64,000 nucleotides of DNA from Lama glama (lineage: Eukaryota). The position numbers and the translations under genes are program-made. The DNA is taken from contig CM052837.1 of NCBI GenBank assembly GCA_028534125.1, forward strand, positions 33,294,001 through 33,358,000. Reading direction: 5' to 3'. The notes under the pieces were generated by a model. That model was not told where the DNA came from. It did not search any database and saw only the letters and a list, made by a program, of their open reading frames with translations. Positions within the stretch are counted from its first letter, which is position 1, and each line of letters opens with the position of its first letter. Positions 1 to 64,000 of this stretch are shown here, piece after piece.

Positions 1-1782
1 ATATTAGAGGTGTGAGCAGAAGTGTTTGACTTGCTGGCTTTCTGGCTTCGTTTACTTAGGCTTTGTGACAGGTGAGTCGGGTGTGTGGATGTTTTAAAGT
101 CAGATGTGAAACAAATTCACACTCATACTGGTTTTTTTTTTTTTTTGAGTTCTTATCATGGAGAGGGTAGAGAGGAAAGGGGAGAAAAATGAATGAAGGA
201 AGGGGGTCTCTTCAACACTAGCCAGCGAATTCTGCTTTTCAGGCTGGCCTCCAGGTTTTTGGCTTTCTGCCGTCTTTATGGTGTTTGTGAATGTTAAGCC
301 TCAGGGAATCGTATAATGTGCTGCACAGGCAGCCTTCAACTTTTACAGGTAAGAAAAAATCTAATAGAAAAATTGAACAGTAGACCCTCCATGTTAGCAA
401 GAAGGTTCTATTCCCAGAAGGTTAGAGAAATTATCTCAAGATCCCTATTAACCTCAAGATCACTTTTGAGATACAGTTGTGGCAATACATTTCGGACATT
501 TTTTACATGTGATTTAATTTTGTTCTTTGTGAGTGAGTGCGGTAGGGGTCTGACTCTGGCCGAGAGCAGTGGTTCTGATGCTGACGGGCTGCTGCTTTAT
601 CTTGGCCTCCTCGGTCTCTGCCAGGCTGCCGGCCTCTCAGCCTCCCCCGACACGCCACTACAACCCCAAATCTCTTGCTGCTTCATTCCACCGGGCCTGT
701 GAGTTCCTTTATGATTTTAGTTATCTCGCTCTTACTGGAAGGATTCGTTGAGGTCGTTTCCTCTGTTAGGGTGCCGGAGCCCTCGGAGGGCGGGCGGGTT
801 TGAATCTGCACTTCTCTGCACACGGTATGGTGAGGCCGTGAGGGCTTGGACCCTGGAGCCAGGCTGCCTTCCTAGTGGTTGCGTGGTCCTGCCAGTCCTG
901 TCATCACCTGCAATCTCCTCACCTCTCACCTGTGAAAAGCGTCAGGTGTTTTTCTAGGTGCCTCATCCTCACAGCGAGTCTCTTAAGTTGACAGTCTTAT
1001 TAGGCCCCTTGTCATAGTAACATGACTGGTCTGTGAACTGACGTTGAAATGAAGTGGAGGAAGGCTTGTGTTTCGAGTAACCTGAAAAGATTCAAGCTCC
1101 TTTTAATTTTTTATTTTATTTAATTAAAAACAAATTTTAATAAGGTTTGCGCTTTCTTGCAAGCAAGTTGCTATAAGACAGAGTGGTGAGTCCGAGCTTT
1201 CTGAACAGCCCACCGGAACGAGGCGCACCGGCCGGGTCCTGGGCGCCGTGTCCGCTGTGAACACGTGGACGCAGTGCCCAGCTGTCTGGGGCCCTTGCGT
1301 TCTTCCCTGATGGCCTTAACCCTTTCACTGTGTGCTTTCCCTGGAATCAAGTGTCAAAGGGGAAGAAGCATTTGTTTAAACAGAGATTTTACTATTTTGT
1401 GGGTAGTTCAAGTTTGACTTGTGGAATCTGCTTTCAGAGCCTCTTTTCCTTCTATTTAGTTTTGTGCTTTTAGGGGGCTGTTTTCATTGACTATTAAGTG
1501 GATTTGATTTCATGTCTGTGTTTGGGAAGCTTCAGTTTACTGAAGGTTTATACTCTGCGCCTTTGAATTACACATTTCTTTCTTTAATGTTCTCTCCTGT
1601 GGTTCTTGCTTTTCCTTTATTTTAGTTGTTTTAAGTTGCACATTTCCAGTCTTGTATGATGCTCTGAGCTAGTTTAGAGAGAGGGAATGTATATAAAGAC
1701 CTCAGCAACACAACAGAAATTCATAGACTTTTTACAGACCTGAATCTGTGAGAAAGAATTAAAACCATCCATGTCTTTGACC

Positions 1783-1980
1783 TGTGCCGTTCAGCATGGT
1801 AACCACCAAGCACATGTGACTATTTAAATTTCAGTTAATTAAAATTTTAAAAATTAAGATTCACAGAATGAGTTCACTCTAACCACGTTTGAAATACTCA
1901 AAGCTCCCCCATGGTTGTGGCTGGTGTTGGACACCCCAGATGTAGAACATTTCCGTCATCACAGAAACCTAGGACAGCCT
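1783..1980. mobile_element. MER3/MER33-like hAT-Charlie DNA transposon relic
   Basis: Consensus-like segments ...cacatgtgactatttaaatt...taattaaaatt... and tagaacatttccgtcatcacagaaa. Confidence 0.6.
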
Positions 1981-2141
1981 TTGTAAGAAATTGTGTCTCA
2001 ACTCCAGATTAATTTCATTTTACCCAAAAGAAGTAGACTCTTTCATGCTTTTCTAGGATTTCAAGAACAAAGTTACGTTGTTCCCAGCCAAAGAGGACTG
2101 TTAGAAATAGTCATGTTTTCATTTTCAGTGGGAGTTTGTTC

Positions 2142-2147
2142 TTTATT
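2142..2147 (-). terminator. Candidate GCNT7 polyadenylation signal (AATAAA)
   Basis: TTTATT on the + strand, ~350 nt after the GCNT7 stop codon. Confidence 0.4.
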
Positions 2148-2494
2148 AAAATCTCATACACAGTTGTATCTCTAAGACAAAATATGTTCTTATTCTAACG
2201 TGAGCCTGGATCTAAGTGCTTGGGGGTTTTTGATTTTCAGTCCCTGTTTAGTGAGGCATTTGGCCCTCCAGGTCGCCTGTCCACTCAGTCCACTCACCCA
2301 GCAGTACTCCGAGTCATTTTTTCTCTCATGATTTCTTTTTCATGCTTTTTCGATAGTATGTTTCTAGATTCATTTAGGACTAACATATGTTAAGGAATTG
2401 TTTTCCCATTCTTTTTTGGTTGAATGTTCTCTGATTTCAAGTCAAGGACACAGAATGATACCAGTAAGAAAGCAAACGCTTTATAACTTCTACC

Positions 2495-2718
2495 TCAGTG
2501 GTTCAATTTCACATTAAAATGACTCTGCCTTTGGAAATGCCAGTGTGGTTCCACAGGGACCTCTGCCTGCCCTAGAGCCTTAAGTCTGTGCCACCTCTCC
2601 AAGCACGTGACCACAAGAGGTTCTGTGGAGTCAAATCGGTTGGCAAACAAAGAAGGCGACTGAATGATCCACGGCAGGTCTCCTGGTCCGTACACGCAGG
2701 TGTCCTGGGCGTAGTGGC
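2495..2718 (-). CDS. GCNT7: GCNT7 last coding exon (GHYAQDTCVYGPGDL...FANRF...KLNH*)
   Basis: Acceptor tcatttctgcag|GC; CVYGPGDL and FANxF motifs. 970+96+224 = 1290 nt = 429 aa plus stop. Confidence 0.94.
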
Positions 2719-3748
2719 CTGCAGAAATGACACAGAGCCCCAGCTTAGCCACCTTCGTATCCTTGTCAGTTTACAGCCACGCAGAAGAGCGATGCCCTTC
2801 TTCCAAAGTCATCTGTAAGGCCACTCTGTTTCATGAAAGCCCAAATTAAGCATGCTTTGCTTTGATAGGGGCTTTATGTTGAATTCTGAATCTGTGATGG
2901 AAGTTTACATTCTTTCGATTAGTGATCTCTGAAATGTTTAATGGCTACTTTGGATGAATACTGTGGAATACTAGCCGGTCATGAGCACAAGGGAGATGTT
3001 ACAGCAGTCTTGTTCCTGACAAAAATCTAAATTCTGATAGCTTCTATTTTAAGTTCCTTAAACTTTCAAGTATTTTCCTTGGTTGTGGGTAGCTCATAAG
3101 AGTTACGATGGTTTTAATAAGTCATTGTTTCAGCCTTTTATTGGTTTTGCAGAGCAAGTGTTTGATATCAATAGAAGTAATTCAAGTTGGAATTCTGGTT
3201 CTGGATTCCTTCAGGAGGAACTCAGTCCTACATTCTATGTGCCTGACCCTGTGCTTGGCCCTTCCTGCTCTCTCTTAATCCTCCCGCCCACCCTGTGAGG
3301 TGGTTTCTGTCATCACCTGCAGTTTGCAGAGAAGGGAGCTCTTGGCTTGTGTGTGAGGGACAGTTCTGTTCATTTGGGGACCTCACTCTTTTTTCCACTC
3401 GGCTCTCTCCTCTCACCAACCCAGTAATCCTACTTCCAAAAACCCAGCTGAAGGAGCTATTATGAAGAAGGAATGGAGCTGCATGCACAGAAACGCCCAG
3501 TGTTGTTCATAAGTCTGTTGTGTGTTCACTTTGTGAAAATTTGTAAACTCAAATACCATCTGTGCACTTTTCTGCCTGAATATTATAATTAAGTGAAAGT
3601 TTTTTTTAAATTGACACCTACTGGTTGGATCATCACTAATTCCACGTTGCTTTCACATGGTCATCGGTCTTCTTCCCCAATTACCGAGACAGCAGCTGTA
3701 GTTTTTCTGGAATTTGAAGGCTTTTTGTGGTTTGGGTTTTGTTTTTAC

Positions 3749-3844
3749 CTTTACAGCCGTCGTGAACATTTCCCTCCTCGTTTCTCCATTTAATGGCTCG
3801 AACATTTCCCTCCCAGCCAGCATTTGGGGTGGCGCCCGGAGCAT
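3749..3844 (-). CDS. GCNT7: GCNT7 coding exon 2 (DAPGATPNAGWEGNVRAIKWRNEEGNVHDGCK)
   Basis: Acceptor ctttctcccttag|AT and donor AAAG|GTAAAA; 96 nt with compatible phase on both sides. The peptide matches the GCNT C-terminal region. Confidence 0.93.
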
Positions 3845-4327
3845 CTAAGGGAGAAAGCATGCAAGCATTCAGTGAGAAGATGGAAGGAAAGTCCTGTTTG
3901 CCACAAAACCACAAAACAATGGCTAGTTTTAATATTTCCCTTTCTCAGAGAGCCCCTAGCGAAGGGTCCAGTGCTTGTGGGTGCCCAGCAGTAGCTGAGA
4001 AGGGAATGAGGAAGAACTTTTCAAAGGTCTGGGCTCAGAATCTTCAAAGGGCTATATTTGAGGAGATGCAGAATGCTGGGACTCCTTTCAGAGAGGAAAC
4101 AAAAGCCAGCTTGGTTTGGGAACGTGAGGCGCTCTCGGCAAATCTCAGGTCCCTAAAAGCAGACCTCCTCCCCCGCCCTGCGTACTCGCCAAGTCGTCTC
4201 ACAAAGTGTCAAGCTATTACTAAGCCAGAGTGAAACAGCTGGACTAGAAAGAACTTCAGTTAGGGGCACCCATCGCCCGTCGCTGCCTCTGGCCTGAACA
4301 CACGCCCTGTTGCCGGATCGTTCTTAC

Positions 4328-5297
4328 CTTTCAGTCTGTTCAGAGTCACCCAGTAATGTCGCTCTGGGCCCTGGATGTCTTTGGACCACCGAAGCATGTC
4401 TTTTGCACGGGTGTCAGTCAGTACAAACTCTACAAACTTCCTCGTTAGTACATAGTAAGCGCTTCCAAAATAAATTGTTAAGTTATGGGGTGGTTCAACT
4501 CTGAATCTTTCATTTGGAGATACGAAGATATTTCCTTCAGGAGTGAATTCGGGATGACTCTGACTTGTCTTGGATTCACTGTTTGGTGGCTGGACTACTC
4601 CAGGAGTGATATTTTTATCATTCCATTTGCTTCTGATGTAGCGTATGATTTCTTTGTTAGTTTTGATTGGAAAGTCCTGTCCACAGAGATTAATGACATA
4701 GTTCCATTGCAATCTGGGATGGACTAGGTCTTTCATACAGTTAATATCCGCCTGTAGTCTTCTAAAGCCAGTGCGAGCCACTTTCTCTCTCTTTGATGAA
4801 ATAAAAATATTTTCAAAACAATTAACCAGGGATTGCACAGCAATCTTATACTTCTTTGGGGCCTTTTCGTCAACATGAATACAGTAAACATTTTGAGGCA
4901 CATAAATAGCCCTGAGAAGCTGCACAAACATAGCCAGCTCCTTGTGAATAGTTATCACATATGCCAGAGAGAAGGTGCCCTCTTCTGCGGACAGGGGTCT
5001 GGTTATGAAATGCAGCTCCTGGGAGAGCCTGGAGCAATTTCCAGGTCTGTGTAGGTGAGCAAGTATTTTAGGTCCATGAGGAGTTTTACAAAATGTTGCA
5101 ATTTGAGGGGCCGCCTCTTTCCCTTCAAACAAAGCCGAACACAGTTCATCTGGGTAAAAGCCGCATTCCACTACTGCTGGGGAGGTGGGTTCCTCCTCTG
5201 GTTCCTCAGGAGCTGGATTCCTCAAGTAAAGAAAAATGAAGATGCAGATGGCTGTGCACACGAGGAGTCCAGGCTTTGTGGCTCGCAGCTGGCTCAT
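4328..5297 (-). CDS. GCNT7: GCNT7 coding exon 1 (beta-1,6-GlcNAc transferase family GT14, type II membrane protein)
   Basis: ORF MSQLRATKPGLLVCTAICIFIFLYLRNP... has an N-terminal TM anchor and GT14 motifs (YCIHVDEK, INLCGQDFPIKTN, YFGSAY, WVTLNR). It ends at the phase-1 donor AAAG|GTAAGA (4328/4327). Confidence 0.96.
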
Positions 5298-5389
5298 GTT
5301 TTAAGCTCCAGGCGCTTTCTTATTACCATGGTTTGAAATGTTTTCCTTGAAGCTTACTAAAAGAACAACACACAGAACTTAGGGTGTTG

Positions 5390-6140
5390 TAACTCTGTTC
5401 CCCCACCCCAGCTTTATTGAAGTACACATATTTAAAGTGTATAATTTGATCAGTTATTACATATGTGTGCACTCTTGAAACCATCACCACAGTCACGGTA
5501 ACAAGCATCTCTCTCACCCCCGGAAGTTTCCTCAGGCCCTGTACTCTCCTCCTTCCACCTTGTCTCCGGACCACCCCTGCCGACAGGTTAGCCGGCATAT
5601 TCTGTACTTTATGTAAACAGTCATACTTACGTACTGTTTTGCTTGAAATTTTTTCACTTAGGATTATGATCTTGAGATCTCATCCACATCATTGCATATA
5701 TCACCATTTTCCCCTTTTTATTGCTGAGCAGTATTCCAGCAAATGGACATGACACAATCTGTCTGTACACCTGCTGACCGACACTGAAGTTTCCAGCTCT
5801 AGGGTATTACAAGATGCTGTAAACACTGGTGCACAGGTCTTTGTACGGACTATGTTTTTGTGTCTTGGTAAATACCTAAGAGTGAAATGGCTGCTTACAT
5901 ACAGGTTGTGTTTAACTTCTTAGGGAACTGCCAGGTGGTTTTCCAAGGTAGTTGTACCATTTTACATTACATCCCAGCATCGCATGGGAGTTCCATGTAC
6001 TCTGCATCCTCACCAGCACACTGGCTGTGGTCAATTTAAAGAATTTTATCCATTCTAGTAGGTGTGTAGTGGAATTCATTGTGGTTTTTTCGCATTTCCC
6101 TGATGACTAATAATGTTGAGTGTATTTTTATGTGTGAATA
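5390..6140 (-). mobile_element. Old L1M (L1MC/ME-like) 3' fragment
   Basis: Segments cagctttattgaagta, attgctgagcagtattcc and ggaactgccaggtggttttccaag. Confidence 0.7.
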
Positions 6141-6639
6141 CCCTTATCAGGGCTGATAAAAATCTCAGATATTTATGTTGGACATGGATACTGCCCTGTT
6201 CTGCATTATTCAGAGTTTATTTTTTGCCATTATTCTGTATCATGGTATGAGAATAAATCTTTCCAATAAAGGAAACAGTAAATCACGTAATTCAACTTGT
6301 TGAAATGAGTTTATGAATTGTTTTTAGAGAAGGCCTCAGTGATTCTAAAGAAGATATCTTTATCTAATAAAATTATTTGAAGAAAATTGATAATAATTTC
6401 GTTGCCTCTCAGGCTCTACAGAGACGGCATGAATAGCGGTAGCAGTGGCCAGAAGTGACCAAAGGGGTTTTAATTAATCAGTTATTATTGGTGTGCAAAG
6501 GTCATCCTTCAGGATTTAGGGAGGAAGGTTGATCAGGTGAAGTGTCTGTATTGTTAGTAATTGTTTTTACTTGTTTATGAATCTTGTCTCTAGGTTTACA
6601 TAAAAAGTCGTATCATTGCCTGTTCCTACTTCCTGTTTT

Positions 6640-6772
6640 TTGTTTGTTTGTTTGTTTGTTTTTAGGACAGGTAATTAGGTTTGTTTATTTTTTAATGGAG
6701 GTACTGAGGATTGAACCCAGGACCTTGTACATGTTAACTGTGTATGTTCTACCACTGAGCTATACCCTCCCC
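6640..6772 (-). mobile_element. tRNA-derived SINE (camelid Vic-1-like)
   Basis: Reverse complement reads GGGGAGGGTATAGCTCAGTGGTAGA...CCTGGGTTCAATCC (A/B boxes), with an A-rich tail. TSD-like tacttc(c)tgttttt on both sides. Confidence 0.8.
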
Positions 6773-9700
6773 ATTACTTCTGTTTTTAAAAAGCCCGTTT
6801 ACTTTTGACCAGTGTTTTATCTCAGATTTGACGTTAGTCTCTTGCCTTTTGGATAAAACATGGACAAGGCAGCATTTTAAGTTATCCTTGTGCTTTCAAA
6901 CTGTGAACCAGTAAAAACTATAAATGCTGATTGTGGATTGTGGATTTTAAAAATGTATTCGTTTTCATTGTATGGTTTCTTTTTACCCATTATGCTTCAA
7001 AAATAAGAAGCAGCCACTGCCCAAATATGATAGATTTTACTCTGGTTCAGTAAATGTTGATTGCCCCAAACATAAAATGTTACAGCATAACTTTACAGAC
7101 ATGATTATAAATTATATAATATTTTTATAAGCACAAAATCATCATTACAATTAACATTTCATATCTGGTCTCTGAAATAAACACAACTTATATCATGAAA
7201 GTAGAAATTCAGTAGGAAGGAAATTACTTCTTAAAATGTAAGTAGCTTTTAACTACTTCTCTTATAATAAGAATTTTGGTTAAAGGTAAACCGTGTACCA
7301 TAGTTTGTTAAATTTTCTCCTGTGTTTAGCTTAACATGGGAATTGGGGTTCGGAGGTTTTTTGGTTTGTTGTCTTGGTGTCGTTTTTGAGCTTATGGTCA
7401 AAATAAAACATCCTGGTCTCATCACAGAAATACTAGCCCCACTTCACTGACAAACTGCACCCCATGTAAACTTACCTCTATGGCAGAGCCCAGGGGATTG
7501 GGTATTTTCAGTACTTTATAATAATTAAATGAAGGTACGTCCCATGTGTAAGTCCACTGTCCTTGAGGGCAATACGAGGGCTGAGTTTTCTCCCTCCCGT
7601 GCATAGAGACAGGCACCTCTTGTCTTGGTGCAGTGTTCACAGTGACCCAGTTAAATCTTCTGGCTCAGGTTCACTTTGAAATTTATAAATAGGTGCGTGT
7701 TAGATGCCACATTGTGGGAACCTGGGTCACCAGCTTTACTGTCATTGTTTCAACACAAGCTTTTTGAGGTGGTGAGGGCAGCCTTGTAATGAAGCCTTTG
7801 GAAACTCCACTGCTGTTGAATTTAAATCATCTGTGCTGTTACTTTAACCCACATCTGGTGGAGAGTGTGAACACTCCTACAGGAATCAACTCCTTAGAGA
7901 GGGCCTGGCAGTTTTCCTGTTTAAATAGAGCGTCTGCAGCTTTGCAGGCGTTCCCCAGCCCATGCCCTTGGCGTCTGTTGTTGTTTTGTTTCTGTAATGT
8001 GAAGTCGACTTTTGTAGTTAATAATGAAAGTGCAGTTGTTAAACATGTGACTTTCTAGCACTAAATTAACTTCCGAGAAATGTAAGCGGCATTTTCCAAG
8101 CAGGAGAACGTGCAGCCCGTAAAAGAAAGTACAGTCTGGCTGATGTTTGAACCGTATTTTTCTCTGTGAAAGTTGTATTTAAAATATTTATGTATTGTAA
8201 AGGCTTTAGAAAAAGAGGCAGTTATCCTTGTGTGTCATGGAGCAGATGCAGAAGTTCTTTTTCAGACCAGACCCATTTTTTACCATTCCAGTATTTTTCC
8301 CTCACGTACTACTGAATCACAAATGATTTCTAAAATTACTCCTTTCTGTGAGTGTGAGAACATTTTAAGGCTTTTTTCACGTACTGTCGTTTCTTAAATT
8401 CTCTTTCCTGGGCTTTATGTACATATTGTGATAGTCTTTTACTTCTTCATACCTGCAGCCTTTAATGAGTAGCATCATTAAACCGTATATAATGCACAGT
8501 AGAATTAAATAGCTTCCAAACAGTAATGTTTTGAAGATTATATTTTCTGTCGACTGAAGGCGTATAACATCCAAGAGATTTTGTAGAATATCTTTCAGTA
8601 GAAATAATTACCAAAATTATGGTTAAGGCTGGTGTTGTTTTTTTTTTTCCTTTTTACAGTGCTGGAAATCACAAATGATTTCCAATTATAGTTCTCAGAA
8701 TGGCATTACTTTACATTTTATGTTTTTGTCCAAGGAATTGTTTCCAGATACATTGCTATCCTAATTATTAGAGCCAATGAGTATGTTTTCCTTCCTTCTT
8801 TATCCTTCTACAGGCCCCCTCCCCCCTCTCCCCCAACAAGCCTTAACAGCCAAAAACAAAAGCCAGCAACATGGGTTTGATTCATGTATTGCCACTAGGG
8901 CCTTTAAGGGCAGGCATTTTCAATCTGTTTGATGGGATTTGATTTGTTATAAAAAGACTTTCCAGGGGTTTGACAGCATCCCATTTAATTAATTCTTTTT
9001 GCTAAATCTTTTATACTTTTTTTAAAGATAATTCCTGTGAGTAAATAGATAATGAATGAGCATCTTTAAAGATGAACTTACAACATTTTGCCATATGGTC
9101 CGGAATATTACTGTTTTATAGCATTAGCATTAGCTTAACCAGATTAAAGAATTTATTCTCCTTTTTCTGGACTGCAGATGGGTGTGTGATAGTACCTGCC
9201 TCACAGGGGCCCCGGGACAGAGCTGTGGGAGTGGATGGGTGAGCGTTTCCTGCTGAGCCTGGCCAGGGCACTTGTGACCCTCAGACCATGAATGTTTGTT
9301 CTGTCTCTATTTACTGTGTATTTTTCCTAAAAAAAAAGTTACTATAGCTGCAACAATGAAGATTTTGAGTTTGTTGTTTTTGTTAGCTCTGGGCTCAGAA
9401 CGATGTCCAAAAGCACCCTGCAAGTTAACAGTGTTTTCTTGAACTATTTGAGCTTTATCATATTAGGCTAATTTTGAATTTACTGTCCAGCTGTCTAGTA
9501 AAATAGATGCCTTAATCACAACATGCTTACTTCTAAAATGCATATTATATTTCTTTAACCACTTTGATGTGGAGGGGAACACCACATTTTAAGATATCTT
9601 CTCAAAACAATCACAGCAAAAATGACGTTTTTATTATGGGCACAAATTGAGAACTGAGGGTTTAGACATGGCCTTGAGGCTGGCTTACTTATTATTTCCC

Positions 9701-12700
9701 ATGTGAAGAATGAATAAATGGCAGCATTTAAAATTTAAAACTCAAATTGGCCTCATCCTTGAAAATATTCCACTCTAATTTTCTTTGGCTGAAATGAAAA
9801 ACGAGGACTGTTTTTGAGAGGAAAAGGTGCCTGCTACTTCTGCATTTTAAAAATATTACTGATATTCCAATGTTTCTATTTCAAAACCATGGAAGAGGCA
9901 AAGAAAAACACATTTGATTTTAATAGCAATACCTGCTCATCCTGCGCCATTCACCGTCTCTGCATAGTTAGTGAAACACTTACCAAAAGAAGCTCGTCAT
10001 ACCCCGAGGGTGGGAGCCCTGGGGTGTCCGTGCCCAGCCTGGTTTTTTCTCTTCCCTCAGTTGCATCTTCTGCTGTGGCTCCGGCTTAAATCACACAAAC
10101 AGAGTTGCTTGGCAGGTTCTGTTACTCTTTCATCCCTGGAGGATTTTATTCTTGTTGATTCTGACCTGTAGGTTGAAAAATAGAAACTTTTGCCTCTCTG
10201 AGTATATCATCAGGGCTGGATCAGTGAGACAAAATGAGGCGACGGCAGAAAACATGCAGCCCAGATGAAGGGCATCGCAGGGTCATCTTGAATTCCGAAG
10301 GCTGGGAGAGATCGTGGCAGTCGTAGGTCCAGTTCTTTAAATCCTTTTAAAGACAGGAGGCCAAATTTAGTCATCGGACCCTTTTTCATTAAAGGGATAA
10401 ATAAAAATCATTTAAAAATCTCATTTCCTTCCTAAATAGCATTCGGAACAGTCCGAGTGTTTCAGCGTGGCTCTCCAGAGGACCTCATTTCAAGGATGCA
10501 GGTCAGCCTGTTCCCTGCCTCTGTCCCTCCCTCTGCCAAGGGTGAGTTTGCAGCAAGTGGCAGAGGTGGAGTCTCTGCTCCACCGTTAGTGGACTCCCCA
10601 CTTTCGTTATTCTCCATTGATGGATACTTTTACTCTTAACAGCCTCCTTTTTCTGGGTCAGAAGGGCCTCTCGCTTGCCGGTCCTCTCTTTAGATTTGCC
10701 CCAGACGCATGTATTAAGAATAATGAAACCAAGAGACGTGAATCACACACCACAGAGACTCTGAGACACCTGAGCTCAGTATTTAGTCAGATGAGTACAG
10801 CTTTTCTTCACCTGCTGTGGGCGACTCAAGGCACCTGTTGCTCTTCTGTGGAACAGATGTTGCCGTGGCCCTAAGAAGGCTTCTTACTTGGGCAGATAAA
10901 ACCTAGTCTGTCTAAACTTAAGGGACTGCAGCACTGTGTGACTGTGTGTTTTTTATATTAAGACAGATCCATGCAGCCTTTCAATGGGGAGACCCTGTAC
11001 ATGTTTGTCTGGAGGTGTTTGGATTCCATGAGTTGAGGGGGTAATTTGATCTAGCAGGAGTCGGGAAAGGAAAGGTCCTTTTATGTCTAGAAAGACCACC
11101 CTGACAACTTGTGAAGTGTTGCTGCAGCTCTGCCCCCGTGGACCCCAAGTGCTTGTTTTAAATCATACTGTGTGTGCCTGAGCTGGACCAGCGGGTCCGT
11201 TCACAGAGGCCTGTTCCTGGGGGATGAGGACTGGTGCTGGATTTCACCCATTAGCTCACTTCTCAACCTGGAGAAGAGCTGTGGGAGAGACAGCTGAGGA
11301 AGTGATGGGGAAGAGGCAGGTTTACACTCCCATGGCTCCCAGGAAAGTGCAGAATCAAACCAAACCTGCTGGAGGAGCTGGGGTAATAAATGGACAAAGG
11401 TTAACAGGCTTAATGTAGCAACTGCTTAATACAGGTTGATTGAACTAAAATTTTAAAGAATGAAAATCCTAATAAATAAAATGGACACAGAGCATAAACC
11501 TGTAAGTTACAGAAGAACCAATATGGGTGTGGTGGGTGTTTTTTTTAATGTTTCTTCATCAAAGCCAAAAAGGAGATATCTTCTCCTGCCTTTCAGATTA
11601 ACTTTTAACTTTTTTTATGTCCTTCAAATTGCATGGTGTGATGGACATTTTCACATGTTGTAGGGAGTGTCAAGTTCGGGAGACCTTTTAGGGGAGCTAT
11701 TTGGCTTTAAAATTTCACTCCCTTTCATCCTGGTTTGAAATACTTCTTTAGGCTATGTTCTCATTCTTTCATTCATTCATCCCTGCCACATGGAGCCTAC
11801 AGTGTGACAGAGAAGCTCTGTTTTAAAAGTCAGCACACACAAGCGGGCACACACCCACTTTCACAAGCCGTGAACGCAGGAGGCAGACAGCGCTCTGTGA
11901 CAAAGAACAAGCAAGTCTCAGAAGAGGGATTTTCCAGTCAGATGCATGTGATCAGTTGCTCATCACAATTATTATTTGTAAGAACAAAGATTGAGAAACC
12001 GCTATTCCATTTGTTTGTGATATAAATACACAAATATAATAGCATATGACTCTTAATTCTACCGCTGTCCCCTCAGCACTTTCCTACTGGCCTTTACTTT
12101 TTCAAGAAAAAAAAATTTTTAATCAACGTCCAGAGATCACATGAATATACAATTTCTAGTCAGCTTTTTCTTTAACATGTGATAAGCATTGATTCTCTAT
12201 ATTGTCAAAAACCCTAAAATAACTATGTGCTCTTCCTTTTTAGGACTATGTTATGATGTATTTAGTCATCCCCCCCATTTTTTGGAAATCTAAGGTACAA
12301 GTGATCAAAGGAAGCGAAATGGAAAATAAAACATGATTTCAACTTCGCAGTAACAGTACACCTAGAAAAATGCATTCGCAGGAAAATATCGGTGTTTTTT
12401 ACTTTGTGTACATGTTACTTTTATAAGCAAAGAGAGAGGGTCAGCCCCGGTGGGCCAGCTGTGCCTCTGCAGCAGCCCTGCGTTCCCTTTCTAAAGTGAC
12501 CCTCCGCCCTTCAGTCCTTGGAGAAGAGGCCCCGTGTGCAGCTGGCTTTGGCCAGAAACCTGCTTCCTACCCCAGTGTCACTTGTCTCCAAGGATGGGCC
12601 ACTCCACCCAGGTTCCTGGGGTCCAACAGACGCCTGCCAGGGTCAGGCACCCAGAACAGAGGACGGCCTGCAGCCAGTCTCCAGGGGCTGTCTGCTCAGG

Positions 12701-13782
12701 TCCAGGCAGTTGAGGCCTGGAAGCGGCGGGTTTGGTGTTAGTGGATCTTTTGAATTTTGGCGACAAAGAGCAAGATATCTCAAGATTTAATGTGAGAGGT
12801 TCCCCACTTTTTATTGGTAGTGGCTGATTCAACTTTTAAAAACACAGTTCTTGGTGACTTACACCACAGCTGTAGGTAGAATAGCGTCCGCAGTCAGAGG
12901 TAGACCAAACTGGCCTGTGTGGGGAGAGGGGCTGCTGACCCGGCAGGATGAGGGGCAGCCAGCAATGTGGAAAGAAGACGCAGGAAGCCCGCGGGGGAGG
13001 AGCGGGAGCGAGGCCATCGGGCAGTGGGAGCAGACGCAGCTCCTTCTCCCTCTTGGCCGCGGGCTCAGGAGGGTTGTTTACGCCAGAGCCCCAGCCCCAA
13101 GCCCCACTGGGCCTATCTCCACCTGAGTCTGTGCCTACGGATTCTTTTTCATTCCCTCTCCAAGGAGGACACCCCCTGGGGAAGGCTCTACCCAAATCTC
13201 CCACATCCCGGAGCTTCCCCGGGGCCCTCCCTGCAGTGACGCTGGAAAGCAAGCTCCTGTTCCTCAGAGGCAGCCCCAGCTACGTGTCCTCTTTCATCCT
13301 TCCTAGAACTGACTCCTCTCTGGGGCTCCAGCCTCCGGACTCTGGGGTCAGAGGAAGGTCATTTCAGTGGTGAAGGCTTACCCAACTCACCCTTGACAAG
13401 GAGCCAACTTTGACCGGAAGCGGTGGGTTCTGGACACAGAACCACAGCACGCAACCCAGCTAAGTCCACAGCAGACGCTGACTGACGTCTTTATGTGTTG
13501 GGAGGTGCTGGGAAAGCTTTTAAGAAAAAGAGCACTTGCATGTCTTGTCTTGTCTTGTGTTGAGGATGTTTTCTGTCAAAGATCCCAGGCACAGTGGGTC
13601 TCTTACTGTTACTGCTCTGGACACAGGAGACAAGGAGGCCTCTCTGGTCTCAGCATGCAGTTGTGCCCACAGCCCAGATTTGCCCCAGTGATCCACAAGG
13701 GATATGTAGCCATCAGATGGTAAGGGCCAAAGTCCCAGGTGGAGTCGAGAGGAATCCAATGAGACTCCCTTATGTTTTCTCC

Positions 13783-13801
13783 CGTCCACCAGGGGGCGCA
13801 C
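13783..13801 (+). promoter_or_regulatory. CTCF motif
   Basis: CGTCCACCAGGGGGCGCAC, near-perfect match to the CCACCAGGGGGCGC core. Confidence 0.65.
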
Positions 13802-13829
13802 TTCTCCCAGCAAGGGAGATGCAGCAGCG

Positions 13830-14212
13830 TGTACTGTCATCTGTCAGTATGGGGGGTGGTCAGGATTGGTCCAGGACTCTCACGGATCCGGGGATCCGTG
13901 GTGTAGCATTGGCATATAACCTACACACATCTTCCCGTACACTTTAAATCTTTAGGTTACTCAGAATACCCAATGTAATGTAAAAGCTGGGTATTGTAAA
14001 TACAATGTAAATGTCAGGTAAATAGTTGCCATTGCTGGTCAATGTTAATAGTTGCTGGTTTATGTAAAGGGTTGCTGCACACCAGTGAGTGGCAGCTATT
14101 TACATAGTATTCAAGTTTTGCTTTTTGGAACTTTCTGGAATTTTTCTCCCAAATATTTTTTATCTGAAATTGGTTGAATCCATGGGTGAGGAACTTGCAG
14201 ATACACAGGGTA
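13830..14212. mobile_element. MER2-like (TcMar-Tigger) DNA transposon
   Basis: Segments gcatataacctacacacatc...tacactttaaatc and gctttttggaactttctggaa...ttggttgaatccatgg. Confidence 0.65.
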
Positions 14213-14265
14213 TGTCATGTTTCTGCCTGAGGGAGGCTAGTCAGGGACATGGTGCTGAGAGCTGC

Positions 14266-15114
14266 ATCCTGGAGAGCCACCCGCGGGGACACAGGCGGCT
14301 GTACCATAGGAAAGCGTGAAGCTGCAGCAGTCGCCGGTGCTGGTGGAGCCGGTGCCCCGCCCTGTGCTGTACCCCTGCGGTGTGACCTTCGGTCTTGCCT
14401 CAGCCCGACCACGACCACGTTGGGAGTTCAGTTCATTCCCCATTTAACAGACGCGGTAACTGAGGCCAAGGTCCAGGCAGTGAGGCTCTGGAGAACAAGA
14501 GGGAAACAAACCCAGAGCGGATGTGGCCCGAATCCTGTCCTCTGCAGCGCCTGGTCCCCAGTGGGAGTGACCCAGGCCGCCGCAGCCCAGGGAAGAGCTG
14601 AAACACAGGCCTCGCCTCCAGAAAGGTCCTTCCCCTCCCCCGCTGGGATGTAGCCCAGTTACTCTAGTTGGCCACCCCCCTAAACTCCAGAACAGTGGTT
14701 CTCGCAGCCTAGGTCCCCACAGCCAGCATCCGCAGGACCTGAGAAAACATTAGAAATGGAAATCATGGGTCCCAGCCTAGAACTCCTGGATCAGAAGCTG
14801 GTGGTGGGTCCCAGAGACCCCCGGGGAGACTCTGATGTCAGGTCAGGCTCACAGACCTCTCTCTGCATCTAAAATGTGACATCGTGGCTTCTTTGCTTTC
14901 AGCCTTTGCTCAGCTGGGTATGGCATCTCCCAGGCTCTGGTTAAGTCAGTCATCTTGAGATGAGCCAGCAGTAGGTGCTCAACAAGAATTACTAATAATT
15001 CCTTAAACATTTCCTAACCGCCCACTCTGTGCCTGGGTCTTTGCACAGGACCCCTGCTCCCGCGTGCGCCTAGAGGTCATGTCCAGTGGGGACACCTGTA
15101 AGCAGAGAAGCCCA
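14266..15114 (+). repeat. Arm A of the ~850-bp inverted segmental duplication (RTF2 intron)
   Basis: Reverse complement of 55167-56019. By-eye alignment gives ~33 substitutions and one 4-bp indel (~96%). Confidence 0.95.
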
Positions 15115-15366
15115 ACAGAGAAAATGGGAGGAACCCTTCAGAATCCAAGTTCCCAGACATCAGCTGGGTCCAGACTTGCAGGCAGGCCTGCCATGCTAAC
15201 CTCAGATGGAAACTTGCCCAAGCAGAGCTCGGGCTCAGAAGCTGTCCAGGATGCAGGCGAGAACACAGGAGCTCGAGGACCTGTGGTTGGGCCAAGAGTG
15301 AGGGTCTGAGGGTGGCAGCTTTCCGTGGGGTGACGGAATCTTTCTTCTCTCTTTTTTCCTCTCCAG

Positions 15367-15480
15367 TGCGGGGCTGCCTTCCAGGAGGATGACGTCATCG
15401 TGCTCAATGGCACCAAGGAGGACGTGGAAGTGCTGAAGGGAAGGATGGAGGAGAGAAGGCTTCGAGCGAAGCTGGGAAAG
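15367..15480 (+). CDS. RTF2: RTF2 internal coding exon (CGAAFQEDDVIVLNGTKEDVEVLKGRMEERRLRAKLGK)
   Basis: Long pyrimidine tract ending ctccag|TGC; donor AAG|gtacc; 114 nt, phase 0. Peptide recognised as replication termination factor 2 (RTFDC1/C20orf43). Confidence 0.93.
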
Positions 15481-15981
15481 GTACCAGGGTCCTGGTGTCT
15501 GTCCCTTACCGCCCCGAAGTAAAGTCTTCAGGTCCTGCCCCCCCGCCCCTCCGCCCTGGAGTGATAGCGAACCACACGACTGCGTCACTGGCAGCTGCTT
15601 CGGGGTGTGCAGTGATTGAGGCGGTTTTTATGACCTGGAGGGGCCTGGGCTCTAGAAGCATTCCAGTCTCAGCCCGGCTGCACCTCACTGTGCTGGGCGC
15701 GCACTTCTGCTCTTCTGCTCTTCTTCTCTTCTGCCCTTCTGCGCTCAGCTTCCTTGTCAGGGAGGAGGGGCTGGTGCAGGGGACGCCTGCTGTTAGGACG
15801 GCAGAAAAGTTCACGCCCATAAGTCACGGCCCAGAGCGCAGCCCGAGGGCAGGCGGCCACCAGGACTGCTGATTCTGTGTTGACAACGTGTAAGCCAGAG
15901 GAGGAGTGAAGTCACCATCCCCCTAGCGCGTCTGAGGATCCTGTGCTGACCGGGTTTGCAACACCACACACACACCCCTGT

Positions 15982-16006
15982 TCCCAGAGTGAGGAGCCAG
16001 GCAGCC

Positions 16007-16041
<35 letters not shown>

Positions 16042-16065
16042 CAGAGTGAGGAGCCAAGCAGCCTT
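15982..16065. repeat. (CA)n microsatellite flanked by a 27-bp direct repeat
   Basis: TCCCAGAGTGAGGAGCCA(G/A)GCAGCCTT at 15982-16008 and 16039-16065, with about 14-15 AC units between. Confidence 0.9.
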
Positions 16066-18328
16066 CCCGCTGGTGGGAGCCACCTCCCTGGCCTTCCTGA
16101 GCCCCCCGTGGGCTCCTGGAAGGGAGGCCAGCGAGACGCCCTGGTGCAGGCAGCCAGCTCTGGATGGGTGTGCGGGTGCGAAGGCTCTGTTTTACGCTCC
16201 AGGTTCAGAATCACGTTCCACAAGCAGTGGAGTCAGCGCTTAATGATCTGATGTAACAAGCAGGCTCAAAAGGGTTTATTGGCAAAGAAATCATTCAGTG
16301 TGCCATCGATTCTGGATCCAACAGGAATTTTCATTGTTATTCTTGAGTTTATTGATGATAGCTGTGATCTTCTTTCATTCTTAAAAACAAAAAAATGTTA
16401 GGTTCAGGGTAAATGTGGGAGAAACTTCATGTAATCAGAACTAAGACAAAAGAGTGCTTAAAGTATTAGAAAATTAGTTTCAGTGTCCTGAGGACGTAAA
16501 ATTGTGAAAACAAATAGCCTGACTGTTTTTATGCTACTGGTGTACATTTACCAATGATGTAGTAATTAAAGATTTTTCAGGTTTTTTAAAATCATAATAG
16601 AGGAAAGGGCTGGATCATACCACCCTAGAATAAGAAATAATTCACGGCCATAAGACTTTAAAAAGCTGATGCTTGAGAGTGTCAGATCATACTGTTATTA
16701 TGTATGGGGTTCAGAATTCTCAGAAGGAGCCAAACCATTTGCATTTCCTCCTTTTAGCATTGTGCCTAGGTAGAAAATGAAGAATGCGTGTGAATGGTTC
16801 CATAGTATAAGGAATTGTGCCCAGACTTTGTGATCAAATGCTAGTAGACATATTCTCTGAAGCAGTTTTATACAAGGTCATTACAGCATTCATGAGAAAT
16901 AGTTAAAGAGCCACTCTGTCGTTTTAAAGGGGGAAATTCACGTTTAAAAGCAAACTTATGTGTGTTCATCTAAGCCAGTTTTCTAAGTTACTGCAGTCTC
17001 AGTATCGTACAAGCGGAGAAAAGTTTGAGATGTTTCTGACAAAGGACAGTGTCCAAAAGGGTCTGCTTGTTCTTCGTGGCTCCTGCTGATCAAGTTTAGT
17101 TTTTAAAAAGCACGAAAGGGGAAAACTGTATTTTAAAGGAGGCTCCTGGAGACTGGTGTGTCCTTAACCCTCTTCAGTGAGTTCGCCCCTCAGTCCCAGG
17201 CTTCCTGCCGAGTTTGCAAAGCCCAGTGGAACCAACATGCCCCTCTCTGCGAAATCCTCGCTGGAGCTTCTGGGAACGCCTCGTGGATACTGCTGCCAGG
17301 AGACCAAAATGCTGCCCAAATATACCCGCAGCTGGAAACGGGACATGGCGTTTCCTCTCTGACTCCCTGCTGCACTCACATGAGCCCAGCTGTGAATGGA
17401 TGGCTCGCAGATCAGCAGCGTTCTCTTGTTGTTTTGAAAGATGAGGTCGTGCCCTCACGGATTTGAGTGTGTGTCTTCCGTGTGTGGAATGAGCGGTACT
17501 TGCTGTGTGTTTTGTACAAGCGTTACAGATCATTTTGCATGTGCTTATCACAAGTTCAGGGCCACTGCCTGAGCACAGTCTTGGGTGTTTTCTAGCGATC
17601 GGAGCCTCCTGAAGTCATTAGGGTGTGTGTCTTTAGCACCACCTTTTGCATACTTAGGGAGATGGCGTGTTTAAGTAAACTGAGTGAGCGTAGGCCTATG
17701 TATTCTTGTGACTGAAGTAGCTCTAACATGGCTGTGTGGTTTTAGAATGGGTTAGTTTTATTTCTTAAATTGTTGCTGACCAGTGTAACAATCACGAGTG
17801 ACAGAATTCTAACGGGTAATCCAGAGTCGAGGAGAACTGGCTAACGTGTTCCTTAGCACAGGCCTCAAGTCCTTATAGTTAAATAAACAAATGTAGGATC
17901 AGTTTGAGGATTCTGAAGACGTCTTCCTGGAGTGAGTGAGAGTCAGCACACGTGTGCCCTGGCTGGACTTCGTGTTACCCTCCACTCAGCTGCTCTTTTG
18001 CGTGCGGTAGTCACTGTTTACCCTGGCCGTTACCACTGAAATCTGTCATCTTCGTTTACATTCTTTGAGACTGTGGTTTCTGGAATGTAAGTATACAGCT
18101 GAGCAGATCTCTGCAGATGGATGTTGTATGAGGCAGGAGCGCACAACCGGAGACACGCGGGAAGGACGGGGTTTAGGACTGATGAGTTTCAGAGTCTCCT
18201 TCAGGCCGAGCCCCTGGCCTGAGTGAACTGGATCGGCCTCTTGTTGGGCTCCCGGGACGGCAGGAGCCACACTGACGCCGAAATCCGTGAATCCAAGCAC
18301 ATCTGCACCCTCCTCTTTGTTTTCACAG

Positions 18329-18383
18329 AAAGCAAAGAAACCAAAGGCAGCGGAGTCTGTCTCAAAATCAGATGTCAGTGAAG
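18329..18383 (+). CDS. RTF2: RTF2 coding exon (KAKKPKAAESVSKSDVSE)
   Basis: tttcacag|AAA ... GAAG|gtaaga; 55 nt, in frame with the neighbouring exons. Confidence 0.88.
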
Positions 18384-18490
18384 GTAAGACGCTGAAAGAG
18401 TTCTTTGTTTTAGTAAAATAAGGCCATAGGCCTGCTTCCTAAATGAGTTCCTGGTTTTGTTTTGCTTAGCTTATTCTGTTCCTTTTACAG

Positions 18491-18586
18491 AAACCCCAGG
18501 ACCATCAAAAATTAAGACTGGGAAGCCCGAAGAAACCAGCCTTGATTCTAGAGAGAAGAAAACCAACTCGGCTCCCAAAAGTGCAG
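18491..18586 (+). CDS. RTF2: RTF2 coding exon (ETPGPSKIKTGKPEETSLDSREKKTNSAPKSA)
   Basis: ttttacag|AA ... GCAG|gtggg; 96 nt, phase 1 on both sides. Confidence 0.88.
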
Positions 18587-19567
18587 GTGGGTCCTGCGGA
18601 GACGACAGTGGGTGACGCAGAGGCTGGAAATGCAGGTGGTTAGGGCACCGTTTTATTGGAGTGAATTCGGAAACTCAAGCTCATCCTAATTGTGCCTCTA
18701 AACAGTTGTGTGAGCGCGTTTCAGGGCTAACTGAGAAACAGCTGATACGCCGCAGAGCAGAAGCCCTGTGGGGAGGGGGGCCGGGGTCACGGGTGCTAAC
18801 TGTCCAGTTTCCCTGTGGCGTCTGCACTTGGTGCCAGACTGACAAGGCATGCAGAGACCTGGACTCAGACGTCCTGCAGACGCTGATCAGTGGACTGAGG
18901 CTCGGGGCGTTGGTCAGGGCCGTCCCCCTTCCCTCTGAGGCTGGGGTTCTGTGCGCACCACATGTGGCATCAGAGCCAGCCATCCCTCCACCTGCCTCTT
19001 GACCAAGTATCAGAGAGCCATTTGGCGGTTAGTCCAGAATTTAGTCCATTTCTCCCCGAACTCACTACCTTTAACAAAGAAAATGAATTTATTTCACAAA
19101 GAAGAAAAACATGGATTCATTAGGTAAAGGAAAGTGCAATCTTACGCTGTAAATGTCCTCCACAGTGTTGTGGGTCCCAGTACCCCCTCCACGTAGTAAC
19201 TGCTTGGCCTGGGGTGGGTCACACAGCCTCCTGGCGTCTCTGTTTCCACCCCTGTAAGCAGGCTGAGACCACCCCCCACCCCCAGGGAGATCGGTCTGAT
19301 GTAATCATTCGTGGAGCTGGGACCAGTGCCAAGAACAGAGCAAGCAGTGATTTAGTGTGATTTTAAATGACAGATGTAAGTGTAGTAGCTTCATTTCTTT
19401 TTAGGGAGGGGTGGACGATTGAGGTCACACACTTCAGCACTCATCCCCAGAAAGGAGGAGGGAAATTCCTGGGATTAACAGACTTTTTTCTTCCCTTTGG
19501 AGAAAGTGAGGTTTGAATGACCTGTGGGCCCAACCTTAAAGTTTTTGGCTGTTCATTTTTTTTCTAG

Positions 19568-19746
19568 CAGCAAATGGGAGCTCTTCTGGAAAAGCCGGGA
19601 AGCCTCCGTGTGGAGCGACAAAGAGGTCCATCGCCGACAGTGAGGAGTCGGAAGCTTACAAGTCCCTTTTCACGACTCACAGCTCCGCCAAGCGCTCCAA
19701 GGAGGAGTCAGCCCACTGGGTCACCCACACGTCCTACTGCTTCTGA
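19568..19746 (+). CDS. RTF2: RTF2 last coding exon (...KRSIADSEESEAYKSLFTTHSSAKRSKEESAHWVTHTSYCF*)
   Basis: tttttctag|CA acceptor. The conserved RTF2 C-terminus (YKSLFT...WVTHTSYCF) ends at TGA 19744-19746. Confidence 0.95.
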
Positions 19747-20286
19747 AGCCCGCGCCGCGCCCCCACGAGGGAGGGGCTGTGGCCCTGGGCTGTGCTCTGT
19801 GCGCTCTGCTCCAGCTGCATCTGCACGAGGTCAACCCCCCAAACCTCTGCCGCTGCGGTCAGTCCTGCCTGTGAGGCAGGTGGGGGCCCGCGGTGGCCGT
19901 GCCAGCCCCACCCCATCCCCCTCTCCCTCGGGACCGCGCTCCCTTCCCCCTGCAGGTGCACTTGGACCTTCCCGTGGCCCAGAAAGCGTGTTGGTGGCAC
20001 TATTTATGCTTAAAATAATTAAAGACTCCAGATTGCTCATGGTGTGTGGTCGGCTCATTTTGACTAAAATTCTCATGGTTTTGCTGCCAATGGGTAATTA
20101 ATTAAATAAGCCAAGTGAAACTGAACTGAGAAAGGATGGGTTTCAGGTACACTCTGCCTGCAGGGCCGCGGGAGGGAACGTCTGTGCCAGAGAGGGGTCA
20201 CCGCCTGGGTCGAGTACTTGGTGCCCTTCCCGTGTCATCTGGGTGACAGAGGAGATTGACTGGGGCACCTGATGATTTGGTACAAA

Positions 20287-20292
20287 AATAAA
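20287..20292 (+). terminator. RTF2 polyadenylation signal AATAAA (alternative ATTAAA at 20101-20106)
   Basis: AATAAA ~540 nt after the stop codon, followed by a T/GT-rich downstream element. Confidence 0.6.
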
Positions 20293-23200
20293 GCAAGTCT
20301 GAAGTCTGCCTTTTCTCTCATCTATCTGTGTTTTTCTTCTTTCTTCCACTAATGTTTTGGCAAAAAAAAAAGAAAATTGTAGCCATCACATTGTTAGCGA
20401 CAGGAGTAATCCTGTGACGTCAAGTCAGTTTAACGTCCTCGCAGCAGGAGATAGGATTGTCCATAAAACTGGTGTGTTTTATCCATAAAGTGTGTTGAAA
20501 TCAATAATTAACAAAACTCTCTATGAGACAGTGAATTAAGGACCGACCAGGAACATCCGAGTCTCAGGACTGTCTTCTGGAGACACTTGTATTACTGAGA
20601 TGATCGGCTGGTTCTTTATATCAGAACCCGGGGCTCTGGTGTCCCTTAAAAAGCAGAAACAGGAGCTGAGGGAGGAAGGACGGGGGATGGGGGGCAGGCG
20701 GGGAGGGGGCCAGAGAGTCCGCCCTGCCTGCTCTGAGGGTGTATTGACATGAATATAGAAGCATTTTAATCAGAATTACATTAACAGTGCATTTTTGTTG
20801 TGGACTTGTCCAGAACAAACCAGAATCATCTGTTTTCTTTCCCTAATCAATTTGCTGTACAGCTCAGTTAAACCATTTTCTAGTTGTTGCTTTTCTTCCT
20901 CTTTTTTTGTTGTATTATTTTTGTAACAATTAGTGCCTTTTTAACCTGGTTAACATTGTTTTTTACCACCCTGAGTTTTCTACTTTAATTTTATGAAGAA
21001 AACTTGATACATCAGGCCTTTTAGTCGAATGTTACTAATTACACCCTCAGCCATCATGAGGTGATTATTGTTATTTTAAGGCCATTATTTGTACCAACTT
21101 CAGTTTTCTCCATTTTAGCGTTAATCAGTTTTATCTTGCATTGATTATTATTATTTTTTTGCATTGGTTAGTTTGACTTTGTCCAGTTTTTTCTTGTGAC
21201 CCAGCCACAGTGTCCAGCCCTGCCTGTCCTCAAGGTCACATCCACGCTATGCACCCTCCCTCCCGCTCTCCTGTGCCTCTTCCAGCCGGTGCCCCACCCG
21301 GTTACCACCTGCCTCTGGCTTCTCCCTCCCTGAGCCCTTCCCCACTGAGGGAACCCTCCAGCCTAGGAGAGAAAGCCTTGCTTTGGAGAGTGCTTCCAGC
21401 CTCTCATATTTAGTGGGACATCGTGACCTCTGAGGCGTGAGGGGCAGCGCTTACCCCGCTCAAGGGGGGACAGTGTCTGCTCTGCGACTCCCCGCGAGGG
21501 CTGGAGAGCAAGGCGAGAAGGGCTCCTAGCAGTGCCTGATGCTCCACGGAGGACCTGAGCCCTGGGGGCTTCCTCTCACAGGCCTCACAGCCACCAAGAA
21601 GACTGAGGTGGCTGTCCTGCCTCACGGGGGTGACAGCCGAGGCTCAGAGCAGTAGGTGAGATGCTCACGTGCCGGCAGCTCATGTGTCCGGTCGGGACTC
21701 CGGGTGGACTCCCGTGAATACCTGACAGGTGGATAAAGCCCAGAAGCGGTGGGAGGCGTCCCCGCAGGACACCGAGGCCAGGGTTGCAGGAGCGCTGCCG
21801 GCCCTCCCTCCTCCGGGCCACCAGGATCCCCGCCCGCTCTGCCAGCAGCGACGGAGCTGGCAGGAGATCTCCACGTGCTGGCCATCATGTCCTTTATCCC
21901 CAAGAAACGGAAGTCTCCCCAAAATGGACTGAGAAGATGGTCACTCAACTCACAGAACTATTACTACCTTTTGACCCAGAGAGAATTTCAGGTTGAAGAT
22001 CTTCCTAGACTTACCTGGTTTTCTGCTGGTCCTCTTCTGTTGAGAAGTGCTTTAGACTTGAACACAATGCAAGCCAAGAAGACGCGACTCCTGTTGTTAA
22101 ACACACCCCAGCATTTCCACGTAAGGGAAACCGGGTGGGACAAAGCTCTCTGAGCGCCAGATTGTTTGGGGTCACTTATGTAAATCAAGGGAGTCTTTTG
22201 GCCCCTGAGTGCATCACACTGTCCCCACCGAACTCTAGAGCACTATTTGGAGGAGTTGACTTAATGCAGGGTCCATACAGACATGAGGCACCTCAGATTA
22301 CCCTGCAGTGGTTGCCCAGGGCAACAGGACCGACTTCCACAGGAGCCATGTGAGGCTGATCAGGGGAGACTGGGGACAGAGTGTGATTTCAAGGAGGAGA
22401 CCCTGAAGGGCTCAAGATACAACCCCCCACCCTCTTCAGGCATCTGGGAGGGCCCTGTCCCCATGGGCTTCCCCCTTTCCTGCGCGCTCTCTCCCTGACT
22501 CATTTGTTAAGATCAAACTTGAATAGAACTACAAGTTTAATATGAAAAAAAAAAAAGATACACCCCCCCCCGCCCCTTCCCCAGTGGGCAACTCTTAATA
22601 GTAACCCCTCAGGATGAGTGCATTGGTTTAACTATCTATATTCTTCCTTCTAAAAATTTTTTATTGTGATATAATCGACATTGTATAAGTTTCAGTTGGT
22701 GTATATTGTGAAATGATCACCATTTACATGTGACAAGTCTGGTTATAATAGCAGTACCCGTTTCCTAGTCAACCCCTTGGTCTTGCCCCTCCTTAGCCCT
22801 GCCCAGATGGTCTCAGCAGGGAGCCCCCGCCCCGAAGCTGTGGGAGTGTCTGTACCTGGTCTCCGCTCTCAATCCTCCCCTTCTGGTTTTAAATCGTCTT
22901 ACAGAACTTCTCTGTTGCTCAGCATGGTTCGAGGGGACCCTTCATTATATTCAGAACATTTTATCCTAGGGAATCAGGGTCAATCAGATGACCCAGCGGA
23001 ACAACTACATACCCGTGTTCCGTTAATTGGGACTTTTTTGTTTCATGTCATTTTTAGAAAGTGATGGTTTCAAAGGCATTGGCCAGTGAGCCCTGGCTTT
23101 ATTCCTGGCATCTGCCTCGGTTGTCAGACAGTCTGTGTCCCTCTTGCCTCCGAGTCTTCACACCAGCCTAGAGGTCAGCCCCCTCCCAGCTCCTGATCAT

Positions 23201-23895
23201 CCCTCAAATTCTACCCGAGTGTCTTTTTCAGGAGAGTCCGTCCCCTTGTTCTGGTCTCTGAAAGCACTCACTATCTTCTTATCACAACTTAAATGAAATA
23301 AATGATACTCTTAATTCACCTGGGCATCACATACTCAGGTAAGGTCAGTGGGTATAAGTGTGAGGCAGAAGGGAGTGGTGGTGACTGTGGAGAGAACATG
23401 GTCCCCTAGAGGGGCGGTTCCTACTCAGCTCCAGCATAGAGTGGGGCCTAGTGTTATTTATTAGAGCTCTTCCATATTTTCAAAAGGAACTGGAAATCTG
23501 GCCTTTTTAAGTGAGCCCCTCCCACAACATTTAAATATTGGCAAATAATAGTTTTTAGAAACAATGTAGGCCAAAGAAAACACATCCGTGGCTCCTAGTT
23601 TGTAGCCTCTGGTTTAATAGGGGCCCATGCTTTGTCTCCTCTGCTCACCACAATGTCTGGATTCAACAAATGAAAACCGGGAACAGTGCTGGACTCCCAG
23701 TAGAGCAGCGGGGTCGGAAAGAATATACCGACTAGAAGATGGCATTCCATCACTCCTCCATCTCCTTTTTTATTGCCTGCTGGAAATTTCTCCCTTTCCC
23801 TTTAAGTCCTGCTCCCAGGTGACCCCTGTGAGCCGCATTTTCCTCAGCCTGGAAGTCATCACAATGGCCTGAGCTGGTCCTGGCTGGGGCCTCTG

Positions 23896-23903
23896 TGACA
23901 TCA
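23896..23903 (+). promoter_or_regulatory. CRE-like element TGACATCA in the FAM209 proximal promoter region
   Basis: One mismatch to TGACGTCA, ~90 nt upstream of the ATG of a spermatid-expressed gene family. CREM regulation is inferred. Confidence 0.35.
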
Positions 23904-23991
23904 CCAGCGGCCCAGCCCCAGGTCCCCCGTCTCCAGGTGCCAGGGCCAACAAGCCCACCATGAGCAGCTTCCTCCCCCATCTGTGCTCACC

Positions 23992-24240
23992 ATGCGGACG
24001 CTGAAATGGTTCTTGTTCTTGCCTCTGTGCCTCTCCTGCGGCTGTGCCTTTATGTTTTCTTCTCTGAGAGATAAAGCCAAAGAACCCCAGGGGAAGGTGC
24101 CTTGCGGGGGGCACTTTCGAATTAGGCAGAATCTACCAGAGCATGCCCAAGGCTGGCTTGGGAGCAAGTGGCTCTGGCTTTTTTTTGTTGTTGTGCTATA
24201 TGTGATACTGAAGTTTCGAGGAGATAGTGAGAAGAGTAAG
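23992..24240 (+). CDS. FAM209: FAM209 exon 1 ([24 protein letters not shown]...[24 protein letters not shown]): signal peptide plus TM helix
   Basis: caccATG start; hydrophobic N-terminus and TM segment typical of FAM209A/B; donor AAG|gtaagg at 24240/24241. Confidence 0.93.
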
Positions 24241-24829
24241 GTAAGGATGGCTCCGTTTTTTTTACACGTTTACGTTGGTTCCATCTCAGAAATCTCAGAC
24301 TCAGAGAAAGGATGTTCTTGTTGTAGGCAGGACTGTTACGTGTAATGAATTCAGAGACAGAGTCCCTAGGTCATGGTCCTGAGAAAGGTTCCCGACATAT
24401 CCTTAGGGAAGACAGGAGACCTTAACCCACAGAGGTTGGGACTAATAGTTGAAGACCCACTTCCATTTATTTGGGGAATAAAACCTTGGCTCAATATTTA
24501 TCCTGTTAAAGCAGTTTTTTTCAAATGGAGGTTAGATTAAGAAATTGGTGTGCTTCAGGTCAAGATTATTCACAGAGCCAGATTCACCACCCCGCTTTTT
24601 AATTTCCCTAGTGTTTGACTTATTGCAAGTTGCTGAACTGAATGGAAATGGCATCATTTTCCTTAGGGAAGGGAAAGACCTGTCGTAAAGGGGCAGAGGT
24701 GTAAAGAAGTAACGGCTGGCCCGTGAAGTGGCTGAACAACTCTCAGAAGGGGCAGGGAGAGAGGCACCACGGCATGTTCACTCTAGACAGACCCGACCCT
24801 TCGGAAGATTGTGTCCAGACTGACGGGAG

Positions 24830-25040
24830 CAGGGGTTGAGGAACCTTTTCTGTAAAAGACCAGATAATTGATACTTTCAGCTTTGCAGCTCAGTCCTCGT
24901 TGCAGTGACAACCCTGCCATTTTAGCACGAAAGCAGCTGCAGACACTATGCAAATGAGTGAGCCTGGCTGTGTTCCAATAAAACTGTATTTCCAAAAAAA
25001 GATGGTGGGCCAGATTTGGCCATCGTTTGTCAATCCCTGG
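24830..25040. mobile_element. MER58A-like hAT element in the FAM209 intron
   Basis: caggggttg...ttttctgtaaa...ggctgtgttccaataaaact...gggccagatttggcc...ccctg. Confidence 0.7.
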
Positions 25041-25128
25041 GCTAGATCAGTGCTAGAGCCAACTTCTCTTAGGTGTCAAACCCAGGGACATCAACGGTGT
25101 TTTTCATCCTGGATGTCTTTCTTGACAG

Positions 25129-25389
25129 GAGCAGAATCCTAGCCTTCGAGGCTGTTCATTTCGCACTCCAGTAAAGAAAAATCAAAACGCTTCCCCCAAC
25201 AGAGACTATGCATTCAGTACCTTAACCCAGCTCGAGATGGACCTTGTGCAGTTTGTGTCCAAGGTGCGGAATCTGAAAGTCGTCATGGCAACTGGCAGTA
25301 ACCTCAAGATTCAGAACGTAGAGGTGCCAGCACACCCACAAAATAACATCACGATCTACGAGATATGGGGCGAAGAGGACTCCGAGTGA
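25129..25389 (+). CDS. FAM209: FAM209 exon 2 ([11 protein letters not shown]...[16 protein letters not shown]...[12 protein letters not shown])
   Basis: tctttcttgacag|GAG, phase 0, open to TGA 25387-25389. Total protein 169 aa. Confidence 0.92.
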
Positions 25390-25451
25390 ATGGATTTGTG
25401 TGTCAAAGGAGGAGAGAAAAAAATTGAGTGTTGACAAACCATATCCAAACT

Positions 25452-25457
25452 AATAAA
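25452..25457 (+). terminator. FAM209 polyadenylation signal AATAAA
   Basis: AATAAA ~63 nt after the stop codon. Confidence 0.7.
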
Positions 25458-26659
25458 ACTAGTCTGAAGGAAAAGAATCCTCAAATTTGGGAACTTTTGC
25501 CTTTCTCTTTTTTTAAATTTGAAAGAAATGAAAACCAGCGGCCATAGCAGTCAGAGTTGCTTTGGCCTTCCTCACTCCCTGCAGGGCTGAGGGTGGCGAG
25601 AAGGGCGTGGGCCGCCGCCTGAGGGCAGGTGGGCGTTCTTGGCCCCCGTGCCATGGCCCTTGCAGAGGCAGGCTGCGGGAATTTGGGGTAAGATGCTGAT
25701 ATTATTTTCATAGTAGCTCTCTTTAGAGTAGCTATCTTTTTTGCAAAAGATGGAACTGGTTTTTCTCTCTATAATTAACTACATTACAAAGGATGACTTC
25801 AGTTACAGGTTTAAAATGATAAAATGATTGAATGAGAAGGTGTGTGTGTCAAGAGGAGGGTGGATTCTAGGATCATTTCATTTTCTTATCACCAGAAATA
25901 TCGTCTAATTCATTCTGTCTGGTGGGTCCCCTGTATTGACTTTTGCTTCTACAAAACTCACAGTTAACATATGTCTCATTGGATTAAGAGACATGGAGAG
26001 TCAAACCATAGTTTTAAAACATAATTTGGACACAGATGAGCCAGCCAGGGTTTCCCAAAGTAGTCAGTATGAAGGTTCTTTATAGGATTTATTTAAAGTA
26101 TGGCCATTTTGGCTTGTTCGTACGGCCTGTGGAAACTGCACTTACTGCAGCTGTTAGATGCGTTTATGACCCCCCATCTAGGCCAGGCTGCTAGTGCCAG
26201 GGACGTGAGGTGCAGGCCTGGACAGAGGAGTGAGCTATGCGAGACCGTGGAGACTCCCTCAGTCCCCAGATTACCGTGTGCTTGAGTCTCCATCACTTCC
26301 TGCCCAACCATGAAGAGTTAATTCTCATCCCTTGAGCAAAGTCTTCAGGATCCGTCCCACACGTGTGTGCGGAGCTAGACCTCAGATCGCTGCTCGTCAA
26401 GGTTACATTGTCTTTGAAAAGCGGTCCCTGAACCCCTTCTGTCTTAACTCCAACTTTCAGGATGGTGGGGGGAGGGGGGAGGAAGGATCTGAGACCACTT
26501 CCTTGTGTCTTCTGAATACTTTCTGGGTGTTTTCAAGAAAATGGGACTATGTGAGTTATTTTCACAGCACACGCTGAAGAAATGCAGATAAGGACCAAGT
26601 ATGCTGGTGGTACCCTGTGATGTCGGTGCGGGGCACATTTTAGATTAGAATGGAGATCA

Positions 26660-26970
26660 TCTCACAGTCGCCAAACCACAGCTCAAGGGCCCAGTCAGCC
26701 CATGAGCCAATAATGGTTTTTATATTTTTTAATAGTTCAAAAAATCAGAAGATAAATCATATTTCATGACATGAAAAATACATGAAATTCAAATTCCAAT
26801 GACTGTAAGTAAATTTTTTCTTGGAGCCCAGCTGCACCCACCACTCACATATTGCCGCCGGTTGCTTTTGTGCTCGGTGGCAGAGTTGAATTATTCCACA
26901 GAAACCATTATGGTCCACAAAGCTGAAAATATTTAGTAAGTAGCCCTTCCCAGTTTGCCAGTCCCCAGTA
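26660..26970. mobile_element. MER58B-like hAT element
   Basis: aatggtttttatatttttt...atgaaattcaaatt...aagctgaaaatattta...agtttgcca. Confidence 0.6.
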
Positions 26971-27929
26971 GCTGCTCATCTTAATTTATATGTGAACAAC
27001 CAGGAAAGGTGTTCACTGGGAGCCGATGGATTCAGCAGTAATCTTCACGAACAGGTGGTTGTCTACACCTGCCGTCTTCATCAGAGGAGGTGCACACGGG
27101 TGGTTGGCAGAATTCATTTCCAGAATTCAGTCTCCAGCAAGGAGGTTAAGGCTCCAGAGCAAGTCTGCTCCCAGTCTTACAGAACGTACGGAGTCACAGG
27201 CAGGACCTCCTGTCCCCTTGGCCACGTTCTACTGACTAGAAAGTCACTCCAGGGGAGGGGGTTACACCAGGATGTGGACAGGAGGATGGAAACCCAGCTG
27301 CAAAAAGGGTAGCTGTGTGCTTGCAGTGATGGGGGCTTCATGGTAATGCTAACGAGGACCCGTGAGAGGACAGCTGTCGTGCTGCGTGGCCTGAGCACGT
27401 GCAAAGCCTTTGCCGTACACCTGGGTGCAGGTGGGAGGCCAAATCTTAAGGTGACCCCCCAATGGCACACAGCCTTGTATAATCTCTCCCGAATGTGGGC
27501 GAAAGCTGTGACTGATGGAATAGTCACCCCCTCGGTCACACTGTGCTGTCATAGCCAGGAGATGCTCCTGGTGGCCCCGAGGAAGCCAGCAGCCGTGTGT
27601 GAGATCATGGGTCTCAGAACAAGGATGTGAGAGCAGCCCCTCGGGTCTGAGAACGGTCCGCAGCCAAGAGCTAGAAAAGGAACCAGGAAGCCCAGTCTTA
27701 CAGCTGCAAGGATGTGGGGTCCGCCCACGCCCAGTGGCCTGCCAGAGGCCCGAGTCGTTTGCTTTGTCACACCGTCACTATGTGATGTTATCTGTGTATT
27801 GACCTGTTTCCGGTTTGTCCCTTCTCCCCTGGAGTGTAAGCTCCATGAGGACAGGGGCGGAGTCTCCTGTGGTCAATGCAGTGTCCTCAGCGTCTGGAAC
27901 AGGGCTTGGCACACGACAGGTGCCCCATA

Positions 27930-30070
27930 TAGATTTTTAAAACCTTCTACTTGGAACTCATTTCAGACTTCCAGTTGCAACAACAGCACAAAGAGTTCCC
28001 ATTTACCCATCACCCAGCTTCCCCTAATGCTGGCGTAACCATAGGAGAATCATGAAAACCAGAAAACGTAATATGGGTACAGTACTGTTACTTCACAAAT
28101 TTGAATTTTATTTCATTAATGAAATTCACTCCTTGAATGTCCTCTCACTGTCCTACACCCAAGCCAGCATCCCACGTTGCATTCAGCCTTCTCTCCTCTG
28201 TGTCCCGGGTGTGTCTTTTATGACCTTGACACTTCAGAAGACCCGTGATCAGCTGTTATGTAGAACGTCCCTGTTTGGGTTGAATGAATGATGTTTTCTC
28301 ACGATAGAAATGCTTTTCTGGCAAAAATACCAGAGAAGTGGTGTCATGTCCTCGATAAACCACGTCCAGGCGTCTGTGTCGGGTCTGCGCCCCATTGCTG
28401 TCGACATGGCCTTGAGCTCTGGGCGAAGGTGGCGTCTGCTGGCGTCTGCTCCTCCCCCCACTTTCACTCACTGATTTCCGCACCATCAGCAGGTCTTTTC
28501 TGTAACAGTTTTCTGTGGTGTTGGTGTTTGCCTGATGCTGATTTCAGTGTTCCTCTTTCCTGCTACATTTATTAAGTGCAATTCTACTGAAAGGAAGAGC
28601 TGTCCTTTCTCCCCCACTTATTTGATGATTTATTTATATCAGTATGGACTTCTAGATACTTATTTTAGCTTATTAAAATCCAATACTTTGGTTATTTATT
28701 TTCCGGCTCAAACTTTTCCAGTTCCTTTAGGTTGGCTCCTGCGTACTTTGAACAAGCCCACATCCTCCCCTGAGCAAGTTCTGCCTCTCTCGCAACCCAG
28801 CATGTTCCAGGAGCATCTTGTTTATTCCCTGCCTCAGCCCCAGAATCGACCACTTCTCCAAAGAGAAGTGGTTCCTTTTATTGGAGAATGATGGTTAGCA
28901 AACAGGGTCTGGGCACTCATGTGCTCATCTGTACTGACTGTCATCGCCCCCAGGCAGAAAGAGCTAGGAAACATCTGTGTGTATGTTACCCACCCCCCAC
29001 CGTCTGATTTCTGTATCTGCATAGCTGTACATATATATGTCAATTACCAGGACTTAATCCCAATCGCTCTGATTCCAGCCCAGTACATCGGGTTCATTCT
29101 AGCCATCCTCCTTCCCCTCATAGCTTCTTTCTCCAACAGTGAGGACCCAGCTCTCATGATCTACATTTGCTGGTTCGTTCAGTTTCCAGTGCACACTTAG
29201 TTTCCGAGTTTTGAATGCAAACCCCGGAGAAGCACATTATATCGAGGTCACAGCATTGCTGACAGTTCCTTTGTCTTTAGCTTCGCAATATCCAGTTAAG
29301 ACGCGACGTTCAGTTTCCTTAAGCGATTTCTTCTCTTCCCACCCCCATCAATGTGGTCAGTGATCCTTCTGTCCTGTGTTAGGCCCATTTGTTAGTATCT
29401 GATTCCATTTCAGGTTCTCCAGCGGCCTGGCTGGTTTTAATTGTCGGTTTGCTCTCTGAGTATGTGAAGGTATGTGAAATATCACAATGGTTCTGAGAGT
29501 CAAAGGTCTAGAAAAAGATGCACCCAGAGAACTGGCGGTCTTTCTGCATCTCTGGTACCCGGATGCCATGCTCTCCTCCCCTCCCTCCAAGCCCTGTAGG
29601 GATGTGATCAGCCTCTTTGGTTTCTGTTTTATCCTTCCTGTATTTCTCTTGCACAAATGACCAGATACATGTGTATTTTCTTATACCCTCTCTTTCTGAC
29701 ATGAAGCAAATTGTGTGTATACTTTGGGACTTTGCTTTTTCCACTTAACAGAATGTTAGTCACTTTGTACAGCCTCTTAGAGGACATTCTCATTCTCTTT
29801 TCCACTGCAGAGTGCTCTATGTTGTGGATGTACCAGTTTGTTCAACCTCTATATGCAGACATTTAGGTAGTTTCCAGTAGTCTGAAATGACAAATAATGA
29901 TGCAATGAAACAACCTTGTGCGTACGCGTTTTTCTGCTGTTGGTGATGTATCTTCAGGGAAGCGCCTAGAAGTGAGCTTGGTGGGTAAAAAGGGAAGCGC
30001 GCGTGTAGTTTTCTTAGGAATTGCCAGATTCCTTCTAGAAGAGTTGTGCCAACTTGAGTTCTCATCAGGC
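27930..30070 (-). mobile_element. Degraded L1MC/L1ME fragments
   Basis: Antisense L1 3'-UTR-like segments, e.g. ttacccatcacccagcttccc and gacatttaggtagtttccag. Confidence 0.55.
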
Positions 30071-30154
30071 ATGCCAATAAAGATTTTTAAACGAACGTGT
30101 GGACAGCTGGTTGGGCACGTCTGCCTGAAACCTCTTAGAACGCTTTGCATGAGT

Positions 30155-30188
30155 TGCAGTTACTGAAGATGGCCACCAGGTGGCAGAC
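30155..30188 (+). promoter_or_regulatory. CTCF site with upstream (ZF9-11) motif
   Basis: TGCAGTTAC-N6-TGGCCACCAGGTGGCAGAC. Confidence 0.75.
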
Positions 30189-30365
30189 AACGCCCATCGC
30201 AGGGAACGGCGCGATCGTGTCTCCCAAAGATGCTGTTTTCAAGGGCCCTTGACAATAGTGACATGGAAGTAGAAGTAATAGTAGTCATAGTACTTTTGTT
30301 ACTGATGGCAACTGGCATTCATAGTACTAGTAGTAATAACATAATTTTTTTAACAATGACCATTT

Positions 30366-30770
30366 GAAATAATGCCATTTGCCGTAACATGGGTGGACCT
30401 AGAGGTTATACTAAATAAAGTAAATCAGAGACAGATATCCGATATCACTTATATGTGGAATATTTAAAAAAAGAGACACAAATGGACTTATTTAAAAAAC
30501 AGAAACAAACTCACATAGAAAAAAAGTTGTTATGGTTATGGGGGGAGGAGGTGGGGAGGGATAAATTAGGAGCTTGGGATTCGTAGTTACAAACTACTAT
30601 AATACAAAATAGATAAACAACAAAGACCTACTTTGTAGCACATAGCTTGTAATAACCTCTAATGAAAAAGATTCTGGAAAAGAATGTGTATGTATAACTG
30701 AATCACAATGCTGCACACCAGAAACTAACACAAATTGTAAATCAACTGTACTTCAGTTTTTTTTGAAAAA
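30366..30770 (+). mobile_element. 5'-truncated L1 (L1MA-like 3' end) with TSD
   Basis: aaataatgccatttgc...atgtggaat...ctgaatcac...aaatcaactgtacttca; flanked by aatga(c/a)catttg on both sides. Confidence 0.8.
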
Positions 30771-31199
30771 TGAACATTTGTCATTTGATTATTTATTCGT
30801 TCATTCAAGTGTTCTTTTTGTGCACTGTTCCAGGCTCTGGGGACAAGGAAATAAAAACAACAAACATCTTGCTGGCATAGAGCTTGCATCCCACTGGGGG
30901 TGAGACAAGAAACACATACACTTTATACACAAGGCCAATGTATCTTCTGTCAGGTGGCACGTGTATTAGGAGAAGGGTCAAGTAAGGAAGGGGAAGAGGG
31001 TGTGGGGGTCTGCGAGGGGGTGGTTGTTTATGATCTTAAACAGTGTGGTCCTGGAAGGGGTCCCTGACAAGTGGTTACTGGAGGGAGTCGCCCTGAAGAC
31101 AAGCCAGGAGCAGAGTGTGGAGGAGTGAGGAAGGGGAGTGCAAAGGCCCTGAGGCAGAAGGCGCCTGGCTGGACGGAAACTGCCAAGGCTCCGTACTTG

Positions 31200-32330
31200 G
31201 GGCCAAATGAATGGGGGGACAGGGAAGGAGACGTGGGGCCGGTGCAGCCATGAGGCCTTGCGGGCCACTGGCAGAACCCGAATCTCCCTCCTGGAGAGAC
31301 AAGAGCCCTGCAGAGACTGTGGAATCCCTCCTCCCCCAACTCCCCAAACCCGAACTACTCCCATTCTCCAGGCATCTACGACCCGACCCGGGACCTAGTG
31401 TGAGGGCTTCGTCTCTGTTCTCGGGGGCCCTCGGGGCTGGGGGCCGCAGGGGACAACAGATGCGGGAACGCCAGCGCTGCCAGGACATCCCAGGAGCAGG
31501 TTTCCTGGGGGAAACCGGGCGTCTTCTAGGGGCCCTTCTGGGCAGCCTCTGCCCTCCATCGTCTTTGAGCTAATTAGCAAAACGGGTAACAGCCAAGGCA
31601 TTGCACTCGTGTTTATGGAAGTGCGGGTGGTCGGCCTGTAGGGGGCGCGGTGCGTCGTGCGGGGCGGGCTGGCTGGCGTCTGGCCGGCACGTCCTCCCGG
31701 CTCCTCCTCAACCAAGGAGTTGAGTAACATCTTTGACACGTTATCACTTCGTAATGCAGGAGAGTTGTGGTTAGAAAGTTCCCCTTCTCGGTGCTCGAGC
31801 CTTCCTCAGGGACAGTGCTGACAGGAACACATCTCCAGCGCGTCCCGCTGGGAGGCGAAGCGATCAGAGTCCCTTCCATTTTGAAAACCCTTAAAAAGCA
31901 AACGCGATGAAGGGGGGCGGGCAGGAGGGGGAGGGCGGCCGGCTCGCTGTCCCGCAGCCTCTGGGGCGTCCCGGGCACCTGGGAGACGCCGGAAGTGGGC
32001 GGACTGGGGAGACTGGGGCGCAAATCCCAATCCGGGCGGCACCAGGAGGCTCTAAGCTCCTGTGGGCAGAGCCTGGTCTCACCACGCCCCCCCTCCTCCT
32101 GCACCCCCTCACTCATCCTGGGGGGGCTGAGGTCCCTGGCGAGACGGAGGCTCCCCCAGCCGCGAGTTCACTCCTGGCGCTCTTAGGAAAGCGCCTGTCT
32201 TGTTGGGCAAACTGGATTCCTTGAACTTGGAGACCCCGAGGCTGCTCAGTGCCTTCCCCTCCCCAGTGTGCGTGGCCTTAGCCGTGGCCGGCGCTGCTGG
32301 AGCTTCTGCCCCTCGCGTGGACCAGTGTCA
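31200..32330. promoter_or_regulatory. CpG/GC-rich island with no associated coding exon (putative enhancer or lncRNA promoter)
   Basis: Dense CpG and GC boxes (GGGGCGGG, GGGCGG) compared with CpG-poor flanks. Confidence 0.6.
31632..31650 (+). promoter_or_regulatory. CTCF motif within the CpG island
   Basis: CGGCCTGTAGGGGGCGCGG. Confidence 0.5.
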
Positions 32331-33164
32331 TCGTAGCCACCTCCCGTGACTTCGTGATTCCAGAAACCCCATCTCTGCTTCCTTCACTCACTCCCTCCTC
32401 CTTCTGTCCTTCATCAGCTCATCATTCAGCCGATCCTCAGGAACATCCCTCTGTGTGAACACGGGGGCGGGCTGAGGGTGCAGGGGCGACCCACCTCACC
32501 CCTTAGAGGCTGCTCACAGAGAAGAGGCTGCGGTGCAGCCGCTGTGGACAACAGTATGGAGTTTCCTCGGAAACTTAAAAATAGAACTACTGTGTGGTCC
32601 AGCCACTCCCCCTCTGGGTATGATCCCAGGAGTTCAGAGCAGGGTCTAGAAGTGATGTCTGCACACCACCCGTGCTCACAGCAGTGTTGTTCACAACAGC
32701 CAAGAAGTGGGAGCCAACGAGTGTCCGTGGATGGACGGATAAAACAGAATGCGGGTTATACAGACACTAAGTATTATTCAGCCTTAAAAAAGCCAGGCAC
32801 CCTCTGGGCACTGGGAGTGCGAAGGTATCAAATCCTACAGTTCCATTGGGGGCTATCAGACAATTAGGGAAGACAGACATTGGCAACAAACACATAAATA
32901 ATACAATAGCATGTCAGAAGGGGGTACGTGCTGTGAAGAAAAATGCCCCAGATGAAGGGCCTCTTGTGCCAGATGGTCAGGGGAGAACTTCTGAGAATGC
33001 TTGGGGCAAACTGTGTGAGGTGAGGACCCAGCAATGGACGGAGCATTCCGGCAAGTCAGAAGAGTAGGTGCAAAGGCCCTGAGGCTCTCCTGGAAACCAA
33101 CTCCTTCCTTCAGAGGGCTGACCTCCATCCTCAGTTATACCTTCATTTGTGTTTAATTGGATCC

Positions 33165-33690
33165 CCTCAAAGGGGATCAGGATATGCCATCCCCAAATAT
33201 GCCACTTTGGCATAAGGGTTATTTTGAGCTGAAGGCAACTGAAGCAGGAAGATTTCTCTGCCCTCCCCTTTTCTCCCTGAGAACAGAACATACATTTCCC
33301 ATTGAGGAAAGTGCCCCCGCTTCCCCCACATGCCAGGAGAGCAGAGAGACTCTTATTACCAAAGATTGGGAGTCAAAACCAAGATGAGTTTGCATGAACA
33401 GATCCGACCAGAAGAGTCCTATCTCCCATTCGTTTCCCCCACATATTTCTCAGTCCCTTCCCCACAACTTACCCCTTGAACCCTAAACCCCCTTCCCTTT
33501 GTTAAAAGGGTATATAAGCCCCCGAGTCTACCTGCTTCTTCGATCATCACTTCTTTTCTGTGAACTCCTGTGCACACACATATTAGTAAAACTTGAGTCT
33601 TTTCTCCAGTTCATCTTTCATTAGTTTAATTCAGAGACCCCCATTTACTGAGCCTAAGAGGGTAGAGGAAAATCTACACCCCCCCACCAA
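33165..33690 (+). mobile_element. Solo LTR (ERV1-like)
   Basis: atatgccatccccaaatatgccactttggcataagg...ttgagctgaaggcaa head, TATA-like tatataa at ~33511, agtaaa poly(A)-like signal. Confidence 0.6.
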
Positions 33691-34269
33691 CATTTTCAAT
33701 TCTCTACTTTTTATGCACCTTGGCTCTTCTTCTTCTAGAGTTTGGATGAACCATAATCTAACCAGTTCCCCACTGATGGGCGTCTAGGTTCTCCCCAGTG
33801 TTTTGTTATTACAAACACATATGGTACCTCTTCCCCCAGATGGGGCAGGATTCCATGCTCCCCACTCCTGGCAGCATAACCACCATCTGCCAGTGTTTGG
33901 GTTTATTCCACAGTCAGCAAACACGGAAAGCACAGCCAGTCGAGACACTGAAAACAAAAACCCTGCAATGGCTTACACGTGACTTATTTTAGAATTTCTA
34001 AGTACAGTTAAGTGATGACTCATCCCACTTAAAATCTAAGCTGTTCAATGGGCCATCTGGTTTGTGAGATACGGAAGACTTTTGCCCAGCAACCTGGAAA
34101 AGCACCCAAGAGGAAGACAGAAGCATGCTTAACCACTGAGAGCAAGTCCCAGGGAGCGTCAACGAGTGGTAGCTCCGTGAGGGCAGGGACGTTGTGAAGT
34201 AAATAAACTGCATGATGTCTGGGCCTGGTTTTCTGTAAAATATTTCCGTTTTTTCTTCTGATTACAAAA

Positions 34270-35225
34270 ACAATGCAACCAAAAGCACAAGTAACCAAAG
34301 AAAAATTGATAAATAAGACTTCATCAGAATTAAAGGCTTTTCTGCTCCAAAGGAAACAATAGGAAAGAGAAAGGACAAGTCAGAGAAGGAGAAATAGTTA
34401 TAAATTATCCATCTGGCAAGGGCCTAGTATTAAGCATATATGAAGAATTCACAACTCAACAGTAAGAAGAAAAGTGGAAGTCGGGGGCATAGCTCAGGGG
34501 TAGAGCACGTGCTTAGTGTGCACGAGGTCCTGGGTTCAGTTCCTAATACCTCTGTTTAATAAACAAGTAAATAAATAAGCCTAATTACCTCTCCCCAAAA
34601 ACAAGCCAAAAAAAAAAAAGAAAAAGAAAAAGAACCCAATTGAAATGGGCAAAGAACTTCAACATTTCTTCAGAGGAGGTGTACAGAAAGATGCTCATGA
34701 CTCGTCATCCGGGAAATGCAAATCAAAACCACAGTGAGACAGCATTTTGTGCCCACTGGGACGGCTGTCATCAAAAAGACAGACAGTGACAACTGCTGGG
34801 GAGGATGGAGAGAAATCGGAACCCTCACACGTCGCTAGCAGAAATGGAAAACTATGCAGTTACTTTTGAAAAAAATCTGGCATTTCCTCAAAATGTCAAA
34901 TTTACAGAGTCACCATAGGACCCAGAAATTCCATTCCTAGGTACCGTGTCTACCCAAGAGAGATGAAAACATATGTCCACACAAAACAAGTTCGTGAATA
35001 TTCACAGCAGTGTTATTCATCATGGCCTAAAAATGGAAACAACTCAAATGTCCATCATGTGATAAATGGATTAATAAAAGTGTGTGATACCTGTACTGTG
35101 GAATATTATCCAGCCATGAAAAGGAAAGAAGACTGATGTACGCTATAAAATGGATGGACCTTGAGAACATTCTGCGAAGTCACAGAAGCCAAACACAAAA
35201 CACCACATATCGCATGATCCCTGTT
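34270..35225 (+). mobile_element. L1MB/MC ORF2 end and 3' fragment, interrupted by a SINE
   Basis: gacttcatcagaattaaa, gggaaatgcaaatcaaaaccacagtgaga, atggaaacaactcaaatgtccatca. Confidence 0.8.
34483..34632 (+). mobile_element. tRNA-derived SINE (camelid Vic-1-like)
   Basis: GGGGGCATAGCTCAGGGGTAGAGCACGTGCTTAG...GTCCTGGGTTCAG...cctaattacctc plus poly(A) tail. Confidence 0.8.
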
Positions 35226-35539
35226 ATGGAGGAAAAACATCTCTTCCACATTCTTAATGTGTGGGAGCCTGTGAATTAAACTAACAAGAGATAGATTAAC
35301 AGGAGAAAAGGAATATGCTTTTTATTAATACTTTTGTGCAAAGGAGTTCACAGGGAAAAAGGGAAGTCAAAGAAATGGTTAGACGTGGGGCACCATTTTA
35401 ACAAAGGAAAGAGGATTTGAGGTTTGAGAGATGACAAATCATGGGGCTGCAACTAGGAACTACTTGGGGGAAGCTGATGGAAGATAAGGTTACATTAGGT
35501 TGTTGATGTAAACTCATCTAAGTGCCAGCTTTCCGCCTC

Positions 35540-35810
35540 CAAAACAAACCCCAGACCCATTAGCACCCCCTCTCCATCCTTGCCCCAGCCCCTGGCAGCC
35601 ACTCATCTGCTTTCTGTCTTTATGGATTTGCCTCTTCTGGACATTGCTCATAAATCAAGTCCTACAAATGCAGCCTTTTGTGTCCATAGCATGTATCGGT
35701 GCTTCCTTCCTGCTCAGGGCTGAATAATATTCCCTCGTACGGATGGACCAGTTTTGTTATCCCCTTACCCACTGATGGCCATTTGGGTTGTTTCCACCTT
35801 TGGGTTATTA
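35540..35810 (-). mobile_element. L1MB 3' fragment
   Basis: ccccagcccctggcagccact...ctgctttctgtctttatggatttgcct...gggttgtttccacctttgg. Confidence 0.7.
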
Positions 35811-36504
35811 TCTCTTTTATTCTTAGTTATCACCTTCATATTGATTACTGCAATCATCATCCTATTTATCGACATGTATCTGTTCGTTCTTTCTCTGCCT
35901 CACTGAGCCCTAAGCGCCAAGTAGGCGCCACGTGTTGTCTGAGTCACTGCCGTGTACCAGGCTCACAGCGGATGAATGAGTGATTGGAAATGGACCTGCT
36001 CCCACGGCTCCAGGCCTGTAGCTTGGTGAGCTGAGGGAGAAGACAGTTCTCATAATTTCCAGGCGGGAAAAACCCTTTGGTGTGGTCTCGAGACACTGCA
36101 TTCCTCTTGGCCACAGTGATCTCTGCTTGGAGAGTCCGCACAATCAGCTTTATCTTCTGAATCTTCCATGTGAAGGGGAGGTGTTGGGACAAGTGGTGGA
36201 AGTGGGTGTGTTGGGGGCGGTGATGGGGGGTGGGAGGAGCCATCATTTTCTGGGAATGAAGTCCCGAAACTTGCTGGTTCTGCCGAGACACAGATCAAGC
36301 AAGTATCCTGTGGAGGGAGGTTCCCATCTGTGATGAGGATGCTGGTAATCTCCTCTGCCCAGAGTTTTATTTTATTTTCATTTTTTTGCAGTTTTGGGGA
36401 AATTTGCCAAGTATACCCTCTTTTCTGGCAAAGGAAAATTTTATCTGCCCATCTGAGTCAGGATTCCACTGTATCCATTCTTTCCAGATTTATTCAACTC
36501 CCCT

Positions 36505-36640
36505 TGTATCAGATTCCCAGGACTGCTGTAGCAATGTACCACACATGGGCGGCTTAACACAACAGACGTTCATTGTCTCCCAGTTCTGGAGATCAGAAGT
36601 CCAAAATCAAGAGTCAGAGGAGCCATGCTCTCTCTGAAGG
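36505..36640. mobile_element. MLT1 (MaLR) LTR fragment
   Basis: ggactgctgtagcaatgtaccac...ggcttaacacaacaga...cagttctggagatcagaagtccaaaatcaag. Confidence 0.6.
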
Positions 36641-37094
36641 CCCATTTCTACTTACAATCAAAGAACCCTAGGTGATTCAAATGCACAAATGAAAAACAAG
36701 CTAAAAATCTTCCACTGTTTTGAGCACACCACACACTTACATCACAACTTACGCTGTGGCCATTGCATATTATCATCCCCATTTTACAGATGAGGAAGCT
36801 GAGGCTCTGAGCAGTTTGTTGCTTTACCTAAAGCAAAAGGGAGACTCTTGCAGCTTAGATGCAGCTGGAGGACATGAAGTGGCATCCCAGAGACAGCGGG
36901 TCACATCCACAGGCTGTGTGGCTCAGGTGGTGGTGGCGGCTGGTGGCTCCCATCCTCGAGTCAATTCTCTCATCTTGACAATGATGAAAGAGCAAGGATT
37001 CTCCCAGCAGCCTGCCTCTCCTGCGTTCCTGCCTTCATTGGCTTATAATCCACCCAATATACTCTCAGAAGTCCACACACTTTTTCTGTAATTG

Positions 37095-37280
37095 GCTGGA
37101 AATTGTAAATATTTTGGGCTCTGAGAGCCATCTGGTCTCTGTCGCACCTGCTCAGCTTCGCTGTTGTAGTGACGGCATCCACATTGTTCACAGATTGCCT
37201 GTGGCTGCTTTTGAGGCCATATGGACCGCAAGCCTAAAATTCGTATCTGGTCCTTTACAGAAAACGTTGCCAAACCCTGT
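37095..37280. mobile_element. MER58-like hAT fragment
   Basis: gtaaatattttgggct...tggctgctttt...aagcctaaaat...tggtcctttacagaaaacgttgccaaaccctg. Confidence 0.55.
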
Positions 37281-38884
37281 CATGCACGAGGCACATCTTC
37301 CAAGTCAGTAAACACCCTCCTTCGCTGCCGTTTTTAATGACTACATTTTGCTTCCCTTCTGTAGACATTTCCAGGGCTGCTCTGAGGACATCCATTTCCC
37401 TGGCAAATATTCTCAAAAATGGGTTTGCTGAGGGAAGACACCTTCTGAATTTGGGAAGCAATGGGACAGGTGTCCCCAAAGCCCTACCTGACTTGTCTCC
37501 CAGCCCAGCCCTGGCCTCTCAGCCCTGAAAGGCTGAAAAGTGGGTATTTTCTAAGTCACGTCTCCTGACCCAAGATCCTGCTACTTTGCCAACCCATCAA
37601 TGAGGCCACCTGCTCAGGAATCACACTGGCCCTGTCCCCATAGCCCAGGACAGCCCCTCCTGTCTTCTGCAACCTGGTCCCAAGCACATCAAGCTGTTTA
37701 CAAGGAGCTCCTTGAAATGCTTCCCCCTTAATTACAGTTTGAGCTTTGTCTAAAGGACCCCTTGCCTGCCTGGGATGCATCAAGCTGGGCTGGGGGTCTT
37801 CCGGATGCTGAATTAAGGAGGCAGATTTCGGACAGAAGCTAGAACCAGGTTTCCTGGTTCCCAGGCACTCTCCAGATTCTTCTCAAGGTTCACTTCTCTT
37901 CGGTAGAAACCCTACCTGGATTTGCAAAGGACGTGGGGCTCTTTGTCCCCCAAGGTCCCTCGGAGGCCACAGGGAAGTCAAGTGTTTGGAAAGTGTTGCC
38001 TCTTAGGCACTTCTTTTTTTCATAGAAGAGGAATTAGAATCTTTGCTCCTGATAACCTTGGACTTCTGCCAAGTTTCCTTGTAGCATTTTCACTTGAAAA
38101 ATATGAGCTTTTTTCCTCCTGAGCCAGGAGAGTGTTGCTTGTATCAACAGCAGTTTGAAAAACCAAAAATCTCAAGCTTGACTGTACCCCAGCACTTATC
38201 ATCAAACACCCCAAGTGCACATGTCACCTCCCAGCCAACTTTTAGACGGATTAGAAAAGCCAGAAAGAAATAAGAGGCAATCATTCTAATCACTTTTCAG
38301 ATTTGTAGCACTGCTTTAAAAAAAATGGGGGGAGCTTTGGAGTTTGTTTGAAATTTATTTAAATTTTTATCTGTGGTTATAAAATGATACGTGGTCATTA
38401 TAGAATTGGGAAATCTTAGACTGGGCAAACAGACTGTAGCCACCAGCCCACATTCAAGGAGATAAACACAACTTACTCTGTAGAATGAACTCTGGTCCCA
38501 TATCATCCATTCTCCATGCAGTGTGGCTTTCAAAGACACAGAGCCTTTCAAGAGAAATTAAAAACAGCTGAAATCTTGTATTTTGTCATTACAGCATGTA
38601 CATGGAGAGATACGTGCGTAACTCAACCCCACGCAGACATTTTTTAAATTAATTGTTCCACAAAAAGAACAAGAAGGAAATTCAGCCAATCCTGGACTAT
38701 GTGGATGATTAGTATCTTGTAAGAGACATTCTGGCAGGTGCTGGAATTCTTTATTTTGTATCTAGGCTTCTTTGTATCATAAATCGATGATTCCTAATTC
38801 TGAGGTTGGCCCAGGCAGGCTACGTAAGAGTCACCTGAGATTCTGAGTCAGTTGCTCTCACCTGGGAAGCTGTGTGTGTGTGTG

Positions 38885-39277
38885 TTTTAATTTAAGTATA
38901 GTCATTTTACAATATTGTGTCAATTTCTGGTGTACAGCATAATGTCTCAGTCATACATGTACATACATATATTCCTTTTCATTATGGGTTACTACAAAAT
39001 ATTGAATATAGTTCCCTGTGCTATACAGAAGAAACTTATTGTTTATCTATTTTATATATATAGTAGTTAGTATCTGCAAATCTCAAACTCCCAATTTGTC
39101 CCTTCCCCCTCTCCTCTCCCCAACAAATTTGCCTGCTATGTCTGTGAGTCTGCTTCTGTTTTGTAAATAACTTCATTGTGTCATTTTTTTAGATCCCACA
39201 TAAAAGTGATATCATGTGATATTTGTCTTTCTCTGTCTAACTTACTTCACTTAGTATGATATCTCTAGGTCCATCCA
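38885..39277 (-). mobile_element. Young L1 3' end running into an N-run
   Basis: ttaatttaagtatag...ttctggtgtacagcat...ttcacttagtatgatatctctaggtccatcca. Confidence 0.85.
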
Positions 39278-40525
39278 NNNNNNNNNNNNNNNNNNNNNNN
39301 NNNNNNNNNNNNNNNNNNNNNNNNNNNNNNNNNNNNNNNNNNNNNNNNNNNNNNNNNNNNNNNNNNNNNNNNNNNNNNNNNNNNNNNNNNNNNNNNNNNN
39401 NNNNNNNNNNNNNNNNNNNNNNNNNNNNNNNNNNNNNNTCACATTAGAGTTNNNNNNNNNNNNNNNNNNNNNNNNNNNNNNNNNNNNNNNNNNNNNNNNN
39501 NNNNNNNNNNNNNNNNNNNNNNNNNNNNNNNNNNNNNNNNNNNNNNNNNNNNNNNNNNNNNNNNNNNNNNNNNNNNNNNNNNNNNNNNNNNNNNNNNNTT
39601 TCAAACAAGCCCACGAAGTAATTCTGGTATTCAGGACTGGGGATAATCAGTATGGAATGTCAAGATCCCTTCTCACCATCCTTTCAGTGTCTACCGCAAG
39701 GTCGAATCTCTTTCTCCAATTTCAAGGAATCTGATTGGCTCTGCATAGATCACATGTCCCACTCCTGGCCCAATCACTATGGCAAGTGAAATAAGGCACT
39801 GCGATTCGCCAGATCTGGGACTTACGCCCTTCTCCAAGACAAAGAGGGTGGAATACTGTGGTTCACAGCTATGCTGAATCACATGATGGATTTGGGGAGA
39901 AGTGTTTCCCCAAAGGAAGTGGCAAGGGCCTGTGCTGGACACATCATTCCAGGAAGGCCTGAATTTTGTTTTACCCTAGTCCACTCCTTCTCTGTGAGGG
40001 CCACCCACCACAAGAGGCAAAGGCAAATTAAAAGTCAGCTTCATCAGTATTAACTGGGCTTTTGGCAGAACTCTAGTGCAGGCTGCTGATAAATAGGACT
40101 GTACCTCTTGGCTTAGATGTGGAGATGGAGAAAAAGTGTAGCATTTCATCTCCTGACAACTGCCAGTCGACCTTCACCTGGCCACCAGGGGTGAATCACG
40201 CCAAGAGATGAGAACTTAAAGGCGAGAATTGCCGGGGCCAGGAGATGCCGTTGGAAGTGACAGTGAGCTGGCCCGTTCGTAAATCATACTCAGGTGTCTT
40301 AGAATTTGACCCAGTCAGATCTGTAAGTCTTCCTCCCTCCTTGAAGGGTAGGAGGGAGGAACTACAAGACTTCAAGTTGGAAAATACCAGGGAAGGGCTC
40401 TGATTGGTTCAGCTTGAGTCATACGGAGGAGACAAGCAGAGAGAACCCCAATGTGCCCATCTGTCTAGAGGAGTCTGGGTACATAAACGATTTCTCCAAA
40501 TACCTCCTTACTCAGTTCAAGAGGC

Positions 40526-41215
40526 TGTGACATGATAAGAAATGTGTATGTGGTCTGGCCCCCATTTCCAGGGACACAGCTCCTAAAACCCTTGGAATCT
40601 CCGGAGTGAAAAGTGTCTTTTGTATGCTAATGAGATAGCTGATGACTGGGACTCCTGGCTGGATGCTGGCTGGTTGCCAGGGAAACCAACCACCTGCTTA
40701 GAGGGTTGGAATTTTCAGCCCCACCCCCTGACCTTTGGGGAGGGGAGAGGGGCTGGAGGTTAAGCTGATCGCTAGTCACTGACGTTTTACTCAATCACAC
40801 CTACTTACTGCAACCTCCATAGGAATCCTTGAACGACGGATTCCGAGAGCTTCCGGGTTGGTGCACACGTGGGGGTGCAGGAAGTGTAGGGCACCTGGAG
40901 AGGGTGTGGAAACTGCGCCCTGCCCCCACACCTCCGCATCTCCTCCATCTGGCTGTGCCTGAGTTGTATCCTTTATAATAAACTGGTCATAGTAAGTACT
41001 TGGTTCTCCTCAGTTCTGTGAGCCTTCTGGCAAATTCTCAAACCCGAAGAGTGGGTCATGGTAACCCCCTGTTTATAGCCAGTTGGTCAGAAGTACTGGA
41101 GGCCCGGGCTTGTGATGGGCATCTGAGGTGGGGTCAGTCTTACTAGGGCTGAGGGCTCTGTTAGTGTCATAATGAATTAAATTGTGGGTCCCCCCCATAC
41201 ACCTGGTGCGAGTAC
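40526..41215. mobile_element. MER21-like LTR
   Basis: tgtgacatgataagaaat...cacagctcctaaaacccttggaatctc...tagagggttggaattttcagcccc...atcctttataataaactgg. Confidence 0.7.
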
Positions 41216-43519
41216 AGTGCAGTTAGCAGAGAAAAAAACATGCTTTTCCCTTTTAGATGCTCTTCATTTTTCCTCCCTAATACTTTTTTCTTCTTTTTGG
41301 GAAGTTAAGATTTCCCCAAAGAATATCTTCAACTAGCTCTTGCTTTGACCCAAAATGATTTTAATTAAAATAATGGTTAAAAAAAAAAAAAAAAAAGACC
41401 GGCAGTCCCTGAAATTCTGTCCTGAGAAGAAGGGGCTTGGTGATGTGCTTGAAAGGTGGGGGATTGTCTTGGAGCAGAGTCTTCTTAGAAAGCACACTGC
41501 TTTTATTTTGATTGTACCCTTACTTGGACTGCCTGGATATGGGGGTGCTGGTGGAGACTGGAGGCGGGGAGATAGCCCCTGATAACAGCCCAACATGATG
41601 CAGCGCGTATGATGGTTTTTTTGACCTTCACACGTAGACACTCATTTCAGCGTCATTACAAGCCCACGAGGCAGGTCCCTTGCAGACTTCCTGAGCTTGC
41701 ACAAATGGCAGGAGTCAGACGGCCTCGGTGCCGTCCTGCCTCCCTGCCTCCCGAGAGGCTCAGGGTCTGACCCAGCGGCTGCCTGGCTGGGCGAGCTTTG
41801 GCGGCTCCCTTCTTGGCTCCCCAGCCCTAGAACACGGGCTATGCTAGAGCTGTTGGGAAGCGCTGAAAGCAGGTGACTTTGGGGCTCCGCTGAGGAAAGT
41901 TGTGATGGTTCTGCTGACCCAGGGCTGGAGCGGGCCTGGTGCCGAGGTTCGGTTTTCGCTGCCTCTCCAGCCTGGGCCGGGTGGGGGCCCAGGTTCCGTG
42001 CCAGGGAGCGGCCGCCAGTGCCCCGGCCTGCGCTCTGCTCCGCCATATGTGGAAGGATGGATGAGTCACTCTGGAAGCTTCTCCCCTTAAAACGCCTGAA
42101 TCTTCCTCCTTTGCTCCCCTTTCTCTCTGCTCCCCCCCTTCCTCCTCCCTCCCCTCCCTCTTTTTCCTTTAAATGCTCAAAGTCAGTTGATGCCTTTTCA
42201 TAAGAACCTAACTAAGCAGGACAGGCAGCCTGAGCCCAGGCAGGAGGAAGGGAGGATTAAGGCCCTTTGTCATGTTCTCATCTTCTCTGCAGAGACAAGA
42301 CCTGAAGGATTGCTAAAGAATTCCCTTGGAAACAACTTTCTCCAGGGCCTCGTTTGGATGGCCCTGGCTGGGTGGGGCTCCCACAGCTGGGCCAGCAGCC
42401 CTCACGGGGAGGGAGCGCGGGCTGCCAACCTTGCCGCGGGGGAGCAGGCTGTGCACACTGGGTTGGGTCTCCATTCTGGGGCCAGGTCGACTCATCTCTG
42501 GGGCCAGTTGCTTCAGACCTCAGAGACAAGCCGCATCCTGCCAAGAAATGCCTGCTCCCCAATTCTAGTGCCCAAGGGTGTGGTCCTGTGGTCACCCCAG
42601 CCCGCCCCTCCCTGGGTCCCCTTTTCCTCCATTTCTCCTGGTTTGCGGAGGAACATACAATCTGCTCTTCTGACTTAAGGGCTGCCCCCCCACCCCTTGC
42701 TCCAGGTCCCACTCTTTGTGACCTCCTCAAAGATTTCAAGTCATTAATTAACCTCTCCATCTCCTGAAACTTCCATCTCTCTCCCCTCTTGCATCTCTGG
42801 CCTCTGTCTTCCCCGCACAGCGTCCACCCTTATTTATGTTTTTCTTTACAGAAACTTTTCTACTCTCTCTGTCTCTGTTTCTTCAATTCCCACCCATTCT
42901 CCAGCCCCCCTCCATCCGGCTCTGGCCACCCCCTGATTTCTCTCTTGCCAAGGGCGCCAGCCACCACGTCGTGCTGTACAAAGGACCCATTCTCACCCTC
43001 ATTTATGAGGCCTCTATCTGCACTGGACACAGCTGATCACTGTCTTCTTCCATAAACTCTCCTCGCTTTCCTTCTGTGACACACACGTGGTTTTCTCACC
43101 TCCCCCCCCCCCACTCCTTCTGAGCCTTCGTCTTGGGCTCTCTCCTTCCTGGCCTCTAACTGCTGGGTTCCGCAAGGCTGGCCCTGGTCCTCTTCACAGC
43201 TGGACTCTCGCGGGATGATCTCACCCATCTCTGTGGCTTTGAACATGATCTAGGGGCTGAGGACTCCCTCATTGACACCTCCTGTCTTGGTGTCACCTCA
43301 CGGATCTGTCGCCTACCTGACACCCCATGTGAATGTCTCTTGGGCGTTCCACACTTACCATGTGCTGGTCTCCCCCGTCGGTTTCCTCTCCAAGAATGGT
43401 ACCTCTGTTCAACCCAGATGCCCAAGCTTCCTCCTTGCATCTCTCATTCACTTCCCCAACCCTCCCCCCAAGTCAGCCACCAGCTGTCAATTCTGCCCCC
43501 AGATGCCCCTCAGATCCCA

Positions 43520-43965
43520 CTTTTTTTTAAATTGAAGTACAGTTAGTTACAATGTGTCCATTTCTGGTGTACAGCATAATGTCCCAGTCATGCATATGCA
43601 TACATAGATTCATTTTCGTATTCTTTCTCATTAAAGGTATTACAAGATATTGAACCTAGTTCCCTGTGCTGTATAGAAGAAACTTTTTTAAAATCTATGT
43701 TTTATATATAGTGGCTAAAATTTGTAAATTCTCAAACTCCCAAATTTATCCCTTCCCACTCGCTTTCCCCAGTAACCGTAAGATTGTTTACTATGTCTGT
43801 GAGTCTGTTTCTGTTTTGTAGACGAGTTCATAGTAGTGTCCTTTTTTTTCTTTTCTTTTCTTTTTTTAGATTCCACATATGACTGATACCATATGATATT
43901 TTTCTTTTTCTTTCTGGCTTACCTCACTTAGAATGACAATCTCCAGGTCCATCCTTGTTACTGCA
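43520..43965 (-). mobile_element. Young L1 3' end
   Basis: ttttttaaattgaagtacag...tagattccacatat...cttagaatgacaatctccaggtccatc, then Ns. Confidence 0.85.
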
Positions 43966-45682
43966 NNNNNNNNNNNNNNNNNNNNNNNNNNNNNNNNNNN
44001 NNNNNNNNNNNNNNNNNNNNNNNNNNNNNNNNNNNNNNNNNNNNNNNNNNNNNNNNNNNNNNNNNNNNNNNNNNNNNNNNNNNNNNNNNNNNNNNNNNNT
44101 TTCACCCTACTTTGTCACCCTAGGCCAGGCCACCATCAACCCTCTCCCAGATGACATAACGGTCTCCTGGGTAATCCTCAGACATTGTTCCTCACACAGC
44201 TGCCCCTGAGATCTTTCTAAAACAAAACTCTAGTCAGGTCAGCCCCTGCTTGAAACTATTTCATGCTCCCTAATGCTCTGAGGCAAAGTCTAACCTCCTT
44301 AATTCAGACCCTTCAGAGCCTGGCCCCTCCCTGCCTCTCCTGACTCCAGAGCCGCCACCTACCCATGACACCACCCCCCCTCCAGGTGAATTCTGTGTCA
44401 CAGATATGCTGATGGGCTCTCGGGTTCTGGAATATTCTTTCCACTCCAGGCCTTTGCACTTGCTGCTGCCTTCTTGGACTACCCTTCCCTACCCTACTCC
44501 CCGTTTCTGTCTAGCTCTTAACTTCTGTCCTTGGCTTGACTTAGACTATCACTTCCTCCAGGAAGCCCTCCTTGACTCATCCTCCCCAAACAAAACAAAG
44601 ACCAAAAAACTGAGTCATAAGCAACTTTCTTCCCTGAGGAGGGGTCAGGAAAGCTGTGTTTGCATAACCGCTTTTACTTGCCTTCTTTCTTACAGGTTAA
44701 TAGAAATGGGATAAGGAGAGCATCTAAGTATAAACAATTGCATAGCACTAGATAAACACAAGCTTTTACCTGATATGTGACTGATGTGATTAGCTGATTG
44801 GGACAGATCATCAGAAAATGAAATAAAAACCGAGACTTGATTAATAAGATGTGCACTTTGCTCACATAAAAAGATGCTTAACTAGGTTTTATAGAAAGCA
44901 AGCTTTTTTCATCCAAATGGGTGATCTGTTTTGCCAGTGGCAGATCATAGAACTGGCTTCTGCCTTTCACATGTCAAATCATAACACCATCTTCTGGAAT
45001 TATAAACGCATCCACGGCTAATTTTGTTCTGTTCATGTTATAATGATCATTATTGTCCCTTCGGATGGCTTAAGAGCTCTAATGGGGGAGGGGGCTGGCT
45101 ATAGCATATTTTGGCACACTTTGGCCTCACTATTAGTTGTATTCCAAGTGTTGGGGTCCTAGGAGGAGCTGGATCAATAGTGATGAATGAACAAGTAAAC
45201 GAATGAATGAATCACTCTCAAACCCAGGTTCCAGGTTTCACGTTATTGGCCTCCAGTGGTTAATTTCAGCACACGCACAAGACCAGGCGTGGCTTCTACT
45301 CTCGGAATCGTGGAGCCATGGCAGGGTTCCTGGAGCTCCCACGGCCCTTCTCCGAATGTATCAGTTGAGCTGGCTAAGCCATCGAACCCAGCAGGCAGGC
45401 TGCAGGCAGGATGGAAGAAAGCGTAGCGGAGTGTGCAGGGGCCAGTTCATACCTGGCTTTGTGGATTTTATTCTCAGTACAGTGAGAAGCCCTTGCGGAA
45501 TTGATCACCTGATCTGATTTCCATTTTGTTTGCTTTGCTTTAAAAAAAAAAAAAAGGTCACTGCAAATCTCTGGAAAGCCAGATCCAGGACTGGATAGAG
45601 AAAGGGAGGTATGAGTGTGTAAACCCACGACTGTGACACCCAATGAGCCCCGCCCCACCCTCAATGGCAATGCCTAGAGGCA

Positions 45683-45716
45683 GAACGCCATCTTGTGGTC
45701 AACCCTAGGAACTGCA
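45683..45716 (-). promoter_or_regulatory. CTCF site with upstream motif, reverse orientation
   Basis: Reverse complement reads TGCAGTTCC-N6-TGACCACAAGATGGCGTTC. Confidence 0.72.
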
Positions 45717-47159
45717 CCCTCCCATTTTAGTGTCTGGCGCTCCATGCAGGTGATGGGGCCAGGATTCGGACCCCAGTGAGTTGTCCTACCAGAGTCTGGG
45801 ATCTCAAAGCCTATGTTCAAGTCTGGTTTGACCACTCCCAGCCATATGGCCAAGGAGGATTCAGGTTTCTTATCTGAATCGTGAAGACAGCAACGCTCTC
45901 ATTCCTCCAGGTAGAGCCCTAGTGAGAAACGAGACTGTCACTGTCACAGGCTTTTGTAAGCTTTCCTGCATGTGGTTGATAGGTATTGCTTTCCAGGGAG
46001 TGAAATTAAAACGTCTTTCCTCGGTGTTACCTTAAAACAAGAACGTAAGATGCCTGGGTGGTTCACATGTTTAGCACTGGAAGGGATCTGGGGGTCATTA
46101 GATGTGACTTTTTTATTTCAAAGAGGCAGAAACTGAGACTCAGGGAGAAAAGAAGCCTTGGGCTCTTCAGGGGGAGTTTATAAAGAGGTGGTGAGGAGGG
46201 CCATTGTCTCCCAAGAGGGCCATCTTCGAGTTTAGCTCTTCTCTGTGACCTGGAGCAAAGCAATCCCCCCCCTCCCCCACTGCTTTGTGAAAAATGAAGT
46301 AAAGGACACAAAATGGCAGGCGTAAGGCTCCTGCCTCTGGCCTGACACACAATCAGGGCCCAAGTAAAGGCACTTTCTCCGCTGGTCCCACCCAGCCCTC
46401 AGCTTCTCGCTACCCCCACCCAGACGCCTCCAAGGATGGGAAGGAATGGCGTGTGAATGCCCCTGGGGAGCCTTCTTTCTCCCTTAACAGCATACCCGTG
46501 GGAAGAGGCGTAGGGACATCCCTTGCTGGAAATACCCCAGCTCCCTGAGGGGTGACAGCCACCCCATCATTGAATGGAGAACAAAATGTGTGCCCCAGGA
46601 GTCCTGGGAGAGCCTGGGGAGTGGGTGGGGCTGGGGGCAGACCCCCCAACAGAGGCGGGTCCCAAACCTGAGCTGTTTGGTAGGCTGGCCTTCCCAGAGC
46701 CAGGCCACCTGGTGTCCACTCACAGCCCAGGTCTCGGGTCACCCTTGCCACAGTGTCCTCCACCCTATGGACAGGAAAGTCCCAGTTTGACTCTGCCGTT
46801 GATTCTGTGTTTCCTTCTATGTGTTTCTAACTAAGCCTGGGGATCAGAAATAGCAGGAATCCTTTGCAGATTGCAGACTGGACCTGGGAGGAGGGTTCTC
46901 AAAGGATGAACAAATGAGGGGATGACGTGATGGTGAATCTGGGTATTTTCTTTCTGGGTCCACGGTCTCTAAGTTCCTTGGGATCAGGGGTCATCTTTTC
47001 TTTCCCACAGCACCTCGTGTCTGTCTTGGGCCGATTGTCCATCTCAGGTCCAGCTGGAGGTCTTTGTAGGGCCCAGGGATTCATATTTCACTTAGTGCCA
47101 CCCCACAAACTAGAAATCACTTTAAAATGCACCCCCTGCACACATTAAAAATATGTTCT

Positions 47160-48505
47160 GTGGGGTTGCAGCCATTATGGAAAACTGTATATAGCTTCCT
47201 CATATAACTAAAAATACATTCACTGTATGATCCAGCAATCCCACTCCTGGGCATATATTCAGAGGGAACTCAAATTCAAAAAGATANNNNNNNNNNNNNN
47301 NNNNNNNNNNNNNNNNNNNNNNNNNNNNNNNNNNNNNNNNNNNNNNNNNNNNNNNNNNNNNNNNNNNNNNNNNNNNNNNNNNNNNNNNNNNNNNNNNNNN
47401 NNNNNNNNNNNNNNNNNNNNNNNNNNNNNNNNNNNNNNNNNNNNNNNNNNNNNNNNNNNNNNNNNNNNNNNNNNNNNNAAAGTAAGCCAGAAAGAGAAAG
47501 AAAAATACCATATGAGATCACTCATATGTGGAATCTAAAAAAAAAAAAAGGAGCATAAATACAAACCAGAAACAGACTCATAGACGTAGAATACAAACTT
47601 ATGGTTGCCAAGGGGGAGGGGGTGGGAAGGGACAGACTGGGATTTCAAAATGTAGACTAGATAAACAAGATTATACTGTATAGCACAGGGAAATACATAC
47701 AAGATCTTGTGGTCGCTCACAGCGAAAAAAATGTGACAATGAACATATATGTATGTTCATGNNNNNNNNNNNNNNNNNNNNNNNNNNNNNNNNNNNNNNN
47801 NNNNNNNNNNNNNNNNNNNNNNNNNNNNNNNNNNNNNNNNNNNNNNNNNNNNNNNNNNNNNNNNNNNNNNNNNNNNNNNNNNNNNNNNNNNNNNNNNNNN
47901 NNNNNNNNNNNNNNNNNNNNNNNNNNNNNNNNNNNNNNNNNNNNNNNNNNNNNNNNNNNNNNNNNNNNNNNNNNNNNNNNNNNNNNNNNNNNNNNNNNNN
48001 NNNNNNNNNNNNNNNNNNNNNNNNNNNNNNNNNNNNNNNNNNNNNNNNNNNNNNNNNNNNNNNNNNNNNNNNNNNNNNNNNNNNNNNNNNNNNNNNNNNN
48101 NNNNNNNNNNNNNNNNNNNNNNNNNNNNNNNNNNNNNNNNNNNNNNNNNNNNNNNNNNNNNNNNNNNNNNNNNNNNNNNNNNNNNNNNNNNNNNNNNNNN
48201 NNNNNNNNNNNNNNNNNNNNNNNNNNNNNNNNNNNNNNNNNNNNNNNNNNNNNNNNNNNNNGGGGGGGGAAGGGCTGGGAAGGAATAAATTGGGAGTTCG
48301 AGATTTGCAAATACTAACCACTAAATATAAAATAGATAAAAAACAAATTACCTCTGTATAGCACAAGGGAGCTATATTCAATATCTTGTAGTAACCTATA
48401 ATGAAAACGAATATGGAAACAAATACATGTATGTATATGTATGACTGAAGCATTATGCTGCATACCACAGATTGACACCTTGTAACTGACTATATATACT
48501 TCATG
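47160..48505 (+). mobile_element. Two tandem young L1 3' ends, partly hidden by Ns
   Basis: atgatccagcaatcccactcctgggcatata and atatgtggaatctaaaa. A second 3' end starts at 48262 (ggaaggaataaattgggagttcgagatttgc). Confidence 0.8.
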
Positions 48506-48709
48506 TTTTCTGTGGTATAAATGAAAAGATATTTAATAGCTGAGTTTTGCCAGGAAGAAATTGTTCCCTTCATCCTTGTGATATAAATGTCATTATGTTT
48601 ATGTGCAGAGTTATGATCATGTGCTATGTAAAGAAAACCCCAAATAGCCTATATGTTTGGAAATTTAAAGACAAACCTGTAAATAATTCATGAGTGAAAG
48701 AGGAAGGGA

Positions 48710-48925
48710 CAAGATAGGAGAAAGGATGAAAAGGTCCAAACGACTGTGTATACAAAAAAATAAGTCAATAAAATAAACCAGAAGGATATATTGAGCACTG
48801 GGAATATAGCCAATGTCTTATAATAACTTTAAATGGAGTATAATCTATAAAAATAGTGAGTCATTATGCTGTACACCTGAAACTGACATAATATTATAAA
48901 CCAACTATACTTCAATAAAAAAAAG
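48710..48925 (+). mobile_element. L1 3' terminal fragment
   Basis: gggaatatagccaat...gctgtacacctgaaactgac...caactatacttcaataaaaaaaa. Confidence 0.7.
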
Positions 48926-49149
48926 AAATGAATTAACTGGCAAAAAAAAAAAAAGAAGTCATAATATAAGTGAGAAGAGGCCACCTGATCAGAGGCAATG
49001 AGAGGAACACAGCCTCCCTTCTGTGAAATTCCAGGCAAACTTGTAACTGGGGTCTAATCATAGGAAACATTGAATGAACTCAAATTGAAGGTCAAATCTC
49101 GCCCTATAATCTTCAAAGATATCAAGGTCATGGGAGAAGACAGAATCTA

Positions 49150-49505
49150 AAATGGGTTGGCAGGGCTGTGTTCCTTCTGGAGGCTGTAGGGGGAAATCCA
49201 TTCTTTGCCATTTCCAGCTTCTGGAGGCTGCCTGTGTTCCCTGGCCCAGGGCCCCTGCCTCCATCTGTAAGGCCATCACTCCAGCCGCTGCCTCCACCCT
49301 CACATCTCCTACTGCTGACTCTGCCGCCCCCTTAGAAGGATCCTTGTGATGACATGGGTCCGCCCGGACAGCCCAGGAGAGTTTCTCATCTCAAGAGCCT
49401 TAATCACATCTGCAGAGTCCCTTTTGCTGTGTAAGGTGACACGATCACAGGTGCCAGGGACTTGGATGTGGACATCTTTTGGAGGCCATTATTGTGTCTG
49501 CCATA
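49150..49505. mobile_element. MLT1C/D-like MaLR LTR
   Basis: ttggcagggctgtgttccttctggaggct...ttaatcacatctgcagagtcccttttgctgtgtaaggtgac...ggacatctttt. Confidence 0.75.
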
Positions 49506-51994
49506 CTTAGTTTTTGCCATTTTGCAGAATAGTAGCAAAAAGTATTTTTAATGCCTTCGTAGAACTTAATTGCACTGGTTTAATTCCGCCAGAAAAACCT
49601 GTCGAACAGAGCTCGGTTTATCAGGCCTCCTGCAGTAGAGGACAACCCGAGCAGAGTTTCGAATTAGGGGAATTAGGGAATGGTATTTATAGGGTTTTAG
49701 GGCCCTGGTTGGGTGATTTAAAAGTAGTTTTGCAAGACAAGGAACTGGTTGGAATCAGGCAGTTTCTGACACAACAGCTTTGGAATGGTGGGCCGAGGGA
49801 GGTGGAGTTTTGGAAAGAAAACTGATGCATAATCTTATCTCCCAGAAGCAGGTATTTCTTGGAACAAGCAGCCGGTGACTTTTACCTGGTTCCAGTGTTG
49901 CTTAACACAGGGATTGTGTGGGTTTAGTTCTCACTGGTTACAATAATAATAGTTCCCATTTTTTGAAGCCCCTCCTACAACCAGACGACTTGAATACACT
50001 TTGGCATCGACAGCAACCCTAAAGGCAGGTGTTTCAGCCTAATCTCAGGAGAGCATAATAATCCCCTCTGGGGTGTGGGAGTCAAAAGGTCCTGCAGAAA
50101 AATCCTGGCTCCTGCACCTCCTTCTGAGGTGAATATGAATCGTTTCTTTGGCTGTAAAATCAGGATACTGCTTCCCACTCTCAGGGAGAAGGCGTGAAGG
50201 CGGTGGCTCGGGCCGGTACACACCGTGGTGCCCACAGGAGCAGCGTCCAAGCATCCTTGTTCGCCCGTGGTGGACCTGGTCCACACCTGCTCTCCCAGCA
50301 TCATGATTAAGCGTGTCCTTTTATTATTCTCGGAAGTGTCCTGCAGAGGATCCATTACGCGTTCAGTACAGTGGAGCTATGGTTGTTTCTACTCTGTCGG
50401 TGAAAGGGGTTGGCTCAGAGGGGTTGGGCGATCAGCTGAAGGCTACACTGCCAAGTAGGCAGAATTCGCCGGGTTAGGGGTGCATGGCCGGCCAAGAGCT
50501 GTTCCTTCTGCCTGGAGTCCAGCCCCCACCCCAGCTCCAAGCTGATGTCACGCTTTGTGACTATATATGTGTATGATTTTTTTTTTAATTACACCCATCT
50601 CCCCTAGCAGATCAGGAGCCCCATGGAAGCCAGATGGAGGTCAGTCTCATTCATGACTGTACCATCAGCGCCCAGAACGGCAGGGAATGCACAGTGTGTC
50701 CTCCATATTTACATGCAAATGATCAGCCTGCTGCCTCACATTCTGTTCCAAAAAGGGTGTGACTGGAAGCAAGGCAGCTTTTCTCTTGCTGAGACCCAGG
50801 CTGTAAGAAGCCACTCCAGAGTTCTGGAAAGGTCCATCACCCAAGCTGGAAGGTTACACGCAGGAGCAGACAAGACCTGCTCCCACCGTTCATCAGGACC
50901 TCCTGGGAGTAACCCGGGAATTGGTGAGTAACAGAGCATTCGTCATACTTCCACCTAAAACGGCTCTGATAACCATCCACCTTCCACAGCCCGGGGGGTG
51001 GGGGGGGGACACAGGAAGAGGGAGAAGCTGTGCCCAGGCACTTGCTCCCTTAGGTGTGGTTTATATCCTGGGCTGGAGCCTGTCCCCAAAGGTCCCGAGT
51101 GAAGAGGATTTTTTCCTCTAATTGCCATACTTTGGGTTTGGCCCTCACAAAGATACTGCATCTGATCAGATGGGATTTCTCGGCTCTGATAAAGGTGTCT
51201 CCTCTTAATAGTGACAGATGTCAAGGAGTGCTTTCTGCCTTGGTCTTTCCCACAGGGGAGGAAACTAACATATACCTGTATGTATTCGTGTATTTAGACT
51301 CAGGGAATATATGGTCCTGGTATTAAAAGTCCAGGCACTGTAGAAGAGTTTCAATGAAATGTCAAGCTGAGCAGAACCCATGACTCAGCAGTTTCAGCTC
51401 CAGGAACCTCATCTCCAGAAACACTCATCAGGGATGCTCCTTTTATCTCTGTAACAACGGGAAAAACTGGAATAACCTAAGGGTCCATTAAGGGGGAAGG
51501 GGTTCAGCAGGGCACATCCATACAATGGAATGCCTCCTGGGTGCTTAAAATAATGAGGCAGAAGAAAGATGACGTCAGGGACTGAGGAGAGAACAAAGCC
51601 AGTGTTAAATTACCTGTGCTTGTGAATTCATACTCAGAGGAGAGCCTAGAAGTGCAAATGATTTTAGTCTGTTACCTCTTCAGTATTTAAAAAAGAAAAG
51701 AAAAGAAAAGATTGTATTCAGTATTCAGGTATTACTCTGGGCATTTAAAATACACAGGGCATTAAAACAAACAAGAAAGTTGCAACCTGAAACAGTGGAT
51801 CCTAGCCCTACACAATTCCATCAGAGATAAATGCTGGTGTTAACAACTCAGATGCTTCCTTGGTGAAGTTACATGGCTGTGCCAGAGCTGGGCAGCTGGA
51901 GCAATAAGTGCAAATTAAAATTTCACCCAGACTCTCCAAAAACACCTGCAGAATCAACCACAACCCTATTCTGCTTCAGATGAAAGTTCTCACT

Positions 51995-52240
51995 TGGCCA
52001 AAGTTTCTCATTCTCGGAATTGCTGGCATATGGGGCAAGATACCTCTCGGTGGTGGGGCGAGGGCTGGCGTCCTATATTCTGTTCAGATGTTCAGCTGCA
52101 TCCCTGACCTCTGCCCATCAGGTTCCTGTAGTTAACACCACTGCCCCCTCCCCTTCCCCTCAGTGTAACAACCCGACTCCAGACGTTGCCCAATGTTCCC
52201 TGGGGGCAAAATCTCTCCCAGCCCCAACGCTGGCTGAGAG
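51995..52240. mobile_element. MER20-like hAT element
   Basis: gatgttcagctgcatccctgacctctgcccatcag...ccagacgttgcccaatgttccctgggggcaaaatc. Confidence 0.6.
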
Positions 52241-53208
52241 CTCCTGGACTTGGTTTATCTCTGTTCAGATCTTGAAATCTTCCTGATTGGCATCTCCTGA
52301 GCTGGGGGAATTGCTAACATCTCCCCCTTTCACCCTCAAAAACACTCTGTCTGATAAACCATGTGGTCACCCTGGCTCTGAGCCTTCTCCCCCCAGAAAT
52401 GCTTGTGGCATCATCACCCTGAGTTATGGCGTCCAGTCCCTTGGGTGATGAAGGTATAAATATCTACTCATAACTGACGCTAACTGTGAGCCTCAGTCAG
52501 AAGTATCTTCAGCTAAATTGCCACCTTGACTGAAATCTGGGCACCTGTCACTCTTATTTCCATGGTCCACTTGTATTTTTCAACTTTCCCTAAGACCAGT
52601 GTAAAACTGGAATGGACGAAACACTGTAAGGTATTTGAATGAAGTTTTTCTGAGGATTTCAGCCAGTTCTAGATTTTTGCGCTTTAACATACATATTTTT
52701 TCCGGGCTCTGAGCGCTGCTAGAGAGTGCAGTTTCCTTGCAGTTCTCTGGGTACTCCTGATGTGTCTCTGGCCCCTGGCAATTTTCCTCTCTCCACCCTG
52801 CGCATACATGGAGCTCCACCAATGCCCAGGTTTTTGTTGAGTTCCACAGGGGGCTGCGTGGAGGGTTAAGAGAAAGACCCCAGGCCCTGAAGACCAACAG
52901 ATCCGCTTTCTATTTTGAAATTGACATCTCCAGGCACGGCGACCTCAGAAAAGCTAACTGACTTCTCTCGGCCTCATCTGCCCACTTTACAGATGGGAAA
53001 CCAATGCCTGATTCACTGGATTATTTTAAAGATGAGAACAGAATTCATTCAGTGAATCTTTTTAGGCTCCTTGATTGTATCAACAGATGCCAAAAAGACA
53101 TTTGAGAAAATTCCATATCGTTTCAAGCTTAACAAACTAAAAACCTTTTTTCTGTAAGAACAATTGAACCTGATGAAGGATATCTGCCACAAGTCTATAG
53201 AAAGCACC

Positions 53209-53337
53209 TTTTTTTTTTTTTTTTGGTGGGGGAGGTAATTAGATTTATTTCTTTACTTTTAGATGAGGTACTGGGGATTGAACCAGGACCTCATGCATGC
53301 TAAGCATGCGCTCTACCACTGAGCTCTACCCTCCCCC
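53209..53337 (-). mobile_element. tRNA-derived SINE (camelid Vic-1-like)
   Basis: Poly(T), then gggaggtaattag...ggtactggggattgaaccaggacc...taccactgagctctaccctcccc. TSD-like gaaagca on both sides. Confidence 0.8.
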
Positions 53338-53379
53338 TTGGAAAGCATTCTTCATAGTGACACTGTTTCACTGAAATTA

Positions 53380-54810
53380 GGAATAAGACAAAACTCCCCC
53401 ATTACTACTTGTACTCAACACTGCTCCGGTGGTCCTGGCCAGTGGCCAGGGACTATCTTTCTGTGGTGTTTTACATTGATTTATTTGGATCATGAGCGTG
53501 TCCTTTTTTAAAATAATTAAAAACCAATTATTTTTATTAAAAATTTGACCAAACATAACAAGCAAAGGCATGAAAGGAAAGAAACACAAACATCACTCTT
53601 CAGTGATAACATAACTGAATACAGCAAAAATCCAAGAGATTCAACAAACCTTTACAACAAATAAAGCGGTTGAGTAAGATTACTGAAAAAACCATTAATA
53701 TTTTAAAAATCAATAAGGGTTTCCAAACACAAGGAAATAAGAATTAAGCATATAGTTAAAATAATGATATAATATATAATAGCAACAAAAATGATTAGGA
53801 ATACATCTAATTAAAAACATGAAAAAGTTTTTGGAGAAATGTATAGTCCTTTGCTAAAAAACCTAAAGGAAGTTTAACATAGAGGTCAGTTTTCCTCAAA
53901 ATAGTCTCTGAAGTCAAGGGAAGCCAATAAAAAATATGTTAGAAAATTGGTCCAAAACTTGGCAAGGATGACTTTAAATGTGTAAGTTCTCTATGGATTT
54001 TAGACTCCAGTCTGGATTTTAGACTTTGGAATTTTGCTACTTTGTAAAAGACCAAGAAGGGTCAGTATAATTTTGCAAAATAAAACAAGAGAAGTCATAT
54101 CTTTTTTTCTTAAATTCTTTTTTTAGTGGGGGATATATTTAGATTCACTTACTTAGTTTTAGAGGCGGTACAGGGGATTGAACCCAGGACCTTCTGTATG
54201 CTCAGTATGTGCTCCACCACTACCCAAGAGAGGGCATATCTTAAAAGATTTTAAACTTCCCCTGAAGCTGTGTGCTAAGTACCACAGGTGGTGCCAGACG
54301 AATGTACTAGGAAGGAGCTGAGAGGAGGCGTGCCCTTCCACAGCAGCGTGCACACTACCAGGGTGAACAGACACCTTGATCTGGCGGAAATGGATTAATT
54401 GACAGCTGGTTCTGGGAATGTCACTGTCACAAGAAGACAAATTAGGTTCCTGTTATTAGATATTTCGTAAAATAAATTTTAGATGGATTAAAAAACCAAA
54501 TAAGAAAATGCAGCACTGAAAACCTCCAGAAGAAAACAGAAAATATCATGGTATCCGGGTGAGGAAGGATTCTTAATCAAGACAAAAATAACAAGGTCAA
54601 AGAAAATGTTGATGCATTTAATTGCATGGTGTCTTATGGCAAAAAACCAAGATACTCAATGTGAAGAAGCCGTAATACGTGCAGTGCTTCAGAATACAGG
54701 ATATAAATACTAGAAATTGAGGAGAAAAAAAAATCAAGCAAAGAGCAGTAGAAAGAAAAACAGACAAAAGATATGAACCAGCAATTTACAGAAAAGGAAA
54801 CCCAGATGAG
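53380..54810 (+). mobile_element. Highly degraded L1ME ORF2 fragments
   Basis: A-rich, with segments aggaataagacaa, tagatggattaaa and aaagatatgaaccagcaatttacagaaaaggaaa. Confidence 0.5.
54105..54222 (-). mobile_element. tRNA-derived SINE, diverged
   Basis: ggtacaggggattgaacccaggacc...tgctcagtatgtgctccaccact; catatctt flanks both sides. Confidence 0.65.
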
Positions 54811-55166
54811 GGGGCCGTTTGTTTTGCAAATTAATGAAGTATTTCAAAATTTAAAAATAATATGTAAAAATTAAGAGATGAATGGCCAGGAGAATAGAAA
54901 AATTAACTCTGCTTTCTGCCCTTCTGTCCTGTTCTCACTTGTTTTCTGGGCCATGCCTGTGTCTTATTTTTATCATTAAAAACTAGTTCTTTTTAACGGT
55001 GCATAAGTGTAAATATATTAGCATAAGTACTTCGGGCCAGTGGGAATTGTAAACTTACATCTCCTGCTGGATATGGGGTTCCATACTGAACCCCAATTTT
55101 TGGTCCCTCCACCTCAGTTGGACTCAGCAAGAGTCAAGATCCCACCATCAGAGCTGGGGTCCGGAG

Positions 55167-56019
55167 TGGGCTTCTCTGCTTACAGGTGTCCCCACTGGAC
55201 GTGACCTCAAGGCGCACGTGGGAGCGGGGGCCCCGTACAAAGACCCAGGCACAGAATGGGCGGTTGGGAAATGTTTGTTTAAGGAATTATTAGTAATTCT
55301 TGTTGAGCACCTACTGCTGGCTCATCTCAAGATGACTGACTTAATCAGAGCCTGGGAGATGCCACACTCAGCTGAGCAAAGGCTGAAAGCGAAGAAGCCA
55401 CGATGTCACATTTTAGATGCAGAGAGAGGTCTGTGAGCCTGACCTGACATCAGAGTCTCCCCGGGGGTCTCTGGGACCCACCGCCAGCTTCTGATCCAGG
55501 AGTTCTAGGCTGGGACCCATGATTTCCATTTCTAATGTTTTCTCAGGTCCTGCGGATGCTGGCTGTGGGGACCCAGGCTGCGAGAACCACTGTTCTGGAG
55601 TTTAGGGGGGTGGCCAACTAGAGTAACTGGGCTACATCCCAGCGGGGGAGGGGAAGGACCTTTCTGGAGGCGAGGCCTGTGTTTCAGCTCTTCCCTGGGC
55701 TGCGGCGGCCTGGGTCACTCCCACTGGGGACCCGGCCCTGCTGAGGACAGGATCCGGGCCACATCCGCTCTGGGTTTGTTTCCTTCTTGTTCTCCAGAGC
55801 CTCACTGCCTGGACCTTGGCCTCAGTTACCGCGTCTGTTAAATGGGAAATGAACTGAACTCCCAATGTGGTCGTGGTCTGGTTGAAGCAAGAATGAAGGT
55901 CACACCGCAGGGGTACAGCACAGCGCTGGGCACCGGCTCCGCCAGCACCGGCGACTGCTGCAGCTTCATGCTTTCCTGTGGTACAGCCGCCTGTGTCCCC
56001 GCAGGTGGCTCTCCAGGAT
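55167..56019 (-). repeat. Arm B of the ~850-bp inverted segmental duplication (intergenic)
   Basis: Matches 14266-15114 in reverse. ORF-track peptides 14249..14653(+) and 55632..55865(-) are also near-identical. Confidence 0.95.
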
Positions 56020-56060
56020 ACATCCTTGAGGGGAAAAATGCAGGTTGCAGAAAGATAGAG

Positions 56061-56296
56061 TTTTTTTTTTTTAATTGAAGTATAGTCGATTTACAATGTT
56101 GTGTTAATTTCTGGTGTCCAGTATAGTGATTCAGTTATAGATATACATGTATTTATATTCCTTTTCATATTCTTTTCATTATAGACTATTACAAGGTACT
56201 GGATGTAACAGTAGGACCTTGCTGATTATCCATTTAACATACAGTATTTAGTACCTGCAAATGCTAAACTCCCAACTTATCCCTCCACCCCACCCC
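56061..56296 (-). mobile_element. Short 5'-truncated L1 immediately outside arm B
   Basis: tttttttaattgaagtatag...ctcccaacttatccctcc; tagagtt on both sides. Confidence 0.75.
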
Positions 56297-58429
56297 TAGA
56301 GTTGTATACATCTGGTTATATACTATAGGGTAAAAGATTATATACTATGTACATATACTATATGATTCATGGATCTCTACATGGGAAATAAAAGAATCAA
56401 ATTGTGCAAAGAAGGAACTCCTCCCACTTCTGTTTGCCTGGGGTGGTAACTTGCTAGAATGTTCACTTCTACTTCCTAGACTAGGATGGGAGCACATGGG
56501 GGGTTATTCTTCCATTTTTTAATATCTGAAATGTTTCTTTTGAAATTTTTAGGTACTAAATTTTGTCAGTTTGTTTTCTTTATGTCTCGTTGTTCAATTC
56601 ACATCCATTACTAAACTTTTTTTTTAACTCCTCTATCACTTTATACACTTAACTCTTTGTTATAACTATACTCTTTTTTGGAATAAGGAGTTACATTTCC
56701 CCCTAAATCCTTCTCCTTAATGTCACTTATTGAATAATAGGTTCTTTCTCCACTGATGTGAAATGATACCTTGCACAGCTCACCAAACCCCGTATATGTG
56801 GATAGGGTATCAAGTGTCTTATTCAGTTCCATTAATTTTTCTGATTGTCCTTGTACTAATGCCAGATCATTTAATAAAAACTTAAGTTGGTATTATTATC
56901 AAAAGAACTAACGTTGGTGGTAAGTGATGTTGGAGCAACACACGAATGGGGTAATTTCCCACCATCCCCAATCCCACCTCCCAGCGAGAAAGGTCTGGGT
57001 TAGGGTTCCTGGCGGGAGTAGGGATGAGAGCCCAGAAGGGGTGCCCACATTTGAAAGACAGCCCTTCCCAGCCCTTGATCAGCAGGTGTGTGGGGGGAGG
57101 GGCGTTTCCAGTCGTTGGCCGAGATTCTCGGTGGTTCTCATTCATCAGCTGGAAGTGATGCGCCTTTGGGGTGAGCAATACGATGAGCTGTGATTATGAT
57201 CAGTTACTGATGATAGAAATGAGGTGCTAAGCCAGTAACTGTCTTGCCCAAAGTCATGCTGCCAGTTGGTAGGTCAGAGCTGCATAGCAGGACTGGTGCT
57301 GTTCCTCCTGGAACTCCTCCCCTCCTGCATCCTGCTTTCACATTTTATAGTCTTATATATCAGGTTGAGGCCAGAAGCTGCATGGGGGTGGACACAAGGT
57401 CTGTTTGGGTCACTGCTCTCTGCCCATGGTGGGAGGTGTGTAGCAGGTGGTCAGTGGGTATTTGTGGACTGGTAGGGTTATGCTTAGCCTGCCTGGAGCC
57501 TAGGAAAGGCTTAAGACGTGCTAATAATTACAAGCCAGAGGGCTTTTTCCTACTACTGACAGGCATGGTCTCCAAGTGGCTAGTACAGAATCTTGTAAGG
57601 CTGTTCAACCTTCCAGCCACACAGCGCATTTCAGTAACAGACAGGCCTGTTCCCACCTGGGCAGGCGAGCAGTCCTGCTTCTCTGAGTAACACTGAGCCA
57701 GTGAGTAACCAAGCAATCATCCTGTTGGCTGCTTTTATCTAAACTTTGATAACAAGCCGCCTTTCACACAGTCAGCTGGCCCCGGGACGTGGAGAGGAGT
57801 CATGCTCATCCACTGGGCTCTCTCAGACGTGGTTCATGTGCCAAGGCTGTTTTGTTCTCTCTCCCACTAGGCCATTCAGGCTCAGGGGCCTTGACCACCA
57901 CGCTTATGGGGTTGGAGGGCAGGGGTGCCTCGTAGATTCACTGCCATCTAATAAGATGAAAGTTGTAGATTTTTCTAAAATATTTTCTCAGTTACCAGAA
58001 TAACAGAACCTTCAAGGCTTGGTCATCCTCCAGGGCTCCTCTACCCCAGGAGGAAAGTATTTACTGATTAATTTGAATTCCATGAAGTGGACTATTCTGC
58101 AGGTATTTTTTTTTTAAATGAGACATACTGACAGGTAAAAATGCAGAAGCATGGCCAAGAATATTGCTGGGTGGTAAATCTGTGTAAAAAAGCAAAGAAT
58201 AAGATCTTTATAAAAGTTGTTTGCAGAGATGTAGACTTCAGTATATAGAAAAAAGATGCCAGGTATGCATCCGTCTTCTGAATGGTGGCTACATCTGGGA
58301 GTTAAACTCAGGGAGAATGTTTGCTTCTAGGAAGAAGCCAGGAAGATGAACATTTATATGTACTGTAGCTCTACACTTACAAATATTTCATGAATATTTT
58401 ATAACCAAAATATGTTCATAAAATAGATT

Positions 58430-58600
58430 AAAAAAACAAATTTCTTCTGTACAGCACAGGGAACTATATTCAATATCTTGTAATAATCTTTACTGAAAAA
58501 AAATATGAAAATGAATATATGTATGTATAGGCATGACTGGGACATGGTGCTGTACACCAGAGATTGACACATTGTAACTGACTGTACTTCAACTAAAATA
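58430..58600 (+). mobile_element. Short L1 3' end
   Basis: ctgtacagcacagggaactatattcaat...gctgtacaccagagattgacacattgtaactgactgtacttcaa. Confidence 0.75.
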
Positions 58601-59454
58601 TATATATATATATAATTCATGCATCAGTGGGTAATTTAAAAAATACGTTAAAACAACAAAAAAGAACTCAACAGAAAGTTATAAAATGGCAGTCATACAA
58701 AGCCCCATCCCCCACCCACTTGCCCACCCTCCCCCTTCCAGGTAGCCTCTATAAACAGAAGTTCCTTACATCTGTAATTGTTCCTTTGTGAGTAAATATT
58801 TGTGTTAAGAGAAAATGTTAATAGCAGTTTTCTGCCGTGAAGTTGGATGGTTATGCACTGGGTGCGGCCACGGGAGGAGAAAGGAATTAAACGACACCTC
58901 CCACCAGAAGAAAGAAAAGAAAAGAAGGAAGGGAAGAACCCACAGACTGAACACTGCCTTCTGAATCTGATCAGCTCTGCATGTTGCAGAGGCACAGCCT
59001 TCGACCACCAGCCTTTTAAATAATAATGATGTTAATTAGAATCGTAAGAACAGCCATTGTGCGTTTGACCCTGTGGCAACTCTGGCTAAACCGCCTCCTC
59101 TTGAAAATGGAGCTCTCATCTTATTTCCATTTTATTTGTTATTGTTATGGAACATTTCAAACACATCCAGAATTCAAGAGACGTGCACAGTGACACCGCC
59201 CTCCACCCCACCCCTCGCCGCCCCCAGACCCATTACTGTTTCAACCACCACCACTCTCTGCCACTTGCTTTTTGTCCAGCTCCCTCCTCCTCTCCCCCCA
59301 CCAATATTCTAAAACAAACCCAGACTGTCTCATTTCACCCGGAGCTACTTCAGAGTCTGTCTCTAACAGATAAGACTTTTTTGCATGATTATTACTCCCA
59401 ACGGAAGTTAGTAATAATTTCTTGCCATCTAATAACCAGTTGATCTTCAACGTT

Positions 59455-59540
59455 GTATTTTTTTAATTGAAGTACAGTCCACTGCAATGTGACAATTTCT
59501 GGTGTACAGCACAGCGTCACAGTCATGCCTATACATACAA
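59455..59540 (-). mobile_element. Very short (~80 bp) L1 3' tip
   Basis: ttttttaattgaagtacagtc...tttctggtgtacagcac; tgtattttt on both sides. Confidence 0.6.
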
Positions 59541-59622
59541 TGTGTATTTTTAAATCAGGCCAGAGGAAGACTTGACCAGCTTTGAGAAATTGCCAAACGC
59601 CATACGGCATTTAAACGAATGG

Positions 59623-59670
59623 CAAGTGAGATCCATGAATTAGCACCAAGTGAGATCCATGAATTAGCAC
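59623..59670. repeat. Perfect 24-bp tandem duplication
   Basis: CAAGTGAGATCCATGAATTAGCAC repeated twice. Confidence 0.95.
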
Positions 59671-62600
59671 CATTGTATCCCGGAGGATCTTGTTAGAAAT
59701 GGAAAGTCTCTACCCCAGACCCCCAGAAACCAAACCACCAAAGTTTTAAGGAAAACCACGGGTGGTTCTTTCAATACTGGATAGTTTCTATCTATACTGC
59801 ATGGCATGTAGCAGCCAGTCCACTCTGGATTGATCCATTTTTTCCCTGAGACCTGGCTCTTGGCTTGGCTGGAAGAGGTGTCTCCTTCAAGTCCTAGCAC
59901 CAAGAGGGAGAGCCCCATATCCAGCAGGCATCAACCAGGCCCCTGGGGACAGAGAGGAACCCACTGTCCTGAGGCTCTTACTCTAAGGGACTGACAGCAA
60001 ATATATAATTCAATAAAATAACTGCAAGCTATAATTGCTCATCTGTCAGCTGGGTAAGGTCTCTTCGGACAGCCATTTTAAACTATACCAGCTCCTAAGC
60101 CCTCATCCCCACCACCCCAGCATCCTGCCTCCCTCTTGCTTCACTTTGCTAGTGGTCCTCAACTCCAGTTGTTGGACCTGGGTCTTTCCTATTTCTTTGT
60201 TCATTGCTTTTTCCTTTGGCTAGGATGTGCGCGTACATATCTGCTGAATGAAAGTCTACTAAAATTTTTGGAACAATGAAAGAAGCAACTACTAGTGATC
60301 AATATGTGAACCAGCTATTTAAAAAAAAAATTTATTCCTACCCGCAGGAAGAATTCCTATGAGGAAAGAGGCTGATACAAACAGCTCCTACTGAAAACAA
60401 CTTGCAACCCTGGACCCTGGAGTGGGTGCTTCCCCTCGGGGCTGGGTGCCTTGCTCCACCCTGGGTGGTGTCCTTCCTGAAGAGATCCAGGAAGCCCGAG
60501 GCCAGAGCTGCAGGTGACTCACCGAGGACTCTATGCCCTTGTGGCCATCCTCCAGGTCACCCGTCTAGATATTTATTTTTTTAACCCAGGGGCTCTGCAT
60601 CTAGAGGCCAGAGTTTTATTGCCCCTTCTAGACACAAAGGGCCCTAATCTCAGCCCCATCAGTATAAAGATCTCAGGTGTCTCAAGATGTGTCTGTACCT
60701 ACAGAGTCAGACTACTCGGAGTTAAAGCAAGATTTCTAGGTGGAGGAGGGAGTAGTGTAGGGCTGGGGGCTGGAGAAGAGGAGATGGATTCTGAGGCTCT
60801 CATGGAAGATGGAGGCAGTGAGATGAGGCAGAGGTGGGAACGAGGCTGAGAGCTTTTGCGCCCCATCTTGGTACCACGAAGGAACAAAGGGTTTAACCAA
60901 CACGCAGGACAAAGTGCAGCAACAGCCCCACGCCTGTAAGGGCATCTTGGAGCTGATAAAGGCAGCCCTGCTGATGGGAGGGGTTTAAAATAAAGGCGGA
61001 TGGATAAGTTTGTCCATTTGGAAACTGTCACGTGAGTCTTCACTCTCCAACCTCAAACACACGCCAGTGTGCACATCACAGTTCCATATGGGTCAAAATC
61101 CAAACCTGAAAAACAAATTCTGTGAGAACCCTTGAAACAAGAGAGGTTAAAAAAAAAAAAGTAGTGAAATAGCATGAAACACAAGTGGTCAATCAACAGG
61201 GAAAAAGTGGGCCACCACCAGACCAGCTCCCCCATCGGCTTGTGCAGAAGCTGAAAAATGAGATCTAGGTACAGATGATAAATAACACAGGAGGATGGCT
61301 GAGAGTATCTATACGTGGAAAATACATGCAAAGAGCAAAGAACAAGTCCTTCTTTACAGGCTGTGTGTAGAATACGGACTTCAACAAATAGAAAAGAGCT
61401 CAAAGGGACAGTCCCCGAACTGCTGAATCATGTGCCTTGTGGGGTGAAGCTAGGGCGTTCAGACTCATTCTAATGTGCGCATGTGATCTTGTGAGGGTGT
61501 GGGCCCTCTCTGCTCTGGGGGGTGCGTAATTACAGTGGTTGCAGCATTTCAGAAGCTAAGCACAGCCTTACAAACTCTTCTTGCATTTTCCCTACAGAAT
61601 GTACCTGTATGATTCTCCAGATTCCATAGATTCTATGGACAGTTGCTCCATTAAATTCTAAAGCATGGAAGAGTCTCTCAAATCCCTGTGGCCCCCAGGC
61701 TCTAAACAGCCTGGGGGTGGCTCTTGCTCGGGCCATCAGCTGTTTTAAAAGGTGCCTCCATCAGGTAAGTGGTTTGGCACCTGGTGCCAGAGCCTCACAC
61801 CTGAGCTGCCTGCCGGGCCCTTGCAGGCAGGCCTTAGACCTCTGTGTGCCTGGGGTCCCTCCCTTGTGCCCTGGAGTCACCTCCACAACAGGTGCTCGTC
61901 CCAACCCCCTAGGTTGCCACACCCCTTCACTTCCTACCCCAGCCTTTCCCTGGGAGTCATACCAGACCCGTCTTAGGTGTGAGGTTCGTGGGCATCCCCA
62001 GGGTACCCTCTGGGGAGCAGAGCTTTTCCTCCCCCCATCCCCCATCCAGCCCTGGCTCCCTGGAGGGGCTCAGAGTTCATGTGCTGCAGAAACAGGGACC
62101 ACCTCCTCCACCACCTCTGTAGCCTGAGAACAGCATCTTATTTACAAAACACCCACCCGTAGGTCAGTGCTCAGTGAGGCTCTGTGAGGAATGTCGAGGA
62201 CTGGATGACTGAGCTCTTGACCCCACCTCAGCTCCCAACTCCTGCGCTCCTGCTGGCGATGCCCCAGGGCCTTGCCCTCCCCCTCCCACCCCCGCCCCAA
62301 CCCGCTTCCTCTAAAATCTGCTCTCTGTCCTTCTGGACCCTCCTGACCTCAGCGTCACCTCCTCTGGGAGCCCGCTTTACCCCTAGAACATGCCAGTCTG
62401 CCTCGTACCCACAGCACCCCTGTTTTCCTGTAGCATCACCACCTCTGAAAAGGTTGGGTCATCTGTGTAATTGTTTGCCAAGACGCTGTGCTGTCTCCCA
62501 CCAGTGGTGGCAGGCCCCAGAGAGAGGGGTTTTGGCCTCTTCTGTTGACTCTGAGCTTCCCAGCACAGGGCCTGGGACACTGCAGGCACTCCGTGAATAT

Positions 62601-63291
62601 CTGTGGACTGAAAGATGGAAAAGAGACCAGTTGGGGCTGAGATAGGGAGTCGCAGGGTGGAGGGACATTGTGGAGCCAGTGACGGTGGAAGGGGGCAGGG
62701 GGAGGCCAGTGGGAAGCCCCAGACATGTGGTCAGTGCCCTGCAGTGTTGAATTTTAGCACTGGGACGCTGGTTACCTGGGATGTCAGACCCCACCTGCCT
62801 CGCCCACTCCCTTCTCCCACCAGCACCAGCCTTCTCAGAGGTGCAGAGACAGACCCCTTGGTCTCCTCAGAGATTGTTCCTGAACTCTCCGTTCCCCTTC
62901 AGTCAAAGAGAAGGAGACACTCCAATCTAGAGGGGGGATGGTGGGGGAGGTGGGAGGGGACGGGGGAACCTGGTCTGAGACCTCTGGCTGCCCAACCACA
63001 GTAGATGCAAAATAACAAACAATCCGGAAGGTTCTATTGTATTCATCACCTGAGCTTCCCTCCCCTGTGCGGGGCACTCCGCTCACTGCCGTCACTAAGG
63101 GAACCTCCGCAGAACTTTCTCACAGGTGGTCTGGTATTGCCCCATTTACAAAGGAGGAAACCATAGCTATCCAGAGCGACGGTGCTGTCCCTGCTCCCCT
63201 CTCTTCCTTCTTGGGGTGTTTCAAGCAGTAGATCTTATACCTTCTAATGGATCCAAAAACATAACTCTTTAAGAAATTAAATTTACTGATC

Positions 63292-63761
63292 TTTAAATTG
63301 AGGTACAATTAACATACAGCATTGTATTCAAGTGTCCAGCACAATGGTTTGATAATTGTTTACATTGCAAAATGACCACCACGATAAATCTAGTTAACTT
63401 CCATCACCCTAGTTACAGAATTATTTTTTTCTTATGATGAGAACTTTTAAGATCTACTCTCTGAGCAACTTTCAAATATGCAGTGCAGGCTTATGAACTA
63501 TAGTCACCATGCTGTACACCCCATCCCCATGGCTTATTTGTTTTATAACTGGAAGGTTGTACCTTTTTTACTCCCTTCTCCCCTTTTGCCTGCTCTCCCC
63601 ACCTCCCTGCACCTCTGGCAACCATCAGTCTGTTTTCTGTATGGATGAACTTGATGTTTTGCTTTTGTTTTTAAGATTCCATATATAAGTGAGACCCTCT
63701 GCTATTTATCTTTCTCTGTCTGACTTATTCATTTAGCATAATGCCTTCAAGGTCCAACCAT
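63292..63761 (-). mobile_element. L1MA-like 3' end
   Basis: tttaaattgaggtacaatt...gagaacttttaagatctactct...ctgacttattcatttagcataatgccttcaaggtcc, then Ns. Confidence 0.8.
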
Positions 63762-64000
63762 NNNNNNNNNNNNNNNNNNNNNNNNNNNNNNNNNNNNNNN
63801 NNNNNNNNNNNNNNNNNNNNNNNNNNNNNNNNNNNNNNNNNNNNNNNNNNNNNNNNNNNNNNNNNNNNNNNNNNNNNNNNNNNNNNNNNNNNNNNNNNNN
63901 NNNNNNNNNNNNNNNNNNNNNNNNNNNNNNNNNNNNNNNNNNNNNNNNNNNNNNNNNNNNNNNNNNNNNNNNNATTCTTGATTAATTTACTTACCCACTT

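Follow-up and report, generated by a model that had tools for sequence, protein, structure and literature searches.

A short duplicated unit with a probably homogenised core, in inverted orientation around FAM209 in the llama scaffold

The stretch of Lama glama DNA analysed here (hereafter the window, 64,000 nucleotides of contig CM052837.1) holds, as the scaffold stands, a small inverted duplication with a probably homogenised core, which is real and ordinary for a mammal genome and an event of a known kind. The two copies are unevenly alike, and in independent samples from close relatives their outer parts occur as two sequence types and their core as one, with limits that appear to differ from relative to relative. 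Taken together, these observations fit interlocus gene conversion better than they fit heterogeneous mutation rates, constraint or misassembly, and we consider it likely that part of an RTF2 intron was duplicated at the DNA level, that the copies diverged and that their middle was then converted.

Positions 14263-15114 of the window align with the reverse complement of 55167-56022 over 852 columns at 96.0% identity, with 34 substitutions (26 transitions and 8 transversions) and one 4-bp indel. An earlier note, made by eye, had described a reverse-complementary pair of about 850 bp at 14266-15114 and 55167-56019, and the pair is confirmed with these slightly wider ends, inverted as the scaffold stands. 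The repeat search reports it as two pairs (14263-15009/55276-56022, 747 nt, 97%; 15005-15114/55167-55276, 110 nt, 92%), which are one unit divided by the 4-bp indel; MAFFT with flanks and blastn (word size 9) both give one alignment of 14263-15114 with 56022-55167 (856 columns, 95.6% with gap columns counted, E=0.0) and find no homology past either arm end. The arms and the coding exons near them are the following.

14263 to 15114, forward strand: arm A, 852 bp, intronic in an RTF2-like gene, GC 0.58 in surroundings of GC 0.49-0.60.
55167 to 56022, reverse strand: arm B, 856 bp, reverse complement of arm A, GC 0.56-0.59 between flanks of GC 0.40 and 0.35.
55277 to 55280, reverse strand: the 4-bp indel, four additional letters in arm B and the sole length difference between the arms in the MAFFT alignment.
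15358 to 15480, forward strand: RTF2-like coding exon, matching Pfam PF04641 Rtf2 (E=3.3e-09, profile positions 151-187 of 258).
23983 to 24345, forward strand: first coding exon of FAM209, matching PF15206 (E=2.2e-38), inside the interval between the arms.

Arm A, which is probably the source copy, arm B being the derived one, ends 243 bp upstream of the exon matching Rtf2; the borders of this exon look splice-site-like by eye, and it lies just within the interval between the arms. No third copy of the unit was found by blastn (word size 9) within the 64-kb window. A bigger decayed duplication surrounding the arms was rejected, as the same search with 9000-21000 and 52000-59000 returned only the 856-column match and unrelated L1-like repeats, and a tie to a duplication of the FAM209 gene was ruled out by tblastn, which gave a single FAM209 exon-1 match in the window and no second copy. 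Segmental duplications are usually taken to be 1 kb or longer and 90% or more identical; with sharp ends, a length of 852/856 bp and 96% likeness, the arm pair is a low-copy duplication below the length threshold of that definition.

The identity is unevenly distributed, and the by-eye account of it was right almost to the base (about 18 substitutions had been counted from 14266 in the part where we count 19, the extra one lying at 14265). Along the unit the substitutions between the arms number 19, 2, 4, 0 and 9: 19 in 14263-14552, two in a core, four to the right of it (at 14894, 14917, 14920 and 14940), none in the 64 identical bases of 14941-15004 and, after the 4-bp indel, nine in 15015-15080. 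The core is present in both arms.

14553 to 14893, forward strand: low-divergence core of arm A, 341 bp, with two substitutions against arm B, at 14711 and 14802.
55392 to 55732, reverse strand: low-divergence core of arm B, counterpart of 14553 to 14893.

The 341-bp core carries 2 mismatches against 32 in the remaining 511 columns. A scan statistic placed the best segment at columns 291-630, with 2 mismatches observed and 13.5 expected (11.2 when CpG-weighted), and a permutation that corrects for the choice of segment found the clustering significant against a uniform rate, with p=0.0015, or p=0.017 when stratified by CpG, both on two sequences only. The longest run of identity between the arms is 158 bp (p=0.028).

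A duplication without any exchange could also look uneven through heterogeneity of the mutation rate, by CpG decay in CpG-richer outer parts together with chance. CpG-associated sites do account for 16 of the 34 mismatches on 76 sites (21% against 2.3% elsewhere), the CpG observed/expected ratio is 0.64 in the left part and 0.28 in the core, about half of the left part's excess divergence is CpG decay, and the CpG correction is what lifts the permutation p above its uniform value; the counts made by eye therefore overstate the contrast, and the statistical support for clustering after stratification is moderate. The contrast nevertheless holds in the stratified scan and at non-CpG sites, where divergence is 17/453 outside the core and 1/323 inside it (Fisher p=0.0011), which bears out the proposal that the duplication is older than the identity of its core implies. 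Moreover, rate heterogeneity leaves unexplained the clusters of differences found in one relative and absent from another (55680-55715 in run X9 and 55345-55391 in run X6, described below), and we regard it as an unlikely explanation.

The relatives were represented by Logan contigs from four public runs (X1, X6, X9 and X15) of four coded organisms and four studies; such contigs can demonstrate that a sequence is present but not that it is missing. Among the matches listed, 20 of 24 runs (eight studies, coded organisms A-D) contain a fraction of 0.82 or more of the words sampled from arm B and its flanks. In the contigs of the four runs the outer parts form two sequence types and the core one, which may partly consist of merged variants. 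At 55171-55305, three of the four runs hold one contig with 0-1 differences and a second with exactly the nine substitutions and the 4-bp deletion of arm A, the arm-A form of the indel (aligned at 55272) being found in contigs of X1, X9 and X15; at 55733-55784 both types are present in all four runs. A single contig spans 55276-55732 in X1 and X15, 55276-55679 in X9 and 55430-55732 in X6. The depth of this core contig against the summed depth of the two types is 24.6 against 24.4 in X9, 21.8 against 22.5-27.7 in X15 and 12.6 against 11.6-13.3 in X6; in X1 it is 46, below the sum of 56.6-77.3. The 14 differences in 55847-56020 appear in none of the four runs because no arm-A-type contig lies over that part.

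The limits of the stretch where the types coincide appear to differ among these very close relatives. At 55680, 55681, 55711 and 55715, all identical between the arms of the window, X9 shows two types; as point mutations, four changes within 36 bp would have a probability of about 4e-7, given flanks that differ at 0-1 of about 1630 bp, and such an origin is not plausible. Positions 55345, 55365, 55368 and 55391 have two types in X6 and in the window and one type in X1, X9 and X15, in contigs that cannot prove absence. Differing limits are what recent and repeated conversion predicts, and they suggest that the exchange was partly recent and involved more than one event. An empty site for arm B was also considered in the relatives and gave no credible joint: two joints, 54770->56078 in X15 (one contig with a side of 21 letters, landing in a repeat of 10^6 depth) and 55794->56062 (a side of 22), are more likely repeat chimeras than forms without the arm; since both sides are below the 30-letter guidance, these joints were set aside.

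Near identity of the core could alternatively come from purifying selection in both copies, again with no exchange, if the core were a functional element such as an enhancer, a boundary element or an RNA. The core is contiguous, arm A is near an RTF2 exon, and 463 bp upstream of this arm, at 13786, there is a CTCF-like site. However, neither arm contains a CTCF-like motif at up to one mismatch from the consensus, and the two matches in the window (13786 and 30173) are within chance, two being reached in 16 of 100 shuffles; the two Rfam matches on the arm are both far below the gathering score (21.3 bits against 82), and the longest open reading frame of the arm (134 aa, 14249-14653) gave no Pfam domain. 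On these grounds a paired CTCF or boundary element and an undetected gene for an RNA or a protein within the arm were rejected, and the earlier suggestion of a duplicated regulatory element is not borne out. Furthermore, close relatives tolerate clusters of four type differences inside the identical stretch of the window, and the core resembles by eye what we take to be old interspersed-repeat relics. Selection on the core is in our view improbable, and the pair presumably has no function of its own. Where the earlier note spoke of a core maintained by gene conversion, recent and repeated conversion agrees with the clustering and with the differing limits, and maintenance in the sense of a function is not supported.

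Misplaced reads in a gapped short-read assembly could have created one of the arms or the near-identical core. The window has six N runs, five of which lie in the spacer and not in the arms, in the following stretch.

39278 to 48261, no strand: the part of the spacer with five N runs (39278-39438, 39452-39598, 43966-44099, 47287-47478 and 47762-48261), solely through which the contigs of arm A and arm B are joined.

Every one of these N runs is bordered, on one side or both, by a copy of a single dispersed L1-like repeat; at 47762-48261 the two sides correspond to one and the same part of it, and this gap is therefore not simply one interrupted element. The inverted orientation and the spacing of about 40 kb are statements of the scaffold that rest on the joins across these five runs. 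Three arm-A letters of the window are also absent or unusual in the relatives, those at 55483 and 55742 occurring in none of the four runs and that at 55574 only in X9, where it is the sole letter. Against an artefact, the contigs of all four runs, each from a different study and coded organism, contain both arm-A-type sequence and arm B together with its junctions: on the right side the junction is bridged in all four, and the left-flank contig enters the arm by 30 letters in three, the bridging rule being 31 letters. In addition, arms that are 4% apart and have unrelated flanks are unlike collapsed or duplicated haplotigs. We hold an assembly artefact to be very improbable.

The poly(A) end of an L1-like 3' end at 56060-56294 is 40 bp away from arm B, as might be expected if the arms were two members of an unannotated transposable element, a retrocopy or an L1 3' transduction. 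A search for many dispersed copies, however, gave no more than two sequence types with a likeness of 90% or above in the contigs of the four runs, with a summed depth of 1-4x that of the flank against 10^3-10^6x in the adjacent L1-like repeat. Neither arm end carries a poly(A), the 60-bp outside flanks of arm B have in common no direct word of at least 6 letters that could be a target-site duplication, and the flank of arm A has no similarity to the 40 bp or to the L1 beside arm B. The unit is thus not a transposon copy, as the earlier note had argued from its mosaic of unique sequence and putative MIR-, MER5- and L2-like relics, and an origin of this kind is extremely unlikely.

We therefore return to duplication followed by conversion. 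In the history that we propose, an 852-bp stretch of the RTF2 intron, arm A, would have been copied at the DNA level into AT-rich and L1-rich DNA downstream of FAM209, neither by retrotransposition nor by transposon insertion, giving arm B, which the scaffold shows reversed. The copies would then have accumulated a divergence of about 4% at non-CpG sites and about 6% over all sites, and later at least one non-crossover exchange, that is interlocus gene conversion, may have overwritten about 340-460 bp in the middle and brought it to near identity. With neutral rates of 1-2.2e-9 per site per year, the duplication would have a rough age of 9-19 My when non-CpG sites are used or 15-33 My when all are, and the core one of about 0.7-3 My. 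A tract of 340-460 bp is in line with mammalian conversion tracts, which PMC3961182 gives as a few hundred base pairs, rarely above 1 kb. A crossover between the inverted arms would flip the interval with the RTF2 exon at 15358-15480 and FAM209 and sever RTF2, which may be why only non-crossover products are seen.

A bolder version, in which the arms exchange both ways in living populations, the tract limits differ in each of the four relatives and 40-kb flips perhaps give a segregating inversion, seems distinctly unlikely. If such an inversion does segregate, at least one coding exon of RTF2, with the later RTF2 exons, and FAM209 would be parted from the rest of RTF2, and the locus would offer, in a non-model mammal, a compact natural system for the ratio of non-crossovers to crossovers between short inverted repeats. 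The wider significance is otherwise small: the locus illustrates cleanly and on a small scale a process for which a genome-wide human map exists. Annotators should expect short reads to be misplaced in the shared core of about 340-460 bp, 465 bp upstream of the RTF2 exon, and variant calls in it to mix both copies; arms truly inverted on one molecule would be a candidate substrate for a 40-kb inversion disrupting RTF2. Confirmation that the tract limits vary from one close relative to another would place conversion within the time since those populations diverged.

Among the matches listed in the literature for FAM209 or RTF2 with inverted repeats or gene conversion, none names FAM209, those naming RTF2 concern yeast replication or repair, and the locus may still be described. 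Known systems offer three comparisons. According to PMC10172114 and PMC4467073, interlocus conversion in human segmental duplications also involves paralogous intrachromosomal stretches (intrachromosomal pairs being favoured, PMC4467073), with a contiguous tract far more alike than the rest and with tract variation among individuals or close relatives, which the contigs suggest here; the long-read human map, which used 1-kbp windows, has a mean tract of 6.26 kbp, however, and the llama tract measures a few hundred bp. The repeats flanking polymorphic human inversions, as described in PMC3961182 (inversions of 5.1-226 kb), are likewise inverted and tens of kb apart, here on the basis of the scaffold; for example, the 7-kb inverted duplications of HsInv0209, which are 94% identical, contain a 782-bp region of 99.9% identity, so that a small, nearly identical block again lies inside arms that are only moderately alike overall. 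The llama arms are about 8 times shorter, and an inversion between them would probably sever RTF2. Finally, the palindromes of the Y chromosome have arms that are far longer, more than 99.9% alike throughout and separated by short spacers, whereas the llama pair is alike to that degree in its core at most, with outer parts at about 93-94% and a spacer of 40 kb in the scaffold. These palindromes, too, have inverted arms, homogenised by gene conversion (PMC3723533).

A repeat search of the whole window returned two adjoining inverted pairs:

14263-15009 with 55276-56022, inverted, 747 nt, 97% identity
15005-15114 with 55167-55276, inverted, 110 nt, 92% identity

Alignment with 160-190 bp of flank per side shows that both pairs belong to a single unit with sharp ends, with no similarity between the loci outside 14263 and 15114. 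We call its copies arm A (14263-15114, plus strand) and arm B (55167-56022, minus strand). When the surroundings of arm A (12 kb) and of arm B (7 kb) were compared with the window by blastn (word size 9), one arm-arm match was obtained (856 columns, 95.6% with gap columns counted, E=0.0), and no further window match involved either arm. The remaining matches close to arm B are dispersed copies of an L1-like 3' end, and a direct-repeat search found the same repeat family only. The arms differ by 34 substitutions (26 transitions and 8 transversions) and one 4-bp indel in a column-wise count, which bears out the coordinates and mismatch counts of the earlier note to within one substitution and confirms its observation of a duplication with uneven identity.

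Mismatches between arm A and arm B along the unit
First stretch, 290 columns, 19 mismatches
Core (14553-14893 in arm A, 55392-55732 in arm B), 341 columns, 2 mismatches
Third stretch, 49 columns, 4 mismatches
Fourth stretch, 62 columns, 0 mismatches
Fifth stretch, 110 columns, 9 mismatches

A scan statistic, in which the best low-divergence segment was sought over all starts and ends and the mismatch positions were then permuted, selected columns 291-630 (2 mismatches vs 13.5 expected, p=0.0015). At 158 bp, the longest stretch of identity between the arms has p=0.028. The CpG observed/expected ratio is 0.64 in the outer left part vs 0.28 in the core, and 76 CpG-associated sites carry 16 of the 34 mismatches, so that part of the core contrast is CpG decay. 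A CpG-stratified scan, with CpG and non-CpG mismatches permuted within their own class and the expectation weighted by class rate, again picked columns 291-630 (2 vs 11.2 expected, p=0.017). At non-CpG sites the core has 1 mismatch in 323 and the rest 17 in 453 (Fisher p=0.0011, uncorrected for the choice of segment). The clustering is real, on two-sequence evidence that is moderate.

Independent samples also carry the duplication. Between 0.82 and 0.95 of the sampled words of 54600-56600 (arm B and flanks) were present in 20 of the 24 listed runs, belonging to 8 studies and four organisms. Contigs of one public run per organism (X1, X9, X6 and X15, from four studies) were aligned to 54300-56900 at 90% likeness. 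No run differs from the window at more than one site of the unique flank (0-1 in about 1630 bp), and the organisms are therefore very close relatives of the window's. The right junction of arm B (56022/56023) is bridged in all four runs, by contigs from 55817 to 56071-56089. On the left, the flank contig (54300-55196) extends 30 letters into arm B, the bridging rule being 31, and ends where the sequence becomes common to arm A; no listed contig of X6 reaches this junction.

Two types of contig, with the letters of arm A or of arm B, occur on both sides of the core. At 55171-55305, X1, X9 and X15 each have one contig with 0-1 differences from the window and a second with 9 substitutions and a 4-letter deletion, exactly the arm A letters; X6 has four of the nine substitutions, near contig ends. 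At 55703-55820 both types are present in all four runs (55733, 55737, 55754, 55784). Between these zones a single contig is found: 55276-55732 in X1 and X15 (457 bp, 0 differences), 55276-55679 in X9 and 55430-55732 in X6. In X9, X15 and X6 the core contig is about as deep as both type-specific contigs together; in X1 its depth is 46, below the sum of the types (56.6-77.3). Summed over contigs, depth is 1-4 times that of the flank in the arm and reaches 10^3-10^6 times in the neighbouring L1-like repeat. The duplication is present in independent data, with two types outside the core and one type within it, and the arm sequence is not a high-copy element.

Run contigs demonstrate presence, not absence. 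No run showed any of the 14 differences in 55847-56020, where only a B-type contig aligned, or the window's arm A letters at 55483 and 55742 (arm A 14802 and 14543). For the latter two, private variation in the assembled individual, merging of variants in contigs, or assembly error may be the cause. At 55574 the arm A letter is the sole letter in X9 and the arm B letter is found in X1, X6 and X15; because contigs may merge variants, this is not readable as a polymorphism common to both arms.

The limits of the homogenised tract appear to differ among the relatives, on two observations of letters that are present. The B-type contig of X9 (depth 13.1) has four further differences from the window, at 55680, 55681, 55711 and 55715, which are without counterpart in its A-type contig (depth 11.3) and at which the window's arms are identical. 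As point mutations, four transitions within 36 bp are not plausible (about 4e-7), given at most 1 difference in about 1630 bp of flank, and we read the cluster as unconverted ancestral divergence. At 55345, 55365, 55368 and 55391 the two types differ in X6, as in the window, and one type is seen in the contigs of X1, X9 and X15. This is most simply read as conversion tracts, fixed or segregating, whose extent differs between close relatives, and it implies more than one conversion event, some of them recent. Such differing limits speak against mutation-rate heterogeneity, and the tolerated difference clusters speak against constraint on the core. Further differences are an adjacent double substitution at 55325/55326 (B-type contig) and one at 55429, both private to X6, and one at 55790 that X6 and X15 carry on their A-type contig. 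At 55209 a third letter occurs in X9 and X6. The arm is thus clearly more diverse than the flanks, as is reported for human duplications (PMC10172114).

The spacer between the arms contains five N runs, which separate the arm A contig (ending at 39277) from the arm B contig (48262-63761). Each of them, like every N run of the window, adjoins a member of one dispersed repeat family, which by eye is L1 3'-end-like:

Dispersed repeat copies: 38885-39277, 43523-43954, 47480-47756, 48264-48525, 56060-56294, 58415-58598, 59452-59539, 63662-63761

Summed contig depths over this repeat at 56040-56300 are 10^3-10^6 in all four runs; evidently it caused the gaps. Both sides of the N run at 47762-48261 cover one and the same part of it and so do not demonstrate continuity across that run. 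A 13-bp island of read letters between two N runs (39439-39451) is of the kind that gap-closing leaves in short-read scaffolds; support for the local order in 39-48 kb is weak. The inverted orientation and the 40 kb distance depend on the scaffold, unlike the duplication and its homogenised core.

Three coding features were recognised around the arms:

4260-5297, minus strand, Branch-domain ORF of 345 aa (PF02485, E=2.9e-42, profile positions 1-207 of 250)
15358-15480, plus strand, RTF2-like exon (Pfam Rtf2 positions 151-187 of 258, E=3.3e-09; splice-like borders)
23983-24345, plus strand, FAM209 exon 1 (PF15206, E=2.2e-38)

From the Rtf2 match and the splice-like borders, arm A, which ends 243 bp upstream of the exon, is intronic in the RTF2-like gene (plus strand). 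The Branch (core-2/I-branching enzyme) ORF, presumably GCNT7-like by human gene order, lies antisense inside this gene, and the end of the domain is absent from this ORF. Arm B is located about 31 kb past exon 1 of FAM209, which is single-copy within the window. The CpG island of the earlier note is probably a GC-rich block at 31001-33000 (GC 0.62 and 0.57), in which both strands have several long ORFs that overlap.

Arm B (GC 0.53-0.59 over three parts) is set between GC-poor flanks (0.40 and 0.35), and GC around arm A is 0.49-0.60; this weak compositional argument makes arm A the likelier source copy. An L1-like element has its poly(A) end 40 bp from arm B. No poly(A) run was found at either end of arm B, nor any direct word of at least 6 letters common to its 60-bp outside flanks. 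The copy was therefore made from DNA and not through retroposition, with templated break repair and replication template switching as candidate processes.

The suggestion that the arms are a duplicated regulatory element found no support. Neither arm has a CTCF-like motif (consensus search, at most 1 mismatch), and the window's two matches (13786, 30173) do not exceed chance, 16 of 100 shuffles reaching 2. Rfam gave only two matches, far below threshold, and no Pfam domain was found in the 134-aa ORF of arm A; the motif, Rfam and Pfam searches thus gave no sign of function for the arm pair. Should the arms indeed be inverted, crossing-over between them would flip the interval with RTF2 exon 15358-15480 and FAM209 and sever RTF2, which would account for the persistence of non-crossover products only.

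Segmental duplications are usually defined from 1 kb, and the arm unit, at 852 bp, is below this size. Gene conversion is the best explanation of its homogenised core, and a probable one. Interlocus gene conversion is well documented for duplicates that lie close together. Intrachromosomal copies are favoured (PMC4467073), human duplications are widely affected (PMC10172114), and mammalian tracts mostly span a few hundred bp (PMC3961182). The locus would be a small new example of this known kind of event. The same mosaic, on a larger scale, is described in PMC3961182, where an inverted 7-kb pair of 94% identity contains a 782-bp block of 99.9% identity.
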